Positions 1 through 64,000 of a DNA stretch of 64,000 bases are shown one piece after another. Position 1 is the first letter of the stretch. Each line of letters begins with the position of its first letter. Under the pieces are notes generated by a model, which saw only the letters and a list, made by a program, of their open reading frames with translations, ran no database searches and had not been told where the DNA came from. The DNA is taken from assembly GCA_038063415.1 (NCBI GenBank), contig JBBTVD010000009.1, positions 15,430 through 79,429 on the forward strand, read 5' to 3'. This DNA comes from Patescibacteria group bacterium (lineage in GTDB: Bacteria; Patescibacteriota; Microgenomatia; Levybacterales; UBA12049). The translations under genes and the position numbers were made by a program.

Positions 1-42
1 CTTTTACAGTAAAAAATAAGAGTAATAGGATAGCTGCTTCTG

Positions 43-1089
43 TCATACTAATTGCCAATCGTCCACAAATTCTGTATCTTTTTTTCTTCTTTCCTCTTTT
101 GCCATAGGGTGGAGCTCTATCGCTGGAGAATACCTGCTTGCCGTGACAGTTCTGCCCAATGCTTCTGCCATTGCCCGTGTGTATGCTGGTGTATTTCCAC
201 AACATCCTCCGATGTAGTTAACTCCAATTTGCTTTGCTTTTTTTGCAAAAGCAGCCATTGCAAATCTATCTAGCTGAAATGGTTCAAGAGCAATAGGATA
301 GGCACCTTTACCGTTTTGTTGCATTGATTCAAAGGTAAGATATTTTTGTGACGTTCTAAATGGAACAGGCTGCATTGCCACGGAGCAGCTTACTTGTTGT
401 CGTATTTTCTCGATAATTGGAAACATTGTTGCCGGACCCCTATCACAATTAAGACCGACAATATCTGCACCATTAGCTTCCAAAATTTTGCAGGCTTCAA
501 CATAATCGTACCCATCACGGGTTTTATCTTTTTGGACACTTGCCAATGTTACCATTGCTGGAAGTCCAAACTCTTTAATCACTTCCAGTGCAATAAGTGC
601 TTCCTCAAGAAAATCATTTGTCTCAGAAATCACAAAATCAACGCCTTCTTCGGAAGCCCACTTGAGCTGTTCTTGATACATCTTACGAACGATTTTTGTA
701 GAGGCTTCTTTATTACTTGAATCATACATCCAGGTATTGCTGATATTTCCTGCAACTAACCCGCCATATTCTTTAGCTGTTTTGTTAGCAATTCGAACTG
801 CCTGTCTATTAAGTTTTTCTAGTTCATTTTCTCTTCCAAGCGTTTGGAGCTGATTCCTGCTGGCATAGTAAGTGAGTGCGACCATTACTTCTGACCCCGC
901 TCGATAAAACTCTCTGTGTAGTTCTGTGACGGCTTCTGGAAAGTCTAGGACCACCTCTGGTATATATGGGCCCGCTTTAATATATCCTCGTTTTTCTAAT
1001 TCAAAAACATACCCTTCCGCTCCTAGCACAATATCCTTTTCAAGCCGTTCTAAAATGCCTACTTTGTTTACTTTTATTTGCTTTTTCAT
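43..1089 (-). CDS. betaine/homocysteine S-methyltransferase (BHMT-like; GGCCGTTP zinc/homocysteine-binding motif)
   Basis: 348-aa ORF. N-terminus (ILERL..GAEGYVFELEKRGY.KAGP..PE.V...PEAV..LHREF.RAGS.VM...TYYAS) closely follows the BHMT/homocysteine S-methyltransferase domain. C-terminal GGCCGTTP matches the Cys-rich Zn site of the family. Confidence 0.75.
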   Translation of the reverse strand: MKKQIKVNKVGILERLEKDIVLGAEGYVFELEKRGYIKAGPYIPEVVLDFPEAVTELHREFYRAGSEVMVALTYYASRNQLQTLGRENELEKLNRQAVRIANKTAKEYGGLVAGNISNTWMYDSSNKEASTKIVRKMYQEQLKWASEEGVDFVISETNDFLEEALIALEVIKEFGLPAMVTLASVQKDKTRDGYDYVEACKILEANGADIVGLNCDRGPATMFPIIEKIRQQVSCSVAMQPVPFRTSQKYLTFESMQQNGKGAYPIALEPFQLDRFAMAAFAKKAKQIGVNYIGGCCGNTPAYTRAMAEALGRTVTASRYSPAIELHPMAKEERRKKDTEFVDDWQLV

Positions 1090-1090
1090 A

Positions 1091-2248
1091 TTATTTTACA
1101 AACCTTTCGGGCGAGAATTGCTGTATGTTGTAGACTGTGCCATTTTGCAGTGCTAATTGTGCAAGGATCTTCCCGATAAGCGGAGCAAATTTATATCCTG
1201 TTCCTCGCCAGCCTGTCCCGACAGAAATATTTTGATAGTTTGGAAGTTTACCAAGAATAAAATTATCATCGCTTACTAAATCGTAATAACATTGATCTGC
1301 GTCCATAACTTTTTCTGAGCGGACATTTTTTAATGCTGGTAAACATTCGTTAATAAAATCATTAATTGATGTAATGCTGCTTTTCTTTTTATTAAAATCT
1401 GGTGGATTATAATAACCAATTTTTACTGCACCTTTTTCCTTATCAAAAATAGGGTGGCCGTAGATGCCAATATCCAGGTAAGCAAAGACAGGAAAGTGCT
1501 CTGGCATAAATAATGATTGTTGGTTCTTATTAGGGTAAAAATATTTGCATTCTTGTGGTTTATCAGGGGTAATAGGGAAGGAGAGGGTGTTCTTTTTGAG
1601 TAACCCCAGTACGTCATTTGCCCATCTTCCGGCTGTTATGACAACCTTTTTGCTTGTTAGTAGTTCTTCTGTTGTTGTTATGCAAACCTCTTTAGCTGTT
1701 TCTTCTACATTAATAATTTCAGTAATTTCTTTTATCTGCACATTTCTTTCTTTTAGTATTTGGAGCAAGAGATCAGTTATCGGTGGCAGATAAAGAAATC
1801 CTGCTTTAACATCAAGATAGGCCATGTCTACCTCAAATTGCGGGAAACGTTTCTGTAATGCTTTTGTACCAAATTTTTTTGTGGCAAATTTAAGATTTTT
1901 TATATTTTGGAAGCTTTGCTCTGCATACGTTTCTTTCATATTTGGAGTGATTGATTTCTTTGCGAGATTGAGACAACCACAATCGATAAAGAATTTCTCC
2001 TTAGACTTTGCTTCGAGCTCTTTCCAAAGTAGCTGTGCTTCATACGACATTGTTGCATAGAGAGGATCTAGATAATCGTTACGGATTGATCGTGTGAAAC
2101 TAAATGACGAAGCTTCTTTATTGTCGCTGCCAATAACTCGTTTTTCAATAATCGTAATGTTCTTCACAAAACGAGACGCATAATACGCAGTCATAAGTCC
2201 CATGATGCCACCACCAATAATTACTAAATCTTGTTGTTTATTTTTCAT
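1091..2248 (-). CDS. FAD-dependent oxidase, monomeric sarcosine oxidase / N-methyltryptophan oxidase (MSOX/MTOX, DAO) family
   Basis: 385 aa. N-terminal dinucleotide-binding motif DLVIIGGGIMGLMTAYY. The region RSIRNDYLDPLYATMSYEAQLLWKELE resembles the MSOX AYGEG..Y..LA..S..LW.ELE block. Its stop overlaps the downstream BHMT-like gene by 1 nt. Confidence 0.7.
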   Translation of the reverse strand: MKNKQQDLVIIGGGIMGLMTAYYASRFVKNITIIEKRVIGSDNKEASSFSFTRSIRNDYLDPLYATMSYEAQLLWKELEAKSKEKFFIDCGCLNLAKKSITPNMKETYAEQSFQNIKNLKFATKKFGTKALQKRFPQFEVDMAYLDVKAGFLYLPPITDLLLQILKERNVQIKEITEIINVEETAKEVCITTTEELLTSKKVVITAGRWANDVLGLLKKNTLSFPITPDKPQECKYFYPNKNQQSLFMPEHFPVFAYLDIGIYGHPIFDKEKGAVKIGYYNPPDFNKKKSSITSINDFINECLPALKNVRSEKVMDADQCYYDLVSDDNFILGKLPNYQNISVGTGWRGTGYKFAPLIGKILAQLALQNGTVYNIQQFSPERFVK

Positions 2249-3759
2249 AATAATTTTCTCACCTCATCATAGTCTTTCTGGTTATAAATGGCATAAGGTT
2301 CTTTATAATAATATGCCCATTCACGGTCACCATACGAGAAATGCCACCATTCACCATCAAAAGGAGAAAAACCTACATCAGTTAGTAATTGCCTTAAAAG
2401 CATACGGTTATTAGATGCTTCAGATGAAATAGAGTCAGTAAAAACATAACAGTCTTTTATCAAATAGTCATATTGTTTTGATCCAAAATCTAGTATCTTA
2501 TTTGTTTTTTCATCTTTGATAACGATGTCAATTGCGCCACCTGTTGGATGTCCTGCAACAGTAGGTACGGCAATAAAGCGGTGAACCTCTTCGTACATAT
2601 CGATAGGATTTTCAAAAAATGAATCAATATTTTTTAACTCTTGAAGAAATTTCCTCTTCTGTATTTCGAGGTTTCTATATCCATATGTAATAACAAGTGT
2701 ATAATTTTTATTTACTTTTTTAAGCTGTTTCTGGGCTTGTAGCAGCATGTTATAGATTTTTTCACGTACGATGATCTGTGAACCAGTGATACTTTTCATA
2801 TCATCCATTCCTGGCATGTATTCAGTAGAAATTTGATCCTGATCTATCTTTATCCAGCCATCTTTGTTATCTTTGGTTTTAATTGGCTGCAAATCTTGAT
2901 ACCGAACCATTGTTTTCTCTAAGTCCCGAGTATTTTTTGGTAATCTTTTAATTGGTCCACTTATTTCAGCATACCCAAAGTTCTTTTTATCAAAGAAAAC
3001 GGATGCCTTAATGACTAACCCTGATGGTTGAATAACTGCAAGTTCTGTAATAGATTTACCGGTTTTCAGGGCTTCAACCATTGTTACCGCCATACTTCCA
3101 CTTCCACAGGCTGTTTCAAAAAAAGTTGTTTGGATCTCTCGTACATACACAATCGGAGCAATTGTATAGCTATCGCCTTCTTTTTGAGCAAAAATATATC
3201 CTACAGCTTGGGCTTGATCATAACCAAGTTTTTTAATTTCTTTCAGCCCTTTATCTTTAATTTGCTCAGAGGTAAGCCCTTGAATAGAAGAAGAAAAGTC
3301 TACATAGTGAACAATCCCTTCCATTTCAACGATAAAGTTCCCAGAATATTTTTGATCTGACATGATCTTTTTGGGATCAGCAAAGATTGGGATTTGCGCA
3401 TAAGCTTCGCCATCTGATCTTATGCCAGCTTTTAGTTTTTTATTTACACCCGAAACCTTAATTAAGATATCTCCTGGTTTGCCCTCAAGTATTTCGTACG
3501 CTGCGCATCGAGTAGCATTTGCACAAAATTCTTCTCCTGCCATTATCAGTTCAGCCTTATTTGCATCATTATTTATAAAGCCGACTTGTTCAACGTTTGG
3601 ATATTCATCCAATATCAAATCATTAATTTCTCTCCGTTTTTTGTCAGAATAAACTATACCTAAAATAAGGGCGGTGTCATTTTCTCCTGGTCTTAGAAGA
3701 GAAGCTATTGCTGTTGTTGATTGTTGGTTATTTTTCATCTTTCTCCTTTCCTGCGACAA
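2245..3759 (-). CDS. fusion protein: N-terminal DapF-like two-cysteine epimerase/racemase fold plus C-terminal VanX-like D-Ala-D-Ala dipeptidase (peptidase M15D)
   Basis: The N-terminal half has FCANATRCAAYE and ETACGSGSMAV blocks like the two catalytic-Cys regions of diaminopimelate epimerase. The C-terminal half has the HPTGGAIDIV (H-x-x-G-x-A-x-D) and EWWHF motifs of VanX-type zinc dipeptidases. The track ORF starts at a TTG (3759); the more likely start is the ATG at 3738, preceded by an AGGAGA-like RBS. Confidence 0.6.
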   Translation of the reverse strand: MSQERRKMKNNQQSTTAIASLLRPGENDTALILGIVYSDKKRREINDLILDEYPNVEQVGFINNDANKAELIMAGEEFCANATRCAAYEILEGKPGDILIKVSGVNKKLKAGIRSDGEAYAQIPIFADPKKIMSDQKYSGNFIVEMEGIVHYVDFSSSIQGLTSEQIKDKGLKEIKKLGYDQAQAVGYIFAQKEGDSYTIAPIVYVREIQTTFFETACGSGSMAVTMVEALKTGKSITELAVIQPSGLVIKASVFFDKKNFGYAEISGPIKRLPKNTRDLEKTMVRYQDLQPIKTKDNKDGWIKIDQDQISTEYMPGMDDMKSITGSQIIVREKIYNMLLQAQKQLKKVNKNYTLVITYGYRNLEIQKRKFLQELKNIDSFFENPIDMYEEVHRFIAVPTVAGHPTGGAIDIVIKDEKTNKILDFGSKQYDYLIKDCYVFTDSISSEASNNRMLLRQLLTDVGFSPFDGEWWHFSYGDREWAYYYKEPYAIYNQKDYDEVRKLL

Positions 3760-3883
3760 AACCGACGTAAGCCCCCGTAGATACTTGTAAAGCTTTCAGT
3801 GCTACTTCTTGTCCGATAGAAGGACTAATGGTATTTGTTATTGTTTCTTTCATAATTATCTCCCTGCCTGCCGGCAGGCAGGC

Positions 3884-3912
3884 ATAAAAAAACCGCCCTT
3901 GTCGGCGGTTTG
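3884..3912 (-). terminator. rho-independent terminator-like hairpin (stem CCGCC/GGCGG) with T-tract on the minus strand, downstream of the yerC-like gene; an adjacent palindrome GCCTGCCGGCAGGC lies at about 3866-3880
   Basis: aaccgcccttgtcggcggtt hairpin flanked by A7 on plus (= T7 on minus) and a T-rich run on plus, so it is potentially bidirectional. Confidence 0.45.
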
Positions 3913-4016
3913 ATTCTTCTTGTTTTTACACACAAAATCACACCACCGAAAGAGGCGTGTGATGATGGTTTTGTGCATTTATGTTACTTTTTTTCATAGT
4001 GTTGCAAATAAAATTT

Positions 4017-4077
4017 GTCATTCCTGCGGAAGCAGGAATCCAGAATATTGTGGATCCCGGATCATGTCCGGGATGAC
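4017..4077. repeat. palindromic MITE/REP-like element, subfamily B (GTCATTCCTGC..GCAGGAATC hairpin plus GGATCCCGG..CCGGGATGAC hairpin)
   Basis: Two adjacent stem-loops with GTCAT...ATGAC termini. It is near-identical in architecture to the copy at 20720-20806 and lies 8 bp from the stop of the yerC-like gene. Confidence 0.7.
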
Positions 4078-4084
4078 AGTTAAT

Positions 4085-4372
4085 TTATATTCCCTTTTGT
4101 TTCTTTAGGACAAGACGATAACCACCTTTGCCTTCAGTTAACCATTTATTAATTCTTGCAATCGTTGTACTGCTCATGCCTGTTTCTTTTTCTATCGTTT
4201 GATAGGGGATCTTTTGATCCAGCATCTGGGCGACTCGCCAACGATTCGCAAATTCTTTAATTTCAGCCTCAGTAAGCAGATCCCGCAAGAACTTTTTACA
4301 TTCGTCTTCTGTCTCAAGAGAAAGAATTGCTTTATATAATTCTTTGCCAATTTTTTCAGAAAAGGTAAGCAT
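4085..4372 (-). CDS. TrpR-like YerC/YecD family small DNA-binding protein
   Basis: 95 aa. The characteristic YerC/YecD block ...LLTEAEIKEFANRWRVAQML..KIPYQTIEKETGMSSTTIARINKWL... is a TrpR-type HTH. Confidence 0.7.
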   Translation of the reverse strand: MLTFSEKIGKELYKAILSLETEDECKKFLRDLLTEAEIKEFANRWRVAQMLDQKIPYQTIEKETGMSSTTIARINKWLTEGKGGYRLVLKKQKGI

Positions 4373-4429
4373 ACTTTACTAAGATAAAGTGATTATATCG
4401 CTTTACTTTGGTAAAGTCAAGGATCTATT

Positions 4430-5320
4430 CTATTTCGTTACAGGTTGTTTGGGAGCAAGTGCAGCTGCAGTAGCTTGTAGTACTGCAATCGTTAATGCTT
4501 TTAGTGCACCAAGAAGTGTTATTTTTGATGTTAGTTCTGTTCGTTCATCTTCAGTCATTGCAGCTCCTTTATTCATGATTCCTTGTATCCTATCATTTAT
4601 TCCCCTCATTTGTCCGTCTACTGCTGTAGAGAATTCTTTAGGACCTTTACTAATTGCTATGGCAAGTGTTCCATTTGGATTTGCCAAAAAATAATCTATT
4701 ACTTTTTGTTTCTCGCTTGCAGAAAGATACGGATTCAATCCTTTGGCTTCTAATTCTTTTTCCACAACTCCCTTGATGTGCCGCTGTTCAGCAGTTAGTT
4801 CTTTTGGAGCAGGCTCCCCAGGTTTAGGATTTTCTCCCGTCTGTAGATATCTTTCAGCTTCTTCAGCAAGCTCTTCAGCTTGCGGAGAGGTCTGTGTCTG
4901 TTCATCGGTAATAGATCCTTCCTTTGTGGATTGAGGTGAAGCGTTATTGTTCTCTGTATCTTTTATTCTTTGTAATGCTACAGTTGTTTCATCTTTGGTT
5001 AGTTCTCCTTTCCTGAAAGCCGCAAAAACATCGTCTTCTGTCTGAAAGTCGGGTTTACTATTCTTATTTTCTGAGGTTACTGGCGAATTATCCGTCTCTT
5101 GTTTTCCTGAAGACGGAGCCTGTTCAGATTCCGGATTTTTCTGATTAAAGTCACCTTTCGCGAGAGATTCGAGTATTTCCCCTGGAGGAGTGCCTAATGT
5201 GGCTGCTTGATCTAATGCATTGCTTACAGCTGCATTTTCATTAGAGGCCTTTTTAGGAGTTTCCTCGTGACTAGGTAATTCAGGTGTGGGTTGCTGTGAA
5301 CCTCCTTCAGGTCCTGACAT
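4430..5320 (-). CDS. hypothetical low-complexity (E/Q/T/P-rich) protein
   Basis: 296-aa ORF with consistent coding frame; the acidic, compositionally biased N-terminal two-thirds and C-terminal approx 100 aa look alpha-helical. No recognisable domain. Confidence 0.4.
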   Translation of the reverse strand: MSGPEGGSQQPTPELPSHEETPKKASNENAAVSNALDQAATLGTPPGEILESLAKGDFNQKNPESEQAPSSGKQETDNSPVTSENKNSKPDFQTEDDVFAAFRKGELTKDETTVALQRIKDTENNNASPQSTKEGSITDEQTQTSPQAEELAEEAERYLQTGENPKPGEPAPKELTAEQRHIKGVVEKELEAKGLNPYLSASEKQKVIDYFLANPNGTLAIAISKGPKEFSTAVDGQMRGINDRIQGIMNKGAAMTEDERTELTSKITLLGALKALTIAVLQATAAALAPKQPVTK

Positions 5321-5421
5321 CGAAATTTCCTCCCTTCACAATGTTTATTTGTTGTTTAATCACCTCAATATTATACTATAATTTATAGCTCTTTGTACGT
5401 GCCTTTTGATATCAAGATATG

Positions 5422-6519
5422 CTAAATTTCGATGAGATCTTTTGAGGATGTAGTTAACTGAACAAGTTTATTTTTCTGAATAGTAAAGACATCTTCAATT
5501 CGTACTCCAATATCATCTACCAAATAAATCCCTGGTTCAATAGTAAAGACCATATTTTCTTCAAGTAACGTTTCGAGTTGTGCAGAAAAAACGGGTGCTT
5601 CATGGACATCGATACCAATTCCATGACTCATATGTTGGAATGGGGGATAGCCTTTCTCAACAATATAATCACGTCCTACTTGATCAACCTCATTTGCTTT
5701 GATTGATTCATTGAGTAGCAGTTTTTTTTGAATAAATTCGGTAGATTTCTGCAGAGCATCAAGGACTGTCTGATAGACATTTTTGTCATGGAGAGAAGCT
5801 TTACCAAAGAAAACCGTACGGGTCATATCTGAGCAATAGTTAGCAACTTTTGTCCCAACGTCCATCAAAATACAATCTCCATTTTTAACCTTTTGTTTAC
5901 TTGGAACATGGTGTGGAAATGCGGCATTCCCACCAAAGGCAACGATGGTAGAAAACGCTATCTCAGCATCAAGTTTTTTAATGGCAAAATCAATCTCTGC
6001 TGCCAGCATTTTTTCAGTTGTCTTTTCGGTAATCTTTGGAAGTATCTGGGAGAAGACCTGATCTTCTACTTGGCATGCCTCTTGGATTGCTACTATCTCC
6101 TGAGATGTTTTTATCAATCGGAGAGGTGAGACCACGTCAGCCGGAACAAAAAGCTTTTTGCTTAGCATGTTGGTTATATTTTGTAATTCAGCAACTCGTA
6201 GATCAAACGCTTCATAGGCAATCTTTTGTAACTTTTTCTTTTCAACGATTTCAGTAAGGGTCAAGGGTAGGGGGCGTGCTCTGGAAATGGGAAGGAACTG
6301 ATATTCTCCAAGATGCTTTTTTACAGCGTCAGCATACAGAGGGTAGGTCAAAAAAAACTGCTCGTCTTGTGTAATCAAGAGAAATGCGTCACCACGCTCT
6401 TGTAATGTTTTCCCTGCAAATTCTGTCAGGTACACAACATTGGCATATGAAGAAACAAGTACAGCATCAAAAGCGTTTTCTCGAAGGGTAGCTTGAAGCT
6501 TTCGTATTCGTGTTGTCAT
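5422..6519 (-). CDS. Xaa-Pro aminopeptidase / prolidase (peptidase M24B)
   Basis: 365 aa. Has the M24 metal-ligand blocks DVGTKVANYCSDMTRT, HGIGIDVHE and FTIEPGIY...RIED. Confidence 0.8.
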   Translation of the reverse strand: MTTRIRKLQATLRENAFDAVLVSSYANVVYLTEFAGKTLQERGDAFLLITQDEQFFLTYPLYADAVKKHLGEYQFLPISRARPLPLTLTEIVEKKKLQKIAYEAFDLRVAELQNITNMLSKKLFVPADVVSPLRLIKTSQEIVAIQEACQVEDQVFSQILPKITEKTTEKMLAAEIDFAIKKLDAEIAFSTIVAFGGNAAFPHHVPSKQKVKNGDCILMDVGTKVANYCSDMTRTVFFGKASLHDKNVYQTVLDALQKSTEFIQKKLLLNESIKANEVDQVGRDYIVEKGYPPFQHMSHGIGIDVHEAPVFSAQLETLLEENMVFTIEPGIYLVDDIGVRIEDVFTIQKNKLVQLTTSSKDLIEI

Positions 6520-6525
6520 ACGAGA

Positions 6526-7266
6526 TTAATTGGCTGCCGGTGAAGAAGTTTCTGTTTCCAAAGAAATCCCAGGATGAGCTGGCAACTCAGGGAAGAATGT
6601 TAATCTGCTTGTGACAATGAGCGATGGATCTGTCTTGTCTGGGAATCCGATAGCAATAATCCGCTGTCCGACAGTGAGCTTTGAGAAACCAGCTTTAACT
6701 AGATCTTCTGCACTGTACTCATAGATTTTTGTGATCGTGCTGACATCAATTTTCTGCTCTTTGTTCTCAGGAGTCTTAATCGTGATAACAAAGTTTTTCT
6801 TATCAATTGCAGCTATTGCTCCCGTTATGATCGTTGGATCAATAGACAATCTGATAAAACGAGCAAGAAGATGTCTGGACTGTTTATTGTAGAGACCTAA
6901 GGCACTTATTTTGGTTCCTTTTTTAATATCTGAAAGGCCAAATGCTCCAGCTCCTGAGGAAGTGAATTTAGTAAGCTCATCGACATCAATAAAACGTTTT
7001 TTATTTTCGATATCAATAATAGTGATTTGGTTGCCTGATACTTCTTCGACCGTACCTATAATGCCTCTCTTTTCGACAAGGTTAAGTTCAGAAACTCGGG
7101 AAGCTATTTTTTCTTTAAGATTACTAATTTGACTGTCAAGTTTATTACTTGTCGTTTCTCCGGCAGGTTCATTTGTTGGTGCTTGTGCTGCCGCGAAAGT
7201 AGCACTTGGCATGAGAGCTGTAAGTATAAGGGTAACAATAAGAGAAAAATAACGAATGTTTTTCAT
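6526..7266 (-). CDS. secreted hypothetical protein (N-terminal signal peptide)
   Basis: 246 aa. N-terminus MKNIRYFSLIVTLILTALMPSATFAAAQ is a typical Sec signal with an AxA site. No known domain recognised. Confidence 0.5.
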   Translation of the reverse strand: MKNIRYFSLIVTLILTALMPSATFAAAQAPTNEPAGETTSNKLDSQISNLKEKIASRVSELNLVEKRGIIGTVEEVSGNQITIIDIENKKRFIDVDELTKFTSSGAGAFGLSDIKKGTKISALGLYNKQSRHLLARFIRLSIDPTIITGAIAAIDKKNFVITIKTPENKEQKIDVSTITKIYEYSAEDLVKAGFSKLTVGQRIIAIGFPDKTDPSLIVTSRLTFFPELPAHPGISLETETSSPAAN

Positions 7267-7275
7267 AACTATGTT

Positions 7276-7713
7276 TTAAAACGTCTCACTAGTATAGGTA
7301 ACTGTTTTTGCAATTTGTTTTTCTTCACCATTTGGGAAGATAGCAGTAATATAGATAATAGTCGTACCATCGGGGATCGTCTGTGTCAAAGAGAAGCTTC
7401 CATCTGTTGATGGCTTCACGATTTGGTCAACGGCTTCAGCGGTAACAATAACCGTTGCATCGGCTGCTGTTTTACCATTTACCGTAATAATTTTTTTATC
7501 AAAAACCTCTTCCTCTTTTGGAGAATTAATTGTCAAAATATTACCTTTATCTGGAGTAGGTGAGGGGGTTATCTTTGTTTTGGTTGTTGTAATAGGATTA
7601 TCTTCTCCTGCTGGAAGCGTCCTGGTCATCTGGTAAAAGTAAAATGCTCCACCGGCAGCTACCAGACCGACAAGAATAGCAATAAATGAGAGGACAACTT
7701 TTTCTGCTTTCAC
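7276..7713 (-). CDS. membrane-anchored hypothetical protein (single N-terminal TM, T/P-rich linker)
   Basis: 145 aa with N-terminal hydrophobic segment VVLSFIAILVGLVAAGGAFYFY, directly upstream of the secreted protein gene. Confidence 0.45.
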   Translation of the reverse strand: MKAEKVVLSFIAILVGLVAAGGAFYFYQMTRTLPAGEDNPITTTKTKITPSPTPDKGNILTINSPKEEEVFDKKIITVNGKTAADATVIVTAEAVDQIVKPSTDGSFSLTQTIPDGTTIIYITAIFPNGEEKQIAKTVTYTSETF

Positions 7714-7741
7714 AGCGCAATCATACTCAAAAAGCCAACCC

Positions 7742-8284
7742 TTGTCAAGGAAAGATAGCTATGTTAGTATGGTTTACATGGAAATTATTGCATTAGGATC
7801 AGAAGGCGTGCGACTCAAGGGCAAACAAGCAGTTTTTAGCGTCAATGCAACGGACAAAGCAGCAAATGGCACCTTCCTTTTTGCTCCAGCTATGCAAGCT
7901 GTAATCGATAATGAAGATAGTATTGTGCTTAGTGGTCCGGGCGACTATGAACTACGAGGGGTCAAGATTACCGGGATCCGTGGTGGTGATACAACCGTTT
8001 ATAGTATGATTCTTGATGGAGTTTCCATTGCAGTTGGGAATTTGCAAGCAATTCAGTCGTTACAGACCAAACTAAAAGAACAAAATATCATCATTGCGTA
8101 CTGTACGACAGAAGAGAACGCGTCGTTTTTGACATCACTTGCCTCCAATGCCCTTGTCTTTTATGGACCAAAAGCAGCAACGGTAAATCAAGTGTTTCCT
8201 AAAGAGAAATCACAGACCATTGCAAAATATCAAACGACCCTTGAAAAACTCCCACTTGAAATGGAAACAATTGTACTTGAATAG
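7742..8284 (+). CDS. hypothetical protein
   Basis: 180-aa ORF immediately upstream of dnaB on the same strand. No confident domain assignment. Confidence 0.4.
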   Translation: MSRKDSYVSMVYMEIIALGSEGVRLKGKQAVFSVNATDKAANGTFLFAPAMQAVIDNEDSIVLSGPGDYELRGVKITGIRGGDTTVYSMILDGVSIAVGNLQAIQSLQTKLKEQNIIIAYCTTEENASFLTSLASNALVFYGPKAATVNQVFPKEKSQTIAKYQTTLEKLPLEMETIVLE

Positions 8285-8304
8285 TATCAGAGTTGCGATG
8301 CACT

Positions 8305-9642
8305 ATGGCGATTAAAACTCTTCCCCACAATGATGAAGCAGAAAAAAGCGTGCTAGGCGCGATCCTTATTGATAAAAATGCGATTGTAAATGTTTCTGAA
8401 ATTCTCCGTCCTGATGACTTTTATAGCGATATCAATGGTCTAATGTTTGGGGCTATGATGATTCTCTATGAAGAGCGAAAGCCTATTGATCCACTTACGC
8501 TTACCGAGCAACTAAAGAAGAATAAGCAACTAAAACGAATTGATGCCTCATATATAACAGAACTTGTTGAGCAGGTTCCAACTGCCGCAAATGTCATGAC
8601 GTATGCCAATATTGTCAAAGAAGAATCAACCAAACGTGCACTCATTCATGCTGGCGTTGAGATGACAGAGCTTGGGTATGAAGATGATGTTGAAGTAAAG
8701 ACAATCATTGATAAGGCTGAATCCTCAATCTTTGGTATTTCTCAAGGCCACATCACTCGAGGGTTTATCGCGATCAAAGACACGCTGACAGAGAGTTTTG
8801 ACCGAATTGATGAGCTACAAAAGAATGGGGGAGGGATGCGTGGGGTGCAAACAGGGTTTGTCGACTTTGATAGATTACTTTCTGGATTCCAAAAAAGTAA
8901 TTTGATTATCCTCGCAGCTCGTCCGGGGCAAGGAAAAACGGCTTTTATGCTTAATATTGCTCAACATGTAAGCGTCAGAGAAAAACAAGCAGTTGGAATC
9001 TTTTCCCTTGAAATGAGTAAAGAAGAGTTGGTAGATCGTCTGCTTGTAGGACAGTCAGATATTGATGCATGGCGGCTCAAAACAGGGAAGCTTTCTGAAG
9101 ATGATTTCTCAAAGATCTCTGATGCAATGGGACAACTTGCTGAAGCACCTATTTTTATTGATGATACGCCGGGACTTTCGCTGACTGAAATGCGGAGTAA
9201 AGCTCGCAGGCTTCAGATGGAGCATAATCTCTCGCTCTTAGTCGTCGATTATTTGCAGTTGATAGATCCAGGAAGAAAAGTAGAAAGTCGTGTACAGGAA
9301 GTCTCACTCATCTCCAAGGCGTTAAAGAACCTTGCACGTGAATTAAACATCCCTGTTCTTTGCGCATCACAGTTATCCCGTGCAATTGAGCAACGAGGAG
9401 AGAAAAAGCCGCAACTTTCTGACCTTCGTGAATCAGGTTCTATCGAACAAGATGCCGATGCGGTTGCTTTTATCTATCGTCCAGATAGTGATGTGGTGAC
9501 ACCATTAATTCCGACCAAACTTCTTGTTGCCAAACATCGTAACGGAGCAACTGGGGAGATAGACTTACTGTTTCAGGGGAATCGAATTAGATTTCTTAAT
9601 GTAGAAAGAATGCAGGGTGAAGAAGCTATCTCTGCTGCATAG
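8305..9642 (+). CDS. dnaB: replicative DNA helicase DnaB
   Basis: Has the DnaB N-terminal domain (AEKSVLGAILID), Walker A (ARPGQGKTAFMLNIAQ) and RecA-like C-terminal blocks (LLVVDYLQLI, SQLSRAIEQR, ESGSIEQDAD). The track start is a TTG at 8293; the ATG is at 8305. Confidence 0.9.
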   Translation: MAIKTLPHNDEAEKSVLGAILIDKNAIVNVSEILRPDDFYSDINGLMFGAMMILYEERKPIDPLTLTEQLKKNKQLKRIDASYITELVEQVPTAANVMTYANIVKEESTKRALIHAGVEMTELGYEDDVEVKTIIDKAESSIFGISQGHITRGFIAIKDTLTESFDRIDELQKNGGGMRGVQTGFVDFDRLLSGFQKSNLIILAARPGQGKTAFMLNIAQHVSVREKQAVGIFSLEMSKEELVDRLLVGQSDIDAWRLKTGKLSEDDFSKISDAMGQLAEAPIFIDDTPGLSLTEMRSKARRLQMEHNLSLLVVDYLQLIDPGRKVESRVQEVSLISKALKNLARELNIPVLCASQLSRAIEQRGEKKPQLSDLRESGSIEQDADAVAFIYRPDSDVVTPLIPTKLLVAKHRNGATGEIDLLFQGNRIRFLNVERMQGEEAISAA

Positions 9643-9677
9643 ATACGATTAGGGATCTTTTTGATACAATAGAAAGT

Positions 9678-10952
9678 ATGCTAAGAAAACTAAAAGAGCT
9701 CTTCTATTTCCCAATAGCTTCGTACTTTCGTTTTTTTGCTGCCATTCGATTGCGAAGGTGGCATCCACGCATAATTGTCGTCACCGGTTCCAATGGTAAG
9801 ACCACGCTTTTTCATTTACTTGAAGCACAGTTTGGCAAGCAAGCAAGGCATTCACATCATGCAAATAGCAGCTTTGGCATCCCATTTAATATCTTGGGAC
9901 TTGAGCGAAAGACACTTCTAAAATCTGAATGGATTAAACTCTTTCTTCTTGCTCCCCTAAAAGTTTTTGCTCCATTGCCAAAAGAAAAGATATTTGTGGT
10001 TGAGTGTGATTGTGATCGTCCAGGAGAAGGGAAATTCCTTGCGGAATTATTAAAGCCAGAGGTTGTGCTGTGGGTGAGTACTTCCCGTACGCATGGGATG
10101 AATTTTGAAGCGTTAGTAACAGAAAAAAGGTTTGCCACCGTTGAAGAAGCAATTGCGTACGAATTTGGGTATTTTCTTGCATATTGTTCTGATTTTGTAG
10201 TTATTGATGGTGACTCGTCCTTGCAAGTACAGCAAACAAATCGTACAAAAGCACGAGTCAAAGCCATTAAAAAGACTGAAATTTTGGACAAGTATCATGT
10301 GGATGCTACGGGAACAACGTTTGTTCTTAATAAGAAAAGCTATACCTTCACCTCATTACTTCCTGAAGTAGTTGCTACTGGTCTTGCGATGTGTATTGAA
10401 GCAGTAGACTATTTCAAGATTGATTTTGACCCAACGTTTGCTCACTACACGCTACCCCCGGGGAGGGGATCGCTTTTCTCTGGGATCAAAAAAACTACCA
10501 TTATCGATAGTTGCTACAATGCTAACCTTTCTTCAATGGAAGCAATATTGTCCATGTATAAGCAATTTGCCGCAAAGAAAAAATGGGCAGTGATTGGTGA
10601 TATGCTTGAGCAAGGAGCAGGGGAGAGGGAGCAACATGAGAAGCTTGCAGTAGTACTCTCAAAGGTAGATCTTGATAGGATAGTTTTTCTTGGGCCACGT
10701 GTGAGAAGATATACATATCCTTATTTGCAGCAATTGGATAGGCAAAAGATCTCCATGGATGCTTTTGACAGCCCACGAGAAGCACTTGATTTCTTACAAT
10801 CTCATATTGAAGGTGGAGAGACAATCCTTTTTAAGGGAGCAAGGTTTATGGAAGGCATCATTGAGCATCTTCTTGCAAATCCAAAAGATGCAGCGAAGCT
10901 AGCCAGGCGCGAGAAAGTATGGGAAATACGAAGGAAAAAGTGGGGATTATAA
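9678..10952 (+). CDS. Mur ligase family protein (MurF-like, with an unusually short N-terminal region)
   Basis: P-loop VTGSNGKTT at residue about 36, and the Mur-ligase C-terminal motif DSCYNAN. The early P-loop position implies the MurF N-terminal domain is missing. Confidence 0.55.
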   Translation: MLRKLKELFYFPIASYFRFFAAIRLRRWHPRIIVVTGSNGKTTLFHLLEAQFGKQARHSHHANSSFGIPFNILGLERKTLLKSEWIKLFLLAPLKVFAPLPKEKIFVVECDCDRPGEGKFLAELLKPEVVLWVSTSRTHGMNFEALVTEKRFATVEEAIAYEFGYFLAYCSDFVVIDGDSSLQVQQTNRTKARVKAIKKTEILDKYHVDATGTTFVLNKKSYTFTSLLPEVVATGLAMCIEAVDYFKIDFDPTFAHYTLPPGRGSLFSGIKKTTIIDSCYNANLSSMEAILSMYKQFAAKKKWAVIGDMLEQGAGEREQHEKLAVVLSKVDLDRIVFLGPRVRRYTYPYLQQLDRQKISMDAFDSPREALDFLQSHIEGGETILFKGARFMEGIIEHLLANPKDAAKLARREKVWEIRRKKWGL

Positions 10953-10961
10953 AAACTAAAA

Positions 10962-11666
10962 ATGAAAAACGTAAAATATAAAATATTTGTATTACATGGA
11001 TGGGCTTACTCAACAGAAAAGTGGCAGCCATTTCTGACATTACTTAAAAAACAAGGAATTGAGCCTGTTATGCTCCAGATTCCTGGACTCACTGCACCTC
11101 TGGAAGAGGTATGGACGCTTGATAACTATGTCTCTTGGCTCAAAAAAAGTGTCGAAAAAGAAAAGGGGAAAGTAATCTTACTTGGGCATTCCAATGGAGG
11201 AAGAATTGCGATTTCCTTTGCTGCAAAATATCCAGAAAAAGTTGCGCAGCTAGTACTTATTGATAGCGCCGGTCTGTATCACAAAGAACTATTGCTCCAA
11301 ATTAAACGGGCGGTGTTTCAAACAATTGCAAAAATAGGCAGAAAGTTACATAAATCAGATCATCTACGGTATTTACTCTATCGATTTGCTCGTGAAAATG
11401 ATTATTATCGGGCAAATCCCGCTGTCAGAAAAACAATGCATAATTTGATCAAAGTTGATCTTTCGCCATTACTTCCACAAATAGTAATTCCTACGCTTAT
11501 TATCTGGGGGCAGGATGATAAAGTGACGCCGGTTATCGACGGGGAAAGAATGCAAGCGCTTCTGCCAAACGCTCGTCTGCATATTGTTAACGGTGCACAT
11601 CATTCACCACAATTTACTCATGAAAAAGAAGTAGCGGCTATCATCACTCAGGATTTAGAAAAATGA
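10962..11666 (+). CDS. alpha/beta-hydrolase fold protein
   Basis: 234 aa. Nucleophile elbow LLGHSNGG (G-H-S-x-G) and C-terminal DDKVTP..H pattern consistent with a Ser-Asp-His triad. Confidence 0.65.
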   Translation: MKNVKYKIFVLHGWAYSTEKWQPFLTLLKKQGIEPVMLQIPGLTAPLEEVWTLDNYVSWLKKSVEKEKGKVILLGHSNGGRIAISFAAKYPEKVAQLVLIDSAGLYHKELLLQIKRAVFQTIAKIGRKLHKSDHLRYLLYRFARENDYYRANPAVRKTMHNLIKVDLSPLLPQIVIPTLIIWGQDDKVTPVIDGERMQALLPNARLHIVNGAHHSPQFTHEKEVAAIITQDLEK

Positions 11667-12877
11667 TTACTTTTAACTCGCTTGGTTCCAATTATGATTA
11701 TCAGTTTGCTCGCATGGCAGTATTTGCCCGAAATGAGCAAAAATATAGTGAGCAATTGCAGGAGTATTTACAAAAGAAATATACAGGAGAAGTAGCTCTT
11801 GTGTATAAAGGTCGGGAAGCATTACGACTAGCCCTTCGTCTTATCAAAGATTCTGGGCAAGCCAGAATGACGAAAGAACCTCTTGTTGGTATCTGTGGTT
11901 ATACGTGCTTTGCTGTTTATGATGCCGTAATCAAAGAAGGCTTTGGCGTTACCTATTTGGATATTGATGCCAAAAGTTTACATTTTTCTCTTGCAACGTT
12001 AAAACAAACAGTAAAGGAAAACCCTCAATTAAAAATTCTCATCATTCAAAATACGCTTGGCTATCCATGTGATATGGTAGGTATCCATAAATTTTGTCAG
12101 GAGAAAGGGATTATTCTGATCGAAGACCTTGCACACGCAATAGGTTCAACGTATGCAAACGGCAGGGAAGCGGGGACAGTAGGTGATTTTGTCGCACTCT
12201 CTTTTAGTCAGGATAAAATGATTGATGGCGTTACTGGTGGAGCGCTTGTCGTCAGAAATCAAAAGTATGCCAAGCTTTTGCAGAAAGAAACTTTTGTCAA
12301 AGTAGGGGAGTGGAAACAACTCATTGATCGACTGTATCCACTCTTTACCGTGGCAATACGAAAGACATATGGAGTTGGTTTGGGGAAGATTCTCCATCAT
12401 CTGCTGAGGAAATCAGGTCTTTTGGCGAGGCCAATGGATGAAAGTACCCAGATACAAACACTTTCACCGTGGTACTGTCTCTTGATTTATAGTGCTTTTT
12501 TGGATCTTGAGAGCAATCGGGAACACAGGAGAAAGATAGCAAGGATTTATCGGGAAGTGATTGATTCTCGGATACAGTTACGACTTGCTCTGTCTCGTAG
12601 TGCCAATTTGCGATTTCCTCTTCTGGTTCCACAGCGAGAAAGTCTCATTGCTTACTTAAAAAACTCTGCTGTTTTTGTCTCTGACATTTGGTATGATGCT
12701 CCTATTGGTCCAAAAAAATTCATGCAATGGACCAATTACCAGCAGGGACTCTGTCCAAATGCCGAAAAAATAGCCGACAAGATGGTCAATCTCCCTACAC
12801 ATAAAAATATCTCACAAGCACAGGCCAAACGGATTGCACAGCTTGTAAATAAATGGCTAAAAGCAAATTATGAATAA
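11663..12877 (+). CDS. DegT/DnrJ/EryC1/StrS-family PLP-dependent sugar aminotransferase
   Basis: 404 aa. Block LIEDLAHAIGSTY..G...G..GDFVALSFSQDKMIDGVTGGALVV matches the family core including the PLP-lysine region. Its start overlaps the upstream gene by 4 nt. Confidence 0.7.
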   Translation: MITFNSLGSNYDYQFARMAVFARNEQKYSEQLQEYLQKKYTGEVALVYKGREALRLALRLIKDSGQARMTKEPLVGICGYTCFAVYDAVIKEGFGVTYLDIDAKSLHFSLATLKQTVKENPQLKILIIQNTLGYPCDMVGIHKFCQEKGIILIEDLAHAIGSTYANGREAGTVGDFVALSFSQDKMIDGVTGGALVVRNQKYAKLLQKETFVKVGEWKQLIDRLYPLFTVAIRKTYGVGLGKILHHLLRKSGLLARPMDESTQIQTLSPWYCLLIYSAFLDLESNREHRRKIARIYREVIDSRIQLRLALSRSANLRFPLLVPQRESLIAYLKNSAVFVSDIWYDAPIGPKKFMQWTNYQQGLCPNAEKIADKMVNLPTHKNISQAQAKRIAQLVNKWLKANYE

Positions 12878-13895
12878 CATCGCCTATAAACCAGTTGCGA
12901 GTGAATCAGAATGGGAAGAATTTCTTTCTCTCCACGAAGAAGCAAATTTTCTCCAATCATGGTATTTTGGAGAGTTTCATAAAAGGTTAGGGAAGCATAT
13001 CCAGCGGACAGGTTTTTACAAAAAGGATAGATTGATTGGAGTAATGTTATCTGTTGTTGAACCAGCACGAAGAGGAAGATATCTAACCGTTGCTGGAGGA
13101 CCAATCCTTGATTGGCAAGATACGTCGTTGGTAGACACTGTCTTTAAGACAATGAAAGCAATTGCTGAGGAAGAAAACTGTGTTTTTGTTCGAGTTCGTC
13201 CACAGCTTTTGGAGAATGAGTTTTCAATAGATCTTTTCAAAAGAAAGGGATTTAACAATGCCACCATGCACCTTACTGCTGAATTAACCTCACGTCTTGC
13301 AATTGAAAAATCAGAAGAGGAACTGCTTGTTCAGATGCGTAAAGCTACTCGATATGAAATAAAAAAAGCAATAAAAGAAGGAATAAAAATCAAAACTACG
13401 ACTAATCCAAAGGATGTAAAAGCCTTTTACGATATTCAATTGGCAACAGCGAAGAGACAGCATTTTGTACCTTTCTCCTACAAGTTCTTTTTGGAGCAAT
13501 TTAGTGTCTTTTTCCAGGCAAAGCGAGCGCTCATGTATGAAGCATATCTCGAAAAGACTCTTTTGGCACAAGCATTTATCATCTTTTATGGTAAAGAAGC
13601 GGTGTATCATTATGGAACGGGGACTGAAGTCGGCAGAAAGCATCCCGGAGCGTATCTTATCCAATGGGAAGCTATCAAAGAAGCAAAAAAGAGAGGTATG
13701 CAGTGGTATAACTTTTGGGGGATAGCACCTGTTAATGAACCACAGCATCGTTTCTCTGGGGTGTCTGTCTTTAAGCGGGGGTTTGCTGGAGAAGATACTC
13801 AATACTTGCATGCTCAGGATCTGGTTATTAATAAACTCAGATATGTCTTTAATTATCTTGTTGAATGGATTCGCAAAAAGGTACGAAAGGTGTAA
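12870..13895 (+). CDS. FemAB-family aminoacyl-tRNA-dependent peptidyltransferase (peptidoglycan interpeptide bridge formation family)
   Basis: 341 aa. FemX-like blocks ...QSWYFGEF...YLTVAGGPILD... and ...YHYGTG..VGRKHPGAYLIQWEAIKEAKKRGMQWYNFWGI. Confidence 0.65.
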   Translation: MNNIAYKPVASESEWEEFLSLHEEANFLQSWYFGEFHKRLGKHIQRTGFYKKDRLIGVMLSVVEPARRGRYLTVAGGPILDWQDTSLVDTVFKTMKAIAEEENCVFVRVRPQLLENEFSIDLFKRKGFNNATMHLTAELTSRLAIEKSEEELLVQMRKATRYEIKKAIKEGIKIKTTTNPKDVKAFYDIQLATAKRQHFVPFSYKFFLEQFSVFFQAKRALMYEAYLEKTLLAQAFIIFYGKEAVYHYGTGTEVGRKHPGAYLIQWEAIKEAKKRGMQWYNFWGIAPVNEPQHRFSGVSVFKRGFAGEDTQYLHAQDLVINKLRYVFNYLVEWIRKKVRKV

Positions 13896-13906
13896 AATAG
13901 TGGCGT

Positions 13907-14482
13907 ATGAAAAAGATAATCCTCGCATCATCATCTCCACGTAGAAAACAACTGCTCAAACTTCTTGGTTTGGAATTTACCATTGACGCTAGCAATATCG
14001 AAGAGAAACTCAATCCTCGTCTCAAACCACGTAAGCAGGTAGAAGTTCTATCCTCACAGAAAGCACAAGCAATTGCTTCCAAATATCCAGATGCTATTAT
14101 CATCGCAGCAGATACAATGGTTGCCTTTGGAGATGAAAAGTTAGGAAAACCAAAGGACGCAAAGGATGCAAAGCAAATGCTCAAAAAGCTGAGTGGAACG
14201 GTGCATTTTGTTGTAACGGGGATGACGGTGCTTGATACTGCGACAAAAAAGAGTAGGACGAGCTCTATTGAAACAACGATTATGTTTCGAAAGCTGCAAG
14301 ATAAGGAGATAGCGAAGTTTATTGAAAAAGAGAAGCCCTATGATAAAGCAGGAGCTTATGCAATCCATGAGTTGGGTGGGATATTTGTGGAGCGAGTTGA
14401 AGGAGATTATCTGGGGGCAGTTGGGTTGTCTCTTTTTGCGCTGGCAAGAGAACTTAAAAAGTTTGGAGTAAGTATTATCTAG
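13907..14482 (+). CDS. maf: Maf-like nucleoside triphosphate pyrophosphatase
   Basis: 191 aa. N-terminal ILASSSPRRKQLL is the Maf signature. Confidence 0.85.
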   Translation: MKKIILASSSPRRKQLLKLLGLEFTIDASNIEEKLNPRLKPRKQVEVLSSQKAQAIASKYPDAIIIAADTMVAFGDEKLGKPKDAKDAKQMLKKLSGTVHFVVTGMTVLDTATKKSRTSSIETTIMFRKLQDKEIAKFIEKEKPYDKAGAYAIHELGGIFVERVEGDYLGAVGLSLFALARELKKFGVSII

Positions 14483-14567
14483 TGCCGGGAGGGGGAGTCG
14501 AACCCCCACGGAGTGTAATCTCCAAAGGTTTTTGAGACCTTCGTGTCTGCCATTCCACCACCCCGGC
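14483..14567 (-). tRNA. tRNA-Leu (anticodon CAA), class II with long variable arm
   Basis: The minus-strand read gives acceptor stem GCCGGGG/TCCCGGC, anticodon stem AAGGT/ACCTT with loop CTCAAAA (anticodon CAA), a long variable arm, T-arm GGGGG-TTCGACT-CCCCC and discriminator A. No encoded CCA. Confidence 0.8.
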
Positions 14568-14788
14568 CTAATTAGTTCCGTCTATCTCTTTTATAATTTC
14601 TCTTCCAAATCCAGATTTAAAAAACTTTTCAAGTATCCTTGCTTCCTGACGAGATTCACATAATTCTACATGAATAAGTTTTACTGGGTTCCACCACCCC
14701 GGCAAAGAACTACTGTATTTTACTTTGTTTTCTCTTGTATGACAAGGTTAGCTTTATTTTTTTGCCTTTCAGTGTTACAATAATAACC

Positions 14789-16297
14789 ATGAAATTCGAA
14801 TTCTCATCTAATCCCCTTGAAAAAATTTCTTCAGATGTAGCTCTTGTTTTTGCTTTTGCTGGGGGAAAAAAGCAAAAATCATACATTCCTTTAGAGAGTT
14901 TTACAAAAATAGATACACTTTTAGATAGACAATTGGCAAAAGTAGCTCTCCTTGAAAACTTCACCGCAAAAAAAGGGGAGATGATAAAAATTATTCCACA
15001 GAGAGTGATTGCACCCTCTCAAATCGTTGTTCTTGGTCTAGGAGAGAAAAAGGACTTTTCACTCACTAATTTTCGTGAAGTAATTGGTTCCTTTGCGAAG
15101 TCCATGCATCTTAAGATTGACTCCGCGTCAGTCTCTCTTCCACATACAAAAGAGAGTGGTATAGAGATATCAGAATCTTTACATGCTTTTGTGGAGGGAG
15201 CACAGCTTGGGACATATGTTTTTCTCAAATACAAAAAAGAAGAAACAAAAGAACGTAAGTTTGCTAACGTTATTATTGCTGGACAAGAAGAGACAAAAAG
15301 CTTGAAGGATATTACACAAAAAGCTCAGTTATACAGTCAGGCAACGATTCTTGCCCGTGACTTGGTTAACGAAACACCAACTATTGCTACACCGACTTAT
15401 TTAGCCAAGCTTGCCCAAGATATTGCCAAGAGTAGTACCCAAATCACCTGTACTATTTATTCTAAGGAAGAAGCTGAGAAAATGGGAATGGAAGCATTCC
15501 TTGGTATTGCTCGTGCATCTGATACTCCTCCAAAATTTATTCACTTGGAATACACTCCCAAGAGAGCTTCAAAAGAAAAAATTGCGATTGTTGGTAAAGG
15601 GATAACTTTTGATAGCGGAGGGATAAATGTCAAACCTGGTGAGCATATGAATGACATGAAAATGGATATGGCTGGGGCGGCAGCTGTCCTTGGCGTATTT
15701 TCGGTAATTGATGCGATTGCGCCAGAGACTACGGTTATTGGTCTTATTGCTGCGACTTCAAATATGATTTCTGGTGCTTCCATTGTCCCGGGAGATATCG
15801 TTCGGGCAATGAATGGCAAAACCATTGAAATTGGCAATACTGACGCAGAGGGAAGAGTAACCCTTGCTGATAGTTTGTCCTATGCTCTCAAACAGGGTGC
15901 AACACAGATTATTGATCTTGCAACCCTTACCGGAGCCTGTATGGTTGCTCTTGGTCATGATATCAGTGGACTTTTTTCAAATGACAAAGCATTAGCAGAA
16001 AAAGTAGTCACCGCAGCAACTGCAGAAGGAGAAAAAATGTGGGAAATGCCACTGGATAAAGACTATAAAGAGTTAAATAAGAGTGAAGTAGCAGATATTT
16101 CAAACATTGGACAAGATAGATACGGTGGGGCAATTACTGCGGCACTTTTCCTTGAAGAGTTTGTTGATGGTAAACCATGGGTGCATCTGGACATTGCCGG
16201 TCCCGCATTTAGTGCAAAAGGAAATAAACTTAGTCCTGCTGGGGGGACTGGCTTTGGGGTCAGAACTATGCTAAAATTGCTGGACACATTTCAATAA
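14789..16297 (+). CDS. pepA: leucyl aminopeptidase (peptidase M17)
   Basis: Has the M17 signature NTDAEGRVTLAD plus the metal-site blocks VGKGITFDSGG and MKMDMAGAAAV. The ATG at 14789 (MKFEF...) is a more plausible start than the track start at 14735. Confidence 0.85.
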   Translation: MKFEFSSNPLEKISSDVALVFAFAGGKKQKSYIPLESFTKIDTLLDRQLAKVALLENFTAKKGEMIKIIPQRVIAPSQIVVLGLGEKKDFSLTNFREVIGSFAKSMHLKIDSASVSLPHTKESGIEISESLHAFVEGAQLGTYVFLKYKKEETKERKFANVIIAGQEETKSLKDITQKAQLYSQATILARDLVNETPTIATPTYLAKLAQDIAKSSTQITCTIYSKEEAEKMGMEAFLGIARASDTPPKFIHLEYTPKRASKEKIAIVGKGITFDSGGINVKPGEHMNDMKMDMAGAAAVLGVFSVIDAIAPETTVIGLIAATSNMISGASIVPGDIVRAMNGKTIEIGNTDAEGRVTLADSLSYALKQGATQIIDLATLTGACMVALGHDISGLFSNDKALAEKVVTAATAEGEKMWEMPLDKDYKELNKSEVADISNIGQDRYGGAITAALFLEEFVDGKPWVHLDIAGPAFSAKGNKLSPAGGTGFGVRTMLKLLDTFQ

Positions 16298-16300
16298 GCC

Positions 16301-16364
16301 GTCATTCTGGCTCGTCCAGAATCAGTAAAAAGATCCTGGATGCACTTCGCTTACCAGGATGACG
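16301..16364. repeat. palindromic MITE/REP-like element, subfamily A (GTCATTCTGG-loop-CCAGAATC hairpin plus GATCCTGG..CCAGGATGAC hairpin)
   Basis: It starts 4 nt after the pepA stop. Termini are GTCATTCTGG ... CCAGGATGAC. Confidence 0.75.
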
Positions 16365-16388
16365 ATTTAAAAGATAGGAAGAATAATT

Positions 16389-16958
16389 ATGATTTCAGTT
16401 ACCGAACTTCGCGCAGGCACAACATATCATGAAGACGGGCAATATCTCGTTGTTTTGTCTTACGAGCATATCAAGATGGGGAGAGGAAGCGCCAACATCA
16501 AGGTAAAAGTCCGCAACATCAAAACAGGAAGTAACGTCGAAAAAAGCTACATCAATGGGGCTAAAGTCCAAGACGTCCACGTCCTCAAAAAGAATATGCA
16601 ATATCTCTACAAAGATGATGAAGCGGTTTATTTTATGGATCCAAACACCTATGAACAGGTTAGCATTGCACTTAAATTAGTCCCTGAGCATGCTTATTTA
16701 AAAGAAGGAGAAGAATTTACGGTAAGTTTCCTTGAAGGGGAACCTTTTGCGCTGTTACTTCCACCCAAAATGGTATTTCGTGTCGCAGAGACAGCTCCCG
16801 GAGCCAAAGGAAATTCCGCAACCAATGTTTTTAAAGAAGCAATTCTCGAAAATGGTCTTAAAACTCGAGTGCCACTTTTTATTGACACGGATGAATATAT
16901 CCGGGTTGATACTCGGACAGGAGCCTACTGTGAAAAGGCTCAAGCAACCGAAAAATAA
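16389..16958 (+). CDS. efp: elongation factor P
   Basis: 189 aa. Matches the EF-P three-domain pattern including K..GKG.A..K.K and the C-terminal VPLFI...IRVDTRTG.Y..R. Confidence 0.9.
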   Translation: MISVTELRAGTTYHEDGQYLVVLSYEHIKMGRGSANIKVKVRNIKTGSNVEKSYINGAKVQDVHVLKKNMQYLYKDDEAVYFMDPNTYEQVSIALKLVPEHAYLKEGEEFTVSFLEGEPFALLLPPKMVFRVAETAPGAKGNSATNVFKEAILENGLKTRVPLFIDTDEYIRVDTRTGAYCEKAQATEK

Positions 16959-17012
16959 GAAAATTTGTCGACTCTCTAGATAAATTTTGTGTAATTTGCC
17001 ATAATCAGATTC

Positions 17013-18275
17013 ATGAAGACACATATCCTTCGTGCTTTGACAGAAAAGTCATTTTCCTATCTCTGGTTTGGGGAAGTTTTTACGCAAATTGCTATCAATA
17101 CGTTAAACTTCTTCCTCGTTCTTTTTGTGTATGAATTAACCCATTCAAATACAGCAGTTTCTGGAATTATTATTACCTACACGATCCCAGCAATTATTTT
17201 TGGTTCGATTGCGGGTGCATACGTCGATCGATGGGACAAGCGGACTGTCTTAATTTTTTCCAATGTTGCCAGAGCTCTTCTCTTAATTATTCTTGCAATC
17301 AACATTGAGAATCTTGCTGTACTTTATATACTCTCTTTTCTTATTGCCGTCATCACACAATTTTTTATCCCAGCCGAAACTCCGATGATTCCATTAACCG
17401 TACGTAAAGAGAATTTATTATCCGCCAATGCGTTATTTGGTATGGCATTCTCAGGTTCTGTCGTTGTTGCCTATTTGCTTGCCGCGCCCTTGCTTGCCTG
17501 GCTCGGTTCGGTACCTACTCTTTTTATTTTAGCAGCTATATTGGGGTTAGGTGCGATATTTGTCTACTTTGTGAAAGTAAAGGGAAAACCCTTAGTTTCT
17601 TCTCATAAAATAAAAAATAGACCAAATGTTTTTCAAGAAATCAAACTTGCTTTTCAGATTTTTACTCAGACGAAAGTAATATCACAAGCAATATCTCTTT
17701 TGGCATTAGCACAAGTTTTGACACTTATTATTGCGACCGTTGCCCCTGGATATGCCAGTCAAGTATTGGGGATTGAACTAAAACGGTTTGCACTTTATTT
17801 TGCTGCTCCAGCAGCAATCGGTATGGTAGTTGGAGGAATAGTCCTTGTTAATTTCTTTCATAATGCACGAAAGAAATACATGATTAATGCAGGTATTTTT
17901 CTCTCTGGTATTTGTCTCATGCTCTTGCCACTTGGTTCGGAGGTTGCTTCACGGACTATTATTCAGACAATCAATAATTTTTTACCCGCTTTTTTAGATA
18001 TCAATATTTTGCGTACCGTTGTAGTTCTCATTTTTCTCATCGGTGTAGGAAATGCATTAGTTTTTGTCCCATCAAATACGATCGTGCAAGAACAAACATC
18101 AGATGCCTCTCGGGGGAAAATCTACGGCTTTCTTAATACAATCGTTGGTGTCCTTTCGTTACTTCCAGTGATTCTCGTTGGGGGGCTTTCTGATTTAATT
18201 GGGGTTGGGTCGGTATTGGTTGGGATTGGTCTTAGTTTATTTCTTCTGGCAGTGTATAATATACTACGCCCGTAA
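17013..18275 (+). CDS. MFS-family transporter
   Basis: 420 aa with about 12 predicted TM helices, and a D-R-W-D-K-R loop after TM2 typical of the MFS. Confidence 0.7.
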   Translation: MKTHILRALTEKSFSYLWFGEVFTQIAINTLNFFLVLFVYELTHSNTAVSGIIITYTIPAIIFGSIAGAYVDRWDKRTVLIFSNVARALLLIILAINIENLAVLYILSFLIAVITQFFIPAETPMIPLTVRKENLLSANALFGMAFSGSVVVAYLLAAPLLAWLGSVPTLFILAAILGLGAIFVYFVKVKGKPLVSSHKIKNRPNVFQEIKLAFQIFTQTKVISQAISLLALAQVLTLIIATVAPGYASQVLGIELKRFALYFAAPAAIGMVVGGIVLVNFFHNARKKYMINAGIFLSGICLMLLPLGSEVASRTIIQTINNFLPAFLDINILRTVVVLIFLIGVGNALVFVPSNTIVQEQTSDASRGKIYGFLNTIVGVLSLLPVILVGGLSDLIGVGSVLVGIGLSLFLLAVYNILRP

Positions 18276-18279
18276 CACT

Positions 18280-18963
18280 ATGGAGTTTGCGATTTTTTTT
18301 CTTCTAATCATTATTTATCTGTATGTATTATACAAATTGGTAAAAGATGACTATGTTTTTATTCGAAAAAATATCTCGATCGAACAGATTTTTGATCTTG
18401 CATTCTTAGCACTTATTGGGGGTACTTTTTTTTCTCGTTTATTTTATTTTCTTTTTTCCCCGCTCAAAACAGGGAATGTGTTTTTTGCAACCTTCTCTCC
18501 CGGAATAGGAGGATTTTCTCTGATAGGCGGCGTTTTGGGTGGACTCTTGACGCTTCTTGTCGTGATACGACTCAAAAAAGCTCCTCTAGGTAGGCTTCTT
18601 GATTTTTTTACGTTAGCGTTGCTCTGTATTTTGCCCATTGGATTTTTGGCGTATTCATTTTTGCAAAAACAACCTGAGCTATATCTTTTTTTATTGTATG
18701 CTGTACTTTATTTTGTACTTGCTCTTTTTTACTTCAAATCACTTTATCCCAAAATACTAAGCAAAACACAAAAAGAAGGTAATAGTACGCTGCTTTTTTT
18801 GATCTTTTTCTCATTGGCTTCTCTTTGTACCGCGGTCATTAATCCTATTAAAGGGACCATTACCATCTTAAGTATAGAGAATCTCGTTCTTTTTGTTAGT
18901 TTTCTGATAAGTATCTCGCTTCTTATACAACAAGAGAAAACGACGAAGAGCAAAAAAAAGTGA
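18280..18963 (+). CDS. polytopic membrane protein with similarity to the prolipoprotein diacylglyceryl transferase (Lgt) signature region
   Basis: The IGGTFFSRLFYFLF block resembles the Lgt GGRLGYVLFY signature, and a G-rich TM segment (PGIGGFSLIGGVLGG) follows. The ATG at 18280 follows the MFS stop; the track ORF extends upstream in an overlapping frame. Confidence 0.4.
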   Translation: MEFAIFFLLIIIYLYVLYKLVKDDYVFIRKNISIEQIFDLAFLALIGGTFFSRLFYFLFSPLKTGNVFFATFSPGIGGFSLIGGVLGGLLTLLVVIRLKKAPLGRLLDFFTLALLCILPIGFLAYSFLQKQPELYLFLLYAVLYFVLALFYFKSLYPKILSKTQKEGNSTLLFLIFFSLASLCTAVINPIKGTITILSIENLVLFVSFLISISLLIQQEKTTKSKKK

Positions 18964-18969
18964 AATTTT

Positions 18970-19749
18970 ATGGAAGAGAAACCAATTCATATAACAGTTC
19001 TCTATGAAGATACTGACATTTTAGTCGTTGATAAACCCGCAGGAATTACGGTAAATCGTGCAGAAACAACCAAGCATGAAACGACAATTCAGGATTGGGC
19101 AGAGGAAAGATTGCATATTAAATATCAAATGCCAAATGTCAAATATGGAGAAGAGGGTTGGACACCAGAGCAAGATTTTTATGTACGAGGTGGTATTGTA
19201 CATAGACTGGATAAAGAGACTTCTGGTGTATTGATTCTCGCCAAAAATGCTCGCGCATTTGTCGAGCTTCAGCGGCAATTTCGAGAAAGGGAAGTAAAGA
19301 AAGTCTATCAAGCCTTTGCGCATGGAAAGATTAATCCAGCCACAGGAACAATTAGTGTTCCCGTTGGAAGACTGCCCTGGAATGGAAAGCAATTTGGTAT
19401 TGTGCCAGGTGGGAAAGAATCTAAAACTGACTATACAGTAGACACCTATTATCAATTTTCTAAAACAAAAGAATTCTTTTCATTTGTTTCTTTATTTCCT
19501 CATTCCGGTAGAACACATCAAATCCGTGTGCATCTAAAATATATTGGACATCCTATTTTTGCTGATTTTTTGTATGCGGGTAGGAAGACCTCAAGAAATG
19601 ATCGAAAGCTTCTCGCTCGAGTTTTTCTTCACGCAGCAGAATTACGGATCATGCATCCAACAACAAAAAAACAAATCCATTTTGTGAGTCCACTGGCAAA
19701 AGAGTTACAAGATCTTCTTGATAAGTTTGTTATAATTGAAAAAGTATGA
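18970..19749 (+). CDS. RluA-family pseudouridine synthase
   Basis: 259 aa. Catalytic-Asp motif HRLDKETSGVLILAKN and the LVVDKPAG block. No N-terminal S4 domain. Confidence 0.85.
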   Translation: MEEKPIHITVLYEDTDILVVDKPAGITVNRAETTKHETTIQDWAEERLHIKYQMPNVKYGEEGWTPEQDFYVRGGIVHRLDKETSGVLILAKNARAFVELQRQFREREVKKVYQAFAHGKINPATGTISVPVGRLPWNGKQFGIVPGGKESKTDYTVDTYYQFSKTKEFFSFVSLFPHSGRTHQIRVHLKYIGHPIFADFLYAGRKTSRNDRKLLARVFLHAAELRIMHPTTKKQIHFVSPLAKELQDLLDKFVIIEKV

Positions 19750-20552
19750 AAAGCCATGCTGCCTCTGCCACTAGTACTAGCATCAAAACATTTGTTATTT
19801 ATACTGTAGTTGTCATTTTTGTCCTGACCCTCGCTTTGGGTATAAAAGCGTTTGCTGTTTTTCAACAAAATAAATTTGATGGTCAAGAACAATTCACACT
19901 TGGTATTATTGAAGGGCGCTACGTAAAGCAGATTGTAACGTTTTCTCCAGCAGATGAACTGATAACAGTCCTTCCCATAGAAAAAAAAGAAACGAAAGAA
20001 TCTTTTAAAGCCTATAGTATAAAGCCAGATGCATGGATAACTCTCTCAGGTAGCAGTATTCCCAAAGATATCGGGCAGGTACTAACCGGTTCACTGTGGG
20101 ATATGCGTCATACAAAAACAGAATTAACTATATTTGATATTGGGCGATTATGGCTCATTACAAAGCGGGTGCCCGAAGGCAACAAAATCGCATTATCGCT
20201 TACCGCAGATATGTCAGAGGTAGAACGTGAGAAGCTAATTAAAAAAGCATTGACCGATACTACAATTATTAAAGAACAGGTAACGATACAGATTATTAAT
20301 GCGAGTGGTATTCCCGGGTTGGGGGGGAAAATAGAATCTGTACTTGAAAATATTGGTGGCAATGTAGTCTCGGTAACCACAGGTCATGCGCTACGCGAAC
20401 ATTCAAACATTAAGTACTATGGAGAGGATACATATACCTTGGAGCGTTTACAGCAACTCCTAGGCTTTCCTATGGCACCCTTACAACAGGAAACCATTGC
20501 ACAGATCGTTATTACCTTAGGAAAGGATGCCAAAAAGACCGAATTGTTCTGA
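19746..20552 (+). CDS. membrane-anchored protein with LytR_C-like C-terminal domain
   Basis: N-terminal TM (FVIYTVVVIFVLTLALGI). The C-terminal block VTIQIINASGIPGLGGKIESVLENIGGNVVSVTTG matches the LytR/CpsA/Psr C-terminal domain pattern. Confidence 0.45.
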   Translation: MKSHAASATSTSIKTFVIYTVVVIFVLTLALGIKAFAVFQQNKFDGQEQFTLGIIEGRYVKQIVTFSPADELITVLPIEKKETKESFKAYSIKPDAWITLSGSSIPKDIGQVLTGSLWDMRHTKTELTIFDIGRLWLITKRVPEGNKIALSLTADMSEVEREKLIKKALTDTTIIKEQVTIQIINASGIPGLGGKIESVLENIGGNVVSVTTGHALREHSNIKYYGEDTYTLERLQQLLGFPMAPLQQETIAQIVITLGKDAKKTELF

Positions 20553-20556
20553 CCGT

Positions 20557-20697
20557 ATGTTTATCCTTAGCATTGTTATTATCTTTCTTCTTTCTTTTCT
20601 CCTTGCCGTATCGTCACTTTGGAGGCAGAATAAACTTGAAGAGATAAAGAAAGTGCGAAAGTCCCTCAAAAAACAGAAGGTTATTTATCAACGCTGA
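20557..20697 (+). CDS. possible small hydrophobic protein (46 aa, MFILSIVIIFLLSFLLAVSSLW...)
   Basis: A short ATG-initiated ORF with one TM-like segment, below the 60-aa cut-off of the ORF track. It has no other support. Confidence 0.15.
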   Translation: MFILSIVIIFLLSFLLAVSSLWRQNKLEEIKKVRKSLKKQKVIYQR

Positions 20698-20719
20698 TTA
20701 TTTTCTTTATCTTATTTAT

Positions 20720-20806
20720 GTCATTCCTGCGAAAGCAGGAATCTAGAAATGCCATACTAAATTCATCTCAGGGATATCTGGATTCCCGATCGGGTCGGGA
20801 ATGACA
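20720..20806. repeat. palindromic MITE/REP-like element, subfamily B
   Basis: GTCATTCCTGCGAAAGCAGGAATC hairpin plus GGATTCCCGATCGGGTCGGGAATGACA hairpin. It ends 8 bp from the stop of the TPR gene at 20814. Confidence 0.7.
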
Positions 20807-20813
20807 GGGATAG

Positions 20814-21446
20814 TTACTTACTTTTACTAAGGGATAGTTTCTGTTTAGCATCATTGGCAAGAAAAGATGATTGGTCATGAAATTTTTTTGCTCGTTTTAT
20901 CTCTCTGACAAAAATACAGAGCTTATTTTTGTCAGCGGTTCGTACATACGCATCATAGTCGTTACCACCAGTCATAAATTTGATTAATCGTTGACCACTA
21001 TCATCAGGGAGCATCCCCAAAAATTGTTTTTCACTATCAAGAGCAAATATTTTATTTCTTTTAATGCAGAGTTCTAACTTTTCTCCCGCGCGTAAATGTG
21101 CAACAATTTTTTTATCGGCAATATTTACTAATTCAAAAATTTTGGTTTTTCCGGGCTCTTCAAGAAAAAGATTGTTCAAAGGAACAAATGCTTTTTTTGT
21201 ATTATTTGTGGTAAGTCGCTTAATATTTCGAAGGGCAATTGGGTTTTTGGCATCAAGGGAAAGCACTTTTTCATAGGATGCTTTTGCCTGGGCGATATTT
21301 CCGATACTTCCAAAAGCAAATGCGATTCTATTTAAGGTATCTATATCGTTAGGTTCTGTTTCAAGAATCCGTTGATTTAGTCCTATAGCATTTTCCCAGT
21401 CTCCCTGTAGTGCCGTTTGAATAGCTTGAGATTTAAGTGATACCAT
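20814..21446 (-). CDS. TPR-repeat protein
   Basis: 210 aa. The N-terminal 100 aa form 3 TPR-like helical repeats (W..A..L..R.L...P.....L...A). Confidence 0.55.
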   Translation of the reverse strand: MVSLKSQAIQTALQGDWENAIGLNQRILETEPNDIDTLNRIAFAFGSIGNIAQAKASYEKVLSLDAKNPIALRNIKRLTTNNTKKAFVPLNNLFLEEPGKTKIFELVNIADKKIVAHLRAGEKLELCIKRNKIFALDSEKQFLGMLPDDSGQRLIKFMTGGNDYDAYVRTADKNKLCIFVREIKRAKKFHDQSSFLANDAKQKLSLSKSK

Positions 21447-21517
21447 GTATTTTGGATTGAAAAAATTCTACTAGTATTTATTGCAAAAGTCAAGGCAGAA
21501 GAGGTATAATGATCGTT

Positions 21518-22264
21518 ATGAGTGGTCATTCTAAGTGGGCGACAATTAAACGAGCAAAAGGTGCCAATGATGCCAAAAGAGGGCAATTATTCACAAAGCT
21601 CTCAAAAGCAATTACCATCGCTGTTAGACAGGGTGGAGGAGTTACCGATCCTGCAGCAAACTTCAGGCTTCGTTTGGCGGCTGAATCTGCTCGGGCAGCC
21701 AATATGCCCAAAGAAAACATTGAACGGGCAATTGCACGAGCAGGGGCTAAAGATGGTAGCTTTCTTGAAGAAGGGGTATACGAAGGATTTGGTCCAGGGG
21801 GCTTTAGTGTCATTGTTGAAGCATTAACAGATAATAAGCAAAGAACAACTCCTGAGGTTAAAAATATTTTTGATAAAGGTGGGGGGAGTCTTGGCGCACA
21901 GGGAAGTGTCGCATATCAATTTGAAAAGAAAGGGGTTATTACTGTTGCTAAAGAAGGGAAGAGTGTTGACGATATTTTCTTAATTGCAGCGGATAATGAA
22001 GCAGAAGATATCGAAGACGCAGGGGATGAAGTACTTATTTTTACCAATCCTGAAGCACTTGGTAAAGTACGAGATGCTTTAAGTACGAATGGGTTAACTA
22101 TCAAAGGAGCAGAACTCACATTTAGGCCTGTAGTAGTTTTTTCTATTATTGATAAGGCAACTGCTGATAAAGCATTGGCTTTCTTGGACAAACTTGAATC
22201 ACATGATGATGTACAGAAAGTCTATGCAAATTTTGATATCCCAGACGAGCTAATGACAGACTAG
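21518..22264 (+). CDS. yebC: YebC/PmpR-family transcriptional regulator
   Basis: MSGHSKWATIKRAKG... is the conserved N-terminus, with conservation throughout. The ATG at 21518 is preferred over the track start at 21509. Confidence 0.85.
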   Translation: MSGHSKWATIKRAKGANDAKRGQLFTKLSKAITIAVRQGGGVTDPAANFRLRLAAESARAANMPKENIERAIARAGAKDGSFLEEGVYEGFGPGGFSVIVEALTDNKQRTTPEVKNIFDKGGGSLGAQGSVAYQFEKKGVITVAKEGKSVDDIFLIAADNEAEDIEDAGDEVLIFTNPEALGKVRDALSTNGLTIKGAELTFRPVVVFSIIDKATADKALAFLDKLESHDDVQKVYANFDIPDELMTD

Positions 22265-22271
22265 GCACATC

Positions 22272-23099
22272 ATGAGTACCAAAGAAAAACGCAAACGATT
22301 TTTCCACTTCTCAAAACCTGCTTTTTTTTCAATCGATAAAAGGCAAAAATTTGTTGTCGGGACAGCATTATTATCACTTGGACTTTTTTTCACGGAGTAC
22401 CAACTAAGTATTTCGGGAATTATTGCAGCGTTACTTTTGGCCTTTTTTACCAATATCATTTTATTCTGGGCGATACATAACGACATTCAGGATAAAAAGA
22501 ATTATGAAGTTTTTATTTTGCCATTGTTTTACAGTCTTGCTTTTGGTCTTTTTTACTTTCTGACTCCTGCGGCTTTTTTCTCCAGACTTATTTTGACGGT
22601 AATTTATGCTTTTGGTTTGTACTCGTTATTTTTAAGCCAGAATATTCTGATTGTTTCTTCAAGTAGGACAATTGCGCTGTTATCAGGATCACGAATTGTT
22701 TCCTTTGTGGTAACGCTTGTATCATACTTTTTACTAACCAATACAATTTTTACTTTTCATATTACGATCTTTCCCGTAATTCTTATTTTACTTACCTATA
22801 CCTATCTTTTGGTCTACCACTCTCTCTGGACATATACACTCCAAAAGAATAGTCAACCATTATCGTTGTGGGCATCTTCGGTAACAGTCTGCCTTGTAGA
22901 GGTGGCAACTATTTTATGGTTTTGGCCAAGTAATCCGACAGTTATTTCACTTTTTCTCACAGGCTTTTTTTATGCCATTTTAGGTTTATCTCATATTTGG
23001 TTTGAAAGACGACTTTTTAAGGGAATATTGTGGGAGTATGTCTGGGTAGGTTGTGTCGTATTTTTTGTATTGATGATATTCACTCCATGGGGGAAATAA
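22272..23099 (+). CDS. polytopic membrane protein, function unknown
   Basis: 275 aa with about 8 hydrophobic helices, 7 nt downstream of yebC. Confidence 0.5.
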   Translation: MSTKEKRKRFFHFSKPAFFSIDKRQKFVVGTALLSLGLFFTEYQLSISGIIAALLLAFFTNIILFWAIHNDIQDKKNYEVFILPLFYSLAFGLFYFLTPAAFFSRLILTVIYAFGLYSLFLSQNILIVSSSRTIALLSGSRIVSFVVTLVSYFLLTNTIFTFHITIFPVILILLTYTYLLVYHSLWTYTLQKNSQPLSLWASSVTVCLVEVATILWFWPSNPTVISLFLTGFFYAILGLSHIWFERRLFKGILWEYVWVGCVVFFVLMIFTPWGK

Positions 23100-23834
23100 A
23101 TTATTTTGTTGCAAGACAGGGAAGAGGGGAAAAAGAAATAAATCTAAAGAGAAGAGAATAAACCCTATAGTTAATGATGTGATTTGATATAGTTAAGTAG
23201 AACTTTTCACGAGATAAAAAAGTCACTTTTCACAGAATAGTAAATAAATCTTCGTGGGAATATTTTGATTAGCAGTAAATGCAAGTAGTTGCTTTCTACT
23301 GCTGAATTTTGTTTTCAGAAAGTAAGAAGATATTCGTTATGAGAGTCTCTCAATAAATAAAGAGGTATCTGTAGTCGTCTCATGAGTCTTTCGTTCGTTC
23401 TAGGGGCTTCTAGCGCTATGTTAAATATCCATACAAAAGACGATTGAAGAAGCGTCTATGAGAGGGAGTTTCTTTGTAGTCAAAAATGTACCCCCTCCTC
23501 CTCGGAAGGCTTTTTTATGGGGGAATGGGGGAAAACCCTGGCCAGCCCTATGTCGCACAATAATACTTTTGCGACATAAAGTTTCGTTGACTAAGGGGAG
23601 GGATCTTATTTTTGTGCAGAATACATTTTATTAACTTTCATTAAATTTTTATGAACTTCCAGGCTGGATCTGTGTGTACGTCTATTCTTCAAGTTCAAAT
23701 AGCACAAATTTTGTCCATTTTGGGGACAGTTATGGGATGCGTTTTTATGGTACTTTTCACAGAAAATAAGCTAATTTTGCCTCAAATAAGAAGAAAAAAC
23801 ACTATTTTTATTTCAAAAAAAGGATGTTTAGCCC

Positions 23835-23862
23835 TCCCCTTCAACCTTTTTTCACCAGGGGA
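23835..23862. terminator. GC-stem hairpin (CTCCCCT..AGGGGAG) with flanking T-runs on both strands, between convergent genes
   Basis: The stem-loop lies about 10 nt from the trehalase stop on the minus strand. A T6 tract sits inside the loop and T-rich sequence follows on plus. Confidence 0.35.
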
Positions 23863-23872
23863 GTTCTTTCTT

Positions 23873-25429
23873 TTAATACAATATCGCTAAGTCATACGGA
23901 GGTTCTCCGTTGGGTTCAGGGGTTGTGTAGATGCCTTCTGGTGACTCAAGTGCGTCCAAAAGCTGAATGTATCTATAAAAAACAGCATTGGTCCAGCCAA
24001 ATCCTTGTTGGTCTTCATATTTTGCATTACTGCCGGAGTGGCCTGTCTCTCCATTTAGTTTCTCAAAGAAGGTTTGATGTTTACGAAAAACGTTGGCATG
24101 GGCTTTAACAGCATTTTGCATAATTCCTTTAGCTTCTTCCATATAGCCGTATTTAAGTAATCCTATGACCGTAAGGTATTCGAGTGGTGACCAGATATTC
24201 GGATAGTCCCATTGTTTTGGCATGATTATTTCTTCAATAGCCGGATGATATCGTTGTTGGATCTTTGACAGATCAATATCATGGGCAAGTGACTCTTTGG
24301 CTCCAATGGTTAGTCCATATGGCGTTACAAACTTATGGAGCTTTTCTACCATTTGTTTTGCTTGATATTTGGTTGCGAGCCCTGCCCACATTGGGACATA
24401 CGAAGCCAGGGAAAAATAATGCCCAATTTTCTTCGCGATATAATTGTAGTCATAAAAGAATGCTTCATTTGGATCCCACATCAGCTTATGCATTTCTTTT
24501 TGACGTTCTCTGGCTTTTTCCTGCCAGTACTCCCCTTCTCTGTCATCTCCAAGTATTTTGGCAGCCAGGGCAAAATCTTTTTCGTATTTATACAAATAAC
24601 TATTGAGATCAATTGGGAAGAACTGATCACAACGGTTGTAAAACCGTGAAGTCATATCCCAACCTGATTCAAGCTCTGAAGAGTGAGCATAGCCAATATC
24701 CCGATCTCCGTAACGAGCCAAAAGAGAATCTTTGACACTGTGGTTATACGCACGAATTTTATCAATCCACACGATTTCATATTCTTTTTTTGCTACTTCC
24801 ATTGCTTTTTTAAGCCAGTTCTTCTTGGTTAAGGTATATAGTTGTCGTCCAATCCCTTTTCGTACATAGTCATTGCTGGAATTCAGTGGTGAAAGATAGG
24901 TGTCAAGGATCATTGAAGAAAAAAATGGAGGCTGAGACCGTCCCATAGATGCAGGGGCGTTAAAGTTAGGAATAATTTGGTACATATGAAAAAGATACAT
25001 AAAGTTCTCTATCATTTCTCGCATGAGCCATTCACGTCGAGTACCCATCAGTCCACGAAACATGAAATAACTATCCCAATAAAAGATATAGGTAAATTTA
25101 TTATCATTCGGGACAAAATAATAATGTGGAAGCTTAATAAAGTTTGGGTTGACATTTACGGTAGTCGTAATTTCTCGTGAGAACTGTAATCTATTGGGAA
25201 TGGTCGCTACTCGATAGCGTAGCTTCATTTTGGAAGGTTTATAAATGATTTTGTTCCAGTAGCTGTCAATGTATGCAAGGCAGTCTGCGTACTCTTTACT
25301 CCACATAAAGTTAGTATAAGATATCTTGGATAAAGTATAAAGCATGAATATTGAAAAAGAACTGAAAGCTGTTGCATCTATGGCATTGTATGTCGTAGAA
25401 TAATGCATGGCTGCCCTATGAAAGATCAA
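23873..25429 (-). CDS. trehalase (glycoside hydrolase family 37)
   Basis: Matches both GH37 signature regions: ...FYWDSYFMFRGL (cf. R-F-x-E-x-Y-x-W-D-x-Y) and PKQWDYPNIWSP (cf. Q-W-D-x-P-x-[GAV]-W-[PAS]-P). The N-terminal start is uncertain and overlaps the divergent xer start region. Confidence 0.65.
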   Translation of the reverse strand: MIFHRAAMHYSTTYNAIDATAFSSFSIFMLYTLSKISYTNFMWSKEYADCLAYIDSYWNKIIYKPSKMKLRYRVATIPNRLQFSREITTTVNVNPNFIKLPHYYFVPNDNKFTYIFYWDSYFMFRGLMGTRREWLMREMIENFMYLFHMYQIIPNFNAPASMGRSQPPFFSSMILDTYLSPLNSSNDYVRKGIGRQLYTLTKKNWLKKAMEVAKKEYEIVWIDKIRAYNHSVKDSLLARYGDRDIGYAHSSELESGWDMTSRFYNRCDQFFPIDLNSYLYKYEKDFALAAKILGDDREGEYWQEKARERQKEMHKLMWDPNEAFFYDYNYIAKKIGHYFSLASYVPMWAGLATKYQAKQMVEKLHKFVTPYGLTIGAKESLAHDIDLSKIQQRYHPAIEEIIMPKQWDYPNIWSPLEYLTVIGLLKYGYMEEAKGIMQNAVKAHANVFRKHQTFFEKLNGETGHSGSNAKYEDQQGFGWTNAVFYRYIQLLDALESPEGIYTTPEPNGEPPYDLAILY

Positions 25430-26356
25430 AAGCTTACTGGACTTATCATTGATTTTCTCGAGTACTTAGAAGTCGAAAAAAATTGTAGTAAGTTAACCCT
25501 TCGGGATTATAAGCATTATCTTGATGTCTTTGTGGAGTGGCACTCCTCTTCCCTACCTGGTAAATCAATTGAAAATCTTACCTTGGTTGATGTTCGCAAG
25601 TTCCGTGTTTACCTGGCTGATTTGACTGATAAAAAAGGCCAAACCCGTAAGAAAGTTACCCAAAATTACTATGTCATTGCGCTTCGGTCGTTTCTTCGGT
25701 TTCTCCTCAAAAACGACTATAGGACTTTGGAGCCTTCCAAGATCGATCTGCCTAAGACAGAAAGTCGTAGCCTCAAATTCCTTGAGCGTGAGCAAGTAGA
25801 TCGCTTGGTAACCATGCCTGATACCTCAAAGGAAGAAGGCATTCGTGATCGGGCGATTCTGGAGCTGCTTTTTTCAACAGGGCTTCGTGTCTCTGAATTG
25901 GTAAGCCTGAACCATCAGCAACTTAATCTAGAAAGACGTGAATTTGGGATTATTGGCAAAGGCAGACGTTCCAGAATTGTCTTTATCTCAGATCGAGCTG
26001 CTGAATGGATTCAAAGATATCTTGATGCTCGGATCGATGTCTTTAAGCCGCTTTTTATCCGATACTCAGGCCAAGTGATGGAAGAAGATGAAGGTGAGAA
26101 GATGCGTCTGACAGTACGAAGCATTGAGCGAATTGTAAAAAAATATACGGAGCTTGCTCGGCTTCCTGTGGATGCTACGGTGCATACGCTACGACATAGC
26201 TTCGCGACAGATCTACTTACCAATGGTGCTGATTTACGATCAGTACAGGAAATGCTCGGACACAAGAATATCGCGACAACGCAGATTTATACGCATATCA
26301 CGAACAAACAGCTTAGAGAAGTACACAAGGCTTTTCATAGTGGAAATAAGGAATAA
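25403..26356 (+). CDS. tyrosine site-specific recombinase (XerC/XerD-like)
   Basis: 317 aa. N-terminal SAM-like core-binding domain, and a C-terminal catalytic domain with R..(LRVSEL), HTLRHSFAT, and LGH...TTQIYTH containing the catalytic Tyr. Confidence 0.8.
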   Translation: MHGCPMKDQKLTGLIIDFLEYLEVEKNCSKLTLRDYKHYLDVFVEWHSSSLPGKSIENLTLVDVRKFRVYLADLTDKKGQTRKKVTQNYYVIALRSFLRFLLKNDYRTLEPSKIDLPKTESRSLKFLEREQVDRLVTMPDTSKEEGIRDRAILELLFSTGLRVSELVSLNHQQLNLERREFGIIGKGRRSRIVFISDRAAEWIQRYLDARIDVFKPLFIRYSGQVMEEDEGEKMRLTVRSIERIVKKYTELARLPVDATVHTLRHSFATDLLTNGADLRSVQEMLGHKNIATTQIYTHITNKQLREVHKAFHSGNKE

Positions 26357-26364
26357 GTATTTTG

Positions 26365-27015
26365 AAAGTATTAATACCTTGGTTTTGGCTCAGAGGGTGT
26401 TTGCAAAAGAAAAACTGCCTCACGATACAATACGAGTAACTTCTCCTGACAACCCAGAGTATGTTCAAACAGCAAATGAAGTAATGCCACTAATAATTCA
26501 TGAGTTCGCAAGTCAAGACTTATATAGTGTAACTCTTTCTGCTGAAAAGTTGGGACGTCGAACTACCGAAGATAATAGAAAAGAGTTTGTAGACAACGTA
26601 GACCGTCTTCATTCCACCTTCGACGAATTAACTAATCTAGTTGAAAATCCTTATGCTTCACAGCCTATGAAATTGTCATTTTTACATAGTAAAATGAAGG
26701 GAGCTATTCCAGCCAAAGATGATGGTCCAGTCATACTCTTTGGTTCCCTTCCAGTACTCTGGGGGAATTCCCGAATGGATGCTACCAAGGGTAAAAGACG
26801 GATTTTATGGAGATCATGAGTACCCTGATGTACAAAGTAACGCTGACTCTACTGGGATTGGTATGGCCGCCAATACGTTCGCTCTTAAAGAGAAGTTTGA
26901 TGCAGAAATTCATGCAGGAAATGTTGAAGATGAGCGACTGTCTCCGCGTCAAGAAGGAGCAATGGTTGTCGTGAAACTTCCTCTTCGTGACACAGAAGAA
27001 TCACAGACTGCATAA
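26365..27015 (+). pseudogene. frameshifted ORF (two overlapping reading frames switching near a G5 run at about 26760) of unknown function, downstream of the recombinase
   Basis: The track ORF 26154-26819, read past the xer stop, and ORF 26719-27015 overlap by 100 nt in different frames. Joined, they would give a roughly 215-aa product. No ATG starts the first part. Confidence 0.3.
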
Positions 27016-27033
27016 TTTGCTATACTTGAAGAA

Positions 27034-28200
27034 ATGAAACTCCTGTTGAGTATTATTGGGTTCTTTTTTTTAGCACATATTGCCTTGGCCTATGTAGTTC
27101 CAGAATCTATCCTTGCCGCTAATTTCCCCTATAAAAATCTTCTACATGGCTCCTATGAGATTGGTCCTATAACCGCTTTTGCTAATTTTGATGGCTATCA
27201 ATATCTTTCGATCGCCCATATGGGGTATGGTGAGTTTCAACAGAGCTATTTCCCCCTTTTCCCTTTGCTCATTCATAGTGCCGCTCCCCTCTTCAATAAC
27301 CAGTATTTACATGCAGGACTTTTTGTCAGTTGGTTATGTTTGCTTTTCGGGATAATTTACTTTTACAAATTAACCCAAGTCATACTTGTAGAAAAAAAGA
27401 AGAGTTTGTGGGCAGTTGTACTACTCTTATCCTTCCCTACTGCATTCTTTTATTTGATGGTTTATCCTGAAAGTTTCTATCTCTTATTGTCATCAGCTGC
27501 TCTATATTATCTCTATACGAAGCGATACCTCTATTCTTCTGTCTTTGCACTTTTTGCTTCACTTACGAAGGTACAGGGCGTTTTTCTTATACTTCCGTTT
27601 GTTCTTGCAATGGTACAGACGTGGAATTACAGGATTTCTTTTCAGTCCGTGTTAACCTTTCTCAGAAAACACATAGTGCTTCTTTTTGTAGTCCTCTCCC
27701 CTCTCTATGGTCTGCTACTCTACATGGGATATTTATTCATACAGTATGGAGATCCGTTGTATTTCTATCACGCGCAGGCAGAGTTTGGGGCAAATCGTAC
27801 AGTCAACGGGATTGTGCTCTTACCACAGGTTCTCTACCGATACGTCAAAATCTTCTTAACTGCTCAGTTTAATTTCCAATATCTTATTGCTGTGCTTGAG
27901 TTTGTTCTTTTCGTTAGTCTCTTTACTGTCATTGTGTACCAACTTGTTAAAATTTTTCAGAGTAAGAAAAAGAATCTACGATTGCTTGGTATACATGGCT
28001 ATTCATTGGCCGTGTTAATCCTTCCAACCTTGACGGGTACTTTAACCTCTGTGCCTCGATATGCCTTGCTTTGCTTTGGCTTCTTCCTTTTCCTTGCCAA
28101 CCTGCGGTCGGTATGGATTAAGCTAGGGGTTATCGGTGTCTTTTTGATAATACAAGTAGTCTTATTCTTTTATTTCCTCCAGGGGTATTTTGTAAGTTAG
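27034..28200 (+). CDS. polytopic membrane glycosyltransferase-like protein (PIG-V / GT87 / DUF2029-like)
   Basis: 388 aa, 10+ TM helices. The N-terminal loop block NFDGYQYLSIAHMGY...YFPLFPLL resembles the conserved W/Y-D-x-x-x-Y-L-x-I-A..GY...AFFPL-P motif of PIG-V-like mannosyltransferases. Confidence 0.45.
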   Translation: MKLLLSIIGFFFLAHIALAYVVPESILAANFPYKNLLHGSYEIGPITAFANFDGYQYLSIAHMGYGEFQQSYFPLFPLLIHSAAPLFNNQYLHAGLFVSWLCLLFGIIYFYKLTQVILVEKKKSLWAVVLLLSFPTAFFYLMVYPESFYLLLSSAALYYLYTKRYLYSSVFALFASLTKVQGVFLILPFVLAMVQTWNYRISFQSVLTFLRKHIVLLFVVLSPLYGLLLYMGYLFIQYGDPLYFYHAQAEFGANRTVNGIVLLPQVLYRYVKIFLTAQFNFQYLIAVLEFVLFVSLFTVIVYQLVKIFQSKKKNLRLLGIHGYSLAVLILPTLTGTLTSVPRYALLCFGFFLFLANLRSVWIKLGVIGVFLIIQVVLFFYFLQGYFVS

Positions 28201-28220
28201 TTTAGAAATCGCAAGAAACT

Positions 28221-28249
28221 GGATTCCTGGTTTACCGCCAGGAATGACA
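28221..28249. repeat. partial palindromic element (single hairpin GGATTCCTGG-TTTA-CCGCCAGGAATGACA), subfamily B half-copy
   Basis: One stem-loop carrying the ...GGAATGACA terminus, between the stops of convergent genes. Confidence 0.5.
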
Positions 28250-28267
28250 ATTAGATATTTGTTTGTA

Positions 28268-29023
28268 TTAGTATGTTTCGTAGGACAAGGTGACCATTGA
28301 GGTAATGACATTTTCCCCAGGGTTGAGTTCAGTGGTTTGTGCAGGTTCTACACTATCTTTTGCCATAGCCGACATTTCATATCTCATTGGAGCAACAGGG
28401 TTCACATCTGTTTCTTGCACATCAATGATTCTTCCTAAGCGAATATCTGCTTCACTACTTAATGCCTTAGCTTTTTCTTTGGCTTCAGCAATTGCCTGCT
28501 TACGAGCCTCTGCTTGCAATTCCTTTCTCTTTTCTTCATTAACTATGAACGTTATGCCACCAACCTGCGTTGCGCCGTCTTTGGTTGCTAGATCAACGAC
28601 TGTATTGGCTTTATCAATAGGGGTCACCTCTACTTGAATAGAGGCATCAACTTGATAGCCTGTGAGTTGCTGTTGTCCACTCGTCCAGTCGTAGCTTGGA
28701 TTAACGGAGTAATTGGTTGTTTTGATATTGTTTGCTTCAACACCCTGTGCTTTGACGTCCTCGGTTATTTTGTTAATAATTTGATCAACTTGTTGTTTTG
28801 CGACTTCAACGGTAGTAGCTTGTTTGTTTACTCCCAAGCTTACGATAGCAGTATCAGGAATTGCAGTGACCTCCCCTGTTCCCTGTACCGTGAAGAGAGA
28901 TTCTTTGGTAGTTGTGGTACTGGTAACTGAGAATGGCAGTGGGCCAAAGATCTTTGTGTATGCTAGTAGACCTACAAATATAAAGAGAACAGTAAAGAAT
29001 GGAATTTTCAGATCACGCACCAT
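28268..29023 (-). CDS. SIMPL-domain protein (DUF541 / YggE-like), N-terminal signal anchor
   Basis: Block pattern TVQGTGEVTAIPDTA...V.........I..NPGE..I...V is typical of SIMPL/26-kDa periplasmic immunogenic protein family. The start is taken at MVRDLK (29023) to avoid overlap with the upstream gene end. Confidence 0.55.
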   Translation of the reverse strand: MVRDLKIPFFTVLFIFVGLLAYTKIFGPLPFSVTSTTTTKESLFTVQGTGEVTAIPDTAIVSLGVNKQATTVEVAKQQVDQIINKITEDVKAQGVEANNIKTTNYSVNPSYDWTSGQQQLTGYQVDASIQVEVTPIDKANTVVDLATKDGATQVGGITFIVNEEKRKELQAEARKQAIAEAKEKAKALSSEADIRLGRIIDVQETDVNPVAPMRYEMSAMAKDSVEPAQTTELNPGENVITSMVTLSYETY

Positions 29024-29055
29024 ATATATTATTGAAGTACTTTTGAAGTTGTTTG

Positions 29056-31233
29056 TCAACTTCTTTTTTTTGAGTATCCTAACTCCCACTCTAACTGAGA
29101 AATAGCCCCTTCTGCTTTAGCTATTAGGGAAGCATGTTCTGTTGAATCCAGTAGTGCTATAAATTGACGATATGACTCAATCGCCTCTTCTGGCCTGCCG
29201 AGAAAAACAAGGGTACTCCCTCTATTATAATAAGGAGGGGCAAAATGACTATCAAGAGCAATTGCTTGATCATAATCATGTAGCGCTTCCTCTGGCTGAT
29301 TGAGACGTTTAAGAACATTCCCTCTATTATAATAAGGAGGGGCAAAATGACTATCAAGAACAATTGCTTGATCATAATCATGTAGTGCTTCCTTTAGACG
29401 TCCAAGACGCAAAAGAGCATTGCCTCTATTGTTATAGAAGGTAGAAAAATGCGGGTTGAGAGCAATTGCTTGATCAAAGGCTACCAATGCCTCCTCTGGC
29501 TGATTGCTCTCAATGAGGGTATATCCCACGTTATTAAGTAGTTGTATATCCTGTCCATATTCTGATTGAAAGAGTGTGACAGAATTCAGTAGTCCTTCCC
29601 TGATCCATTTTGGCATCTCACTCCATGGCATCTCAGAGGTTTGTAGTTCAAACGAAATTCCCCTTGGATCAGGATTGTGGGCAAACGCAACTAAGTCAGC
29701 AACCGTCGTTTGTGTACCATCGTGATTAGTTCCGAAAATCATTTTGTTCGTGAGTCGCCCATTCAGTGAAGGTTTTAGCATGTCCCGCCATTCGATGTTC
29801 CCATCACTGGTTACCAAAAAAAGCAGCGAATGTTCCGGAACATTACCCACCAAATACCTGAGCCCTGCCTCCTGCATTAAAGCTCCACCAAGTTCTGAGG
29901 CACCAACACAATTTACACACTGCGTTGCAAGAGCTTTTTTGGGAGTATCTGCATCTTCGTTACGAGGATAGCTGCTTACCACTTGCTGAATGAGATCAGC
30001 AATTTTCCGTTCTTTTTTACTGATTGCTGCTCTGTCTTTTGTTTGCCTGACAGTTTCAAGCTCTACCCGCAGCCGGTCTATTTGTACCGCTTCACGCAAA
30101 GTTTCTTCACCATCTCTCCAATGTAGATGAGTATGCCTTACTGAATCAGGAAGCTTATCAAGTGGCATAGTGTCTGCGAGTAACTGCATACCTCTACGAA
30201 AAACAGCGTTAACTAGCTCCCGCCGCGGGGCTTCCATAGGTTTCTCTAGTGCTTTTTCTACTTTATTTAAAAACGTGCTATGAATCGGTGTGTCACTTCG
30301 ACGTGATCTTGCTTCCTGCTCAGTATGAGAATCATGAGGAACAGTCCGTAATTCTCCACGTGCTTCCCGCTGTTGTAGTGTGAATGATAACTCCGCTATT
30401 CTGAAAAAATGTGCTATCTTCTCTGAACGATACTCCTCATCTCCCATGATTGGTTCTTGTGGTCTTTGTCTATATGCCTCTTTTCTTACTGCATGGACAA
30501 GCACATTGCGTTGAGGAAGCATCATCTGGATCGCTCGATAGCTTTTCACCTTTGCTTCGTCTACTCTTGATGCAGGATCTGTCAGAAAAGAAAGAAATTC
30601 CCTGCTCTCTTCCTCAGAAAGGATCTTCCCTGTAGTGACAAAAATGTCAAGACAGAGTGTTCTTTCAGGGGAAAGTGTTGCCTCCGCTATTGGTGGCTCT
30701 GTTCCTTTACCAAATTTAGTCCCATAAGTATATAACGCTTCTCCTAACGAACCTGCTATTTCTGCTGTGGCGTGAGCTCTTTCTCGTGTCTGATCGCTCC
30801 CTGATTTCAGCATGCCACGGCGGAGACGTTGCTGATTGATTTGCTCTACCTTGTCACGTCGGGAGTAAAAATAAACGCCTGTGTCTCGCAGGAACGTCAT
30901 CAATTCCCGCATTTTACCGGACACTTCACGTTGTCGTTCTGGTTTATCCTTAAACGTGTCTTTATCTACCTCTTCTAAAACACCAACGATATCCCACAAC
31001 TGTAATTTCTCATGCAGATATAAAATCTTTCCCCCGTTTGCTCCTTGCTCCAGTATATTGTCCTTGCTTTTTGCATCCCAAGCTTTTTTATCTATTATCT
31101 GTGGTAGGATATGATTATTTTCTGAACACCATACTGTAAAAAAGCCTCCCACTGCGGGATTACTGAAGACCCTTTGTTCAGTTTTTTCCGCAACGGCAAA
31201 TGGTACTTCTCTTCCTTTAAAAGCTTCACTCAT
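29056..31233 (-). CDS. large protein: N-terminal unknown region, central transglutaminase-like Cys-His-Asp core candidate, six C-terminal TPR repeats
   Basis: 725 aa. The C-terminal approx 200 aa are six near-identical 34-aa TPR units (..A.HDYDQAIALDSHFAPPYYNRG..L..L.R.EEA); the underlying DNA is a near-perfect tandem 102-bp repeat. The central QCVNCVGASELGGALMQEAGLRYLVGNVPEHSLLFLV..DGNIEWRD fits the C...GIP.R.V.G..P.H......W...D transglutaminase-like core pattern. Confidence 0.5.
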   Translation of the reverse strand: MSEAFKGREVPFAVAEKTEQRVFSNPAVGGFFTVWCSENNHILPQIIDKKAWDAKSKDNILEQGANGGKILYLHEKLQLWDIVGVLEEVDKDTFKDKPERQREVSGKMRELMTFLRDTGVYFYSRRDKVEQINQQRLRRGMLKSGSDQTRERAHATAEIAGSLGEALYTYGTKFGKGTEPPIAEATLSPERTLCLDIFVTTGKILSEEESREFLSFLTDPASRVDEAKVKSYRAIQMMLPQRNVLVHAVRKEAYRQRPQEPIMGDEEYRSEKIAHFFRIAELSFTLQQREARGELRTVPHDSHTEQEARSRRSDTPIHSTFLNKVEKALEKPMEAPRRELVNAVFRRGMQLLADTMPLDKLPDSVRHTHLHWRDGEETLREAVQIDRLRVELETVRQTKDRAAISKKERKIADLIQQVVSSYPRNEDADTPKKALATQCVNCVGASELGGALMQEAGLRYLVGNVPEHSLLFLVTSDGNIEWRDMLKPSLNGRLTNKMIFGTNHDGTQTTVADLVAFAHNPDPRGISFELQTSEMPWSEMPKWIREGLLNSVTLFQSEYGQDIQLLNNVGYTLIESNQPEEALVAFDQAIALNPHFSTFYNNRGNALLRLGRLKEALHDYDQAIVLDSHFAPPYYNRGNVLKRLNQPEEALHDYDQAIALDSHFAPPYYNRGSTLVFLGRPEEAIESYRQFIALLDSTEHASLIAKAEGAISQLEWELGYSKKRS

Positions 31234-31403
31234 GATCTAAGAATAGCACAATATTCTAAGTAGCCATATAATCAGCACCTTTTTGACTCTTTGAGCTATA
31301 AGATCTTTTTAAGAGAATGTGTCTAAGTCCACGTTCTGCCTTGTTGTTATCAGCAGTAGGAATACCTAGTTTAGTAAGACAGGTAGAATGGTCTAGTGAA
31401 CAG

Positions 31404-32042
31404 TTACTCTGTTTTTGCCTCAAAGTATTTTTTTCCATGACCGACGTTAGTATTCACTGCAATATTTTTCTTACACAAAGGGCAATCTTTCTCTTCCCAT
31501 GATTCTGCTTTGAGTACAGCAAGGGAGGTAAATGGTGCCCCAATTGATTCTGAGGTAACAAGTTCCGGGTCACGATTGACCATCACACAAACGCCAACGA
31601 CTGTCCCTCCAACAGCTCGTACGCTGTCGACAACCTTTTTAACAGAGCCACCAGTGGTAGTTAAGTCTTCAATTACGAGCACTTTTTTGCCTTTGACTAA
31701 CTGATCATACCCTCTGGTAAAGATTTGGTTTTTGTCTGGAGTCTTTTCTGTATACACACCAAGAATTTCCTTGCCTTTAGCTTGTGAGAGATGATAAGCA
31801 GTCCACGTACAGAGGATAATTCCACCAAGTGCTGGTGCTGCAACGAGATCAATATCCAACTCTTTATTTTTTTCAGCAAATAATGCTCCCATTTGCGAAA
31901 CAGCCTCTGTGTGAGGATACAGGGCGTCTTTATTGAGATAGACAGCCATATGTCTACCAGAAGTCCCCACAAAATGGCCATCTGTATAGATAGCTTTTGT
32001 TTTTCTGAGTAATTCTAATGTTTTTTGATCAATCGTTTCCAT
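31404..32042 (-). CDS. pyrE: orotate phosphoribosyltransferase-like (type I PRTase)
   Basis: 212 aa. The N-terminal HFVGTSGRHMAVYLNKDAL resembles the PyrE HF.L.SG..S..Y.D...L block, and the PRPP-binding motif VLVIEDLTTTGGS is present. Confidence 0.6.
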   Translation of the reverse strand: METIDQKTLELLRKTKAIYTDGHFVGTSGRHMAVYLNKDALYPHTEAVSQMGALFAEKNKELDIDLVAAPALGGIILCTWTAYHLSQAKGKEILGVYTEKTPDKNQIFTRGYDQLVKGKKVLVIEDLTTTGGSVKKVVDSVRAVGGTVVGVCVMVNRDPELVTSESIGAPFTSLAVLKAESWEEKDCPLCKKNIAVNTNVGHGKKYFEAKTE

Positions 32043-32093
32043 AGACTACAATTATACTATAAAATCTTTCTTATATTGTTCTTGAGGAACAAA

Positions 32094-32978
32094 TTATCGA
32101 TAGTTATTTATAGTATCTCGTAATTGTGTTGCTTCTTCCCTGGCTTTTTCTGCAAAATCTTGTCCGCTTGAGGCAAAAAGAATACTTCGTGATGCATTAA
32201 TCATCATTCCACGCTTCTTGGTATTTAATCCTGCTTTGACTGTAGCTTCTGTATCTCCACCTTGTGAGCCAATTCCTGGAACAAGTAGTACCATGTCTCC
32301 AACGATCTTGCGAATTTCAGTAAGCTGTGCAGGATACGTCGCCCCCATAAAGATCATCGTATTTGGATAGCCTCCCTGTTGTTGCATGAGTTCTTGTGCG
32401 ACGAGTTCATAGAGTGGCTTTATTTTGTCATGCTGAATTTGTTTCAGCATCTCTTCTCTTGTTTGCTTGGGATCCTGAAATGAATTCAGGATGACATACT
32501 GTTCCTGAAATTCTTTGGCTTCTGGGTTTGAAGAGTGACAACCGACAATAATTCCTTTATCTTTATAGGCAAAATAAGCGCTTAGTGATCCAATTCCCAT
32601 ATACGGCATGACTGTCAAAGCATCAGCTTGAAGATAGTCAAAGATATACTGGGCATAGCCTTTGTTGGTATTACCTATGTCTCCACGTTTGGCATCAATG
32701 ATAACAGGAATCTCTGGATACTTCTCCTTGATATAATCGCAGGTCATTTTGAGCTCTCGCACTCCTCTATCCCCGCGTGATTCGTAAAAGGCGGGATTTG
32801 GTTTATATACACAGGCCAAATCATGCGTGGCGTCAATAATTGCTTTATTAAATTCAAACTGTGGGTATCCTTTTTCTTTAAGAAAATCTGGGAGTTTGTC
32901 AAAATCGGGATCAAGGCCGACACACAGGAGAGAATTATTTTTATCAACAGCGGCGTTTAGTTTGTCATGAAAGGACAT
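32094..32978 (-). CDS. pyrF: orotidine-5-prime-phosphate decarboxylase (type 2, long form)
   Basis: LLCVGLDP and IIDAKRGDIGNT are the type-2 OMPDC signature blocks. The start is taken at MSFHDK (32978), directly after the upstream HAD gene stop; the track ORF extends further into that gene. Confidence 0.8.
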   Translation of the reverse strand: MSFHDKLNAAVDKNNSLLCVGLDPDFDKLPDFLKEKGYPQFEFNKAIIDATHDLACVYKPNPAFYESRGDRGVRELKMTCDYIKEKYPEIPVIIDAKRGDIGNTNKGYAQYIFDYLQADALTVMPYMGIGSLSAYFAYKDKGIIVGCHSSNPEAKEFQEQYVILNSFQDPKQTREEMLKQIQHDKIKPLYELVAQELMQQQGGYPNTMIFMGATYPAQLTEIRKIVGDMVLLVPGIGSQGGDTEATVKAGLNTKKRGMMINASRSILFASSGQDFAEKAREEATQLRDTINNYR

Positions 32979-32982
32979 AGTG

Positions 32983-33624
32983 TTAGAGGTATTGTAACAA
33001 ATCTTTGACGTTTTTGACAATGTGCGTTGGCTTTGCTTTACTGATTTCATCCTCTGCCCCGTAGCCATAATATACTCCTACTGAGTCAATAGCATTTGCT
33101 TGTGCTCCGAAGATATCGTGTTTCCTGTCCCCTATCATGACAAAGGAATATTTTGGTTGGTCAGGAAAAAGAGCTAACGCTTCGGCTACGAGGTCTGTTT
33201 TGTCGGCATTGGAGAGATCGGGCTGTGAGCCGACGACTTTTTCAAAAAATGTATCCAACCCGTGGTGTTGCACAATCTTCTCTGCAATCCAGGTTGGTTT
33301 TGAAGTGACTACGAGAAGTCTGTTCCCTGATTGTTGGAGATTGGTGAGAACAGCAATGATATCAGGATATACGGTACTCTCATACATTCCAGTCGGGTGA
33401 AAATATTCTCGATAATGGAGCACTCCTTCCATCGCCTTTTCCTCGCTAAATCCATAATACTCTTGAAATGATTTATGGAGGGGTGGGCCGATAAATTTGA
33501 GAAGATTTTCAGTGTCTTCTTCAATTCCCATTCTTTTCAAAGCGTGCTGGGCAGCTTTGGTTATGCCAATTTTGGGATCAATGAGTGTCCCGTCAAGGTC
33601 AAAAAAGATAATTGGATAGGCCAT
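32983..33624 (-). CDS. HAD-superfamily hydrolase (phosphatase, subfamily IA)
   Basis: 213 aa. Motif I FFDLDGTLID; motif II (LVVTSK); motif IV (IGDRKHDIFGA). Confidence 0.8.
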   Translation of the reverse strand: MAYPIIFFDLDGTLIDPKIGITKAAQHALKRMGIEEDTENLLKFIGPPLHKSFQEYYGFSEEKAMEGVLHYREYFHPTGMYESTVYPDIIAVLTNLQQSGNRLLVVTSKPTWIAEKIVQHHGLDTFFEKVVGSQPDLSNADKTDLVAEALALFPDQPKYSFVMIGDRKHDIFGAQANAIDSVGVYYGYGAEDEISKAKPTHIVKNVKDLLQYL

Positions 33625-33627
33625 GGG

Positions 33628-34098
33628 TTAGTTTGTCTTTGCAGTTGTTAATCGTTCAAGCTTGGTGATTCTCACGTCGTGAGTCTCCATTCGTTCTTCA
33701 ATCTTTTTTACTTGAGCCGTTGCAAGTTCTCTATCTTGTTGTCTTGTTTCCAGTTCTTTTAAAAGTGGGTCAATAGCGGTAAGCACTCTATTGGTAAATT
33801 TTGACATTTCTGCCATGATATCTTCTTTCATCAGAGAAAAATCATATTTCATTTCAGCTCGCAAAGCATTTTGAGAGGCAGTAAGTCGGTCAGAGAGATC
33901 TTTTTTGGTCGGATAGTCGTTTAATGCTTTTTTCAGATCTAGTTTCGTTGGGTAGTCACTGAGAGTTTCTTTTAGGTACAGTTTGGTCGGGTAATCACTA
34001 AAAGCTTCTTTTAAATCATACTTTGTTGGGTAATTATCTAAGACTCCTTCTAATTCTCCTTTTGTTACGGGTGTTGGTGTTGCCGTTCTCTTTTGCAT
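33628..34098 (-). CDS. hypothetical protein with four tandem 13-aa DYPTKxDLK repeats and C-terminal coiled coil
   Basis: 156 aa. NYPTKYDLKEAFS / DYPTKLYLKETLS / DYPTKLDLKKALN / DYPTKKDLSDRLT, then a heptad-rich region. The underlying 39-bp tandem DNA repeat is at about 33880-34035. Confidence 0.45.
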   Translation of the reverse strand: MQKRTATPTPVTKGELEGVLDNYPTKYDLKEAFSDYPTKLYLKETLSDYPTKLDLKKALNDYPTKKDLSDRLTASQNALRAEMKYDFSLMKEDIMAEMSKFTNRVLTAIDPLLKELETRQQDRELATAQVKKIEERMETHDVRITKLERLTTAKTN

Positions 34099-34163
34099 AA
34101 ACTTAGTCTAAAAGATTCTTACTAGTTTGTCAACGAGATAAATTTCTATTTATTGTAGAAAAA

Positions 34164-34793
34164 TCATTCTGTGTCTCTTTCCTTCTCTACGGCTTTCTTT
34201 TGACCTGGAGATAACGTGTCCCAGATATTGTCTAGAAGTTCGTCTCGCGTCAGGACGTGGTGGGTCAAATAGGTTGTCGGTTTTGGCTTTCGGATAAAGC
34301 CGACAAAGATTTGGATGTCAGTAATGAGGGAAAACCCTTCACTAATGAGATCTGCCACGTTTTTGGCAGTCCCATCACCACCGGTTGTGACATCATCAAG
34401 CAGCGCAACTGGTAAATCCCAATGAACATTTCCGGTAAGTTGTTTTTGCGTCCCTTGCTCGATGGTAGTGAGGGCTTGGGATTTAAAGATAATTTGTGGC
34501 TTATCTTCACTATATGCCACTGATCCTACCATCTGGGCACTTATCTTGGAGTCAACATTGCAGAGTATATATTTTTTATCTTTATATGTTTCGTTTAGAA
34601 GAGCTATGATTACATCAATAAACGCTTTATATGCTTGAGGAGACGATGCTACCCTACTATGATCAAGGAACATAGAGGATTTCTTCCCACTTCGTAGTGT
34701 AAAAGGTTCGTCTTCAATTGATTTAACAATAAAGGCATGTGTCTGGAGTAATCCTTTGATGTAGTTTTGTTTTAAGGTTTGGAAGTCTGTCAT
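34164..34793 (-). CDS. second phosphoribosyltransferase-like protein (OPRT-like paralog)
   Basis: 209 aa. PFTLRSGKKSSMFLDHSRV (cf. F.L.SG..S..Y.D) and the PRPP motif VALLDDVTTGGDG. Confidence 0.5.
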   Translation of the reverse strand: MTDFQTLKQNYIKGLLQTHAFIVKSIEDEPFTLRSGKKSSMFLDHSRVASSPQAYKAFIDVIIALLNETYKDKKYILCNVDSKISAQMVGSVAYSEDKPQIIFKSQALTTIEQGTQKQLTGNVHWDLPVALLDDVTTGGDGTAKNVADLISEGFSLITDIQIFVGFIRKPKPTTYLTHHVLTRDELLDNIWDTLSPGQKKAVEKERDTE

Positions 34794-35209
34794 TTATTGG
34801 TAAACAGGAGATACATTCCTGTGCTGGCTAGTATGATACCAAAGAAAAGATTCCAGGTAAACTTCTCTTTCAACAGAAGTATTCCCAAAATAGTCAGTAA
34901 GATAACTCCACCAATACGCATAAACGGCATAACGGTAGAAACACCTTGAATCCCCTCCAGTGCCTTAAAAGAAAAAGCTGTAAAGATTGAAATGAAGACA
35001 CCTCCGGTGAGTGCATAATACAGAGCATTGGTATGGAGGGGTGCCTTACGGCTGAAGAGGAAATAAAGAATGATTGCCGTAGTAAATGCTCCTGTTTGAA
35101 AAAGAAGGTTTGCGACAAAGGGATCTTTGAGTTGCGAGCCAAGTTTGCGGAAGAGATCAGCAAAAGAGACGAAAAAAATACCACCAAGAGCATACATAAA
35201 CCAATGCAT
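34790..35209 (-). CDS. small 4-TM membrane protein, EamA-like (single DUF6 domain)
   Basis: 139 aa with four hydrophobic helices. It overlaps the upstream PRT-like gene by 4 nt. Confidence 0.45.
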   Translation of the reverse strand: MHWFMYALGGIFFVSFADLFRKLGSQLKDPFVANLLFQTGAFTTAIILYFLFSRKAPLHTNALYYALTGGVFISIFTAFSFKALEGIQGVSTVMPFMRIGGVILLTILGILLLKEKFTWNLFFGIILASTGMYLLFTNK

Positions 35210-35245
35210 GATTTAAGTATAGCAGGTTTATCTGAAGTTTGATCC

Positions 35246-35324
35246 GTCATGCTGGCTCATCCAGCATCTCTTATTGATTCTGGATGCACGCTCCGTCAGT
35301 TGTCGGATCGCTTACCAGAATGAC
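35246..35324. repeat. palindromic MITE/REP-like element (GTCATGCTGG..CCAGCATC hairpin plus GATTCTGG..CCAGAATGAC hairpin), subfamily A variant
   Basis: It lies between the aspartase stop (35340) and the EamA-like gene start. Confidence 0.7.
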
Positions 35325-35339
35325 GGTTATGAGTTAGAG

Positions 35340-36650
35340 TCAGTTTGGTCGAGTTATTTCCTCAAAGTTTTCCTCGGTGAGGAGCTTTTTGGCAAGTACA
35401 ATCTCTCGGAAAGACTTCTGCTCTGCAACTGCTTCTTTGACAATCTTACTTACGGTGTCATAGCCAAGTTGCGGAGAGAAAAGGGTTGCATAGGTTGTCG
35501 AATTCTCCAGAAGCTCTTCACAGCGTTTTTCGTTTGGTTTGAGATATTGAATACAATGGGTTGCAAAGACAAAAAGTCCTGAAGAACTCATCTTGAGCAT
35601 CGTAATCATGGCCTCGGACATAACTGGGAACATCAGCGAAAGCTCAAGGTATGAGTTTGTTGCTGCTTGATGAATGGTCAGATTCTTCCCCATGATATCG
35701 TAGGCAATTTGATTCATTGATTCTGGAATAATTGGGTTTACTTTCCCCGGCATTATAGAAGAACCAGGTTGCAGCTCTTTGAGTGAGATCTCCCCTATTC
35801 CACCATACGGACCACTCGCAAGGAAACGAAGATCATTAGCAATCTTATTGATATCCGTAAAGAGGATATTGAGTACTGCGCTCAATTGGCAGAAATCGGA
35901 CGAGCTACTTGTCTGGGACATCATATTCTTTGCTCGTTTGATTGGGAGGTTTGTAATTCGTTGCAACTCTTGGTATGTATGTTGCATATAAGCTTCTGAT
36001 GCATTAACACTATTACCAATTGCTGTCCCTCCAAGACTGAGATCATAGAGATAGTTTTGTGCTTCTTTAATTCTCTTTTTATTTCTCTTCAGAATATCTC
36101 GATACGAAGCGCATTCTGCACCAATAGTCGTCGGAACGGCGTCTTGAAGATGGGTTCGGCCAATCTTACGAACATGTTTATACTTTTTTGCTTTATCATC
36201 AAAGGCGGTAATTACATAGTCTAAGCTCGTAAGAACTTCTTGAGTAAGTCTAATACAGACAATTTTAAGCGCTGTCGGATTTACGTCGTTGGTAGATTGT
36301 CCCATATTTACTTCATCGTTGGCATGAATTTTATGTCCATTAGCGTGAATCTCAGTAGCACGAACAGCAATGACTTCGTTGACGTTCATATGGATTGAGG
36401 TGCCTGCTCCCCCCTGAATCGCGCAGGTGACAAATTGCTCGTCAAACTTGCCAGCAATGATTTCATCGGCTGCTTGGACAATTGCCTGTGCGTACGGTTT
36501 TGGTAATTCTCCAGCTTTATAATGCCCAATTGCTGTAGCTTTTTTTACCTCCGCAATGCCATAGATAAGTTCAAGATGGACTTTGTTGGCAGGAAAAGGG
36601 AAGTTCCTGATTGCTGCTTCTGTTTTTTTACCGTAATAGATTTTTTTCAT
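35340..36650 (-). CDS. aspA: aspartate ammonia-lyase (fumarase/aspartase class II family)
   Basis: Has the family signature GSSIMPGKVNP. The N-terminal block QGGAGTSIHMNVNEVIA matches the aspartase QGGAGTSVNMNTNEV block better than the fumarase QTGSGTQSNMN block. Confidence 0.65.
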   Translation of the reverse strand: MKKIYYGKKTEAAIRNFPFPANKVHLELIYGIAEVKKATAIGHYKAGELPKPYAQAIVQAADEIIAGKFDEQFVTCAIQGGAGTSIHMNVNEVIAVRATEIHANGHKIHANDEVNMGQSTNDVNPTALKIVCIRLTQEVLTSLDYVITAFDDKAKKYKHVRKIGRTHLQDAVPTTIGAECASYRDILKRNKKRIKEAQNYLYDLSLGGTAIGNSVNASEAYMQHTYQELQRITNLPIKRAKNMMSQTSSSSDFCQLSAVLNILFTDINKIANDLRFLASGPYGGIGEISLKELQPGSSIMPGKVNPIIPESMNQIAYDIMGKNLTIHQAATNSYLELSLMFPVMSEAMITMLKMSSSGLFVFATHCIQYLKPNEKRCEELLENSTTYATLFSPQLGYDTVSKIVKEAVAEQKSFREIVLAKKLLTEENFEEITRPN

Positions 36651-36677
36651 TGTTTTTACATTTTGTCTTAAGCTCTC

Positions 36678-36760
36678 GTCATTCTGGCTTGTCCACTCCG
36701 ATTTAATCGGAGTCCAGAATCAAATGTGATCCTGGATGCGTTTCACTTACCAGGATGACG
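36678..36760. repeat. palindromic MITE/REP-like element, subfamily A
   Basis: GTCATTCTGGC..GTCCAGAATC plus GATCCTGGATGCG..CCAGGATGACG, upstream of the aspA start. Confidence 0.75.
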
Positions 36761-36944
36761 TTATCATATTGAACTGTACCAGAAGTAATATTGTCAAATC
36801 TTGAAAATATACATAAATGTCAGTCAAAAGTTTTGTTTGTGAGATATAATGTTTAGCGAGGACCTCTTTGTCTTTGCTCTTCAGCGATGAAGGAGAATAA
36901 AAGCATTATAGACAGAATGAAAAACGGTTGTCAAGCTCTTTATA

Positions 36945-37020
36945 CGTCATTGCGAGGAGGGTTATGCGACGAAGCAATCTTATGAGATCGCCACAACTAC
37001 TTCGTAGTCTCGCGATGACG
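36945..37020. repeat. palindromic element variant with termini CGTCATTGCGAG ... CTCGCGATGACG, overlapping the 3-prime end and stop codon of the DHOD-like gene
   Basis: Imperfect 12-bp terminal inverted repeats share CGTCAT/ATGACG ends with the main family. The gene's last codons (..KRHRETTK) and TAG stop lie inside the element. Confidence 0.55.
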
Positions 37021-38088
37021 TTTTTCTTTTATTTCCTGTGCTAGGAAGGGATTCCACATAGCGCCAGTTGCACTTAGGACAGCATCTGCACCTGCTTCTT
37101 TGTATTCATTGTAATCTTCTGGAGTCGTTACTCCCCCCACGCCTTCGATAGAAAAAGAGTAGCCTTTCTTTTCTCGAATAGTTCTGAGACGTTTGACTGT
37201 ATCAATACCTGCCCATTTGATGGGAGCACCACAGACGCCGCCTTTTGCTCGATTTTTACCAGGGAGTGCTTGTTCACCTTTTTCATTCACGATAATGCCA
37301 GGAAGTGTGTTGATTGCTACAATACCATCGGCATATTCATTGGTGATTGCTGCAATCTTTTCAAGCTGCTGCTGATCTTCATAGTATCCAACCTTTAGAA
37401 GAAACGGTGTGTTGTCACTAACCGCACGTACGCTTTTGCAAATTCTTTCCGTAACAGCAATGTTGTAACATACAAGTCCTTCATCACCATTGTTGGGGCA
37501 TGAGATATCCGCTTCGAGGATTTTTGCGCCGGTTTCTTTTACTTGTTTGGCTACAACTGCCCAGTCCTCAATAAATTCTTGTTGGGTTTGATTGGGGCGT
37601 ACAGTTCCGACAAAACTTCCAACCATTATTTGCCCTTTGCCAGCATAAGAAATTGCCTTCTTCATATCTTCTTGCCAGAATTCAGGTTTTCTTGATGGGA
37701 TATTAAAAGAATTGGTAATCGCGATTGGCTCCTGAAAGCGATCATCCCCGAGTAGTGGCTCTTGCAGTTTCTTTAGCGTCAGATCGCCCTCTACATGTAC
37801 AGAAAGCACATTGGGGAAAGGATGGCAGGGGTAGGTATCGCTACGGACTGTTTTGTACACACAGATATCAAAACCTTTTTCAAAAGCAGCTTTTGCATAC
37901 TTGCTATTGAGCAGGGGGCCTGCCGGTATACCAAAGGGAAGATATACTTTGTGTCCATGATATTCGTATTGTGGTTCTCCTTCTTGTGCATATACTTTCC
38001 CATCAGTAAAGGCTCCAAATGGTCCCTGGTCATAGTTGTCTTCGTAAGATTTTAGTGGATCGTAGAATGGAGTAATAAGCTTTTTCAT
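36997..38088 (-). CDS. dihydroorotate dehydrogenase-family flavoprotein (class 1-like TIM barrel)
   Basis: 363 aa. Blocks ...ISCPN..., ...LLKVG..., and INTLPG...G..GAP.K..GI fit the DHOD/DHPD-like family. It neighbours pyrimidine genes. Confidence 0.55.
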   Translation of the reverse strand: MKKLITPFYDPLKSYEDNYDQGPFGAFTDGKVYAQEGEPQYEYHGHKVYLPFGIPAGPLLNSKYAKAAFEKGFDICVYKTVRSDTYPCHPFPNVLSVHVEGDLTLKKLQEPLLGDDRFQEPIAITNSFNIPSRKPEFWQEDMKKAISYAGKGQIMVGSFVGTVRPNQTQQEFIEDWAVVAKQVKETGAKILEADISCPNNGDEGLVCYNIAVTERICKSVRAVSDNTPFLLKVGYYEDQQQLEKIAAITNEYADGIVAINTLPGIIVNEKGEQALPGKNRAKGGVCGAPIKWAGIDTVKRLRTIREKKGYSFSIEGVGGVTTPEDYNEYKEAGADAVLSATGAMWNPFLAQEIKEKRHRETTK

Positions 38089-38170
38089 ATTTATCTTTTA
38101 AAATATACCATAAGAATAATTCCTGCAATAGCCAGCATTGCTCCTGCTATCTGAGGCAGGTTAAGGGTTT

Positions 38171-39259
38171 CTATCGCTTTTTGTTCCAATCCCCTGTTTG
38201 CTTATTTAACAGTGCAAAGATTGAGGTCGTACGGATATCGTTGCTACCAAAAATATATTGCAGAACCCGATCATTTCCCATGCCATAGCCTGCATGAGGG
38301 TTTGTTGCCTTCTGTTTCATGATATCGAGATACCATCCAAAATCTTCGTATTTTCCTCCTCTTTGTAGATGCAGCTTATACATGGTTGAGGTGATCAATC
38401 GTTCATTGAGACGTTCAAAATCATGTTCTCTTACCGAAGAGCCAGTCCCCTCCCCTGCGTAGGGAAAGATAAGATCTGCCGAGAGACAGACACGGTTATC
38501 TTTGCTCGAGACTTTCATATTGAAAAACTTTATTTCTTTTGGATATTTCATAATAAAGACAGGAAGTTCAGTTTCTCCTTGGTTCAGGAGTTCGACAATT
38601 TTTGCTTCATGATCAGCTTTGAGGTCATCACCAAATGTCACTTTGGGAAATCCGTTTTTATTTACTAGTGCTACTGCATCTTCATAGCTGATTCTTAAGA
38701 AATCATGTGTTGCCATCTGGTGTAGTTTTTTTGTGTTTCTCTTATATATCTTTTTGAGCGTCGTTTCGTTATCTGCCAGTACTTTTTTGACCATTGCTTG
38801 TGCTGTCCCTTGGATTGCCTGCAAGAGGGCTTCGTACATCTTGTCTTCGTCATAAGCATCACGGGTCATCCCAATCATTGTACAGTCAAACTCTTCCTCG
38901 GTAAGGCGAAATTGTCTCAAATGGCGTACATCTTCCGCTTCTTCATCTCGTCCCGAGTGAATAATTGTCCAGCAGCCAGGGAAAGATTGTAATGCTTGTT
39001 CGAGTGCAAGCTGTCCTGTTTGGGTAAAGAAGAGTGGTAGACCCAGATTATTGCCTATCTTAAAAAGAGTGTCGACATTTTCACATGCACCAGTTATACC
39101 CACAATTTCCGGAACCTCGCAATAGGTCATACCTCGTGATTCATAATTTCTCGTGGCTCCCTGTACCAGTGACTGATTTATTTTGACCAAATGAGCAAAG
39201 TGCTCTTTATAGCCGAGTGTCATTCTTTTTCCTTCAATGGAGAGCTGTAAATCTTTCAT
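38171..39259 (-). CDS. standalone class-II aminoacyl-tRNA-synthetase-like catalytic core (AsnRS/AspRS-like; candidate archaeal-type asparagine synthetase A)
   Basis: 362 aa. Motif-2-like RHLRQFRLTEEEFDCTMIGM and motif-3-like GYGMGNDRVLQYIFG, plus the AGEGTGSSVREHD block. No anticodon-binding domain. Confidence 0.45.
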   Translation of the reverse strand: MKDLQLSIEGKRMTLGYKEHFAHLVKINQSLVQGATRNYESRGMTYCEVPEIVGITGACENVDTLFKIGNNLGLPLFFTQTGQLALEQALQSFPGCWTIIHSGRDEEAEDVRHLRQFRLTEEEFDCTMIGMTRDAYDEDKMYEALLQAIQGTAQAMVKKVLADNETTLKKIYKRNTKKLHQMATHDFLRISYEDAVALVNKNGFPKVTFGDDLKADHEAKIVELLNQGETELPVFIMKYPKEIKFFNMKVSSKDNRVCLSADLIFPYAGEGTGSSVREHDFERLNERLITSTMYKLHLQRGGKYEDFGWYLDIMKQKATNPHAGYGMGNDRVLQYIFGSNDIRTTSIFALLNKQTGDWNKKR

Positions 39260-39415
39260 TTATCTTTATTTAAAGTAATAATATAAGAAAAATGAGGCAT
39301 TGTCAAGAGATAAAAAGATCATTTTCTAATAATTTATACCATTTTTATAAAAAAGTTGAATCTATGAAATGTGCTTGCATAAATTTTTGTATGAATCTAT
39401 ACTAATAAGTAGAAA

Positions 39416-40396
39416 ATGGTAAACAAAGTCCCTTATTTAGATCTAAAAGCAGAAATTCTTCAGAAAATAAAGAAAAATGGTGGTTGGGTAAATGCCCATG
39501 CACATCTTGATCGTGCATATAGTCTCACGAAAGAAACATATCACTTTACAAGTGCTACTCTTCAAGAAAAGTGGGATCTCAATGACGAATTAAAATTAAA
39601 TTCGTCTGTGGATGCTATCTATGATCGGATGGCTCAAGGCGTTGAGCGAATGCTTGAACAAGGAGTTAGCGCAATTGGGACTTTTATCGATGTGGATGAC
39701 AAAATAGAAGATAAGGCTATTAAGGCGGCACAAAAAATACGTGATAGATATAAAAATGACCTGCAAATAAAATATATCAATCAAGTTCATTATGGTGTTC
39801 TTGAACCTGAACCTCGAAAATGGTTCGATCTTGGCGCCGAATTTGTTGATATTATCGGTGGCTTACCTGAGCGCGATAAAGGGAAAGAGTCCGAACATAT
39901 TGATATTCTTCTTCAGACAGCTAAACGCCTCAATAAGATGGCTCATGTTCATATTGATCAATTCAATGATCCAGAACAACATGACACTGAATTATTAGCA
40001 AAGAAAACAATTGAACACAATATGCAAGGAAAGGTTGTTGGCATTCATGGGATATCTATTGCTGCGCAAGAAAAAAAATATCGTCAGGATCTTTATAAAA
40101 TGATGAAAAAAGCAGATCTTATGATGATTGCCTGTCCTCTTGGATGGATTGATACACGACGTAACGAAGTACTTATGCCTTTCCATAACGCGTTAACGCC
40201 TGTTGATGAATTAATTCCTGCAGGTATTACAGTTGCTTTGGGAACTGATAATATCATAGATATTTATAAACCATTTATTAATGGAAGCATGTGGGAAGAG
40301 TTGCATGCCCTTTTGGAATCTGCACATTTTTATGATGTTGATGAGCTTGTTAACGTTGCGACGGTAAATGGACGAAAAGCGTTAGGGATTAAATAA
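39416..40396 (+). CDS. amidohydrolase-superfamily protein, cytosine deaminase-like
   Basis: 326 aa. Metal ligands at VNAHAHLD, HVHIDQ and ALGTDNI resemble the E. coli CodA HIHLD / HCDE / GHDD arrangement. Confidence 0.55.
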   Translation: MVNKVPYLDLKAEILQKIKKNGGWVNAHAHLDRAYSLTKETYHFTSATLQEKWDLNDELKLNSSVDAIYDRMAQGVERMLEQGVSAIGTFIDVDDKIEDKAIKAAQKIRDRYKNDLQIKYINQVHYGVLEPEPRKWFDLGAEFVDIIGGLPERDKGKESEHIDILLQTAKRLNKMAHVHIDQFNDPEQHDTELLAKKTIEHNMQGKVVGIHGISIAAQEKKYRQDLYKMMKKADLMMIACPLGWIDTRRNEVLMPFHNALTPVDELIPAGITVALGTDNIIDIYKPFINGSMWEELHALLESAHFYDVDELVNVATVNGRKALGIK

Positions 40397-40530
40397 ATTT
40401 ATTCACTCTTTAAAGAGATAACAGACCTTATCTCTAACTTTCAATTGGCTAATTTCTTTCTCAGAACGAGGGCATGGTACTCATAAAGTCAGATTATCAG
40501 ATTTTCTGATTATCGTCAAGAGCAGATGCG

Positions 40531-41346
40531 CTACTCTCTCATTTCAAGTATGTTAGTCAGACAGTTGATTCCTCCACCCGATTTCTTAAACTCCGATAGA
40601 TCTACTTCAATGCTCTCATATCCCAATGCTGCAAGTTTGTTCCCAAAGGTAGGGTTTCCTTTTTGCCTCACAACTGTTTTTCCTGTGACAATACTGTTGG
40701 CAGAAAACCCTTCCGTTTCTTTTCTTGTGAGAGGTATAAAATTGGGCACAATATTCTTCAGAAGTTTCTGACTTTCTGGAATATAGGCATCAGGCGAGAA
40801 GAAGATTGTTTGATCATCGAGTGGGAAGAAACCGATATCAAAATGATAAAACGCTGGAGCTCTCGTATGTAACTGGACAACTTCAATATCCGGGAAGAGC
40901 TTCTGGAGGTATCGACAAACCGGTACATCCGTACGATAGCCGATAGCGACAAACAATTTATCATTCCAAAAATGCATTGTCCCATTTCCTTCAAAATAAA
41001 GCTCCTGGGGAAGCTGTACGATCTCAAAGCCATGATTTTTATACCATTCCGCATAAAACGGTGTTTCTCCCTGGCGCTCTTTGTATCGGAATCGACTCAG
41101 GAGCACGTTGTTGCCAAAGATAAGGCTCTGGTCTGTTGAAAAAACCATATCTGGTAATCCCTTCACCTGGTTAATAATTTCTACTGTTATGCCTAGGTCT
41201 TTATACACTTGTACTAAGTTCTCCCATTGCTTCAGTGCTTTTTTTGGGTTAATACTCGCAGTTTGCATCCATGGATTGATAATATAATCAAACGAGGAGA
41301 AGTAGAGGGGTCTACACATGAGAACACGCTTAATAACGCTCTGCAT
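40531..41346 (-). CDS. amidinotransferase-superfamily enzyme, dimethylarginine dimethylaminohydrolase (DDAH)-like
   Basis: 271 aa. The C-terminal SGGGINCLT carries the catalytic Cys of DDAH/arginine-deiminase-type enzymes. Confidence 0.6.
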   Translation of the reverse strand: MQSVIKRVLMCRPLYFSSFDYIINPWMQTASINPKKALKQWENLVQVYKDLGITVEIINQVKGLPDMVFSTDQSLIFGNNVLLSRFRYKERQGETPFYAEWYKNHGFEIVQLPQELYFEGNGTMHFWNDKLFVAIGYRTDVPVCRYLQKLFPDIEVVQLHTRAPAFYHFDIGFFPLDDQTIFFSPDAYIPESQKLLKNIVPNFIPLTRKETEGFSANSIVTGKTVVRQKGNPTFGNKLAALGYESIEVDLSEFKKSGGGINCLTNILEMRE

Positions 41347-41391
41347 AATATTGTCTTTATTGTACTACGAAGCCTGCATAAGAGCAATAGG

Positions 41392-42207
41392 TTACTCAAC
41401 AGTTTCTTTGAGTACATTGGTCAGACAATGGGCACCACCGCCTGATTTAATAAACTCTCCAACGTCCACTGGTACTGTTTTGTACCCTAATGTCTGTAAT
41501 TTTTTCTCAAGGGTGTGATTTCCTTTTTGTAAGACAACATGATGATCAGTTATGACACTGTTCCCTCCAAATCCCAGCACCTCTTCTTGGCTAAATTCCA
41601 ATAGATTTGGGATTTTCTTTTGTAAGATCTTTTGTGTTTCCAGGGTATAGGCATGTGGGTAATAAAAAACGGTCTGATTATTGAGGGGAAGCATCGCAAC
41701 GTCCAAATGATAATACCTTGGATCAGTAATCTGGAGTGGGATTACTTCCCGGTCAAAAATCTTTTGTAAGGTCGGAATTGTCTCGTCACTACTTCGATAC
41801 CCTACACCGAGGAAAATAAGGTCATTCCAAAAATACATTTCCCCATTGCCTTCAAAAAAGACGTTCTCTGGTAAGTAGTGGATCTTGTAGTCATTGTCCG
41901 AGAACCATGCTTCATAGTATTTGCTCTCCCCTCTCCTCTCTCGGTGACGGAAGCGACTAAGCAGCACTTTCTTATCCTGCACAATTCCTTGATCTGCCGC
42001 AAATACCATGTCAGGCACGTCTTCTCCTTGTTCAATAGTATTCACTTCAATACCAAGCTTTTTATAGACTTGCACCAGATGCTTCCATTGTTTCATAGCT
42101 ACTTCCGTATCTGCTGTCCCTGGTTTCATCCAGGGATTGATGACGTAATCTACTGAAAAATAAGTAGGCCGACAGACGAGCACTTTTTTTATAAGTTTAT
42201 TTTTCAT
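41392..42207 (-). CDS. second DDAH-like amidinotransferase (tandem paralog)
   Basis: 272 aa from MKNKLIKKVLVCRP. It is collinear with the 40531-41346 product (VLVCRPTYFSVDYVINPWM vs VLMCRPLYFSSFDYIINPWM; SGGGAHCLT vs SGGGINCLT). The track ORF's longer N-terminal extension runs into argG and is rejected. Confidence 0.6.
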   Translation of the reverse strand: MKNKLIKKVLVCRPTYFSVDYVINPWMKPGTADTEVAMKQWKHLVQVYKKLGIEVNTIEQGEDVPDMVFAADQGIVQDKKVLLSRFRHRERRGESKYYEAWFSDNDYKIHYLPENVFFEGNGEMYFWNDLIFLGVGYRSSDETIPTLQKIFDREVIPLQITDPRYYHLDVAMLPLNNQTVFYYPHAYTLETQKILQKKIPNLLEFSQEEVLGFGGNSVITDHHVVLQKGNHTLEKKLQTLGYKTVPVDVGEFIKSGGGAHCLTNVLKETVE

Positions 42208-42235
42208 AATGAAAGAATATAATTCTGTGTAGTAA

Positions 42236-43876
42236 CTACACTGTTGCTTTTTGCAGTTTCTCGATGAAGGCTGTCGCAAGGTGAACACTCGTAAAAATTG
42301 GCACATTGTGTTCAACTGCTTTCTGTCTGATAATTTTCCCGTCTGTTTGGGTGACTTCCTTTTCCATAGGGATGTTAATAATAAGATCGAATCTATTGGA
42401 GTCGAGTAGATCTCCAAGGTTTGGCTTAAGTTGCGGCTGAGAAATCTTATGAACCAGAATCGTTTCAAGACCATTGGTCTTAAGGAATTTATGATTCTTG
42501 TAGGTAGCATAGATTTTGTAACCCATGTCATGCAATTTCTTAATTGAAGGAAGCAATTTAACTTTGTTTTCTCTCTTTCCGATTGAAATAAGAGCTGTCT
42601 TCTCTGACCGTTGGGCAAGTTTCATCGACAAGGTATAGTGTTCTATGAAGCCTGCTGATGCATTTTGATTCAGTCCCTCTGATACCATAAAGGTTGCCAG
42701 TTTTTCTTCAAAGATAGTGTTTGGTGTCTCAAGCGCCATAACCTGGGCCATGCCTTTGTAGAGTTGTACTGTTACTTTACCGGTTACTTTTTTATTGACG
42801 TTATCAATAAAGGCGTTTAAATCATGCATTAATGGCTCATACCAGAGTGCTCCATAGCAGAGGTATGCCCATTTTTGATCGACTGTTGCTTTAAATTCAT
42901 TTTCTGTTCTGGTACAGACATAGTGTTCGAGTTTTTCATGAGCAGTAATGATGATCTCGGCAGCCGGAGCTTCAAAAACATCACGAATTTTCATACCAAT
43001 AATTCTATCTTCGATGTGCACGTTCGTCCCTACTCCATGTTTTGCACCAATTTTGTTGAGTTCCATAATAAGATCCGCAAGTTTCATTTGCTTCCCATTA
43101 AGGCTAACGGGTACTCCTTTAACAAATTCAAGATGTACCATTTCTGCTTTATCAGGTGCGTCTTGTGGTAGTTTATTTACGACAAGAATTTTCTCTAGCG
43201 GTGGGATAAGTGCTGGATTTTCGATTTCTCCTCCTTCTCCTGATGTTCCCCACATGTTGTCATCATATGAGTAAGGCTTTTCACTCGTGTGACTGACTGG
43301 GATACCATTCTCTTTGGCATAAGCTAATTCTTCTGTCCTCCCCATGCTCCACTCTCGGACTGGAGCAATAATCTTGATGTCTGGATTAAGGGCAAGGGCT
43401 GAACCTTCAATACGGATCTGGTCATTGCCTCGTCCTGTGCAGCCGTGTGCAATAGCATCTGCTCCTTCTTGTGCAGCGATTTTGACTGCCCATTTGGCAA
43501 GGAGTGGTCGTCCTATTGCTGTTGCGAGACGATAGCGGTGTTGGTAGTTTGCGTTTGCCTTAATGCCTTTTGCGATATATTCTTCAGCAAATTCATCTTT
43601 GGCATCGATAACATACGTTTTGACTGCACCAAGTTTGATAGCTTTTGCTTTGATTTCATCAAGATCATCAACAATTTGTCCAATATCGATTGTGAGGGCA
43701 ATAACTTCTGCTTTATATTCGTCTTGGATCCATTTGAGCATAACTGAGGTATCCAAACCTCCGGAGTATAAGAGGACAACTTTTTTAACTTCACCTTTTT
43801 TGCCTTCGTAACTTGCAACCTTTGTATATGTTGATTTTTTATCCATACAGGTGTCTGTATAAGAAAAGTGAGTCAT
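42236..43876 (-). CDS. argG: argininosuccinate synthase fused to a C-terminal MGS-like (CarB allosteric-domain-like) domain
   Basis: The N-terminal approx 400 aa is ArgG (VVLLYSGGLDTSV, full-length conservation). The C-terminal approx 130 aa (ALISIGKRENK...GYKIYATYKNHKFL...FDLIINIP...DGKIIRQKAVEHNVPIFTS...) matches the methylglyoxal-synthase-like domain pattern of the CarB C-terminus. The probable start is MDKKS at 43846. Confidence 0.75.
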   Translation of the reverse strand: MTHFSYTDTCMDKKSTYTKVASYEGKKGEVKKVVLLYSGGLDTSVMLKWIQDEYKAEVIALTIDIGQIVDDLDEIKAKAIKLGAVKTYVIDAKDEFAEEYIAKGIKANANYQHRYRLATAIGRPLLAKWAVKIAAQEGADAIAHGCTGRGNDQIRIEGSALALNPDIKIIAPVREWSMGRTEELAYAKENGIPVSHTSEKPYSYDDNMWGTSGEGGEIENPALIPPLEKILVVNKLPQDAPDKAEMVHLEFVKGVPVSLNGKQMKLADLIMELNKIGAKHGVGTNVHIEDRIIGMKIRDVFEAPAAEIIITAHEKLEHYVCTRTENEFKATVDQKWAYLCYGALWYEPLMHDLNAFIDNVNKKVTGKVTVQLYKGMAQVMALETPNTIFEEKLATFMVSEGLNQNASAGFIEHYTLSMKLAQRSEKTALISIGKRENKVKLLPSIKKLHDMGYKIYATYKNHKFLKTNGLETILVHKISQPQLKPNLGDLLDSNRFDLIINIPMEKEVTQTDGKIIRQKAVEHNVPIFTSVHLATAFIEKLQKATV

Positions 43877-44169
43877 TTAATTATATTTTGACTCATTTTT
43901 CTCTTATCTAGACCATATTAGTTATAAAATGAATATTTGTCAACAGGCAGTTTGGGCATTTTATACTAAGTTATCTTATTTTTACCCAAATATTAAACTA
44001 AATTGAGGTGAAAAGAGTCATTTTTTATTAATTAAGGTTAATTTTATCTCTTTTGTTCTCTCTGATTAATTCCCTTCGATAGGAGAAGTCATTGTTAAAA
44101 ATGAACCAGTTTCTTTACGAGTTATGTTGTGTATTTTATCAAATTTAAAAATCGGTGATTTTCCGCTTC

Positions 44170-44199
44170 TTGACACCTTCTTCACGGTTTTGCTACGCT
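44170..44199 (+). promoter_or_regulatory. candidate sigma70-like promoter (TTGACA -35, 18-bp spacer, TACGCT -10) upstream of the Cys-rich protein operon
   Basis: A perfect -35 hexamer at 44170-44175 and a weak -10 at 44194-44199, inside a 340-bp AT-rich intergenic region. Confidence 0.25.
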
Positions 44200-44215
44200 G
44201 AATAAGTACCGCTCT

Positions 44216-45334
44216 ATGAAGCATCATCCTACCCATCATCATAAAAAGAAAGAACGTAGACCCTTAGTCTACTTCCTTCTCTTTCTTCTCATTCCAGTTC
44301 TGGCTATTACACTTTTTGTCATGCAGGAGCCGCAGGATGTCAGACAACGAGCTGCTGAACCTATTGCTGGATGTGGAAAGCCGGGAGACCCAGGGAACGA
44401 AAAAGGCGTAGGAAAATACTGTAATAGTTCGGTAGATTGTTTAGGTTCGGGGTCGCCGATTTGTTCCGCAGATATACGGCCAGATGATCCGCATATTTGT
44501 TCAAAACCTTGTAGTACAGATGCCGATTGTGGCAGTGGAGCTGTTTGTTATCAGGATGTACTGGGTAAAGGGTGTAAGCCTGTTGCCTGTGATGCTCCTG
44601 TTCCGACAGCGACAACACAGCCAACTGCTACCAAAGCTCCTACTGCAACTACTGCACCGAGTGCTACCAATAGGCCGACAATGACGACTGCACCTTCAGT
44701 AACAAAAGCACCTACAGTTGCTGCTTCGATAACCATTGCTCCAAGTGTCACGCAAACACCTACACAAACAGTCACAGTCTCTCCTACGTTAAGTCCAAGT
44801 GCCACAACGCTATCTCTGTCAGTACTTCTTCATGGTATCGGTTCTGGGGGAGATAGTGTCAATATCTCCAGTGCCTTGAGTAACAAGTCACCCAAGCGAA
44901 CAGATCGCTTGTTTACGGTAACTGTATTTACTGGAGCCAATCAGATTGTGAGCAACAAGACTGTTCCTCTAACGTATAATACAGATACTGGTGCCTACGA
45001 AGGCATTGTGAATCTTGGAGACACCTGGTTGGGATCTAGTTATAGTCTCAAGATCAAGACAGAAAGCTTTTTGGATAATGTCCAGACAAACTTTGCTATT
45101 CCTGCCAAAAAGAAAACGGATGTTCCTGAGGTGATCTTGGTTGTGGGAGATGTCAATGGAGATAATATGTTAAATACGCTTGATTATAATTTGATTACCG
45201 GTTGCTTTAGTGAGTTTGCCACGGCTGCTTCCTGTTCCGAGAGCCAACTCGTTGCCTCAGATCTCAACGATGATGGTGTCGTGAATCGTGTCGATTATAA
45301 TCTTTTTCTACGGGAGATAAGTGCGCAGAATTAG
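44216..45334 (+). CDS. secreted Cys-rich protein (8-Cys domain), T/P/A-rich linker, C-terminal dockerin-like pair of Ca-binding repeats
   Basis: 372 aa. Basic N-terminus plus hydrophobic anchor, then an 8-Cys module (CGKPGDPGNEKGVGKYC...CSAD...ICSKPCS..DCGSGAVC...LGKGCKPVAC). The C-terminal GDVNGDNMLNTLDYNLI and DLNDDGVVNRVDYNLFL fit dockerin type-I D-x-N-x-D-G-x-x-N-x-x-D repeats. Confidence 0.55.
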   Translation: MKHHPTHHHKKKERRPLVYFLLFLLIPVLAITLFVMQEPQDVRQRAAEPIAGCGKPGDPGNEKGVGKYCNSSVDCLGSGSPICSADIRPDDPHICSKPCSTDADCGSGAVCYQDVLGKGCKPVACDAPVPTATTQPTATKAPTATTAPSATNRPTMTTAPSVTKAPTVAASITIAPSVTQTPTQTVTVSPTLSPSATTLSLSVLLHGIGSGGDSVNISSALSNKSPKRTDRLFTVTVFTGANQIVSNKTVPLTYNTDTGAYEGIVNLGDTWLGSSYSLKIKTESFLDNVQTNFAIPAKKKTDVPEVILVVGDVNGDNMLNTLDYNLITGCFSEFATAASCSESQLVASDLNDDGVVNRVDYNLFLREISAQN

Positions 45335-45398
45335 CTGATATGATATATTGACTTGCTATAAAATTTTCTGCTACGCTTAAAAAGTTATATCCTTAGTT

Positions 45399-46076
45399 AT
45401 GAAAGTAAAAAAGAAAAAAGTTCAGATAAAAAAGAAACAGGTTTCTCGGAAACTGCTGTGGTTTTTTGTCCTGATACCCGCTCTGCTGCTTACCGTCGTT
45501 GCTCTACAATCGCCACAAATAGTTAAACAAGAGGCAGCAACAAGCGGAATTACCACCTGTGGAGGTTCAGGTGAGCCTGGAAACGAAAAAGGAGTCGGAA
45601 AAGCTTGCACTAAGGGTGGCGGAGAATGCGGTGGTGATGCCCCTTTTTGCTCGGCAGATTTTGTCGATGGTCCAGGGGTATGTTCAAAGCCTTGTTCTAA
45701 CAATAATGAATGTGGAACGGGAGCAAAATGTGTACAACAAAGTCTTGGCAAAGGCTGCGAGCCAGTAGTCTGCGCAGAGGAAGCACAGCCAACTGATTTT
45801 GTTCCCAGTGCACAATGTCTGGGTACTTCCTGTGAGGAAAATGATGCTGAAGAAGAGGAAGGAGATAGCGAAGATACTGAAACAGATAATGAAGCGACAG
45901 ATTCTGCGGAAGAAGATCCTGATGAAAACGGCGACAATCAAAATAATGATGAAGAAAATGATAACCAAGGAGATAATGATGGTGGAGGCAATGAAGATGC
46001 AAAGGGATTGTTCTTCAGAATTCTTGAACTTATTAGCCAGCTATTGGAACTCTTCATTGGGTGGTTACAGAAATAA
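45399..46076 (+). CDS. secreted Cys-rich paralog (same 8-Cys domain) with poly-acidic D/E/N-rich C-terminal tail
   Basis: 225 aa. Signal anchor, then CGGSGEPGNEKGVGKAC...CSAD...VCSKPCS..ECGTGAKC...LGKGCEPVVC, collinear with the upstream protein. The tail is EENDAEEEEGDSEDTETDNE... Confidence 0.5.
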   Translation: MKVKKKKVQIKKKQVSRKLLWFFVLIPALLLTVVALQSPQIVKQEAATSGITTCGGSGEPGNEKGVGKACTKGGGECGGDAPFCSADFVDGPGVCSKPCSNNNECGTGAKCVQQSLGKGCEPVVCAEEAQPTDFVPSAQCLGTSCEENDAEEEEGDSEDTETDNEATDSAEEDPDENGDNQNNDEENDNQGDNDGGGNEDAKGLFFRILELISQLLELFIGWLQK

Positions 46077-47275
46077 TGCTCAGTTCATTGTTTAAAACAA
46101 AAAGATTTTTTCTTCTCCTGCTTCTTTTGCTCGTTATTTTTGTTGTCCGGCAAATTTTTCTGTCCTCTCCATCACATGAGTTAACGTATACCGTTACTCG
46201 TGGTGAGTTAGTTGACACTGTTGAGGCAAGTGGTATGTTTATGACGGCTTTGCAAAAAGAGATTTTTTCTCCGACAAAAGGGGTTATTACTCAGTTATAT
46301 GTGGTGAACAATCAGGAAGTAAAAAAAGGTGAGCCCCTCTTTCATGTCGAAAGTACCGCTACTGAAAAGGAAAAAATCACGGCACTCGCCACCTATCAAA
46401 CAGCAGTAAGTACGTTAACGACTGCTCAACAAACAAAAGAGTCCCTTGATGCTACGATGTGGACAGAACATAAAGCATTGCTTGATGCACAAAATGCAAA
46501 GAACTTTCAAGAAGATAATACGACAAATCCTGATACTGATGATACGTATACTGATTTAGAAAAAAGGAGTCTCGATTCTGCGCTTGTTCAAGCCAGAAAG
46601 GACTTTGCCACGGCTGAGAAAAAATACAAAGAAGCTGACAGTGCAATTGTGGCTGCTCAAGCATCTCTTGCATCTGCAAAAAGAGTGTACGATGAAACAA
46701 AAGATGTAACTATTGCTGCTCCTGTTGGTGGGACGATCGTTAATTTGTTAAAAAAAGTTGGTGATGAAGTCTCTATCCCTGAGACATCTTCAGAATCACA
46801 ATCACAGAAAAAGCCTGTTCTCCCAGTACTCATGATTGCTAATCTAGCAAATCCAGTGATTATCGCAACGGTTAATGAATCATATATCCCTCGCATTACT
46901 ACTGGACAAAGAGTATCAGTTATCTTTGATGCACTGAAAGAAGAACGTTTTACTGGCTCGGTTGCCGAGGTAGATACGATAGGAACCGATACTGATGGCG
47001 TGGTCACCTATCAAGTTCGTATAGAATTTCCAGATATTCCTCCAACCATCCGTCCTAAAATGACAGCCATTGTGTCTATTGAGACGTTGTACAAAAGTAA
47101 TGTATTGACTGTACCTAATAGTGCGCTACTGACACAAGATGGAAAGACGTATATTAAAAAGAATGGTAAAGTGAACGAGCTAATTGCAGTTACGACTGGA
47201 AAAAGAGGAACCACAAAGACCGAAGTTACCTCAGGTCTTGAAGAAGGAGATGTCATTCTGGCAAATGTACAATGA
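46061..47275 (+). CDS. HlyD/MacA-family periplasmic adaptor (membrane fusion protein)
   Basis: 404 aa. N-terminal TM, a long coiled-coil-prone segment, and a C-terminal beta-barrel/lipoyl-like region (TVPNSAL...). It overlaps both neighbours by a few nt. Confidence 0.6.
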   Translation: MVTEIMLSSLFKTKRFFLLLLLLLVIFVVRQIFLSSPSHELTYTVTRGELVDTVEASGMFMTALQKEIFSPTKGVITQLYVVNNQEVKKGEPLFHVESTATEKEKITALATYQTAVSTLTTAQQTKESLDATMWTEHKALLDAQNAKNFQEDNTTNPDTDDTYTDLEKRSLDSALVQARKDFATAEKKYKEADSAIVAAQASLASAKRVYDETKDVTIAAPVGGTIVNLLKKVGDEVSIPETSSESQSQKKPVLPVLMIANLANPVIIATVNESYIPRITTGQRVSVIFDALKEERFTGSVAEVDTIGTDTDGVVTYQVRIEFPDIPPTIRPKMTAIVSIETLYKSNVLTVPNSALLTQDGKTYIKKNGKVNELIAVTTGKRGTTKTEVTSGLEEGDVILANVQ

Positions 47276-48540
47276 AGAATATACAAGGTTATGATAAAGA
47301 TTTCTCGGTAGGTTTTTTCTTGGCACTTCGAGATATACGCCGGAGTAATCCCTGGACCACTTCTCTTATTATTACGGTCATGACGTTAACCTTTTTTAAT
47401 ATGTTGTTTGTCGGTGGGATACTTATTGGACTTGTTTCGGGACTTATTGAGGGTTTCCGGCAGTATTACTCAGGTGATGTTTTTATTAGTCCTGCTGATG
47501 AAAAATATACTATTGAACAGACCAGTACCATAATCTCTGTAGCAGAAAGTGTCCCGACCTTCGTTTCTCTCTCCAAACGATATACAGAAAATGTTCTTGT
47601 GGAAAGCAACTATCGTAACCGTGTTCGTACAACTGATGCTCCAGAAAGCGTCGGCGCTATACTTGTTGGTATTGATCCACAAGCGGAAGACAAAATTTCT
47701 CATTTGTCCAGATATCTTGTCGAAGGAGCATTCCTGGACAAAAATGATGTGGATGCTGTGGTCATTGGGAAAGACTTGCTCGCAAAGTACGTCAAAAATA
47801 TCCAGGCAGTAACAAAAAAACTCCATGACGTCAAGATTGGTACCAAAATACGTCTGACCGTGAATGGCAAGCAAGAAGAAGTAACAGTCAAAGGCATTAT
47901 TAATACGACTAATCAGATTGCTGATACACGAGTCTATATGACAGAGGCTATGGTACGAAAACTTTTGGGAAGAGAAAGTCTTAATGCCAATGAAATTGCT
48001 ATTGACTTAGCTCCAGGTGCATCTGATGAAGAAGCAAAGGAATTTATTACCGCAAATATTTCAAATGGTACCGATGTAAAGGTCCAAACAGCTGATGATG
48101 CTGTCCCTGCAGGAAGCGTTGATGTCAAACAGACGTTTATTGTTCTTCGAGATATTGTTGGATTTATCGCGTTGATTGTCGGAGCCATTACGATCTTTAT
48201 TGTTATTTTTGTTAATGCGATTACGAGGCGAAAGTTTATTGGTATCCTTAAAGGTATTGGAATCTCCTCACGGGCAATTCAAATATCTTATGTTTATCAG
48301 GCATTGTTTTATGCAGTATCGGGGATCATCATTGGTAGTATCATTATCATGGGAATGCTCAAGCCGTATTTTGACATATATCCTTTGCAACTACCTATTG
48401 CCGAGGGACGTCTTGCCCTGAGCTATACAGATCTTTTGATTAGAGCCGGTATTTTAACCCTTACGGCTTTTATTTCCGGGTTTATTCCTGCATGGTTAGT
48501 AACAAAGCAAAATACCCTGGATGCGATTTTGGGGAGATAA
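47272..48540 (+). CDS. FtsX/MacB-type ABC transporter permease (4 TM with large periplasmic loop)
   Basis: 422 aa. TM1, then an approx 250-aa extracytoplasmic domain, then three C-terminal TM helices (FIALIVGAITIFIV..., ...IIGSIIIMGML..., ...LTLTAFISGFIPA...), the FtsX-like arrangement. Confidence 0.7.
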   Translation: MKNIQGYDKDFSVGFFLALRDIRRSNPWTTSLIITVMTLTFFNMLFVGGILIGLVSGLIEGFRQYYSGDVFISPADEKYTIEQTSTIISVAESVPTFVSLSKRYTENVLVESNYRNRVRTTDAPESVGAILVGIDPQAEDKISHLSRYLVEGAFLDKNDVDAVVIGKDLLAKYVKNIQAVTKKLHDVKIGTKIRLTVNGKQEEVTVKGIINTTNQIADTRVYMTEAMVRKLLGRESLNANEIAIDLAPGASDEEAKEFITANISNGTDVKVQTADDAVPAGSVDVKQTFIVLRDIVGFIALIVGAITIFIVIFVNAITRRKFIGILKGIGISSRAIQISYVYQALFYAVSGIIIGSIIIMGMLKPYFDIYPLQLPIAEGRLALSYTDLLIRAGILTLTAFISGFIPAWLVTKQNTLDAILGR

Positions 48541-48560
48541 TTTTAGTTCTGTACAATATT

Positions 48561-49250
48561 ATGATGGAAGTAAAAAATTTAATAAAAAAGTTTCAAACTG
48601 GTGATACTGAGTTGATTGCTCTCAAAAATCTTAGCTTTACCGTCCCGACAGGGCAATTTCTCGCAATTACTGGTCGTTCAGGTTCTGGCAAAAGTACCTT
48701 GCTCTATCAGATGAGCTTGCTTGATCGTGCCAATGAAGGAAAACTTATCATTGATGATCAGGAAGTTTCAGCCTTTACTAATGATGAACGTGTTGCCTAC
48801 CGTCGGGATAATTTTGGTTTTGTTTTTCAAGATTATGCTCTCCTTCCGGTTCTTACGGCGAAAGAAAATGTTATGCTCCCAATGTTGATGCAAGGGGTTG
48901 CCAAGAGTATCACAAGAGAAAAGACTGAGAAAGCCCTGCAACGAGTCGGCCTGTCAGATCGATTTGATTATCTTCCCAGTCAGCTCTCTGGTGGACAACA
49001 ACAGCGTGTGAGTATTGCCCGGGCGATTGCGCATAATCCAAGGATTGTGTTCGCTGATGAACCGACAGCCAATCTTGATACTGAGTCATCCAAAATCGTT
49101 CTGGATATCTTTCTCGAGCTTAATAAATCAGGCCAAACGATTATTATGGTAACGCACGAGCCTGATTATGCCAAACTTGCTGATCGAAGGATCGAGTTGT
49201 TGGATGGAGATATTGTTAATGATATCGGACAAAAAAAGGGCAAAAAGTGA
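48561..49250 (+). CDS. ABC transporter ATP-binding protein (MacB/LolD-type)
   Basis: Walker A GRSGSGKST, Q-loop, signature LSGGQQQRVSIARA, Walker B IVFADEPT, H-loop VTHE. The ATG at 48561 (MMEVKNL) is preferred over the track start at 48492. Confidence 0.85.
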   Translation: MMEVKNLIKKFQTGDTELIALKNLSFTVPTGQFLAITGRSGSGKSTLLYQMSLLDRANEGKLIIDDQEVSAFTNDERVAYRRDNFGFVFQDYALLPVLTAKENVMLPMLMQGVAKSITREKTEKALQRVGLSDRFDYLPSQLSGGQQQRVSIARAIAHNPRIVFADEPTANLDTESSKIVLDIFLELNKSGQTIIMVTHEPDYAKLADRRIELLDGDIVNDIGQKKGKK

Positions 49251-49257
49251 GAGTTAC

Positions 49258-49734
49258 TTAGTGGCGTTGAAAGACTGGATGCAATGCTAACGGTTCCCTC
49301 TGTGTCGTTGCTCCCTCTCGTGAGAAAGTAACACGGGTTGCTTCAGGTTGGTACTCCGTAGGTCCTCTTGAAGGGAAAACGACATGGACACTTTCACTTT
49401 CTCCATCGTCATAAACTACAGCATCTTCCACGGTGTGAGGTTGTCTCATCCCGGCGAGAAATGTTCCTTCCCCATCAGATACTTTAATGCTACCCGCTTT
49501 AATCTTTGGATCTATAGAACTTCCTTCTACTTCGAAATAACTATTTCCAGGGTACTTCACTACTCCGATAGCGTGGGGAGCTAATCGCTTATCGGCTGTT
49601 GCATCCCTTCTCCTTGGTATTTCTACATAGGTTCCTCCTGATCTCTCAGCAATAGCGCGTAGGTTCGTACTAGTAAGACTCGCAAGGGATGGAGGATTAT
49701 CTGGATTTGGAAGTGTTGACCCATCTTCGACCAT
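49258..49734 (-). CDS. hypothetical protein (GC content visibly above local average)
   Basis: 158-aa ORF between convergent ABC and folD genes. No recognisable motif; it may be a false ORF. Confidence 0.3.
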   Translation of the reverse strand: MVEDGSTLPNPDNPPSLASLTSTNLRAIAERSGGTYVEIPRRRDATADKRLAPHAIGVVKYPGNSYFEVEGSSIDPKIKAGSIKVSDGEGTFLAGMRQPHTVEDAVVYDDGESESVHVVFPSRGPTEYQPEATRVTFSREGATTQREPLALHPVFQRH

Positions 49735-49744
49735 TATTTTGAGA

Positions 49745-50677
49745 TTATTTTAGAGTTTGCTTCTCCGCTGCAGTAATCAGGTTGTCCATAAGCATTGCTA
49801 CATTAACCGGTCCAGTACCCCCTGGAGTGGGTGTATAAAAGCCTGCAAGGTCTGCAATCTCTTCTTCCTCATAATCTCCAAATAAGTTCCCTTGATCGTT
49901 CTTATCGACTCCTACGCCGATCAGGATTACCCCTTTCCTGATGTTGTCAGCTGTGATGACGCGATGTTTGCCAACGGCCGCGATGATAACATCTGCTTGT
50001 TTGGTTAGGGTGTATGGATCTTTTGTTTTACTATCAACGATCTCTGGGGTTATACCAAGTTGTTTGAGGTAAGAAATGATAGGTCCTCCTCCTGATGGTC
50101 CCTTGCCGATGATGACGATTTTTTGCGTTTTTAGCCACATTAGAAATCCATCGGGGGCCTGCCTCTCGCTTCCCCGTCCGACGGCTTCACTCACGTCATT
50201 CGTTCCAGGCGCTCGACGGGGATCCCCTGCTCGCGTCACTCCTTGCTTTTGTGTATAAACTTCCTCCAATATCTTAACCACGGCCGGGGCAAGTGGGAGT
50301 ACAAAGGGAGATTCCGGATGGAAGCCGTCTACGTCTTTTTGTGGAGCCGTTGCAAGCTCAAGCTGTTTTTCATCAATATGCTTAGGTAGTGGCCGTTGGA
50401 TGAGTATCCCGTGGACGAATGGATCTTGATTAAGCAGAAGCACTTTTTGTCGTAACTCTTCTGTCAAGACCGACTCCTCAAATCTTAGGATAGTAACTTT
50501 TGCACCAATCAGATCAGCCTTTTTTTGCTTGAGCGTGACATAGGCTACTGAAGCTGGATTATTACCAATCAGAAAAACAACTAAATGCGGTGTTATCTTT
50601 TTCCGTTGCAGCTTAAGGACTCTTTTTGTAAGGTCAGTATAGAGCTGGTCAGCGATTGCGCGGCCGTCGAGTTTCAT
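49745..50677 (-). CDS. folD: bifunctional methylenetetrahydrofolate dehydrogenase/cyclohydrolase FolD, carrying an approx 35-codon GC-rich in-frame insertion
   Basis: FolD blocks LVVFLIGNNPASVAYV, VDGFHP, IIGKGP.GGGP, and PGGTGPVNVAML. The start is taken at MKLDGRAIA (50677). The insertion (about 50123-50239) sits between the YTQKQG and KIVIIGKG blocks. Confidence 0.8.
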   Translation of the reverse strand: MKLDGRAIADQLYTDLTKRVLKLQRKKITPHLVVFLIGNNPASVAYVTLKQKKADLIGAKVTILRFEESVLTEELRQKVLLLNQDPFVHGILIQRPLPKHIDEKQLELATAPQKDVDGFHPESPFVLPLAPAVVKILEEVYTQKQGVTRAGDPRRAPGTNDVSEAVGRGSERQAPDGFLMWLKTQKIVIIGKGPSGGGPIISYLKQLGITPEIVDSKTKDPYTLTKQADVIIAAVGKHRVITADNIRKGVILIGVGVDKNDQGNLFGDYEEEEIADLAGFYTPTPGGTGPVNVAMLMDNLITAAEKQTLK

Positions 50678-50705
50678 GTAACTTTCTGTAGCATAGCATA
50701 CATGG

Positions 50706-53273
50706 TTATGCCTGCTCAACTGCTTCGCCAACACAAGTGACGGCAGCTACACTATCTTTTTCATGGGAAAATCGCATCAGGATAACACCTTGTGTGTCTC
50801 GAGAAAGTTTTGGAATTTGTGTAATCAAGAGCTTTACGATTTGTCCGCGTCTTGAGGTAATGATAACTTCTTCACTTCCTGCAGGAATGACTTGTGCATT
50901 CACAACCTTGCCTGTACGATCAGTGACTCGTGCTACTTTGACACCTTGTCCTCCCCTGCCCTGTAGTGGGAATTGCTCAATTGGGGTTTTCTTACCCAGA
51001 CCGTTTTGCATAATCACAAAGACGTCAGCCTTGTCTCCTTTTGTAATGACATCCATACCAATCACTCGATCTGTTGCATCAATTTTAATCCCTCGGACAC
51101 CCATGGTTGGACGGCCCATTGGACGGACTGAGTCTTCTGAGAACTTGATTGACTTACCTTGTTTGGTTACAAGCAAAATTTGATTCTTCCCATCGGAGAT
51201 ATTGCTCCAGACGAGTTCATCACCTGGATCGAGTTTAATCGCGATCATCCCATTGCGGCGGATGTTTTCAAATTCACTAATACTTGTCTTTTTGACTGTA
51301 CCTTTTCGAGTGGTGAGAAAGATATAGCCGTCTTTACCCTTTGTGCTGTAAATAACGAACGATTCAACAACTTCGCCAGATTCAATATTAAGGAGGTTTA
51401 CAATAGCAGTTCCTTTACTCGTTCTACTACTTTCAGCAATTTCATAAGCTTTGAGTGCATAGGCTTTACCCTTGTTGGTAAAGAAGATGATATTGTCATG
51501 TGTCTGCGCATAGCGGATGGCTGCGATATCATCTGCTTCTTTGAGACTCATACCAGTAATCCCCTTGCCTCCACGATGTTGTGTATGGAAACTATTGATT
51601 GATTGACGCTTAATATAGCCTGTCTTGGTCAAGGTAATAACGGTTGCTTCATTTGGGATAAGATCTTCTTCTGAGAACTCCCCTACTTTACCTTTGTACA
51701 CAACGGTCCTGCGAGGATCAGCATATTTTTCTTTGAGTTTACTGAGCTCCGCTTTGATAACACCCAAGATTTTTTCAGGGTGTGCGAGTAAGTCTTCAAG
51801 GTATTCGATGGTTTCTTTTACCATCTTGAGTTCGTCTTCAATCTTTTGTCTTTCAAGCGCAGCCAGCCTTCGAAGCTGCATATCAAGGATTGCTACTGAT
51901 TGAATCTCACTCAAGGCGAATTTCGCCATCAAATTAGTTTTGGCCTCTTCCTGATTTTTTGATGCGCGGATAGTTGCGATGACTGCGTCGATATTGTCGA
52001 CCGCAATCTTAAGACCTTCCAAGATATGCAAACGAGCCTTTGCTTGCTTAAGTTCAAATTCAGTACGTCTCCGAACAACACTGTATCGATGTTTGAGATA
52101 TTCCTCAAGGATAATCTTCAGGTTTACCGTCTGAGGGGTTCCATTTACTAGTGCAACCATATTGACTGGGAAAGACGTTTGTAATTGGGTTAATTTATAG
52201 AGATTGTTGAGAACCTTTTTGGGAGAGGCATCTCTCTTGAGTTCTATATAGATATGCATACCACGACGGTCTGATTCGTCACGGAGGTCTGAAATGCCTT
52301 CAATTTTTTTATCTTTGGCAAGATCCGCAATCTTGGCAATCAGGAGTGCTTTGTTTACCTGATACGGCAGCTCTGTGACTGAAATAGCCGATTTACCATT
52401 ATTGATTTCCTCAATTTCTGCTTTTGCGCGGATAATAATCTTGCCGCGCCCAGTCATATAAGCATTTTTAATTTCTGAAAGATCATAGATTGAGCCGGCT
52501 GTTGGGAAGTCAGGTCCATTGACAAACTCAAGCAGTTCATCAATGGTAATAGCTGATGTGTCAAATACTTCACCAGAGTTTACTGGTACGACTGGAGCTT
52601 TTGGATCGGCAGCTGCAAGTTCTGCCGCTTTTTTCTCGGCTTCCTTTTGGGCTGCGGTGATCTTTCCGATCATAAAGGTAATTGCATCAACAACTTCTGA
52701 CAAATTATGTGGAGGAATCTTGGTTGCCATACCGACTGCAATACCTTCGGCTCCCATCAGCAGCAGGTTGGGAAGTTTTGCAGGTAAGAACAGTGGTTCG
52801 TCACGTGAGGCATCATAGTTTGGTCCAAAATCAACCGTTTCCTTTTCAATATCTACCATGAGCTCTGAAGTAATAGCAGCCATTCTTGATTCGGTATAAC
52901 GCATAGCCGCTGGTGGATCACCATCAACTGAACCGAAGTTACCCTGTCCATCGATCAGTGGGTATCGCATTGAAAAGTCCTGTGCAAGTCTGACGAGTGA
53001 ATCATAAATTGCTGAGTCACCATGTGGATGGTATTTACCCATAACTTCTCCTACAACCGTCGCACTTTTTTTATACTTTGCTGTATGAATGAGACCAAGT
53101 TCGTGCATCGCATAGAGAATGCGTCGGTGAACAGGTTTGAGTCCGTCACGGATATCAGGGAGTGCACGAGAGACAATAACAGACATCGCATAATTCAAAT
53201 ACGATTTCTTCATCTCTTCGGTAATGTTGGTTACCTGTAGTTTGCCAATGTTGTTGTCCATTATATTATCCAT
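50706..53273 (-). CDS. gyrA: DNA gyrase subunit A
   Basis: 855 aa. [36 protein letters not shown], and the C-terminal beta-pinwheel repeats. Confidence 0.95.
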
Positions 53274-53312
53274 AATAAAAGTATATTAATTATATAACAT
53301 CATCCAGTTTAG

Positions 53313-53352
53313 AGATCCTGGAGTCCTTCCTTCAGTCGTCCCCAGGATGACG
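53313..53352. repeat. partial palindromic element (hairpin GATCCTGGAGTCC..CCCCAGGATGACG)
   Basis: A half-copy immediately upstream of a full copy; it shares the CCAGGATGACG terminus. Confidence 0.5.
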
Positions 53353-53369
53353 ATATTATTTCTTTATCC

Positions 53370-53439
53370 GTCATTCTGGCAAATGAACAAAGTTCATGCG
53401 TCCAGAATCAGCAATCGTCTTCGGCTTACCAGAATGACG
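53370..53439. repeat. palindromic MITE/REP-like element, subfamily A
   Basis: GTCATTCTGGC..GTCCAGAATC plus ..CTTACCAGAATGACG. It ends 6 bp from the ppa stop. Confidence 0.75.
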
Positions 53440-53445
53440 TATAGA

Positions 53446-53961
53446 TTACTTGAGTGATTTTTTGACCACTTCAAGTGCGACTGTTTTATCTTTCCATTCT
53501 TTGAGTTTGACCCATTTCCCGGGTTCCAGGGCTTTGTAGGTCTCAAAGAAGTGTCGGATTTTGTTTTTGATTGCTTCAGGAACATCAGTGATATCCTGAT
53601 AGACACCATATTGTGGGTCAACTTTTGCTGTTGGCACCGCAATAATCTTGGTATCAATCCCTGCTTCGTCTTCCATCTCAAGCATTCCAATGACTTGGGC
53701 TGCAACAACTACTCCTGGGTAGACTGTTTTGTCTCCCACGAGAAGAATGTCGAGTGGATCACCATCTTCTCCCATGGTTTGTGGGATAAATCCGTAGTTA
53801 AACGGAAATCTGAGCGCTGTAAACATAAAGCGATCAGCAATGATTACTCCCATATCTTTATCAAGTTCGTACTTGATATCTGAGTCCAATGGAATCTCAA
53901 TGAATGCATTGACGAGTCCATTTGCGACATCTTTTCCTGCTGGTACTTTACTAATATCCAT
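53446..53961 (-). CDS. ppa: inorganic pyrophosphatase (family I)
   Basis: 171 aa. DGDPLDILLV and the conserved Asp/Lys/Tyr positions of soluble PPases. Confidence 0.9.
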   Translation of the reverse strand: MDISKVPAGKDVANGLVNAFIEIPLDSDIKYELDKDMGVIIADRFMFTALRFPFNYGFIPQTMGEDGDPLDILLVGDKTVYPGVVVAAQVIGMLEMEDEAGIDTKIIAVPTAKVDPQYGVYQDITDVPEAIKNKIRHFFETYKALEPGKWVKLKEWKDKTVALEVVKKSLK

Positions 53962-53977
53962 AATTTACTCACCCCCC

Positions 53978-55978
53978 TCAAATATCCAACTCTGCCGTGA
54001 TGGCATTTGTCTGGATAAAGTGCTTTCGTGGTGGTACCGAATCTCCCATAAGCATCGTAAAGACTTCATCTGCTTCCTCTGCATCATCGATGGTAATTTG
54101 CTTGAGTAATCGGTTTGCTGGATTAAGGGTTGTCTCCCACAATTCTTCCGCGTTCATTTCACCAAGACCTTTATATCGTTGTATATTGATGCTTGCGTTG
54201 CCTTTGGTTAGTTCTTTAATTGCCTTTGCTCTCTCGGATTCGTTGAACGCGTATCGTACTTCTTTGCCTCGTTGGATCTTGAAGAGTGGTGGCATCGCGA
54301 CATACACGTGTCCTCCCTCAACGACCTGTCGCAAATGGCGATATAAGAACGTAAGATAGAGACAGGTAATATGTGAGCCGTCGACATCAGCATCAGCCAT
54401 GATGATAATACGATGATAACGAAGCTTTTCTATATTAAATTGCTCAGCAATACCAGCTCCAATTGCGATAATCAGATCTTTAAACTTCTCAGAACCGACT
54501 ATTTGATCAATTCGTGCTCGCTCAGTATTGAGAATTTTTCCAAAGAGTGGCAAAATAGCTTGGAACTTACGATCTCTCCCCTGCTTCACCGATCCACCTG
54601 CTGAATCTCCCTCAACGATGAAAAGTTCACTCTCGGCTGGATTTTTTGACTGACAATCAGCAAGTTTTCCAGGAAGGGTTGATCCTTCAAGCGCACCTTT
54701 ACGAATAACGGCTTCTTTTGCTGCTTTTGCTGCGAGACGAGCTTTTGCTGCAAGGTATACCTTTTCAAGGATTCTCTTCCCTTCGCTTGGATTTTCTTCA
54801 AAGTGAAGGTTAAGTGCCTCTTTGACAATACTATTGACGACAGACTGGATTTCAGAATTTCCGAGCTTTCCTTTGGTTTGTCCTTCAAATTGGATGTTGT
54901 CCTGTGGCATTTTGATAAAGACGACAGCGGTTAGTCCTTCTCTCGTATCATCCCCAATAATTGAATCGTCTTCGCTTTTGAAGGCTTTAATTTTCTTTGC
55001 ATAGTCGTTGATTGCTCGGGTAAGAGCCATACGGAACCCAGTCAAATGTGTGCCACCATTTACGGTATTAATAACGTTGACGTAGGATTCTACATTTTCG
55101 GTATAGGTATTGTTGTATTGAACCGCTATCTCAACCTGCACGTCACCATCAGATTTATTGATATAAATAGGCTTAATGATTGGATCTTTATTTTCATTGA
55201 GCTTCTCAACAAGTGAGACAATTCCTCCTTCAAAATAATAATTCACCTCTTTGATTTGGGCTTTTCTTTTGTCAATGAAGTGAAAAAAGAGTTTTGGCAC
55301 AAGATAGGCGCGTTCTCGAATAATCTTGCGGATGAAGTCATAATCCCATGAATAAGTGATTTCTCCTCCACCTTTCCCCTCTTCGTCAGGTTCTGAAGTC
55401 TTAATAAATTCTTTAAAGATAGACGCATCAGGATAAAAAGTAGTAGAAGTACCTTTTTTGAGACCTACTACCTGCGGATTGTCCTGGATGGTTTCCATAA
55501 CCGCTTCAACAGGTGTCTTTGGAATCCCTCGTTCGTATCGTTGTCGATAAACCTTGCCATCACGACGAACTTCAGCAACTACCCAATCTGATAAAGCATT
55601 TACCACCGATGCTCCTACGCCGTGTAGACCTCCAGAGATTTTATATGCATCTCCTCCAAACTTACCTCCGGCATGGAGTTGTGTCATAACCAGCTCCAGC
55701 GCTGACTTTTTGTGAACAGAGTGCATACCTGTTGGGATACCTCGACCGTCATCTGATACAGCAGCTGTGCCATCTTTGTTGAGTTGAATCCAAACGTTCT
55801 TGGCGTGACCGGCCAGCGCCTCGTCCACAGAATTATCGATGATCTCACGAAGTGTCTCGTGTAAACCGTATACATCAGTTGATCCGATATACATACCAGG
55901 ACGCTTACGAACTGGTTCGAGTCCTTCAAGTACCTGGATTTGTTGTGCGCCGTAGTCAGAGGTTTGCTTTGTAGCCAT
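53978..55978 (-). CDS. gyrB: DNA gyrase subunit B
   Basis: 666 aa. The N-terminal GHKL ATPase (LHGVGASVVNALS), the Toprim domain (EGDSAGGS) and a C-terminal tail, conserved throughout. Confidence 0.95.
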   Translation of the reverse strand: MATKQTSDYGAQQIQVLEGLEPVRKRPGMYIGSTDVYGLHETLREIIDNSVDEALAGHAKNVWIQLNKDGTAAVSDDGRGIPTGMHSVHKKSALELVMTQLHAGGKFGGDAYKISGGLHGVGASVVNALSDWVVAEVRRDGKVYRQRYERGIPKTPVEAVMETIQDNPQVVGLKKGTSTTFYPDASIFKEFIKTSEPDEEGKGGGEITYSWDYDFIRKIIRERAYLVPKLFFHFIDKRKAQIKEVNYYFEGGIVSLVEKLNENKDPIIKPIYINKSDGDVQVEIAVQYNNTYTENVESYVNVINTVNGGTHLTGFRMALTRAINDYAKKIKAFKSEDDSIIGDDTREGLTAVVFIKMPQDNIQFEGQTKGKLGNSEIQSVVNSIVKEALNLHFEENPSEGKRILEKVYLAAKARLAAKAAKEAVIRKGALEGSTLPGKLADCQSKNPAESELFIVEGDSAGGSVKQGRDRKFQAILPLFGKILNTERARIDQIVGSEKFKDLIIAIGAGIAEQFNIEKLRYHRIIIMADADVDGSHITCLYLTFLYRHLRQVVEGGHVYVAMPPLFKIQRGKEVRYAFNESERAKAIKELTKGNASINIQRYKGLGEMNAEELWETTLNPANRLLKQITIDDAEEADEVFTMLMGDSVPPRKHFIQTNAITAELDI

Positions 55979-56033
55979 GTGTAGAGAATATTATTACAGA
56001 ACGAGAGAAAAATTTCAAGCCCAGGTTCATGGC

Positions 56034-59000
56034 CTAGGTAGCACTTGGGAGTGGTTCCCTCTTTTTTGCTTTTAGTTCTAGTGCCCCATCGCCAATCTGC
56101 AGAGACTCAAGTTCGTTGGTAGGAGGTAAAAGACGGTTTATGGTAGCGGTCATTTTAGGACTAAAGCCAACGAGACCTTCTTCAATCTTTCCTCGGAATA
56201 ATCCAGCAAATTTTGCCAGTCCGCGAAAATTGATAGTGTGATCTTCAACTCTTAAACTGTTTCCTTCGTTTGCAAGAGTTATTGTAAAGGTTGCTTGTCC
56301 AAAGGAAGAATTTACTACCCCTTGTACAACAAATTGCTTCTGTCCAGTTGGTGTATCGACTATTTCCCCTGTTAGCTCTCTAAGTTTGCCCATTGGCAAT
56401 TTTTTCTGTACCTCTGGTTTGGCTAATTCGATTATGGTATCAGGTGTAATTCCAACCTGGAGATCAGGGGTGTTCTCCTCGTCAGTTTCATTTTTAAAAG
56501 CGAGATTCAACGGGATTTTTCCAAATGTCGTATCCATTGCGGTTTCTACGATAAATTGTTTTTTTCCATCTGGTGTCTCCTGGATTCCCCCTGATACATC
56601 TGCCAGTGTCCGAATTGGAAAACGAGTCTTTTGCCAATACGGCATTGTTTCTATTTTATGACGGGCTTTTTGGGTAATGCTTTCAAAGAGTATATCTTGT
56701 GCAATTGTTGCTTGGATATCAGAGCCTGATCTTTCTGGAGAATCTTCATTGGGATCCGCTGTCGGGAGTTCAGGTTGTCCTGTTCGTCTGGCTTTAAGCT
56801 CTAGTACCCCATCTCTAATCTGTAATGAGTCAAGTTCACCAACAGGTAATTGACGGTTTATCGTAGCTGTTACTATTTTATCAAAATTTTCTACATATTT
56901 TTCTATCTTACTTTCAGCTATCTTTTGAACCCGCTTTACTTTACCAATGCCAGTATAGTCAATAATCCTGTCGACAACTTTTAGACCTTTGCCTTCATTC
57001 TCAAAGGTGAGATCAAAAAAAGCTCCTCCAAAGGAAGTGGCAACTCTTCCTTTAAGAAGAAACTGTTTGCTTCCCTCAGGGGTATCGGTTATTTCTCCTG
57101 TTAGTTCTTGTATAGCACCTATTGGCAGAGGGTATTGCTTGACCAGATTACATAACACATCTGGTGGTAAAGTAGCTTGTATAATAGGCTGTTGCTCTGC
57201 TTGGTCTCTTTCTACAACAGCAAGCGCAAAAGAAGTTTCTCCGAATGGTGCTCCTAAGGCTCCTTCTACGACAAGTTCTGGTTTTCCACTTTGGCCATCA
57301 CGAATGTTTTCCGTAAGCTCTTTTAATGAATAACCATAGGGCAAGCGTACAAACTTTTTAGCAAGAGAGGATACCATGTCTGGTCTAATTGCAACTTCTA
57401 TCGTATGTTCTTGTGGTCTTCTCGCTTCACGTTCTGATGACGTTTCGTCTGCGGCATCTCTGTTTACTCTTTCCAAAAGGGGTTCTCCCCTGTTTTGAGC
57501 TGGAGAAGGTTGTGTTTCTTCCGTTACATCTGCAGGAGAAGAATGAGTTTGTAATCCTTCTGGTGTTTGGATAATCACTTTGGAATGTCCTCCATGGTGT
57601 ATCGTTGCATCATCACCTCTCGTTGTATGAAGAATATTTATGATAAGATCGTTCTCGGTCGCCGTTGCTATGCCAATAGGTGGTGCAAATATTCGAGGAT
57701 CTCTTTCTCTCTTAATAAATTGTTGTTCAGAAAGACGTAAGTCACCCGCTGATGGTTCTCCCTGATATATCTCTCCAAGCGACAGGTGATGTGTATGTAT
57801 TAGTGCTGTGGGTGCTCCTCCTTCATCCCCCGGCCAGTATGATTGCAAGAATCCTGCAAGATTTAATTTTCTTGCTAATTCTCGGGCTTTTTCTTCTCGT
57901 ATTTCTGCACGTATCATTACGTCTCCAATTCGAGGTTCTTTAAAATCAGAAGCCGGTGCTGCAAATCCGGCGATAAAGATATCGTTGTTATTATCCCTTC
58001 GTACCCTTATTCCCTGAAGAGAAAATGCTAATTCCCGGTTACGATCATTGGAAGCTTCTGCATAGCGTTGTATCATTGCTCTCGCGACGTTTGAAATGAC
58101 AAATACAGGTTGGTTTTGAGGGAAATCTGGCTCCCTTGCCATACTTTCTGTTTGAGCAGTGAGTTGTTTATACAAGGGTAACATATCCACCTGATCCTTT
58201 TTAATTTCTCCTGTTTGATAATCAACCATACGTTCCGCTATTTCCCTTGCAATAACATCTGATGACAATATGTCTTCTCCAGCTCTAATAGCTGTGGCTT
58301 CATGAGGTTGCAGACGTCTATTTAAAACCGCAGAAGCTTCCATCATTCTTTGATGTGAACTTTCATCACTACCTAAGGGATCAGATTCAGGAGAAGTAAG
58401 TTCAGGGGTAGAAGTTTGCCTTGTCTCAGGAGGCGTTGGCTCTGGTTGGTCAACTTGTTCATGTTCTCTCTGGCGGAGAGAAGGTTCTTGAAGTTTTTTA
58501 GCAAGCTTATCAAAGCCACTAATACTTGCTTGATCGGTTATCGGATTCTCTACTTCAGTAACAATTTCGGGTGCCAGTCTTCTGCGTTGGTCTGGAGATT
58601 GTGAAAGAATACTTCTTGCATCAATGTCTGCTTGAATTACTCTTACGATATCCAGATGTCCAAATGTCCGTTGGAAAAAGGGGGTAAGTCTTTTCAGGCG
58701 AGAAAGAGCTTGATCTCGATTTACCACTCCGTTTTGATCAAATTCAGCAAGGAAGTTCTGTGCAAAGTCTTCATAGAGTGCTTCTTTCTCTAAATATTGG
58801 TCATAAAATTGGTTAATTTGGTTTAGTTCAAGCGTATTTTCTACAGGCACACCACTTGCTGTTAACGTAGCTTTTACTGCTTGTTGTGTTTTTTCATCTG
58901 CTCCATCAAACCATGTTTTAAATCCTCGTCTCCAGTTTGTGTATTTCTCCTCGTCTGTTCCCTCTTTGGTGGCATCATACGCTTGGCGGTCCTCCCAGGC

Positions 59001-59282
59001 AACCTGAGCAACAAAGCGTGAAGGAAGTTGAGATGTTTTCATTTCTGGTATTTCAGAAATAAAGCCATTTCTTTCAGCAGGGGTAATTGTTTGTTTTGGA
59101 TTACTGAGACGAGGATCTCGAGAGCTCATCAAAAATCGTGCTGTCTCAGGAGAGATACCTTGCGATTTTTCTTTCTCTGGTATACGAACGTTTTTTGCCC
59201 ATTCAGCAGGTCTACGGATACTTTCAAGGACAGCTACCATACTACTGCAGTATACCATGCCAGAACGAGAGAAGAATTTCAA
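56034..59282 (-). CDS. giant hypothetical protein (1082 aa) with tandemly duplicated approx 190-aa C-terminal modules
   Basis: Long uninterrupted ORF. The C-terminal third contains two homologous modules, each with two sub-repeats (GEItDTPeGsKQF...SFG.A.F.lTf.NEG..L.V.D, ending TATINRqLP...EL.SLQI.DG.LELKA.). No recognisable catalytic motif. Confidence 0.6.
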   Translation of the reverse strand: MKFFSRSGMVYCSSMVAVLESIRRPAEWAKNVRIPEKEKSQGISPETARFLMSSRDPRLSNPKQTITPAERNGFISEIPEMKTSQLPSRFVAQVAWEDRQAYDATKEGTDEEKYTNWRRGFKTWFDGADEKTQQAVKATLTASGVPVENTLELNQINQFYDQYLEKEALYEDFAQNFLAEFDQNGVVNRDQALSRLKRLTPFFQRTFGHLDIVRVIQADIDARSILSQSPDQRRRLAPEIVTEVENPITDQASISGFDKLAKKLQEPSLRQREHEQVDQPEPTPPETRQTSTPELTSPESDPLGSDESSHQRMMEASAVLNRRLQPHEATAIRAGEDILSSDVIAREIAERMVDYQTGEIKKDQVDMLPLYKQLTAQTESMAREPDFPQNQPVFVISNVARAMIQRYAEASNDRNRELAFSLQGIRVRRDNNNDIFIAGFAAPASDFKEPRIGDVMIRAEIREEKARELARKLNLAGFLQSYWPGDEGGAPTALIHTHHLSLGEIYQGEPSAGDLRLSEQQFIKRERDPRIFAPPIGIATATENDLIINILHTTRGDDATIHHGGHSKVIIQTPEGLQTHSSPADVTEETQPSPAQNRGEPLLERVNRDAADETSSEREARRPQEHTIEVAIRPDMVSSLAKKFVRLPYGYSLKELTENIRDGQSGKPELVVEGALGAPFGETSFALAVVERDQAEQQPIIQATLPPDVLCNLVKQYPLPIGAIQELTGEITDTPEGSKQFLLKGRVATSFGGAFFDLTFENEGKGLKVVDRIIDYTGIGKVKRVQKIAESKIEKYVENFDKIVTATINRQLPVGELDSLQIRDGVLELKARRTGQPELPTADPNEDSPERSGSDIQATIAQDILFESITQKARHKIETMPYWQKTRFPIRTLADVSGGIQETPDGKKQFIVETAMDTTFGKIPLNLAFKNETDEENTPDLQVGITPDTIIELAKPEVQKKLPMGKLRELTGEIVDTPTGQKQFVVQGVVNSSFGQATFTITLANEGNSLRVEDHTINFRGLAKFAGLFRGKIEEGLVGFSPKMTATINRLLPPTNELESLQIGDGALELKAKKREPLPSAT

Positions 59283-59354
59283 GCCTTGCTCTGTTTCTCT
59301 AGAAGCAGCCTCCTGTCTTATGGCTGAGTTTGTGTTGCAGTTGGTATGGATTTT

Positions 59355-59882
59355 TCAAAAAGCTGTACCGATGTTTCTAATAATAGCTGCATGTTCTTGT
59401 ATCAGTTTTGGATCAACTTTTCTTTCTAGAACATCTGCGACAAATCCTACTACATCAGATTTCCCATTAAGGTATTTTGCATAAAAGGCTTTTGCGTCCA
59501 TTGCATCATCAATGCCAATTTCTTTAAGAAAAACATGGGTGTTATCTGGACGACTATCTTGTCGATAGTGAGCCAAAATCGCATCAAATTGTGTATCCCA
59601 TTCATCATGGGTGAGGGTTGCTTGTGCTTCTCGTTCTTTCTATGATTTTTTTGCATACCGTTCTTGTACGTCTTGGTCAATAGCCTTTGCTCCTTCAGAG
59701 CCAATCTTGCCGATCAAGCCTCTCTGTTCATCTTCTAACTTTGCAGTACCTTCTGTCTGTCCCGTAAGCAGTCTGAATTGGCGTGCTTCGTCTCCTTGCC
59801 CCAAGAGTTCTGGAGAGCTAGCTGTTTCGTGAGAAGTTGCTTGTTCTGTCATGTTTGTACCGTAGTCTATCAAAAAGTACAA
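59355..59882 (-). pseudogene. 176-codon reading frame interrupted by a single in-frame TAG (at about 59640-59642), directly upstream of the giant gene; unknown function
   Basis: Track ORFs 59640-59882 and 59355-59576 are in the same frame and separated only by one TAG preceded by an A7 run. The sequence around the stop translates smoothly on both sides (..QERYAKKS*KEREAQATLTHDEWDTQF..). Confidence 0.4.
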
Positions 59883-59939
59883 AAGAATACTTTATATTTT
59901 CATTTTAGCACGATGACAAAGAAGAAAAAAAGAGCTTAT

Positions 59940-61274
59940 TTACTCATAAAACTTTTTATGTTTTACTTTCTCTGGTAGAAAAGATTGTTCCTCTTTGGGC
60001 CCTACATACTTATCTGACCAGGTATATTCTTTAGCATAGCCCAGGTTCTTCATTAACTTCGTTGGAGCATTGCGGAGGTGCAACGGTATGGGTTCATTTG
60101 GGAATTCATAGACTGCTTGCTTGGCTCTGCCGAGTGCATTGGTTACTGCTCGAGACTTCTTGGCACTTGCGAGATAGACAACCACATGAGCGAGAGTGAG
60201 TTGTGCCTCAGGCATACCGATTTTGGTTACAGCTTCAAATGCCTGGTTTGCTTGAATAAGAGCTCCCCTGTCTGCCATGCCGATATCCTCTGAAGCAAAG
60301 ATTATCATACGTCTGGCGATAAACTTGGGATCTTCGCCATTTTCAAGCATGCGGGCGAGATAGTAGAGTGCAGCATCGACAGCACTTCCCCGCATCGATT
60401 TGATAAATGCACTGGTGATGTTGTAATGCTCATCTGCTTTTTTATCATAGAGTCCTGCTGATTTGGTCTGAAAGATTTCTTGAATGATTTCCACAGAAAT
60501 AACGTCATTGCGAGACTTCGAAGAAGTCGTGGCAATCTTTTTTGTATGAGATTGCTTCTCTACGCTCGCAATGACGAGAGCAGTTGTTGCAGCCATCTCA
60601 AGACCGTTGAGCATAATTCGAGCGTCACCCCCAGAGAGTCGGATAAGTAATTCTTTTGCATCAGGGGTGATGGTTTTTTTGTACTTCCCTATCCCCCGCT
60701 CTTTGTCGACAAGTGCCCGATCAATAATCTTGCCAAGGTTCGTAGGTGTAAGACTCTGGAGGACAAAAACCCGACAGCGAGAAAGAAGCGCACTAATCAC
60801 TTCAAAGGAAGGATTTTCAGTAGTCGCTCCAATGAGGATAAGGGTACCATTCTCTACATATGGCAAGAGTGTATCTTGTTGCGCTTTATTCCAGCGATGA
60901 ATTTCATCAAGGAAGAGAATAGTCATTCTGACTTGTCCAGCATCTTTTCTTGATTCTGGAGTCCTCACTTTGTTCGTCCCCAGAATGACGTTTGCTTTTG
61001 TTGCTCTTTTGTTCTCCTCCGCCTCGCGAATAATCTTCATCAGATCTGCTTTGCCTGTCTCAACAGCTGAGAGATGATGAAAATCGGCTCGTGCTGCCTG
61101 TGCAATCAGATTTGCGAGTGTTGTTTTGCCACTTCCTGGTGGTCCCCAAAAGATCATTGATGAGATGTTTCCCGTCTCAAGCATCTTTTGCAGCAGTTTA
61201 TTTTTGCCGACGAGATGCTCCTGTCCGATGTATTCTTCGAGTGTCTGTGGCCGCATTCGGTACGCGAGGTTCAT
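59940..61274 (-). CDS. rarA: replication-associated recombination protein A (RarA/MgsA AAA+ ATPase), carrying an in-frame palindromic-element insertion
   Basis: Walker A GPPGSGKTT, Walker B ILFLDEIHRW, sensor-1 GATTENP, arginine finger SRCRVF, and the C-terminal MgsA domain. About 20 extra residues (..NVILGTNKVRTPESRKDAGQV..) lie between the IREA helix and Walker B relative to E. coli RarA. Confidence 0.85.
   Translation of the reverse strand: MNLAYRMRPQTLEEYIGQEHLVGKNKLLQKMLETGNISSMIFWGPPGSGKTTLANLIAQAARADFHHLSAVETGKADLMKIIREAEENKRATKANVILGTNKVRTPESRKDAGQVRMTILFLDEIHRWNKAQQDTLLPYVENGTLILIGATTENPSFEVISALLSRCRVFVLQSLTPTNLGKIIDRALVDKERGIGKYKKTITPDAKELLIRLSGGDARIMLNGLEMAATTALVIASVEKQSHTKKIATTSSKSRNDVISVEIIQEIFQTKSAGLYDKKADEHYNITSAFIKSMRGSAVDAALYYLARMLENGEDPKFIARRMIIFASEDIGMADRGALIQANQAFEAVTKIGMPEAQLTLAHVVVYLASAKKSRAVTNALGRAKQAVYEFPNEPIPLHLRNAPTKLMKNLGYAKEYTWSDKYVGPKEEQSFLPEKVKHKKFYE
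60923..60990. repeat. palindromic MITE/REP-like element (subfamily A) located inside the rarA coding sequence, in-frame
   Basis: GTCATTCTGACTTGTCCAGCATC..GATTCTGGAGTCC..CCCCAGAATGACG. It contains a 43-bp segment identical to the holB copy. Confidence 0.75.
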
Positions 61275-61304
61275 AGCGAGGTTATTGTAGCACAGATAAA
61301 TTTT

Positions 61305-62327
61305 TTAGTGATTAAGATCGATCTTTTCCTTATAGACTAAGATTGTTTGAAAGTTTGGTAGGTTAATCAACGTAGTTTTTACTAATTCATGGTTTTTATT
61401 TTTTATTTTCTCCCATTGTTTAGGGGAGAAAATTCTTGTTGTATAGGAATTGTCATCTTCCTCAAGAACCCCTACTCCCATCCAAAATTTAACAATTGCA
61501 TTTTTATTGGTTCCAATAGCGATAGCATTGGGAACAACTGTCGTAAAAACGACTATTTTATCTTCTCCTCGGACGAATTGAGCTCTTTTTGACATTCCTA
61601 CTTCAGCATCGTGGTAGATTGGTCCCATAGCGATAATGTGTTCTTTCTCTGCCTCTGATATTTCTGTTAAATCTTTTGCCCCCTGCCATTCTATATTTAG
61701 TCGGGATGTTCTCATCATCATATCTTGTCGTTCTTGCGATGTTGTCGGATATGTTTGTTTTAGTCGAATAACAGCTTCCTGTAATTCTTCTTCATACTCT
61801 TTTTTGGAGTACATATCTGCTACTCGTACAATCTCCATCTGTATATTGCTTGGGAAGTATTTGCTGAAATGTTTAAGCAACATCGTAAAAGAGTCGAAAT
61901 ATGCATCGGTATCTTTTTTGGGAGTATTATTCATTCGTTCGATAATGATATCGTCTGACGAGAAGGAAAAGAGTACTCCGGGTTTGTATACCTGTAGAAT
62001 AGGAGCCACATATTGACAGTAATAAGCAATCGAGAAAAATTCAGCCCAATCTACTTGTGGTGCTGCATCCAGACTCCACAGTTTATAGCCACCAAAAGGA
62101 TACGTAAACTGAATTGGTTGATTCTTTGTTATATTTGACCTAAGTGCCGCTCGGACTCTTTTTTGGCTGTCTTCCTCCATTTTCCATTTACGGAATTTTT
62201 TGGAGGTAAGCTTTCTATAAATGAAGCCTTCAACGCCTTCTTTTTGAAGTATTTTTTGATCCTCGTCAGTTAATTGGTATGCTGTCGCTGTTTCTAAAAG
62301 AGATTGTAGGTATGCTGTTGGATTCAT
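61305..62327 (-). CDS. hypothetical protein
   Basis: 340-aa ORF with protein-like composition, between rarA and tRNA-Cys. No domain recognised. Confidence 0.5.
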   Translation of the reverse strand: MNPTAYLQSLLETATAYQLTDEDQKILQKEGVEGFIYRKLTSKKFRKWKMEEDSQKRVRAALRSNITKNQPIQFTYPFGGYKLWSLDAAPQVDWAEFFSIAYYCQYVAPILQVYKPGVLFSFSSDDIIIERMNNTPKKDTDAYFDSFTMLLKHFSKYFPSNIQMEIVRVADMYSKKEYEEELQEAVIRLKQTYPTTSQERQDMMMRTSRLNIEWQGAKDLTEISEAEKEHIIAMGPIYHDAEVGMSKRAQFVRGEDKIVVFTTVVPNAIAIGTNKNAIVKFWMGVGVLEEDDNSYTTRIFSPKQWEKIKNKNHELVKTTLINLPNFQTILVYKEKIDLNH

Positions 62328-62331
62328 ATTT

Positions 62332-62406
62332 TGGAGATGCGGGTAGGAATTGAACCTACGTCTTCTGTCTTGCGGACAGACGCCTGAGCCACTCGGCTAC
62401 CACATC
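62332..62406 (-). tRNA. tRNA-Cys (anticodon GCA) with encoded 3-prime CCA
   Basis: The minus-strand read gives acceptor GATGTGG/CCGCATC (one G-U), anticodon stem TCTGT/ACAGA with loop CCGCAAG (anticodon GCA, A37), T-arm GTAGG-TTCAATT-CCTAC, and discriminator T followed by CCA. Confidence 0.75.
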
Positions 62407-62452
62407 GGAGAAATTATAGCATTTTGTTCACCACTAAAGCTATAATGGAGTT

Positions 62453-63322
62453 ATGTTTGGATTTAAACATTTCCGTAAAGGTCTTCTCTTTGCTTTGGTG
62501 GCAGTTTTTTTTGGTTCTATCGTGACGGTAACATTACGATATCTTTTTACCACTGGAGAAAATCCACTGAATATCAGTGCCTGGATACTTCTTCTGGCAG
62601 CCGTCCCGTGGCTTTTCCTTTTTCATAAGCATAACAAAGCTTTTACCAAGCTATCCCTCAAAAATATCTTACTGTTACTTTTTATCGGTATTGCTGGTTC
62701 TGTTGGGGTTAATTACATGCAATCGTTAGCATTAGCCAATACCTCTGCAATCAATTTTGCTTTTCTGTATCGTACGATTATCGTCTTTACCATCATTTTT
62801 GCTTGGCTCTTTTTAAATGAGAAACTCACCTGGCGCAAATGTTTGTTGGTAGTCATTATTCTTGTCGGATCGTACCTGATTACTACGGACGGAAGTACGT
62901 TCTCCTTATCTGCTGGAGATATCTACACCCTCATTATGGCAGCGGCAGCGGCTTTTATCTCAAATATTCTTATTAAGCACACCATGTCCAAAATGCATCC
63001 TGATTTGAGTGGTTCTGTTACTTCTTTGGTTGCTTGTCTTTCTCTTGTGATACTTGCTTATACAAGCAATGTTTTTAGTATCCCACAACATTTCGTTTTC
63101 GTTTGTTTGGCAAGCGTTTGTTATTTTGCCCTTATTATGCTGCGAAATCGTGCCTATGTTCTCTCTACAGCTTCTTTTGTGACGATGATTTTTGGACTAA
63201 CGCCATTGTTTGTTACAATTTTATCGGTCATTTTTTTGCATGAAACGATTGAGTTTATCGAAATTATAGGAGGAATCCTTATCCTTACATCTGCCTTTTT
63301 TGCTGAGAAATATAGAGTCTGA
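62453..63322 (+). CDS. EamA/DMT-family transporter (10 TM, duplicated EamA domains)
   Basis: 289 aa. Two 5-TM halves, each resembling the EamA domain. Confidence 0.65.
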   Translation: MFGFKHFRKGLLFALVAVFFGSIVTVTLRYLFTTGENPLNISAWILLLAAVPWLFLFHKHNKAFTKLSLKNILLLLFIGIAGSVGVNYMQSLALANTSAINFAFLYRTIIVFTIIFAWLFLNEKLTWRKCLLVVIILVGSYLITTDGSTFSLSAGDIYTLIMAAAAAFISNILIKHTMSKMHPDLSGSVTSLVACLSLVILAYTSNVFSIPQHFVFVCLASVCYFALIMLRNRAYVLSTASFVTMIFGLTPLFVTILSVIFLHETIEFIEIIGGILILTSAFFAEKYRV

Positions 63323-63445
63323 GCCTTACGCTTTGTTCTTCTCTATTGCTCGAGTGGTGACAAATAACAGCAGTTGGGTAATAGCAAAGAAAAGTGGCGC
63401 AAAACGAAGTGCTGTTTCGTTTGAAAACATCCATGCTCCAGAGTA

Positions 63446-64000
63446 TTATACTTGACTCGTGGCAAGGGAAAGTAACGTTTGTTCAATAGCAAATCGTGCA
63501 TTAACGTTGGTTGTCTTTATGGTTGTATGTAGCTCTTGGAAAGAACGCAAATATTCCGTCATTCTGGCAAGCGAAGCGCGTCCAGAATCCGTTATCGTTT
63601 GAGATTCTGGAGTCCTCACTTTGTTCGTCCCCAGAATGACGTTTGTTACCATCTCTTCTCGCATAATTCGGATCATACTGGCGATCCACGTGAGTGCTTT
63701 TTCTTTATCTTTTGCAAGGAGCTCTGCCTTTTTGAGCCGTTCCCCGATCGGCATGGTTGGTAGGCGTTCAAAAAACTCTTGAAAATCTTGTCGTTTTTTA
63801 TCAGTGAGCTTTTTTATCACCTCTGGAATAACGATCAGCTGACAGCGAGAAAGAATAGTCGGCAAAAAAGCTTCTTTTGAATCTGCGCTCAGTATCAGAT
63901 ACGTATGTTCTGGTGGCTCCTCAAGTACTTTTAGGAGGGCATTTTGTGCTTCACGGGTCAACAGTTGTGCATCATCAAGGACAATTGCTTTTTGTTTGCC
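63446..64000 (-). CDS. holB: DNA polymerase III delta-prime subunit (HolB-like clamp-loader subunit), N-terminus beyond the window end; carries an in-frame palindromic-element insertion
   Basis: AQNALLKVLEEPPEHTYLIL...LPTILSRCQ is the clamp-loader delta-prime/tau sensor-2 block. The reading frame is open to the window edge, and the peptide TNVILGTNKVRTPESQTITDSGRASLARMTE is encoded by the repeat element. Confidence 0.6.
   Translation of the reverse strand, partial: GKQKAIVLDDAQLLTREAQNALLKVLEEPPEHTYLILSADSKEAFLPTILSRCQLIVIPEVIKKLTDKKRQDFQEFFERLPTMPIGERLKKAELLAKDKEKALTWIASMIRIMREEMVTNVILGTNKVRTPESQTITDSGRASLARMTEYLRSFQELHTTIKTTNVNARFAIEQTLLSLATSQV
63558..63641. repeat. palindromic MITE/REP-like element (subfamily A) inside the holB coding sequence, in-frame
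   Basis: GTCATTCTGGCAAGCGAAGCGCGTCCAGAATC plus GATTCTGGAGTCC..CCCCAGAATGACG. The 43-bp block 63603-63645 is identical to 60952-60994. Confidence 0.75.

Follow-up and report, generated by a model that had tools for sequence, protein, structure and literature searches.

What are the short palindromes that recur throughout this stretch of genome from an uncultured groundwater Patescibacterium, and how did they come to lie both beside genes and, in frame, inside them? A first-pass annotation of the 64-kb stretch analyzed here (the window) described a REP/RPE/MITE-like family of palindromes with inverted GTCAT...ATGAC termini and one or two stem-loops, a structural reading that is correct. We find that the elements are CGTC-tagged REPs, a class to which the Ssn-related motifs (NTS/SRM) also belong, and not a new kind of element; neither this class nor its associated GIY-YIG nuclease was recognized in the first-pass annotation. 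The best explanation, to which we assign a probability of about three in four, is that these hairpins are gene-less derivatives of an ssn module and have been spread via a putative Ssn nuclease.

The repeat family in the window

An element is present at 11 of the 11 positions that had been listed, and four further copies (the solo unit at 11849-11871, the doublets at 32427-32495 and 60504-60575, and a partial 5' half at 47252-47272) bring the total to 15, comprising 11 doublets, three solo units and one partial copy (Table 1). The basic unit is [C/T]GTC-AT-stem-loop-stem-AT-C, and all units have the form GTC-AT...AT-C with perfect stems of at least 7 bp and loops of 3 to ~30 nt, several of which hold a nested hairpin, as at 36678 and 53370. 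All 11 doublets are arranged "tags-out" (GTCAT..ATC, a short spacer, then GAT..ATGAC), with a long-loop and a short-loop unit as partners 6-37 nt apart, and all fold well as single-stranded DNA (z = -2.9 to -7.2). The literal CGTCAT...ATGACG termini that had been proposed do not hold: CGTCAT-N20-50-ATGACG has no match in the window, since element lengths are 61-86 nt and the first tag base may be C or T, the base before GTC being C in 12 and T in seven of the 19 perfect units defined below. Likewise, the proposed two subfamilies are too few, given that the stems seen are TTCTGG, TCCTGG, TGCTGG, TTCCTGC, TCCCGG, TTCCCGA, TTGCGAG, TCGCGAG and TGCTGAA/TCCTGAA.

Table 1. Palindromic elements in the window, with gene context, encoded residues and fold score.
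Coordinates	Strand	Element	Units	Gene context	Encoded in frame	Fold z	Repeat family
4017..4077	.	doublet, NTS-like subfamily	GTCATTCCTGCGGAAGCAGGAATC + 12-nt spacer + GATCCCGGATCATGTCCGGGATGAC	ends 7 nt from stop of Trp-repressor-like ORF (4085-4372, minus strand)		-5.45	
11849..11871	-	solo unit	GTCATTCTGGCTTGCCCAGAATC	in frame within DegT-family aminotransferase ORF	DSGQARMT		
16301..16363	.	doublet	short-loop GGC..GTCC unit + GGTAAG..GCATCC unit	3 nt past pepA stop, 25 nt ahead of efp start		-3.08	
20720..20805	.	doublet, NTS-like subfamily	left unit TGTCATTCCTGCGAAAGCAGGAATCTAG	between convergent genes, 8 nt from TPR gene stop		-4.48	D10
28222..28248	-	solo unit	GTCATTCCTGGCGGTAAACCAGGAATC	between convergent genes			
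32427..32495	.	doublet, 69 nt (23 codons)		in frame within pyrF	VILNSFQDPKQTREEMLKQIQHD	-6.19	
35246..35324	.	doublet		15 nt past Lyase_1 gene stop		-5.25	
36678..36759	.	doublet	nested hairpin in loop of left unit	intergenic, pyrD / Lyase_1 gene		-4.70	D9
36946..37019	.	doublet, TTGCGAG/TCGCGAG subfamily		overlaps pyrD 3' end	last codons (PyrD C-terminus) and stop codon of pyrD	-3.21	
47252..47272	+	partial unit (5' half only)	GTCATTCTGGCAAATGTACAA	HlyD-family ORF 3' end			D19
53314..53351	-	solo long-loop unit	GGGGAC-type variant	pyrophosphatase gene / gyrA			D2
53370..53438	.	doublet	right unit degenerate	7 nt past pyrophosphatase stop		-3.52	
60504..60575	.	doublet, TTGCGAG subfamily, 72 nt		in frame within rarA hot spot 2	VIASVEKQSHTKKIATTSSKSRND	-7.23	
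60922..60989	.	doublet	short-loop + GGGGAC-type long-loop unit	in frame within rarA hot spot 1	NVILGTNKVRTPESRKDAGQVRMT	-2.90	
63558..63640	.	doublet		in frame within holB (DNA polymerase III delta')	NVILGTNKVRTPESQTITDSGRASLARMT	-4.83	

The string GTCATYCTGG occurs 13 times against 0.19 expected. The window contains 19 perfect units (GTCAT followed by a stem of 7 bp with a loop of 3-45 nt, then C), whereas 200 shuffles that preserve dinucleotide composition averaged 0.14 and never exceeded 2. A search blind to the tag returns 27 hairpins with AT-initiated 7-bp stems, 19 of which have GTC...C on exactly one strand, and the GTC...C tags are therefore a real feature; CA follows the trailing C in just four of the 19 units, the C itself being fixed by the design of the search. 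The same families are returned by an independent repeat finder, which reports, among others, a 43-nt sequence repeated without difference at 60952 and 63603. Decayed or partial copies include the one at 47252, which agrees with the 53370 unit in 20 of its 21 nt, and degenerate units within 53370 and 60922. Given these counts, independent ENA and Logan assemblies that match window regions at 99.9-100% identity (the 16301..16363 doublet being present in three independent assemblies), and the same units in hundreds of other genomes, the copies are neither chance palindromes nor products of artificial assembly, the two outcomes that the first-pass annotation had set against its own reading, and we regard that alternative as refuted.

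No flanking direct repeat of 2-10 nt that might represent a target-site duplication is present at any of the 11 doublets. A classical MITE, derived from a DDE transposon, is therefore rejected even though the inverted termini are present. At gathering score, Rfam families in the window are limited to two tRNAs, with no match to the elements.

In-frame copies within genes

Coding sequence contains or overlaps six of the 15 copies (~40%), and several lie in frame inside essential genes. Four doublets (in pyrF, holB and twice in rarA) and the solo unit in the DegT-family gene are read in frame; the first-pass annotation had listed two of these four doublets (60923 and 63558) but missed their in-frame placement. 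PDB homologues of the pyrF product have a gap exactly at the insert, E. coli MgsA (3PVS) has a gap at the position of the insert in rarA hot spot 2, and the DegT-family ORF carries ~6 extra residues relative to PDB entries at its solo unit, a 23-mer identical to which forms the right end of a doublet in a metagenome locus (L152). The holB ORF extends past the end of the window, but its Pfam match is to the delta' subunit and the complete gene is present in L124, which carries flanking sequence of the window.

The comparison of related genomes that had been suggested was carried out for RarA homologues, and both the presence of an insert and its subfamily differ at two loops. At hot spot 2, homologues either have no insert of the 60504..60575 type or carry other subfamilies. 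More broadly, other RarA homologues across the Patescibacteria have these two loops occupied by doublets of the NTS, TTGCGAG or TTCTGG type, one of them (in L132) equal to NTS at 27 of 28 positions, and homologues without inserts are ~398-400 residues long. These differences are confirmed on the DNA, the empty site included. The closest RarA homologues are only ~73% identical, so that the insertion events cannot be dated and their recency cannot be demonstrated.

A GIY-YIG gene flanked by the same units

Scanning GTDB genomes for TTCTGG-type units yielded more than 120 loci in many phyla. When ORFs from the repeat-bearing loci were clustered without bias, the most recurrent family proved to be a small GIY-YIG protein, found in 10 loci; an HMM search gave 12 such ssn-like ORFs in 120 loci, and their assignment to Pfam PF01541, the sole domain detected, was confirmed. 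The proteins, putative members of CDD cd10448 and putative homologues of N. meningitidis SsnA, are ~91-111 residues long, give no match in an NCBIfam search, and have a remote UPF0213 GIY-YIG protein as their nearest match in the PDB. The genes have the layout SRM> ssn <SRM: in related Patescibacteria and in other phyla a GIY-YIG gene of ~95 residues is directly flanked by units that are oriented in the same way and separated by ~290 nt. Unit pairs in the 120 loci and the window comprise 95 convergent, 24 divergent and 32 tandem pairs. Spacers of the convergent pairs are bimodal, 84 of 95 being shorter than 40 nt and six of 95 falling at 276-312 nt, and all six of the latter enclose ssn.

The two states of this module are also seen with a unit taken from the window itself. 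The GGGGAC-type long-loop unit is present in 19 metagenome contigs, in 11 of which an ssn ORF begins within a few tens of nucleotides, mostly within ~10 nt; a twelfth case (L139) is cut by the contig end just past an identical ssn start. In five of the 19 contigs an inverted short-loop unit is instead joined after 7-16 nt. Of the two others, one (L148) has the ssn ORF on the opposite side of the unit and one (L146) retains only a truncated remnant of the right unit. In addition, the left unit of the 53370 doublet is almost identical to the 3' flank of ssn in a Gottesmanbacteria locus (L113). Neither the 64-kb window nor the additional ~4.7 kb of flanking sequence in L124 and L125 contains an ssn gene. 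Because the units flank ssn in related genomes, the doublets of the window correspond to the gene-less, MITE-like form of the module.

Proposed origin of the elements

The complete module, found in related genomes, consists of a long-loop SRM, a ~95-residue GIY-YIG ssn gene and an inverted short-loop SRM, a doublet representing its two ends. Replication, repair or DNA uptake would expose single strands, in which each unit would fold as a hairpin, and a putative Ssn-family nuclease encoded elsewhere in the genome would bind this hairpin and nick a few nucleotides 5' of the tag. We infer that cutting of the window units by such an enzyme drives their spread; the Ssn-hairpin interaction may lead to spread and turnover of the repeats either directly or via repair, leaving no target-site duplication. 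Selection would then keep copies where they are tolerated, just past stop codons or in frame in protein surface loops, the latter being translated as inserts of 8-28 residues. Several points count against this explanation: GIY-YIG nucleases are hydrolytic and act without a covalent intermediate; the nicks predicted for a tags-out doublet would fall on opposite strands, a pattern that does not correspond to the IS200/IS605 mechanism; the window and its extra flank contain no ssn gene; and the published SRM string matches only one window unit. Transposition activity is not known for any Ssn, although Chenal et al. raise it as an idea (PMC11893778).

An alternative that we consider rather unlikely, though it is compatible with the origin proposed above, is that the repeats are not selfish DNA but are kept by the host in a domesticated system in which Ssn cutting restricts or shapes the recombination of incoming single-stranded DNA, as in Neisseria. 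For NTS/SsnA, a role of this kind has been shown in N. meningitidis (PMC11893778), and the tagged hairpin is conserved across phyla. The content of the window, however, has no bearing on transformation, and the in-frame insertions in essential genes, the decayed or partial copies and the two module states resemble proliferation followed by decay rather than positioning for a purpose.

Somewhat less probable still is the classical REP hypothesis favored in the first-pass annotation, according to which the elements are RNA hairpins that act as terminators or 3'-end stabilizers of the upstream gene. The placement "usually abutting stop codons" on which this rested does stand for seven of the nine intergenic elements, which lie 3-21 nt past a stop codon, and just two of the nine are between convergent genes, an arrangement that had been called frequent. 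In unidirectional gene pairs the elements are usually closer to the upstream stop than to the downstream start, and the same bias was reported by Di Nocera et al. (PMC3733652). Nevertheless, when judged as an intrinsic terminator (a G+C-rich hairpin and a T tract on the strand of the upstream gene), the solo unit at 28222..28248 is the sole copy to fit, with a hairpin and T-rich tail at 28245-28223 on the minus strand; most copies have no T tract. A scan for terminator-like structures hits hardly any element, and where it does the hit is generally on the wrong strand or internal to the element; region-wide counts of such structures are at most ~2-3 sd above shuffles. Moreover, a terminator would do harm in the six copies that lie in or overlap coding sequence, and the hypothesis does not account for the conservation of strand-specific GTC...C tags or for their association with a gene encoding a DNA nuclease. 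The characterized SsnA, in addition, binds no RNA (PMC11893778). A role at transcript ends thus gains little from the window.

It is very improbable that the elements are REPINs like those of Pseudomonas and E. coli, in which REP doublets are moved by a RAYT, a Y1 transposase of the IS200/IS605 type. Each doublet does combine two hairpins in inverted orientation and is able to form a single long hairpin, their distribution is REPIN-like, and target-site duplications are absent. Yet the tag is CGTC/TGTC rather than GTAG. Pfam searches of the window give no transposase, the ORF clusters of the 120 repeat-bearing loci contain no recurrent transposase-like family besides the GIY-YIG protein, and in the survey by Di Nocera et al. 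CGTC units did not flank any RAYT (PMC3733652).

Comparison with known systems

REPINs and RAYTs (Bertels and Rainey 2011; Nunvar et al. 2010) offer a parallel in their non-autonomous inverted doublets, in a single-copy partner gene that is flanked by REPs, in the absence of target-site duplication and in the recognition of single-stranded DNA hairpins, which for the window is our inference. They differ in having a GTAG tag and a Y1 (HUH) transposase where the present system has a CGTC tag and a GIY-YIG nuclease, and the chemistry must therefore differ.

Rickettsia palindromic elements (Ogata et al. 2000, 2002; Claverie and Ogata 2003) are likewise in-frame palindromes in genes that remain intact and presumably functional, adding short peptide segments in loops. 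RPE-1 is longer (~100-150 bp) and unrelated in sequence, and its host genus is an obligate intracellular alphaproteobacterium, whereas the Patescibacterium is free or episymbiotic. The comparison with RPEs is nonetheless more apt than the first-pass annotation saw, because two of them, RPE-4 and RPE-6 of Rickettsia conorii, are assigned by Di Nocera et al. to the CGTC-tagged class (PMC3733652) and because window copies, too, are in several cases in frame.

CGTC-tagged REPs, which include Neisseria dRS3, were described by Di Nocera, De Gregorio and Rocco (2013, BMC Genomics 14:522, PMC3733652) as having a stem of ~8-9 bp whose first two positions are A-T pairs and a tail with the consensus CCA. 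The window elements share with them an unpaired tetranucleotide tag, CGTC or TGTC, on one side of the hairpin, the two opening A-T pairs of the stem with a C after it that the search itself had fixed, the predominance of inverted dimers (often heterodimers), the location <20 bp past ORF ends, and copies that lie in frame inside genes and encode ~20-30 residues, with genes for replication and repair prominent among the targets (in the window holB and, at two sites, rarA). In contrast to the loops of 4-5 nt in the four published families, those in the window span 3-30 nt and often hold a nested hairpin, although exceptional loop lengths were acknowledged for some species (PMC3733652). Stems such as TTCTGG are absent from the text descriptions of Di Nocera et al., and the host phylum, Patescibacteria/CPR, is outside their survey, which concluded that the CGTC class has no dedicated enzyme (PMC3733652).

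Such an enzyme has been described for the NTS/SRM hairpins, which are bound and cut as single-stranded DNA by the small GIY-YIG nucleases termed Ssn, GTC and the trailing C being required for cleavage and binding (Chenal et al. 2025, Nat Commun 16:2388, PMC11893778). That survey covered RefSeq representative genomes, and its main text is silent on CPR, in-frame insertions, gene-less doublets as derivatives of the module, and the earlier classification as CGTC-REPs. The NTS consensus, CGTCATTCCCGCGMAVGCGGGAATCYRG, is closely matched only by the NTS-like subfamily (4017 and 20720), the 20720 unit differing from the Neisseria consensus in the first tag base and one compensatory stem pair, and in nothing else; the TTCTGG, TTGCGAG and TGCTGAA subfamilies agree with it solely in the tag, in the AT pairs and in the C. 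Most window units fail the published degenerate SRM string, HGTCWYN(0-2)YYVSBRHN(0-5)WNVSBRGN(0-2)RNCYNB, which assumes loops of at most ~5 nt and G/C-rich stems; it matches only one window unit (4050-4078, minus strand, the right unit of the 4017 doublet; 0.14 in shuffles) because stems and loops differ. The window is also without an ssn gene. What its hairpins have in common with the NTS/SRM system is the GTC upstream and the C downstream, together with the "NTS-ssnA-NTS" layout, in that units flank a ~95-residue single-domain GIY-YIG gene on both sides in related genomes.

Structure and number of the repeats

The DNA of the window belongs to an uncultured groundwater bacterium and has a G+C content of ~40%. 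Repeats in it are built from a hairpin unit with an asymmetric tag, [C/T]GTC-AT-N5...loop...N5'-AT-C, and perfect units number 19, compared to a mean of 0.14 and a maximum of 2 in 200 dinucleotide-preserving shuffles. Because the unit finder itself demands stem pairing, counting covariation on the stems is circular, and the stems were judged instead by these shuffles and by a tag-blind hairpin count. This flank-blind search returned 27 AT-initiated 7-bp hairpins, with GTC...C present on exactly one strand in 19 of them. A generic repeat finder also recovered the repeat families, two identical 43-nt copies among them. The elements comprise 11 doublets, 3 solo units and 1 partial unit, which together occupy 894 nt with a G+C content of 48%. 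Each doublet consists of two inverted units with outward-facing tags (GTCAT..ATC, spacer, GAT..ATGAC). Stems vary between subfamilies (TTCTGG, TTCCTGC, TCCCGG, TTGCGAG, TGCTGAA and others), although each retains its own complement, and all of the doublets fold significantly better than shuffles as single-stranded DNA (z = -2.9 to -7.2), forming two hairpins or one long hairpin.

The first-pass annotation had described at least 11 copies of a REP/MITE-like palindrome, and an element is indeed present at all 11 listed coordinates; that structural reading was right, and the observation is confirmed and extended here. The elements are too long, and their tag too variable, for the literal pattern CGTCAT-N20-50-ATGACG to match anywhere in the window. 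That the window might be an artificial assembly is countered by assemblies of Hainich groundwater, in which its DNA recurs with 99.9-100% identity. An Rfam scan of the window gave two tRNAs and nothing else, and no target-site duplication flanks any window doublet.

Location relative to genes

Seven of the nine intergenic elements lie 3-21 nt past a stop codon, in keeping with the annotated preference for stops, but only two are located between convergent genes, an arrangement that had been called frequent. What had been missed is that several copies are placed in frame within genes. Approximately 40% of the window copies lie within or overlap genes, a consequence of the compactness of Patescibacteria (CPR) genomes. 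Reading frames are open on both sides of the intragenic elements, which are therefore read through as 8-28 additional residues; predicted element-encoded peptides include NVILGTNKVRTPES, found in both RarA and HolB, and VIASVEKQSHTK. In alignments to solved structures, homologues of RarA (E. coli MgsA, 3PVS), PyrF and DegT are gapped exactly at the element positions, and the HolB alignment stops where the element starts.

Elements within or overlapping genes, in window coordinates
Element	Position	Relation to reading frame
Solo unit in DegT-family aminotransferase gene	11849-11871	in frame
Doublet in pyrF	32427-32495	in frame, 69 nt
Doublet at pyrD 3' end	36946-37019	provides last codons and stop codon
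Doublet in rarA (hot spot 2)	60504-60575	in frame
Doublet in rarA (hot spot 1)	60922-60989	in frame
Doublet in holB	63558-63640	in frame

Compared with solved structures, FolD (window 50134-50305, residues ~144-200) is ~28 residues longer in the segment linking its two domains; the addition is encoded by an unusually G+C-rich stretch with GGGGATCCCC...GAATGACG and may be a decayed CGTC doublet. Elsewhere in the window, a 37-nt direct repeat (84% identical) occurs just upstream of gyrB (55985-56021) and at the start of a 1082-aa ORF that has no Pfam match (59249-59285). The copy near gyrB coincides in part with a sigma-70-like promoter match, and the repeat may therefore represent duplication of a promoter or leader. 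The region 41392-43876 contains two DDAH-like paralogues side by side and an argininosuccinate synthase ORF of 546 aa with a C-terminal MGS-like domain. As listed, the latter overlaps the upstream DDAH-like ORF by ~380 nt, and one of the two start codons is therefore probably mis-set.

Association with a GIY-YIG nuclease gene

An exact-pattern scan for GTCATTCTGGC-N3-30-GTCCAGAATC in one genome per GTDB species gave at least 120 loci. Listed hosts include many lineages of Patescibacteria (Roizman-, Curtiss-, Gottesman-, Levy-, Shapiro- and Daviesbacteria, Kazan, Saccharibacteria and Gracilibacteria) together with metagenome-assembled genomes (MAGs) labelled Gammaproteobacteria, Nitrospirae, Acidobacteriota, Ignavibacteria, Calditrichaeota and LCP-89. 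When all ORFs of the listed loci are clustered without bias, a small GIY-YIG protein ranks first (10 loci), and no other recurrent ORF family is seen near the repeats. HMM searches of the same loci identify 12 ORFs resembling ssn, the gene for a GIY-YIG single-strand DNA nuclease of ~95 aa, with PF01541 as their sole Pfam domain; NCBIfam and the PDB supply no informative name for the flanked proteins. The gene lies between two Ssn-related motifs (SRMs) in the order SRM> ssn <SRM; the 5' unit stops a few nt short of the ssn start codon, and the 3' unit, which is inverted, overlaps the stop codon. No GIY-YIG gene is found by motif or HMM in the window, nor in the ~4.7 kb of extra flank covered by two overlapping loci (L124, L125). 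Efforts to find the ssn gene of this genome through Curtissbacteria Ssn homologues covered contigs from Rifle and other groundwater metagenomes rather than Hainich.

The hairpin, with 21 specified bases, is exact in genomes assigned to very distant phyla, namely CPR, Gammaproteobacteria, Nitrospirae, Acidobacteriota, Ignavibacteria and Calditrichaeota (L004-L123), which points to horizontal spread of the module, and some of the MAG labels or bins behind these matches could be wrong. No phage carriage of the TTCTGG subfamily was seen, its unit having no match in 2.9 million IMG/VR viral contigs. In several independent groundwater assemblies (L127-L131) an SRM-flanked ssn is found at one shared position, with an HD-domain gene on one side and serS on the other, implying that at least some copies are stably inherited rather than in flux. 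One 8-kb stretch of candidate division Kazan (L084, with the regions 596-1541 and 4656-5246) carries two ssn-like genes and more than a dozen matches to units from various subfamilies, some short-loop units forming tandem arrays, a local cluster similar to those in Neisseria and Wolbachia.

The module with and without its gene

Adjacent units in all listed loci and the window are mostly convergent, with 95 convergent cases, 24 divergent and 32 tandem. Convergent spacers are bimodal: 84 pairs are separated by <40 nt and 6 by 276-312 nt, and ssn lies inside all six of the latter. Moreover, a metagenome scan with the window's GGGGAC long-loop unit (53314, 60952 and 63603) gave 19 contigs. An ssn ORF begins within a few tens of nt of the unit, mostly within ~10 nt, in 11 of these; a 12th ends just past an identical ssn start, and one has the ssn ORF on the opposite side of the unit. 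Five of the 19 have the GGGGAC unit followed after 7-16 nt by an inverted short-loop unit, GATTCTGGRCAAGCCAGAATGAC or a variant, and in L146 it is followed only by a truncated remnant of that unit. These layouts identify a small module bounded by the long-loop unit on the left and by the short-loop unit on the right; the DegT solo unit of the window has exactly the sequence of this right end in L152. Locus L103 carries a second type of module, with GGTAAG..GCATCC on the left and GGC..GTCC on the right, and doublets 16301, 35246 and 36678 correspond to it. The window doublets, in short, are SRM-ssn-SRM modules minus the gene. The same hairpin ends can enclose the nuclease gene, across a spacer of ~290 nt, or lie <40 nt apart with no gene between them, an autonomous versus MITE-like relationship merely hinted at by Chenal et al. 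This pairing also answers the question left open by Di Nocera et al. as to which enzyme accompanies CGTC REPs.

Evidence for turnover of RarA inserts

In the best 120 homologues, RarA has a base length of ~398-400 aa, and many Patescibacteria proteins are ~10-60 aa longer, with their extra residues in the two loops that also carry the window's inserts. Different repeat subfamilies are translated there, for example as VIPANAGIQ...SGMT, VIARSEERTTKQS..., VIASEAKQS... and VILGTNKVRTPES.... Occupancy of orthologous sites, which the first-pass annotation had proposed comparing, differs between the homologues, three of which were examined as DNA: hot spot 1 holds an NTS-type doublet in L132 (NTS being the Neisseria version of the motif), its left unit matching the Neisseria consensus at 27/28 positions, and a TTGCGAG-type doublet in L133, and both hot spots are empty in L134. 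The same two loops, with other subfamilies in each lineage, provide a natural experiment on targeted versus tolerated insertion.

Five Patescibacteria homologues (P0042, P0044, P0070, P0090 and P0096) have a different short insert close to the C-terminus, PARNASSIADAGG or GPARNASHSDAG, at about residues 419-426 in the numbering of the window RarA. The insert resembles the in-frame translation of a further repeat family, in which case CGTC units would not be the sole repeats decorating proteins in Patescibacteria genomes. In addition, a perfect 20-nt palindrome that is not of the CGTC type, CCTGCCTGCCGGCAGGCAGG at 3866-3885, lies upstream of an M15 peptidase gene and is followed by a hairpin (3890-3911) that is terminator-like on both strands; LPAGRQA, a peptide resembling the translation of this palindrome, is an insert in RarA homologue P0062.

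Proposed mechanism and alternatives

Ssn enzymes bind NTS/SRM hairpins when the DNA is single-stranded, and their nick falls immediately 5' of the tag (PMC11893778). We suggest that an Ssn-type enzyme is encoded in this genome outside the window, that it would recognize the window units, and that their interaction may underlie the spread and loss of the repeats, with selection presumably retaining copies past stop codons and in protein loops that tolerate them. The nicks predicted for a tags-out doublet land on opposite strands. To our knowledge, GIY-YIG enzymes form no covalent intermediate. A bolder reading, which we regard as rather doubtful, is that SRM-ssn-SRM modules and gene-less doublets form an active, phylum-crossing mobile family driven by a GIY-YIG single-strand nuclease, with a transposition or homing chemistry distinct from that of DDE, HUH, serine and tyrosine enzymes. 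For tiny Patescibacteria genomes the family would in that case rank among the major, recurring sources of in-frame peptide insertions, and favoured loops of essential proteins for replication and repair (RarA, HolB) would be targeted as such rather than simply left over after selection.

Domesticated control of incoming DNA, as in Neisseria, would be compatible with spread and loss through an Ssn-type enzyme. That the hairpins act primarily as terminators or mRNA stabilizers, the function suggested in the first-pass annotation, is poorly supported: a single unit resembles a gene-end terminator, the T tract is absent from most copies, and many copies are inside genes. Among other candidate partners, the tag and the lack of a Y1 transposase near the repeats in the listed loci exclude a REPIN/RAYT system. 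IS110 or another recombinase was likewise rejected, the GIY-YIG protein being the only recurrent ORF family there, and the XerC/D-like gene at 25403-26356 adjoins no element.

Relation to known repeats

CGTC-tagged REPs were defined by Di Nocera et al. in 2013 by a CGTC/TGTC tag, a stem opening with two A-T pairs and a C-initiated tail; they are mostly inverted dimers <20 bp past ORF ends, have frequent in-frame intragenic copies among replication and repair genes, include Neisseria dRS3 and Rickettsia RPE-4 and RPE-6, and had no known dedicated transposase at that time (PMC3733652). The Neisseria NTS, CGTCATTCCCGCGMAVGCGGGAATCYRG, is bound and cut by SsnA, a 94-aa GIY-YIG nuclease that acts on it only as single-stranded DNA and on one strand only; cleavage is sensitive to the three bases 5' of the palindrome and binding to the C that follows it, and ssn genes across bacteria are flanked by NTS-like motifs, named SRMs (Chenal et al. 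2025, PMC11893778). Neither study covers CPR genomes (PMC3733652, PMC11893778). Catalogued in 2013 and tied to Ssn nucleases in 2025, the repeats are not a new kind of element, and their abundance in Patescibacteria is an addition to the known picture. CPR annotators should expect such peptide inserts, as well as spurious small ORFs and contig breaks caused by the repeats.

The window units share with NTS and SRMs exactly those invariant positions, and unit 20720 is identical to NTS but for the first tag base and one compensatory stem pair. Only one window unit matches the published degenerate SRM search string, because the string allows only short loops and G/C-rich stems, and it is unusable as a detector for the window subfamilies. 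The window elements belong to the known class of CGTC-REPs/Ssn-related motifs, to which they add a CPR host, long structured loops, the relationship between module and gene-less doublet, and in-frame insertion hot spots in RarA.

Follow-up and report, generated by a model that had tools for sequence, protein, structure and literature searches.

How does the reading frame of a dihydroorotate dehydrogenase (DHOD)-like gene come to end inside a palindrome, and what kind of element is that palindrome? The locus lies in a stretch of 64,000 nucleotides (64 kb, hereafter the window) from a MAG labelled "Patescibacteria group bacterium" by NCBI; some close relatives of its RarA protein are labelled Levybacteria or Patescibacteria. 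A first-pass annotation had described a palindromic element at positions 36945-37020 over the end of this gene, and had read it as the insertion of a member of a family with terminal inverted repeats. Considering all observations jointly, we find it very likely that this element, termed element A here, is a dimer of CGTC-tagged REP units, non-autonomous and probably selfish, that now ends the pyrD-like gene after the residues EIKEK. The features concerned are the following.

36945..37020, no strand assigned: element A, palindromic, GCGAG-type, 76 nt; a head-to-head dimer with its tags outward
36984..37020, minus strand: gene-proximal REP unit of element A, on the mRNA strand CGTC ATCGC gagactacgaagtagttgtg GCGAT ctc
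36945..36981, plus strand: distal REP unit of element A, CGTC ATTGC gaggagggttatgcgacgaa GCAAT ctt
36997..38088, minus strand: DHOD-like (pyrD-type) ORF, 363 aa; Pfam DHO_dh, E = 3.3e-19
37000..37020, minus strand: REP-encoded C-terminal codons RHRETTK (seven), from the overlap of ORF and element
36997..36999, minus strand: TAG stop codon from the REP loop, in the gene-proximal unit
36940..36942, minus strand: possible displaced original stop TAA, in frame only if 76 plus 2 flanking nt are removed; speculative
36905..36934, minus strand: sigma-70-type promoter TTGACA-18-TATAAT, 12/12 match to consensus, facing the aspartase gene

Element A is laid out as two 37-nt CGTC-tagged REP units separated by a 2-nt spacer (37 + 2 + 37 nt). 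Its left end, CGTCATTGCGAG, occupies 36945-36956 and its right end, CTCGCGATGACG, 37009-37020; these outer arms are complementary at 11 of 12 positions, or at 12 of 13 if the flanking A/T is counted, and enclose 52 nt. Since 26 inverted-repeat pairs of at least 11 nt are listed for the 64-kb window, chance alone could account for an inverted repeat of 12 nt with a single mismatch. That we judge the element to be real is because of several observations taken together. With at most one mismatch, the 12-mer terminus occurs four times in the window, in two convergent pairs (36945/37009 and 60503/60565), where by our estimate about 0.3 would be expected by chance. Element A folds at -29.5 kcal/mol (z = -4.7), a stability reached by 0 of 200 shuffles, and units consisting of a YGTC tag plus an AT-stem hairpin number 23 in the window, while 100 shuffles averaged 2.35 and never exceeded 6. 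Finally, the same termini recur elsewhere, as described below. The palindrome at the gene end was thus correctly described at the outset, and the fold and the unit excess lend it further support. No Rfam family was found at element A, where gathering and permissive thresholds alike gave noise only, and a literature search with the literal element sequences retrieved unrelated primers only.

Each unit of element A consists of a CGTC tag, a 5-bp stem, a 20-nt loop and a tail with C in first position. The stems are ATTGC/GCAAT in the distal and ATCGC/GCGAT in the gene-proximal unit, the first two pairs being A-T in both, and the GACGAAGCAATC motif of the distal unit matches the cross-phylum consensus given below. 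The gene-proximal stem carries a compensatory T>C/A>G pair, the other three GCGAG-type units all being ATTGC/GCAAT, and on the mRNA strand the paired outer arms include a C.A mismatch. In fact, mutually compensating changes in the third stem pair (ATT/AAT, ATC/GAT, ATG/CAT) are seen across the window units, with each unit hairpin preserved. This compensation, together with the C.A mismatch in the outer arms, argues that the conserved structure is the unit hairpin and not a "terminal inverted repeat". Such compensatory changes could come from quasi-palindrome correction at replication as readily as from selection.

Most REPs fall into two superfamilies, GTAG-tagged and CGTC-tagged (Di Nocera, De Gregorio & Rocco 2013, BMC Genomics 14:522, PMC3733652). 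In that survey, CGTC REPs are described as having an unpaired CGTC tag (variants TGTC and CCTC), a stem that follows directly with A-T in pairs 1 and 2, and a short unpaired tail past the stem with the consensus CCA; they are mostly "HH" dimers with the tags outside, which fold as one long or two short hairpins, their hosts are mainly Alphaproteobacteria plus four other phyla, and no dedicated transposase is ascribed to them there (PMC3733652). CGTC-1 and CGTC-4 are equated with RPE-6 and RPE-4 of R. conorii, and Neisseria dRS3 also belongs to the superfamily (PMC3733652). The survey also places REPs no more than 20 bp from the 3' ends of ORFs, some of them in-frame, notably in replication/repair genes, and notes that the termini of GTAG-tagged REPs often provide the TAG stop of flanking ORFs (PMC3733652). 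We place element A in the CGTC superfamily and in no named family, because its 5-bp stems and long loops differ from the 8-9-bp stems and 4-5-nt loops of the four defined families (PMC3733652, Table 1); the survey mentions atypical loops only for some REPs of Bradyrhizobium, K. olearia and M. prima, and allows for undetected classes (PMC3733652).

Element A is one of about 14 such elements in the window, 11 of them tags-outward dimers and 3 singletons or partial copies. The stem starts with AT in all units, 24 of the 25 tabulated tags are CGTC or TGTC (the remaining one being AGTC), and elements A and B have ctt or ctc as tails where the others have cca, cta or cag, only the first-position C being conserved. 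Three sequence types can be told apart, namely the GCGAG-type (elements A and B; 5-bp stems, loops of 12-20 nt), the CCAGAAT-type (the elements starting at 16300, 35245, 36677, 53369, 60921 and 63557 plus the singleton at 11847; some units have 7-bp stems and 5-nt loops) and the CGTC-1-like ATTCCYG-type (those at 4016 and 20719 plus the singleton at 28220); a dimer at 32426 and a partial element near 53300 make up the remainder. The elements other than A are listed here.

4016..4078, no strand assigned: CGTC-1-like dimer in a long spacer; 8-bp stems, 4-5-nt loops
11847..11872, minus strand: single CGTC unit, in-frame in a DegT-like aminotransferase ORF
16300..16364, no strand assigned: CCAGAAT-type dimer, beginning 2 nt past the M17 aminopeptidase stop
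20719..20806, no strand assigned: CGTC-1-like dimer, TGTC ATTCCTGC gaaa GCAGGAAT; 8-bp stems, 4/5-nt loops; ends 7 nt from the stop of a TPR ORF
28220..28249, minus strand: lone TGTC unit flanked by convergent ORFs, the stop of either one being about 20 nt away
32426..32496, no strand assigned: TGTC-tagged dimer, in-frame in the OMP decarboxylase (pyrF) ORF
35245..35325, no strand assigned: CCAGAAT-type dimer whose end lies 14 nt past the aspartase stop
36677..36760, no strand assigned: CCAGAAT-type dimer in front of the aspartase gene, 26 nt from its start
about 53300-53352: partial element, adjoining the dimer 53369..53439
53369..53439, no strand assigned: CCAGAAT-type dimer whose end lies 6 nt past the pyrophosphatase stop
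60503..60576, no strand assigned: element B, GCGAG-type dimer with perfect 12-nt arms, in-frame in RarA/MgsA; encodes LVIASVEKQSHTKKIATTSSKSRND
60921..60990, no strand assigned: CCAGAAT-type dimer, in-frame in RarA (NVILGTNKVRTPESRKDAGQVRMT), directly before the Walker-B TILFLDE motif
63557..63641, no strand assigned: CCAGAAT-type dimer, in-frame in a DNA pol III delta'-like ORF

The arm order in element B is opposite to that in element A. The pyrF ORF of the window encodes 324 aa as against 272-282 aa in relatives. The published locations of REPs, that is, near an ORF 3' end, supplying a stop and in-frame in replication/repair genes, are all present in the window. Moreover, the REP peptides seen in RarA orthologs (VIPAKAGIQ..., ...GMT, ...RND) match the R. 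conorii CGTC-1 peptides VIPAKAGI and DSRFRGND. REP-encoded peptides given in the supplementary table of the survey include VIPAKAGI, SFPRKRES and DSRFRGND, and several R. conorii REP peptides stand at the extreme C-terminus, for example residues 232-240 of the 242 of RC0483 (PMC3733652). As a separate matter, the aspartase gene is flanked by REP dimers and stands between two genes that are neighbours in relatives. A reading of these palindromes as integron attC-like sites was considered because they flank aspartase and because a tyrosine recombinase is encoded at 25403-26356; that recombinase is XerC/D-like, the sequences that we take to be attC cores (RYYYAAC/GTTRRRY) are absent from the element termini, and the attC reading was dropped.

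What, then, does element A do to the gene? The DHOD-like protein ends in ...AQEIKEK-RHRETTK followed by TAG (with the preceding residues, WNPFLAQEIKEK RHRETTK TAG), and position 37020, the edge of element A, opens the CGT (R) codon. The repeat hence supplies seven codons, RHRETTK, and not the roughly eight first counted, the K taken as the eighth lying outside the element. As had been proposed, the reading frame does terminate inside the repeat: the TAG at 36997-36999 sits in the gene-proximal loop, within a small ACTAC-gaa-GTAGT hairpin. In a set of 120 sequences, the conserved part of the orthologs ends in ...WNP(F/Y)LAQEIK, and REP-free orthologs mostly have 3-5 more residues past EIK, typically K-x-L. 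A tail of the KRHRETTK type shared with orthologs, which would have spoken for an original C-terminus, was sought, and RHRETTK was found in 0 of 119 of them. The match of the DHOD-like protein to class-1 DHODs in the PDB stops at residue 356, i.e., at EIKEK; given that the solved structure match ends there and that ortholog tails after EIK are short and variable, the exchange of the C-terminus is probably neutral for the enzyme. The gene neighbourhood is one of pyrimidine biosynthesis, with orthologs adjoining carB, pyrC, pyrF and pyrE.

That the original C-terminus and stop were replaced, as the first-pass annotation held, is upheld as far as a derived tail is concerned, whereas the identity of the original stop is suggested at most. 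If 76 + 2 nt are removed in silico, the end becomes EIKEK-TAA and its TAA is the one at 36940-36942, while removal of exactly 76 nt gives EIKEKYKELDNRFSFCL*, a reading with no stop nearby; the TAA is suggestive of the original stop codon and we put it no more strongly than that. No empty-site allele of the DHOD-like gene was found, the nearest relative beyond the 100% match being 80% identical, and it is from comparison at 80% identity or less that we infer the insertion of element A into the gene end.

The same comparison reveals that the junction has been occupied repeatedly. REP-like tails are present in 17 of 120 sequences (~14%), i.e., in the window gene and in 16 others at the same junction, and those 16 represent the same repeat translated in another frame or arrangement (SSLRETK, SSLRA, LSLRGIK, QLVISSE, etc.). 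On a neighbour-joining tree, Fitch parsimony requires at least 14 gains or losses of the REP-like state and places a REP-free state at the root. In eight loci the REP origin of the tails was confirmed in the DNA: five (L201, L202, L203, L207 and L001) carry a single unit, t followed by CGTCATTGCGAG..GAAGCAATC, 1 nt past the EIK codon and with the stop in the loop, L071 carries a full dimer that is also 1 nt past the EIK codon, and L204 and L205 have degenerate versions. Element A, itself a dimer, begins 7 nt past EIK with the other arm type towards the gene. Four relatives with ~80% protein identity display four differing junction states. In 80 metagenomic loci (~350 kb), which represent an unbiased set, the 12-mer is matched four times with no more than one mismatch, twice at the pyrD junction. 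Because of the REP tails in 16 other orthologs and the at least 14 changes on the tree, we regard the pyrD gene end as a REP hotspot with fast turnover, at which at least two independent events are likely, gain versus retention with loss being only partly separable.

The repeat is by no means confined to this lineage. A scan for exact GCGAG termini with a 40-70-nt interior identified at least 120 stretches in species-representative genomes, and among the matches listed the hosts include Bradyrhizobium, sphingomonads, Rickettsiales/Tisiphia, Coxiellaceae and Legionellales as well as Bacteroidota (Pedobacter/Bacteroidales), Anaerolineae and Margulisiibacteriota, with the common consensus CGTCATTGCGAG..GAAGCAATCC-loop-GGATTGCTTC..CTCGCAATGACG. 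A low-GC locus (L103) harbors a GCGAG-type dimer in-frame in GMP synthase; "in-frame" counts from GC-rich genomes were left out since long spurious ORFs are common there. In IMG/VR viral contigs, GCGAG termini delimit 89 stretches, and the CCAGAAT-type gave no match.

Two other explanations have to be weighed against the REP dimer. Its shortness, its many copies and its terminal inverted repeats would also suit a classical MITE, that is, a deletion derivative of a DDE-type IS with 12-nt terminal inverted repeats that was moved in trans, and MITEs that overlap gene 3' ends and lengthen ORFs do have precedents such as QMITE1/2 of Coxiella (PMC5896051). We nonetheless consider a MITE very improbable. 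None of the 9 dimers examined is flanked by a direct repeat that could represent a target-site duplication; no transposase, Y1_Tnp or other, was found in the window, for which about 55 of the 75 listed ORFs of at least 110 aa, nearly all of the non-overlapping ones, were covered; and no transposase family recurs near the 126 copies in the 120 genomic loci listed, where only common families (ABC transporters, response regulators, SDR, LysR) cluster. Furthermore, what had initially been taken for the terminal inverted repeats of a transposon turns out to be the tags and stems of two inverted REP units, each a 4-nt tag plus a self-pairing hairpin that is also found singly, which would be unexpected for a MITE.

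The alternative is that the pyrD 3' junction has held a functional regulator acting in cis, as RNA or as DNA, since the ancestor of the clade, conserved by selection and serving, for example, to terminate or insulate transcription, to direct processing or to slow translation, its overlap with the coding sequence being incidental. This draws on the occupancy of the junction itself, which in most of the 17 cases is exactly 1 nt past the EIK codon, on the stable hairpin with a strong promoter directly after it, and on the modulation of translation by stop-proximal REPs of E. coli described in PMC12306157. The single unit shared by L201-L203 is also nearly identical even though their proteins are only 67-75% identical to the window protein, which could reflect selection for a function at the junction and not selfish turnover. 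Against this stand the 86% of orthologs without a REP and the REP-free root, the different position (+7 versus +1), arm type and dimer state of the window copy, and the presence of the same repeats at unrelated sites, inside ORFs and across phyla, and there was no Rfam match. As for a role in termination, element A was rejected as an intrinsic terminator: the mRNA-strand sequence past the hairpin is TATAAAGAGC, with no U-tract, and no terminator was called at the site. We therefore hold such a regulatory element to be unlikely, and return to the reading of element A as a CGTC REP dimer.

Does this family then target stop-proximal sequence, as the first-pass annotation proposed? The window gives a divided answer. 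One element (A) overlaps a stop codon and five lie downstream of one, at 2, 6, 7, 14 and ~20 nt, in keeping with the proposal; on the other hand, five are in-frame inside genes (RarA twice, pyrF, pol III delta'-like and DegT-like), two are just upstream of a gene start, each beside other REPs, and one is in a long spacer (4016-4078). When the ten bases outside the tags were inspected against a background A+T of 0.59, the flanks proved to be A/T-rich, with A/T in 23 of 25 cases at -3 and in 21 of 25 at -2, and G in none of 25 at -1. Two RarA hotspots hold REP peptides in place of the Lys/Asn-rich KEKK and HNKN of REP-free orthologs, and are filled in many orthologs by at least five distinct REP peptide families; the pyrD junction is likewise AAA-rich and adjoins TAA/TAG. 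In a compact genome, proximity to 3' ends can result from selection against disruption of promoters, ORFs and folded protein cores combined with a preference for A/T-rich flanks, and these two would account for the stop proximity equally well, with no need for the stop codon to be recognized.

The analysis directly shows what element A is and how it is built, its family, its overlap with the coding sequence, the derived tail, the repeated occupancy of the site and, for the window, the lack of a flanking duplication and of a transposase; how the repeat spreads, which targets it prefers and what it may do at the RNA level are inferred. Element A came to rest near the very end of the pyrD-like coding sequence, past ...EIKEK, and the reading frame now covers seven codons of the first REP unit, RHRETTK, before the TAG in its loop. 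The hotspot would arise if the repeats settle by A/T-rich sequence, as offered by Lys codons and TAA stops, and if gene ends and surface loops tolerate them. The transcript would bear a stable stem-loop directly at the stop codon. E. coli REPs that are at most 15 nt from a stop codon have been associated with ribosome stalling and with less translation of the gene before them (reference 17 of PMC12306157, as cited there). By analogy with those E. coli REPs (<16 nt from the stop), the hairpin of element A may slow termination and translation, and it may also shield the 3' end of the transcript and set pyrD apart from the strong promoter lying 10 nt downstream of the element. In its widest form, this view would have CGTC REPs actively turning over in these small Patescibacteria-labelled genomes without a dedicated transposase, landing by short A/T-rich motifs, recolonizing the same gene ends and Lys/Asn-rich surface loops (the pyrD C-terminus and two RarA loops), and marking or mediating gene insertion, perhaps carried by phages. 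We offer this as a tentative proposal that is more likely to be wrong than right as a whole; carriage between hosts by phages is suggested by the viral-contig stretches of the GCGAG type, and the part in gene insertion by the position of the aspartase gene described above.

How does element A compare with systems already known? With the CGTC REPs of Di Nocera et al. (PMC3733652), it shares the tag, the AT-stem, a short tail (of which only the first C is conserved here), the tags-outward dimers, the 3'-end proximity, the in-frame copies and, within the window, the lack of a transposase. It departs from them in its GCGAG-type stems of 5 bp and loops of 12-20 nt, in its host, a Patescibacteria-labelled MAG that is absent from the lineages named in the sections of the survey consulted, and in the high density of ~14 elements per 64 kb, about a third of them inside ORFs. 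RPE-6 and RPE-4 are similar in being in-frame palindromes in housekeeping genes, in their peptides (VIPAKAGI, ...FRGND) and in reaching several extreme C-termini; this link is based on the equivalence of CGTC-1/-4 with RPE-6/-4 stated in PMC3733652 and on the shared encoded peptides. The classic RPE-1, in contrast, is ~150 bp long and has an unrelated sequence, our host is not a Rickettsia, and element A halts translation whereas RPEs are read through. REPINs (Bertels & Rainey 2011, PMC3116915) likewise consist of two inverted REPs that form a hairpin, the singletons seen here resemble decayed or partial copies, and there is no target duplication in either case; however, their tag is GTAG (or GTGG) and not CGTC/TGTC, and they go with a single-copy RAYT gene flanked by REPs, whereas CGTC REPs have no known RAYT and none occurs in the window. 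QMITE1 and QMITE2 of Coxiella burnetii (Wachter et al. 2018, PMC5896051) are also small repeats, covering the final 1-50 bp of genes, and the C-terminal 33 residues of EnhC come from a QMITE2 copy; yet they are 190-400 bp long with TIRs plus direct repeats, are unrelated in sequence and have been described in Coxiella burnetii only, QMITE1 having no BLASTn matches in other genomes. The stop-proximal REPs of E. coli described in PMC12306157 form a comparable stable hairpin at or just past the stop codon, but belong to the GTAG superfamily and lie downstream of the stop, whereas element A contains it.

Taken together, the kind of element and its behavior are known from the literature, while the host lineage and the notable density are new. 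Our findings extend the "protein-coding palindrome" phenomenon, best known in Rickettsia, to a streamlined Patescibacteria-labelled genome. They also imply that tails and inserts such as RHRETTK, SSLRETK and SSLRA, or VIAS...RND and VIPAKAGIQ...GMT, are repeat-derived and not conserved protein features, and that gene callers will misplace stops around REP-derived tails. With 17 of 120 junctions occupied and at least 14 gains or losses, the pyrD end represents a tractable case for the study of site choice by REPs that lack a transposase, and it bears on how CGTC REPs move, a question that Di Nocera et al. left unanswered (PMC3733652). If the turnover proposed above is true, the C-termini and loops of housekeeping proteins would be rewritten on short timescales.

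Every one of the four REP dimers that lie inside open reading frames (32426-32496, 60503-60576, 60921-60990 and 63557-63641) is entered in the same frame, xxC GTC ATT, thus encoding 'V-I'; the distal terminus of these dimers, AA TGA CG, carries a stop in one of the exit frames. Those that are read through measure 70, 71, 74 and 85 nt, none of the four being a multiple of 3, and therefore one or two bases must be gained or lost to restore the frame of the host gene. Two of them reside in one gene:

59940-61274, RarA gene, with in-frame REP dimers at 60503-60576 and 60921-60990.

Across 120 RarA orthologs (modal length 398-400 aa), both of these sites are hotspots of insertion and are occupied by at least five distinct families of REP-derived peptides (VIPAKAGIQ..GMT, VIAS..KQS..RND, VIPSEVKRSR.., SSSERSESRS.. 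and ARNAS..DAGG). An unrelated low-GC MAG, which is labelled Gammaproteobacteria, likewise has a GCGAG-type dimer in-frame within a gene for GMP synthase (L103:4465-4544); there the dimer encodes VIARPRSGAAIS...EIASEGAPRND. GCGAG-type dimers also occur in 89 stretches of IMG/VR viral contigs (loci L208-L287), some contigs carrying three copies each; dimers of the CCAGAAT type numbered zero in the IMG/VR viral contigs.

The pol III delta'-like ORF (63446-63961) matches its profile only at positions 113-159, at the N-terminus of the ORF; upstream of 63961 the gene may therefore have been split or have suffered a frameshift. In FolD (49745-50734, 329 aa) the two domains are separated by a gap of about 64 unmatched residues, and this gap may represent another insertion. 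An inverted repeat that is not of the CGTC type lies in pyrF:

32896-33020, inverted repeat TTGTCAAAATCG / CGTTTTTGACAA, arms 101 nt apart, within the pyrF ORF.

All six CCAGAAT-type heterodimers (16300, 35245, 36677, 53369, 60921 and 63557) share their arm order on the forward strand regardless of gene orientation (p ~0.03, post-hoc), which could reflect strand-specific, replication-linked insertion; cumulative GC skew rises over most of the window. The 10 nt outside each of the 25 window tags are strongly A/T-rich, with A or T at -3 in 23 and at -2 in 21 of the flanks, and G at -1 in none.

At the pyrD stop, three relatives carry a single REP unit of near-identical sequence, CGTCATTGCGAGAAACGAAGTGACGAAGCAATC (L201:1508, L202:2324 and L203:2152). 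Their pyrD proteins share only 67-75% identity with the query, the DHOD-like protein of the window, and separate on the tree; these units are either recent parallel insertions or under selection.

In the window, pyrD-like and EamA genes are separated by an additional gene:

35340-36650, aspartase gene, between the pyrD-like and EamA genes.

This gene has a perfect sigma-70 promoter of its own and is flanked by two CCAGAAT-type dimers in the same orientation together with the GCGAG-type dimer at the pyrD-like 3' end (region 35245-37020). The pyrD-like and EamA genes are direct neighbours in relatives L001, L205 and L207, and the content immediately downstream of pyrD differs in each relative examined (EamA, a 276-aa ORF, HAD, OMP decarboxylase or a 130-aa ORF). 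Taken together, the bracketing of the aspartase gene and this variable content hint at REPs as markers or mediators of gene insertion downstream of pyrD.

Follow-up and report, generated by a model that had tools for sequence, protein, structure and literature searches.

Argininosuccinate synthases of the short type (ArgG/ASS1, EC 6.3.4.5), among them the enzymes of structures 1J1Z, 7K5Z (Legionella) and 2NZ2 (human), consist of a HUP domain, a synthase domain and a C-terminal arm. To our knowledge, ArgG is usually viewed as lacking a regulatory domain of its own, and we know of no case in which ArgG is controlled allosterically through a separate domain. In cyanobacteria ArgG belongs to the ornithine-ammonia cycle, which combines ArgZ/AgrE with ArgF, ArgG, ArgH and carbamoyl-phosphate synthetase (CPS), and we are aware of no MGS domain on the cyanobacterial enzyme. 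CPS itself carries an allosteric domain of MGS-like fold (residues 933-1073 of E. coli CarB; the L4 'MGS' domain of human CPS1, 2YVQ/5DOU), which in CarB forms the extreme C-terminus of an ATP-grasp synthetase. Within the CarB domain, T977 and K993 are crucial to UMP inhibition and binding, the S948F substitution abolishes sensitivity to UMP and IMP, and T1042 binds ornithine (PMC6245113).

Here we describe a gene of Patescibacteria in which a domain of this type is joined to ArgG. It was analysed together with its surroundings in the window, by which we mean the whole 64-kb stretch of DNA examined. Searches of the literature on ArgG/MGS-like fusions, on MGS domains in CPR bacteria and on pyrimidine genes in Patescibacteria found no description of an ArgG-MGS protein. 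The features of the locus are collected in Table 1.

Table 1. Coordinates, strand and supporting matches of features around argG-MGS (positions in the window)
Feature	Coordinates	Strand	Basis or remark
Promoter-like site upstream of argG-MGS, TTGACA-17-TAATAT	43915..43943	(-)	10/12 matches; consensus match only, the count of such sites in the region not exceeding that in shuffles
argG-MGS CDS	42236..43846	(-)	536 aa from Met11; stop TAG 42236-42238
ArgG N-terminal HUP/PP-loop ATP pyrophosphatase domain	43298..43783	(-)	Pfam Arginosuc_synth, PF00764, residues 32-193, 1.8e-67; 1j1z alignment; YSGGLDTS motif
ArgG C-terminal (synthase) domain, including C-terminal arm helices	42617..43273	(-)	Pfam Arginosuc_syn_C, PF20979, residues 202-420, 3.4e-66
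MGS-like domain, CarB/CPS1 allosteric type	42242..42598	(-)	residues 417-535 (536-aa numbering)
ArgZ/AgrE-type arginine-dihydrolase-like gene (guanidino-group-modifying superfamily)	41392..42207	(-)	28 nt after the argG-MGS stop
Second, tandem ArgZ-like paralogue	40531..41346	(-)	Pfam/NCBIfam
PRK06886-type amidohydrolase (cytosine-deaminase/AtzC-like)	39416..40396	(+)	NF005365, 475.6 bits, cutoff 340
AsnRS-catalytic-core-only ligase ('amino acid--tRNA ligase-related protein')	38171..39259	(-)	
Divergent dihydroorotate-dehydrogenase-like gene	36997..38088	(-)	Pfam DHO_dh 3.3e-19; PyrD models 71 bits, cutoff 269
Aspartate ammonia-lyase/fumarase-class lyase	35340..36650	(-)	aspartate ammonia-lyase subfamily 481 bits, cutoff 510
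Pyrimidine-end genes	31404..34793	(-)	PRTase-like, 156-aa ORF, HAD hydrolase, OMP decarboxylase, PRTase
PRTase-like gene	34164-34793	(-)	
OMP decarboxylase	32094-33068	(-)	
PRTase	31404-32042	(-)	

argG-MGS encodes a canonical ArgG with a C-terminal extension

The longest open reading frame (42236..43876, minus strand) starts from an ATG at 43876 and encodes 546 aa with no internal stop. The likely start, Met11 (ATG at 43846), is the one at which the homologues and the NCBI record begin; both the homologues and the NCBI protein (P0001), which is 100% identical, have 536 aa. The product is a canonical ArgG followed by approximately 120 residues of a CarB/CPS1-type MGS-like domain. A preliminary description had proposed an ArgG with a C-terminal extension of the CarB allosteric type; Pfam, NCBIfam, a profile search of the PDB and AlphaFold/Foldseek comparisons all confirmed the extension, and the CarB-type assignment was borne out on every test run.

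The ArgG portion scored above the NCBIfam cutoffs of both the argG equivalog NF001770 (505.9 bits, cutoff 334) and TIGR00032 (460 bits against 268.2), and a sequence search of the PDB matched T. thermophilus ArgG 1J1Z at 2.4e-101 (343 bits). The full-length AF2 model (pLDDT 85.6, pTM 0.73) adopts the ArgG fold, with target-normalised Foldseek TM-scores of 0.85-0.90 to 7k5z, 4xfj, 1kh1 and 2nz2, while the C-terminal arm was modelled with lower confidence (pLDDT 59-75). Thus the protein has the same HUP domain, synthase domain and C-terminal arm as the short-type enzymes, with 37-42% identity to solved ArgGs in the Foldseek alignments, but differs from them in carrying approximately 120 additional C-terminal residues as an independent MGS-like domain. 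The SGGLDTS motif of the PP-loop is present as YSGGLDTS and is invariant across 120 homologues.

Ten substrate contacts are listed for human ASS1, with N123 contacting both citrulline and aspartate (PMC13289927). Nine of these ten, corresponding to eight distinct positions, are conserved in the argG-MGS protein: Y87, T119, N123, D124, R127, S189, E191 and E270 of ASS1 correspond to Y105, T137, N141, D142, R145, S202, E204 and E279. Seven of the eight positions are invariant in the 120 homologues, and S202 is Ser in 102 and Thr in 18. The remaining contact, ASS1 Y282, is F291 here, and the E-N-R motif of known ArgG/ASS1 reads EDR. We considered whether the Tyr282-to-Phe and ENR-to-EDR changes indicate an altered substrate specificity, a view that found no support: position 291 is Phe in 90 and Tyr in 30 of the 120 family members, and the other nine contacts are kept. 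By alignment, the active site is canonical.

The extension is an MGS-like domain of the CPS allosteric type

Pfam identified the extension as MGS (PF02142, residues 441-529, 2.8e-17, 63.1 bits against a gathering score of 24.1), and the same domain is carried by 120 of the 120 homologues. In NCBIfam, the final ~135 positions of the CarB models are matched by residues 403-544 (TIGR01369, positions 914-1051 of 1052, 7e-16). The protein is itself no CarB, as this segment is the only part matching CarB models and the ATP-grasp units are absent. When the PDB was searched with the single sequence, the MGS domain of human CPS1 (2yvq) was matched at 1.3e-07; with the family profile, 2yvq (1.4e-20), E. 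coli CarB (7e-10) and PurH (1e-4) were recovered. In structural comparison of a model of the junction and MGS region, E. coli CarB and human CPS1 allosteric domains alone made up the best 18 Foldseek matches (E 6e-8 to 3e-6; rmsd 2.3-4.4 A, mostly ~2.5; 116-131 columns); methylglyoxal synthases and PurH ranked after them. The MGS part thus stands nearer to the allosteric domains of CPS than to either MgsA or PurH.

Superposed on the CPS domains over ~116-122 residues, it has the same fold (rmsd ~2.3-2.5 A) and likewise occupies the extreme C-terminus; the difference is that CarB bears it on an ATP-grasp synthetase and here the same domain type is borne by ArgG. Sequence identity is 26-28% with the domains of E. 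coli CarB and human CPS1, and ~33% with CarB domains of Patescibacteria. The nearest relatives, at 36-53% identity, are MGS domains in other Patescibacteria fusions, namely AsnRS-like ligase-MGS, MGS-DHO_dh, Amidohydro_1-MGS and GNAT-MGS, which share the conserved pocket described below but have different catalytic partners. We know of no functional description of any of these four. Members of the AsnRS-like, DHO_dh and amidohydrolase partner families are present in the ArgG-MGS neighbourhood.

The predicted effector pocket is nearly invariant

We mapped the pocket by alignment to residues 940-1044 of E. coli CarB and counted conservation over the 120 homologues. The putative pocket residues of the window protein are S421, K428, T448, N451, K467, N491, R507 and T519 (536-aa numbering). 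The family conserves the equivalents of S948 (S421, 113/120), K954 (K428, 120/120), T974 (T448, 120/120), T977 (position 451, Thr in 118/120), K993 (K467, 119/120), N1015 (N491, 117/120), R1030 (R507, 118/120) and T1042 (T519, 118/120), which amounts to 94-100% conservation at these equivalents of UMP/IMP-pocket residues. We take K954, T974 and N1015 to be CarB pocket residues. The window protein, with Asn at the T977 equivalent, is one of the two exceptions among the 120. These positions stay fixed in a domain that evolves faster than the rest of the protein (mean identity 67.7% for MGS against 82.1% for the ArgG body; in related loci dN of the MGS part is 0.10-0.20, with dS saturated or undefined, so that no dN/dS ratio is given). 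They are also nearly invariant across the MGS domains on ArgG, the AsnRS-like ligase, DHO_dh, an amidohydrolase, a GNAT and CarB, a pattern more in keeping with a module that binds a ligand than with a surface specific to one partner.

Two features bear on what the ligand may be. T1016 and T1017 of E. coli CarB are not conserved and are Ile and Pro in ArgG-MGS; the ribose/base part of the site is thus not the same, and a ligand other than UMP or IMP is possible. Because the same pocket binds N-acetylglutamate in human CPS1, conservation of the pocket does not fix the class of ligand. In addition, the CarB ornithine-site residues that are supplied by the carbamoyl-phosphate domain have no counterpart in ArgG-MGS.

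The fusion is widespread among Patescibacteria

All 120 of the nearest protein clusters contain the fusion. Matches were found in 184 GTDB species genomes, and in 80 of 80 retrieved genomes ArgG and MGS lie in one uninterrupted frame. All informatively named records are Patescibacteria, including Levyibacteriota, Roizman-, Gottesman-, Woyke- and Daviesbacteria, Saccharimonadales and Parcubacteria. ArgG-MGS is therefore a family-wide architecture of Patescibacteria and not a one-off.

argG-MGS sits in a conserved arginine/pyrimidine cluster

Unlike the argG of arg operons, the fusion gene sits in a cluster of pyrimidine type. The product of the first ArgZ-like gene falls below the NCBIfam cutoffs (DiMArgaseDdahMtb 246 bits, Arg_dihydro 220 bits) and has Sll1336 (ArgZ) as its best PDB match (188 bits). 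The amidohydrolase, whose PDB matches are 4r7w, CodA and AtzC, is the most constant neighbour of argG-MGS: 56 of 63 loci have it no more than 3.5 kb away. The AsnRS-like ligase lacks an MGS domain in the window, and 98 of its 120 nearest homologues carry one of the same subtype. The fumarase-class lyase is not ArgH, the argH model giving only 72 bits. The pyrimidine-end block also contains a 156-aa ORF without assigned family and a HAD hydrolase.

ArgH, ArgF, CarA, CarB, PyrB and PyrC are absent from the 64-kb window by tblastn and Pfam, and a tblastn search with CarB of a relative found no match in the window beyond argG-MGS. Edge genes extended the view by ~3 kb and ~2 kb beyond the window ends and revealed no arg, car or pyr genes, so that the analysis covered the 64-kb window and some 5 kb more of the 141.7-kb contig. 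The window itself agrees with the suggestion of an organism that may be without a complete arginine pathway; close relatives, however, have argH, argF and carAB beside the same fusion gene.

Across relatives the cluster is conserved. A pyrimidine gene is present in 43 of the 51 loci having at least 8 kb downstream, 7 loci contain carA-carB-pyrB-pyrC and a further 3 have CarB by itself, and argH and a bona fide argF each adjoin the fusion in 4. Other enzymes of the cluster also bear this MGS subtype as a fusion, mainly the AsnRS-derived ligase, which occupies the slot held by carAB-pyrBC in other genomes; no locus has both this aaRS-like ligase (4 loci) and CarB (10 loci). In L092 the ligase gene stands first in a pyrD-pyrF-pyrE-pyrG operon, and P0131 and P0254 are fusions of the ligase with DHO_dh and a PRTase. 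ArgG-MGS is accompanied by aaRS-like-MGS in L055, L057, L067 and L078 and by CarB-MGS in 10 loci, and because of these co-occurrences we rejected the idea that a cluster needs one MGS, as a pathway subunit fused to any neighbour. With ArgZ-like, ArgF, ArgG, ArgH and CarAB, relatives combine the components of the cyanobacterial ornithine-ammonia cycle. The resemblance of the ArgZ-like neighbours to Sll1336 is at the level of the 188 bits given above; unlike their cyanobacterial counterparts these genes are single-domain and below the NCBIfam cutoffs, and the combination is known as genes from pooled relatives.

A proposed effector sensor on ArgG

We lean towards the view that ArgG-MGS is an argininosuccinate synthase whose CarB-type effector domain couples the ArgG step to nucleotide status. 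The ArgG part is predicted to convert citrulline, aspartate and ATP to argininosuccinate, AMP and PPi. A copy of the CarB/CPS1 effector-binding domain, joined nearly without linker to the C-terminal arm, retains the pocket used by E. coli CarB for UMP/IMP. Most likely it would bind an anionic small molecule as effector, with nucleotide monophosphates or other phosphorylated metabolites the probable candidates, and pass a signal, activating or inhibitory, to the ArgG active site or the tetramer interface. The small genomes of these bacteria would keep at most argF/argG/argH of the arginine pathway, which leaves them without ArgA/ArgB, where feedback usually acts. ArgG shares aspartate, and carbamoyl phosphate via citrulline, with pyrimidine synthesis; with arginine and pyrimidine genes in one cluster, a CarB-type sensor would tie the citrulline-to-argininosuccinate step to nucleotide status. 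More generally, MGS on ArgG is probably a portable allosteric sensor for a nucleotide or other phosphorylated ligand. The regulatory role suggested in the preliminary description is plausible and gains support from the near-invariant equivalents of the CarB effector residues; against this, conserved Lys and Thr are a general feature of MGS-like folds.

A different role, unlikely but the strongest competitor, is that of a structural module that alters the oligomeric state of ArgG or docks it to other MGS-bearing enzymes without sensing a ligand. The ArgG arm to which MGS is attached, although of low confidence in the model, mediates tetramer contacts in solved structures, and one of the interfaces of the E. 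coli CPSase tetramer is made by the allosteric domains. Several enzymes of one cluster, such as CarB and the AsnRS-like ligase, bear the same module, and ArgG-MGS and aaRS-like-MGS occur together in the four loci named above. Oligomerisation of CPSase is discussed in PMC6245113. However, the positions invariant across all partners are those of the effector pocket, where a docking surface is not expected, and within the window cluster MGS is found only on ArgG.

It is improbable that ArgG-MGS serves mainly as the entry enzyme of a carbamoyl-phosphate-independent pyrimidine route, with MGS as a UMP feedback sensor of its first step, as in CarB. In this hypothetical route, citrulline and aspartate would give argininosuccinate, which the AsnRS-like ligase would cyclise and the AtzC/cytosine-deaminase-like amidohydrolase would then hydrolyse to dihydroorotate and ornithine, the ArgZ-like enzymes supplying citrulline from arginine. 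The window cluster has exactly the genes needed, followed by pyrD-like, pyrF and pyrE, and lacks carAB, pyrB, pyrC, argH and argF over 64 kb. The constancy of the amidohydrolase, the position of the aaRS-like ligase in the carA-carB-pyrB-pyrC slot to the exclusion of CarB, and its operon and fusion partners point the same way, and there is a precedent in CPS-less archaea, where arginine-derived carbamoyl groups feed pyrimidines (PMC13260591). Literature on carbamoyl-phosphate-independent routes and on tRNA-synthetase-like or asparagine-synthetase genes in Patescibacteria yielded no link between aaRS-like genes and pyrimidines. On the other hand, five loci (L007, L066, L071, L076 and L079) have a full carAB-pyrB-pyrC set plus ArgG-MGS and the amidohydrolase, so these two are no simple substitutes. 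Further, argF and/or argH adjoin ArgG-MGS in several genomes as in ordinary arginine synthesis, the ArgG active site is canonical, and the aaRS-like gene is absent from most loci. The broader version, in which Patescibacteria would have placed the CarB-type MGS, as a portable sensor of end products, on the enzymes that open a rewired arginine/pyrimidine network making dihydroorotate without carbamoyl phosphate, seems to us equally doubtful.

Much less probable still is a bifunctional protein with a second, methylglyoxal-synthase-like or IMP-cyclohydrolase-like catalytic domain. MgsA and PurH use the MGS-like fold for catalysis, and Foldseek matches both at E 1e-5 to 1e-3, but NCBIfam gave no mgsA or purH match at E <= 0.01. 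The profile search of the PDB with the MGS domain returned CPS domains, a partial PurH match (1zcz, profile positions 4-58, E 1.3e-4) and no MgsA; all 18 top structural matches are CPS, with MgsA structures below every one of them at 15-20% identity. An assembly or annotation artefact, in which a missed stop or frameshift joined ArgG to a separate downstream gene, can be dismissed, and nothing was found in its favour: one open frame reads through the junction (...MKLAQRSEKTALISIGKRENK...) without frameshift or missed stop, and the same architecture recurs in the 120 nearest clusters, drawn from NCBI, JGI, ENA and Logan assemblies, and in the 80 independent species genomes.

Implications for Patescibacteria

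A whole bacterial radiation has put the sensor domain of carbamoyl-phosphate synthetase on ArgG. If the effector-sensor reading of ArgG-MGS holds, this suggests that in minimal genomes with only the last arginine steps control has moved to ArgG and shares the signals of pyrimidine synthesis. The presence of MGS on an AsnRS-derived ligase, a PyrD-like enzyme and an amidohydrolase marks these uncharacterised enzymes as one regulated unit and points to possible new early steps of pyrimidine synthesis in Patescibacteria, a group usually described as incapable of de novo nucleotide synthesis. Were the carbamoyl-phosphate-independent route real, ArgG-MGS, the ArgZ-like hydrolases, the amidohydrolase and the AsnRS-derived ligase would together make dihydroorotate from citrulline or arginine and aspartate. 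The MGS module, as a small and well-folded domain, would also be useful in finding new couplings between effectors and enzymes.

A CarB-type allosteric domain at the C-terminus of ArgG

The argG-MGS reading frame encodes 546 aa with no interruption, and its homologues and the identical NCBI protein start at the second Met, giving 536 aa; we number residues by the 536-aa protein, to which 10 is added for the numbering of the preliminary description. Pfam recognises both ArgG domains, with E-values of 1.8e-67 and 3.4e-66, and behind them an MGS-like one (PF02142, E 2.8e-17), which at 63.1 bits clears the gathering threshold of 24.1. The ArgG body exceeds the NCBIfam argG equivalog cutoff (505.9 vs 334 bits) and matches T. 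thermophilus ArgG among PDB sequences (2.4e-101). The tail matches the human CPS1 'MGS domain' in the same database, and residues 403-544 of the 546-aa numbering align with the last ~135 positions of the NCBIfam CarB models. The DNA at the ArgG/MGS junction is open throughout (…MKLAQRSEKTALISIGKRENK…). The proposal of an ArgG with an MGS-like, CarB-type C-terminal extension is confirmed by Pfam, NCBIfam, PDB sequences and Foldseek alike, and the domain matches lie far beyond chance. A missed stop codon or frameshift is ruled out by the single frame here and in 80 of 80 related loci, and it is next to inconceivable that an assembly or annotation artefact created the extension.

The ArgG part is canonical. 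A full-length AlphaFold model (pLDDT 85.6, pTM 0.73) gave target-normalised TM-scores of 0.85-0.90 against solved ArgGs. Human ASS1 contacts citrulline and aspartate through Y87, T119, N123, D124, R127, S189, E191, E270 and Y282 (PMC13289927), and the first eight correspond to Y105, T137, N141, D142, R145, S202, E204 and E279 in ArgG-MGS. Seven of these eight are invariant in the 120 best homologues, S202 being Ser in 102 and Thr in 18; the sole differing contact is F291 at the position of Y282 (Phe in 90, Tyr in 30). Among these contact residues, neither the window protein nor the 120 homologues showed any sign of a changed substrate.

We also modeled the last 147 residues, and pLDDT was above 90 across the MGS domain. 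All 18 best Foldseek matches of this model were E. coli CarB or human CPS1 allosteric domains (E 6e-8 to 3e-6; rmsd 2.3-4.4 A, mostly ~2.5; 116-131 columns), and methylglyoxal synthases (15-20% identity) and PurH ranked below all of them. Likewise, a profile of 34 MGS domains searched against the PDB found 2yvq/CPS1 (1e-20) and E. coli CarB 940-1044 (7e-10), with only a partial match to PurH and none to methylglyoxal synthase. Alignment of this profile to E. coli CarB placed S948, K954, T974, T977, K993, N1015, R1030 and T1042 at S421, K428, T448, T451, K467, N491, R507 and T519, which are conserved in 113, 120, 120, 118, 119, 117, 118 and 118 of the 120 homologues, respectively. K954, T974 and N1015 line the IMP site in the E. 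coli structures. In CarB, T977 and K993 are crucial to UMP binding and inhibition, an S948F enzyme no longer responds to UMP or IMP, and T1042 binds ornithine (PMC6245113). Taken as a whole, the MGS domain changes more quickly than the ArgG body (mean identities of 67.7% vs 82.1%, with the window protein as reference), and yet the pocket positions stay fixed (dN 0.10-0.20, dS saturated). One caution is that position 451 is Asn in the window protein but Thr in 118 of the 120 homologues and in E. coli CarB. By sequence and modeled fold, the tail belongs to the CarB/CPS1 allosteric type and keeps the pocket.

Distribution of the fusion and of the MGS module

The 120 best protein clusters, drawn from NCBI, JGI, ENA and Logan assemblies, all contained the same three Pfam domains (~536-545 aa, 71-100% identity). 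When one genome per GTDB species was scanned with an alignment of the junction and MGS region, 184 genomes encoded a relative, and in each of the best 80 loci (L006-L085) the ArgG body and MGS domain shared a single stop-free frame, so that the fusion is a family trait in the relatives surveyed. These 80 loci belong to Levyibacteriota, Roizman- and Gottesmanbacteria, other Microgenomates, Saccharimonadales/Saccharibacteria and one Parcubacteria; more divergent fusions occur too, Parcubacteria among them (proteins P0165/P0511). Titles reading 'uncultured Gammaproteobacteria' (L007, L011-L013 and many other loci) sit on Patescibacteria contigs and are not taxonomy; for instance, L007 and the record CAYMJR010000004.1 both denote the contig of L005. 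The window organism, sampled from Hainich groundwater, shares the gene order gyrB-ppa-gyrA-folD-argG…SIMPL-integrase-trehalase with the related contig L003, and synteny places it near Levybacteria.

With only the MGS domain as query, a search of 1.84 billion representative proteins gave 1120 matches at E <= 1e-3, and the nearest included non-ArgG fusions of the same subtype (36-57% identity). The domain forms the C-terminal end of the AsnRS-like ligase, lies between this ligase and DHO_dh (P0254, and P0131 with an added PRTase), stands N-terminal to DHO_dh (P0151) and follows an amidohydrolase (P0146) or a GNAT acetyltransferase (P0128). Pocket positions are near-invariant over all fusion partners. 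Of 774 AsnRS-like homologues found, the nearest 120 to the window's AsnRS-like protein carry MGS in 98 cases, the window copy being among the 22 without. ArgG-borne and aaRS-borne MGS domains share 43% mean identity, and the former are 33% identical to CarB domains of the same lineage and 26-28% to those of E. coli CarB and human CPS1. ArgG-MGS and aaRS-like-MGS occur together in four loci, which excludes the idea that MGS is one independent unit of the pathway, joined by chance to whichever neighbour.

Gene context

Features of the argG-MGS region in the window and beside argG-MGS in related loci
Feature	Position	Strand	Remarks
argG-MGS, full open frame	42236..43876	-	546 aa
argG-MGS, gene	42236..43846	-	ATG at 43846
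Codon of N451	42496..42498	-	CarB T977 position
Promoter-like site	upstream of argG-MGS	-	
ArgZ-like gene 1	41392..42207	-	guanidino-modifying superfamily; starts 28 nt past argG-MGS; ATG at 42207, artificially stretched to 42618 (TTG) in the ORF listing
ArgZ-like gene 2	40531..41346	-	tandem paralogue of gene 1
PRK06886 amidohydrolase	39416..40396	+	fits the NCBIfam model; annotated 'hypothetical protein'
AsnRS-like ligase	38171..39259	-	catalytic core without anticodon-binding domain; annotated 'amino acid--tRNA ligase-related protein'
DHO_dh-like gene	36997..38088	-	divergent; 71 bits to PyrD models, cutoff 269; first ~165 residues without Pfam match
Aspartase/fumarase-class lyase, PRTase-like gene, HAD hydrolase, OMP decarboxylase, PRTase	after DHO_dh-like gene	-	
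Block between folD and argG-MGS	44216..49250	+	two secreted Cys-rich paralogues (one with dockerin, the other with an acidic low-complexity tail), HlyD-like protein, FtsX-like permease, ABC ATPase
1082-aa ORF	56034..59282	-	kept in a second assembly (L088, 1068 aa); no Pfam family at E <= 0.001
Ornithine carbamoyltransferase	L054 10414-11370; L017 2723-3706; L036 7823-8779; L009 1804-2601		330-414 bits, cutoff 281
Short ArgH	L007, L017, L036, L055		395-405 aa; above argH cutoff; without ASL_C2

The best solved relative of the ArgZ-like pair is the cyanobacterial arginine dihydrolase ArgZ (Sll1336); the pair scores 188 bits to ArgZ/AgrE vs 36 bits to DDAH and falls under every NCBIfam cutoff. 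The amidohydrolase has cytosine deaminases and AtzC as nearest solved relatives and is ~100 aa shorter. The block between folD and argG-MGS looks like an insertion; these two genes lie close together in L003 and L005.

Among the best 80 loci, the amidohydrolase is the most constant neighbour (56 of 63 with at least 3.5 kb downstream), and an ArgZ-like gene adjoins argG-MGS in 32 of the same 63. Among the 51 loci that extend 8 kb or more downstream, 43 contain one or more pyrimidine genes; seven loci hold carA-carB-pyrB-pyrC within the cluster and three more CarB alone, making 10 with CarB. A true ornithine carbamoyltransferase is next to argG-MGS in four loci, and a short ArgH likewise in four. 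The suggestion that the arginine pathway might be incomplete fits the window, where ArgH, ArgF, CarA, CarB, PyrB and PyrC were not found and no further arginine gene was seen among the remaining ORFs, but argF, argH and carAB adjoin argG-MGS in some relatives, in keeping with conventional production of arginine from ornithine or citrulline. The cluster joins two pathways with carbamoyl phosphate and aspartate in common, and its ArgZ-like, argF/argG/argH and carAB genes, pooled over several genomes, make up the gene set of the ornithine-ammonia cycle.

Possible roles of the MGS domain

The best-supported reading, which we put at a little better than even, is that ArgG carries in MGS a CarB-type regulatory module that binds a ligand. 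The genomes would keep argF/G/H at most, with ArgA/ArgB, the usual feedback target, absent, so that ArgG would become the step to control; ArgG would also compete with pyrimidine synthesis for aspartate and, via citrulline, for carbamoyl phosphate. Since the Lys/Thr pocket is conserved, the ligand is probably anionic and phosphorylated, with UMP or IMP as the obvious candidates by analogy with CarB. However, in the ArgG-MGS family Ile and Pro replace CarB T1016 and T1017, and the ligand need not be either nucleotide. The same pocket in human CPS1 binds N-acetylglutamate, and the ligand class is therefore not fixed by the pocket. For this reason the GNAT-MGS proteins (P0128 and P0514, Candidatus Shapirobacteria), whose domain is 48% identical to the ArgG-borne one, deserve mention.

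A purely structural or docking role of the domain is rather unlikely. It is a long shot that the chief role of ArgG-MGS, one compatible with sensing, is to open another route to pyrimidines, in which citrulline or arginine and aspartate would yield dihydroorotate. Chemically reasonable steps can be written for it: ArgG would make argininosuccinate, the AsnRS-like ligase would close a six-membered ring, the AtzC-like amidohydrolase would release ornithine to leave dihydroorotate, and the ArgZ-like enzymes would supply citrulline from arginine. The ligase occupies the carA-carB-pyrB-pyrC slot of other loci, is in no case found in one locus with CarB (4 loci vs 10, plus the window) and in L092 heads a pyrD, pyrF, pyrE, pyrG operon; it may replace early pyrimidine steps. 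CPS-less archaea offer a precedent, with arginine-derived carbamoyl groups feeding pyrimidines (PMC13260591). However, ArgG-MGS and the amidohydrolase are kept in genomes with the full carAB-pyrBC set, argF and argH stand beside ArgG-MGS in several genomes, the ligase is absent from most loci, and the chemistry is our own conjecture. The ligase was also seen in L055, L057, L067 and L078 and in proteins P0131, P0135 and P0254. That MGS provides a second catalytic activity is very improbable.

ArgG-MGS proteins are public under the name 'argininosuccinate synthase' with their Pfam architecture precomputed. Our literature search covered the fusion, the aaRS-like gene and the alternative pyrimidine route and turned up no description or interpretation of them; the one paper found to mention a Patescibacteria argG regards it as an ordinary gene. 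ArgG and the CarB-type domain are each familiar, whereas no account was found of the two combined or of how the domain has spread to further enzymes of the cluster. As a case of a regulatory domain passing from enzyme to enzyme where two pathways cross, the fusion is solid and open to testing, and it gives a lead to possible novel early steps of pyrimidine synthesis in a large uncultured radiation.
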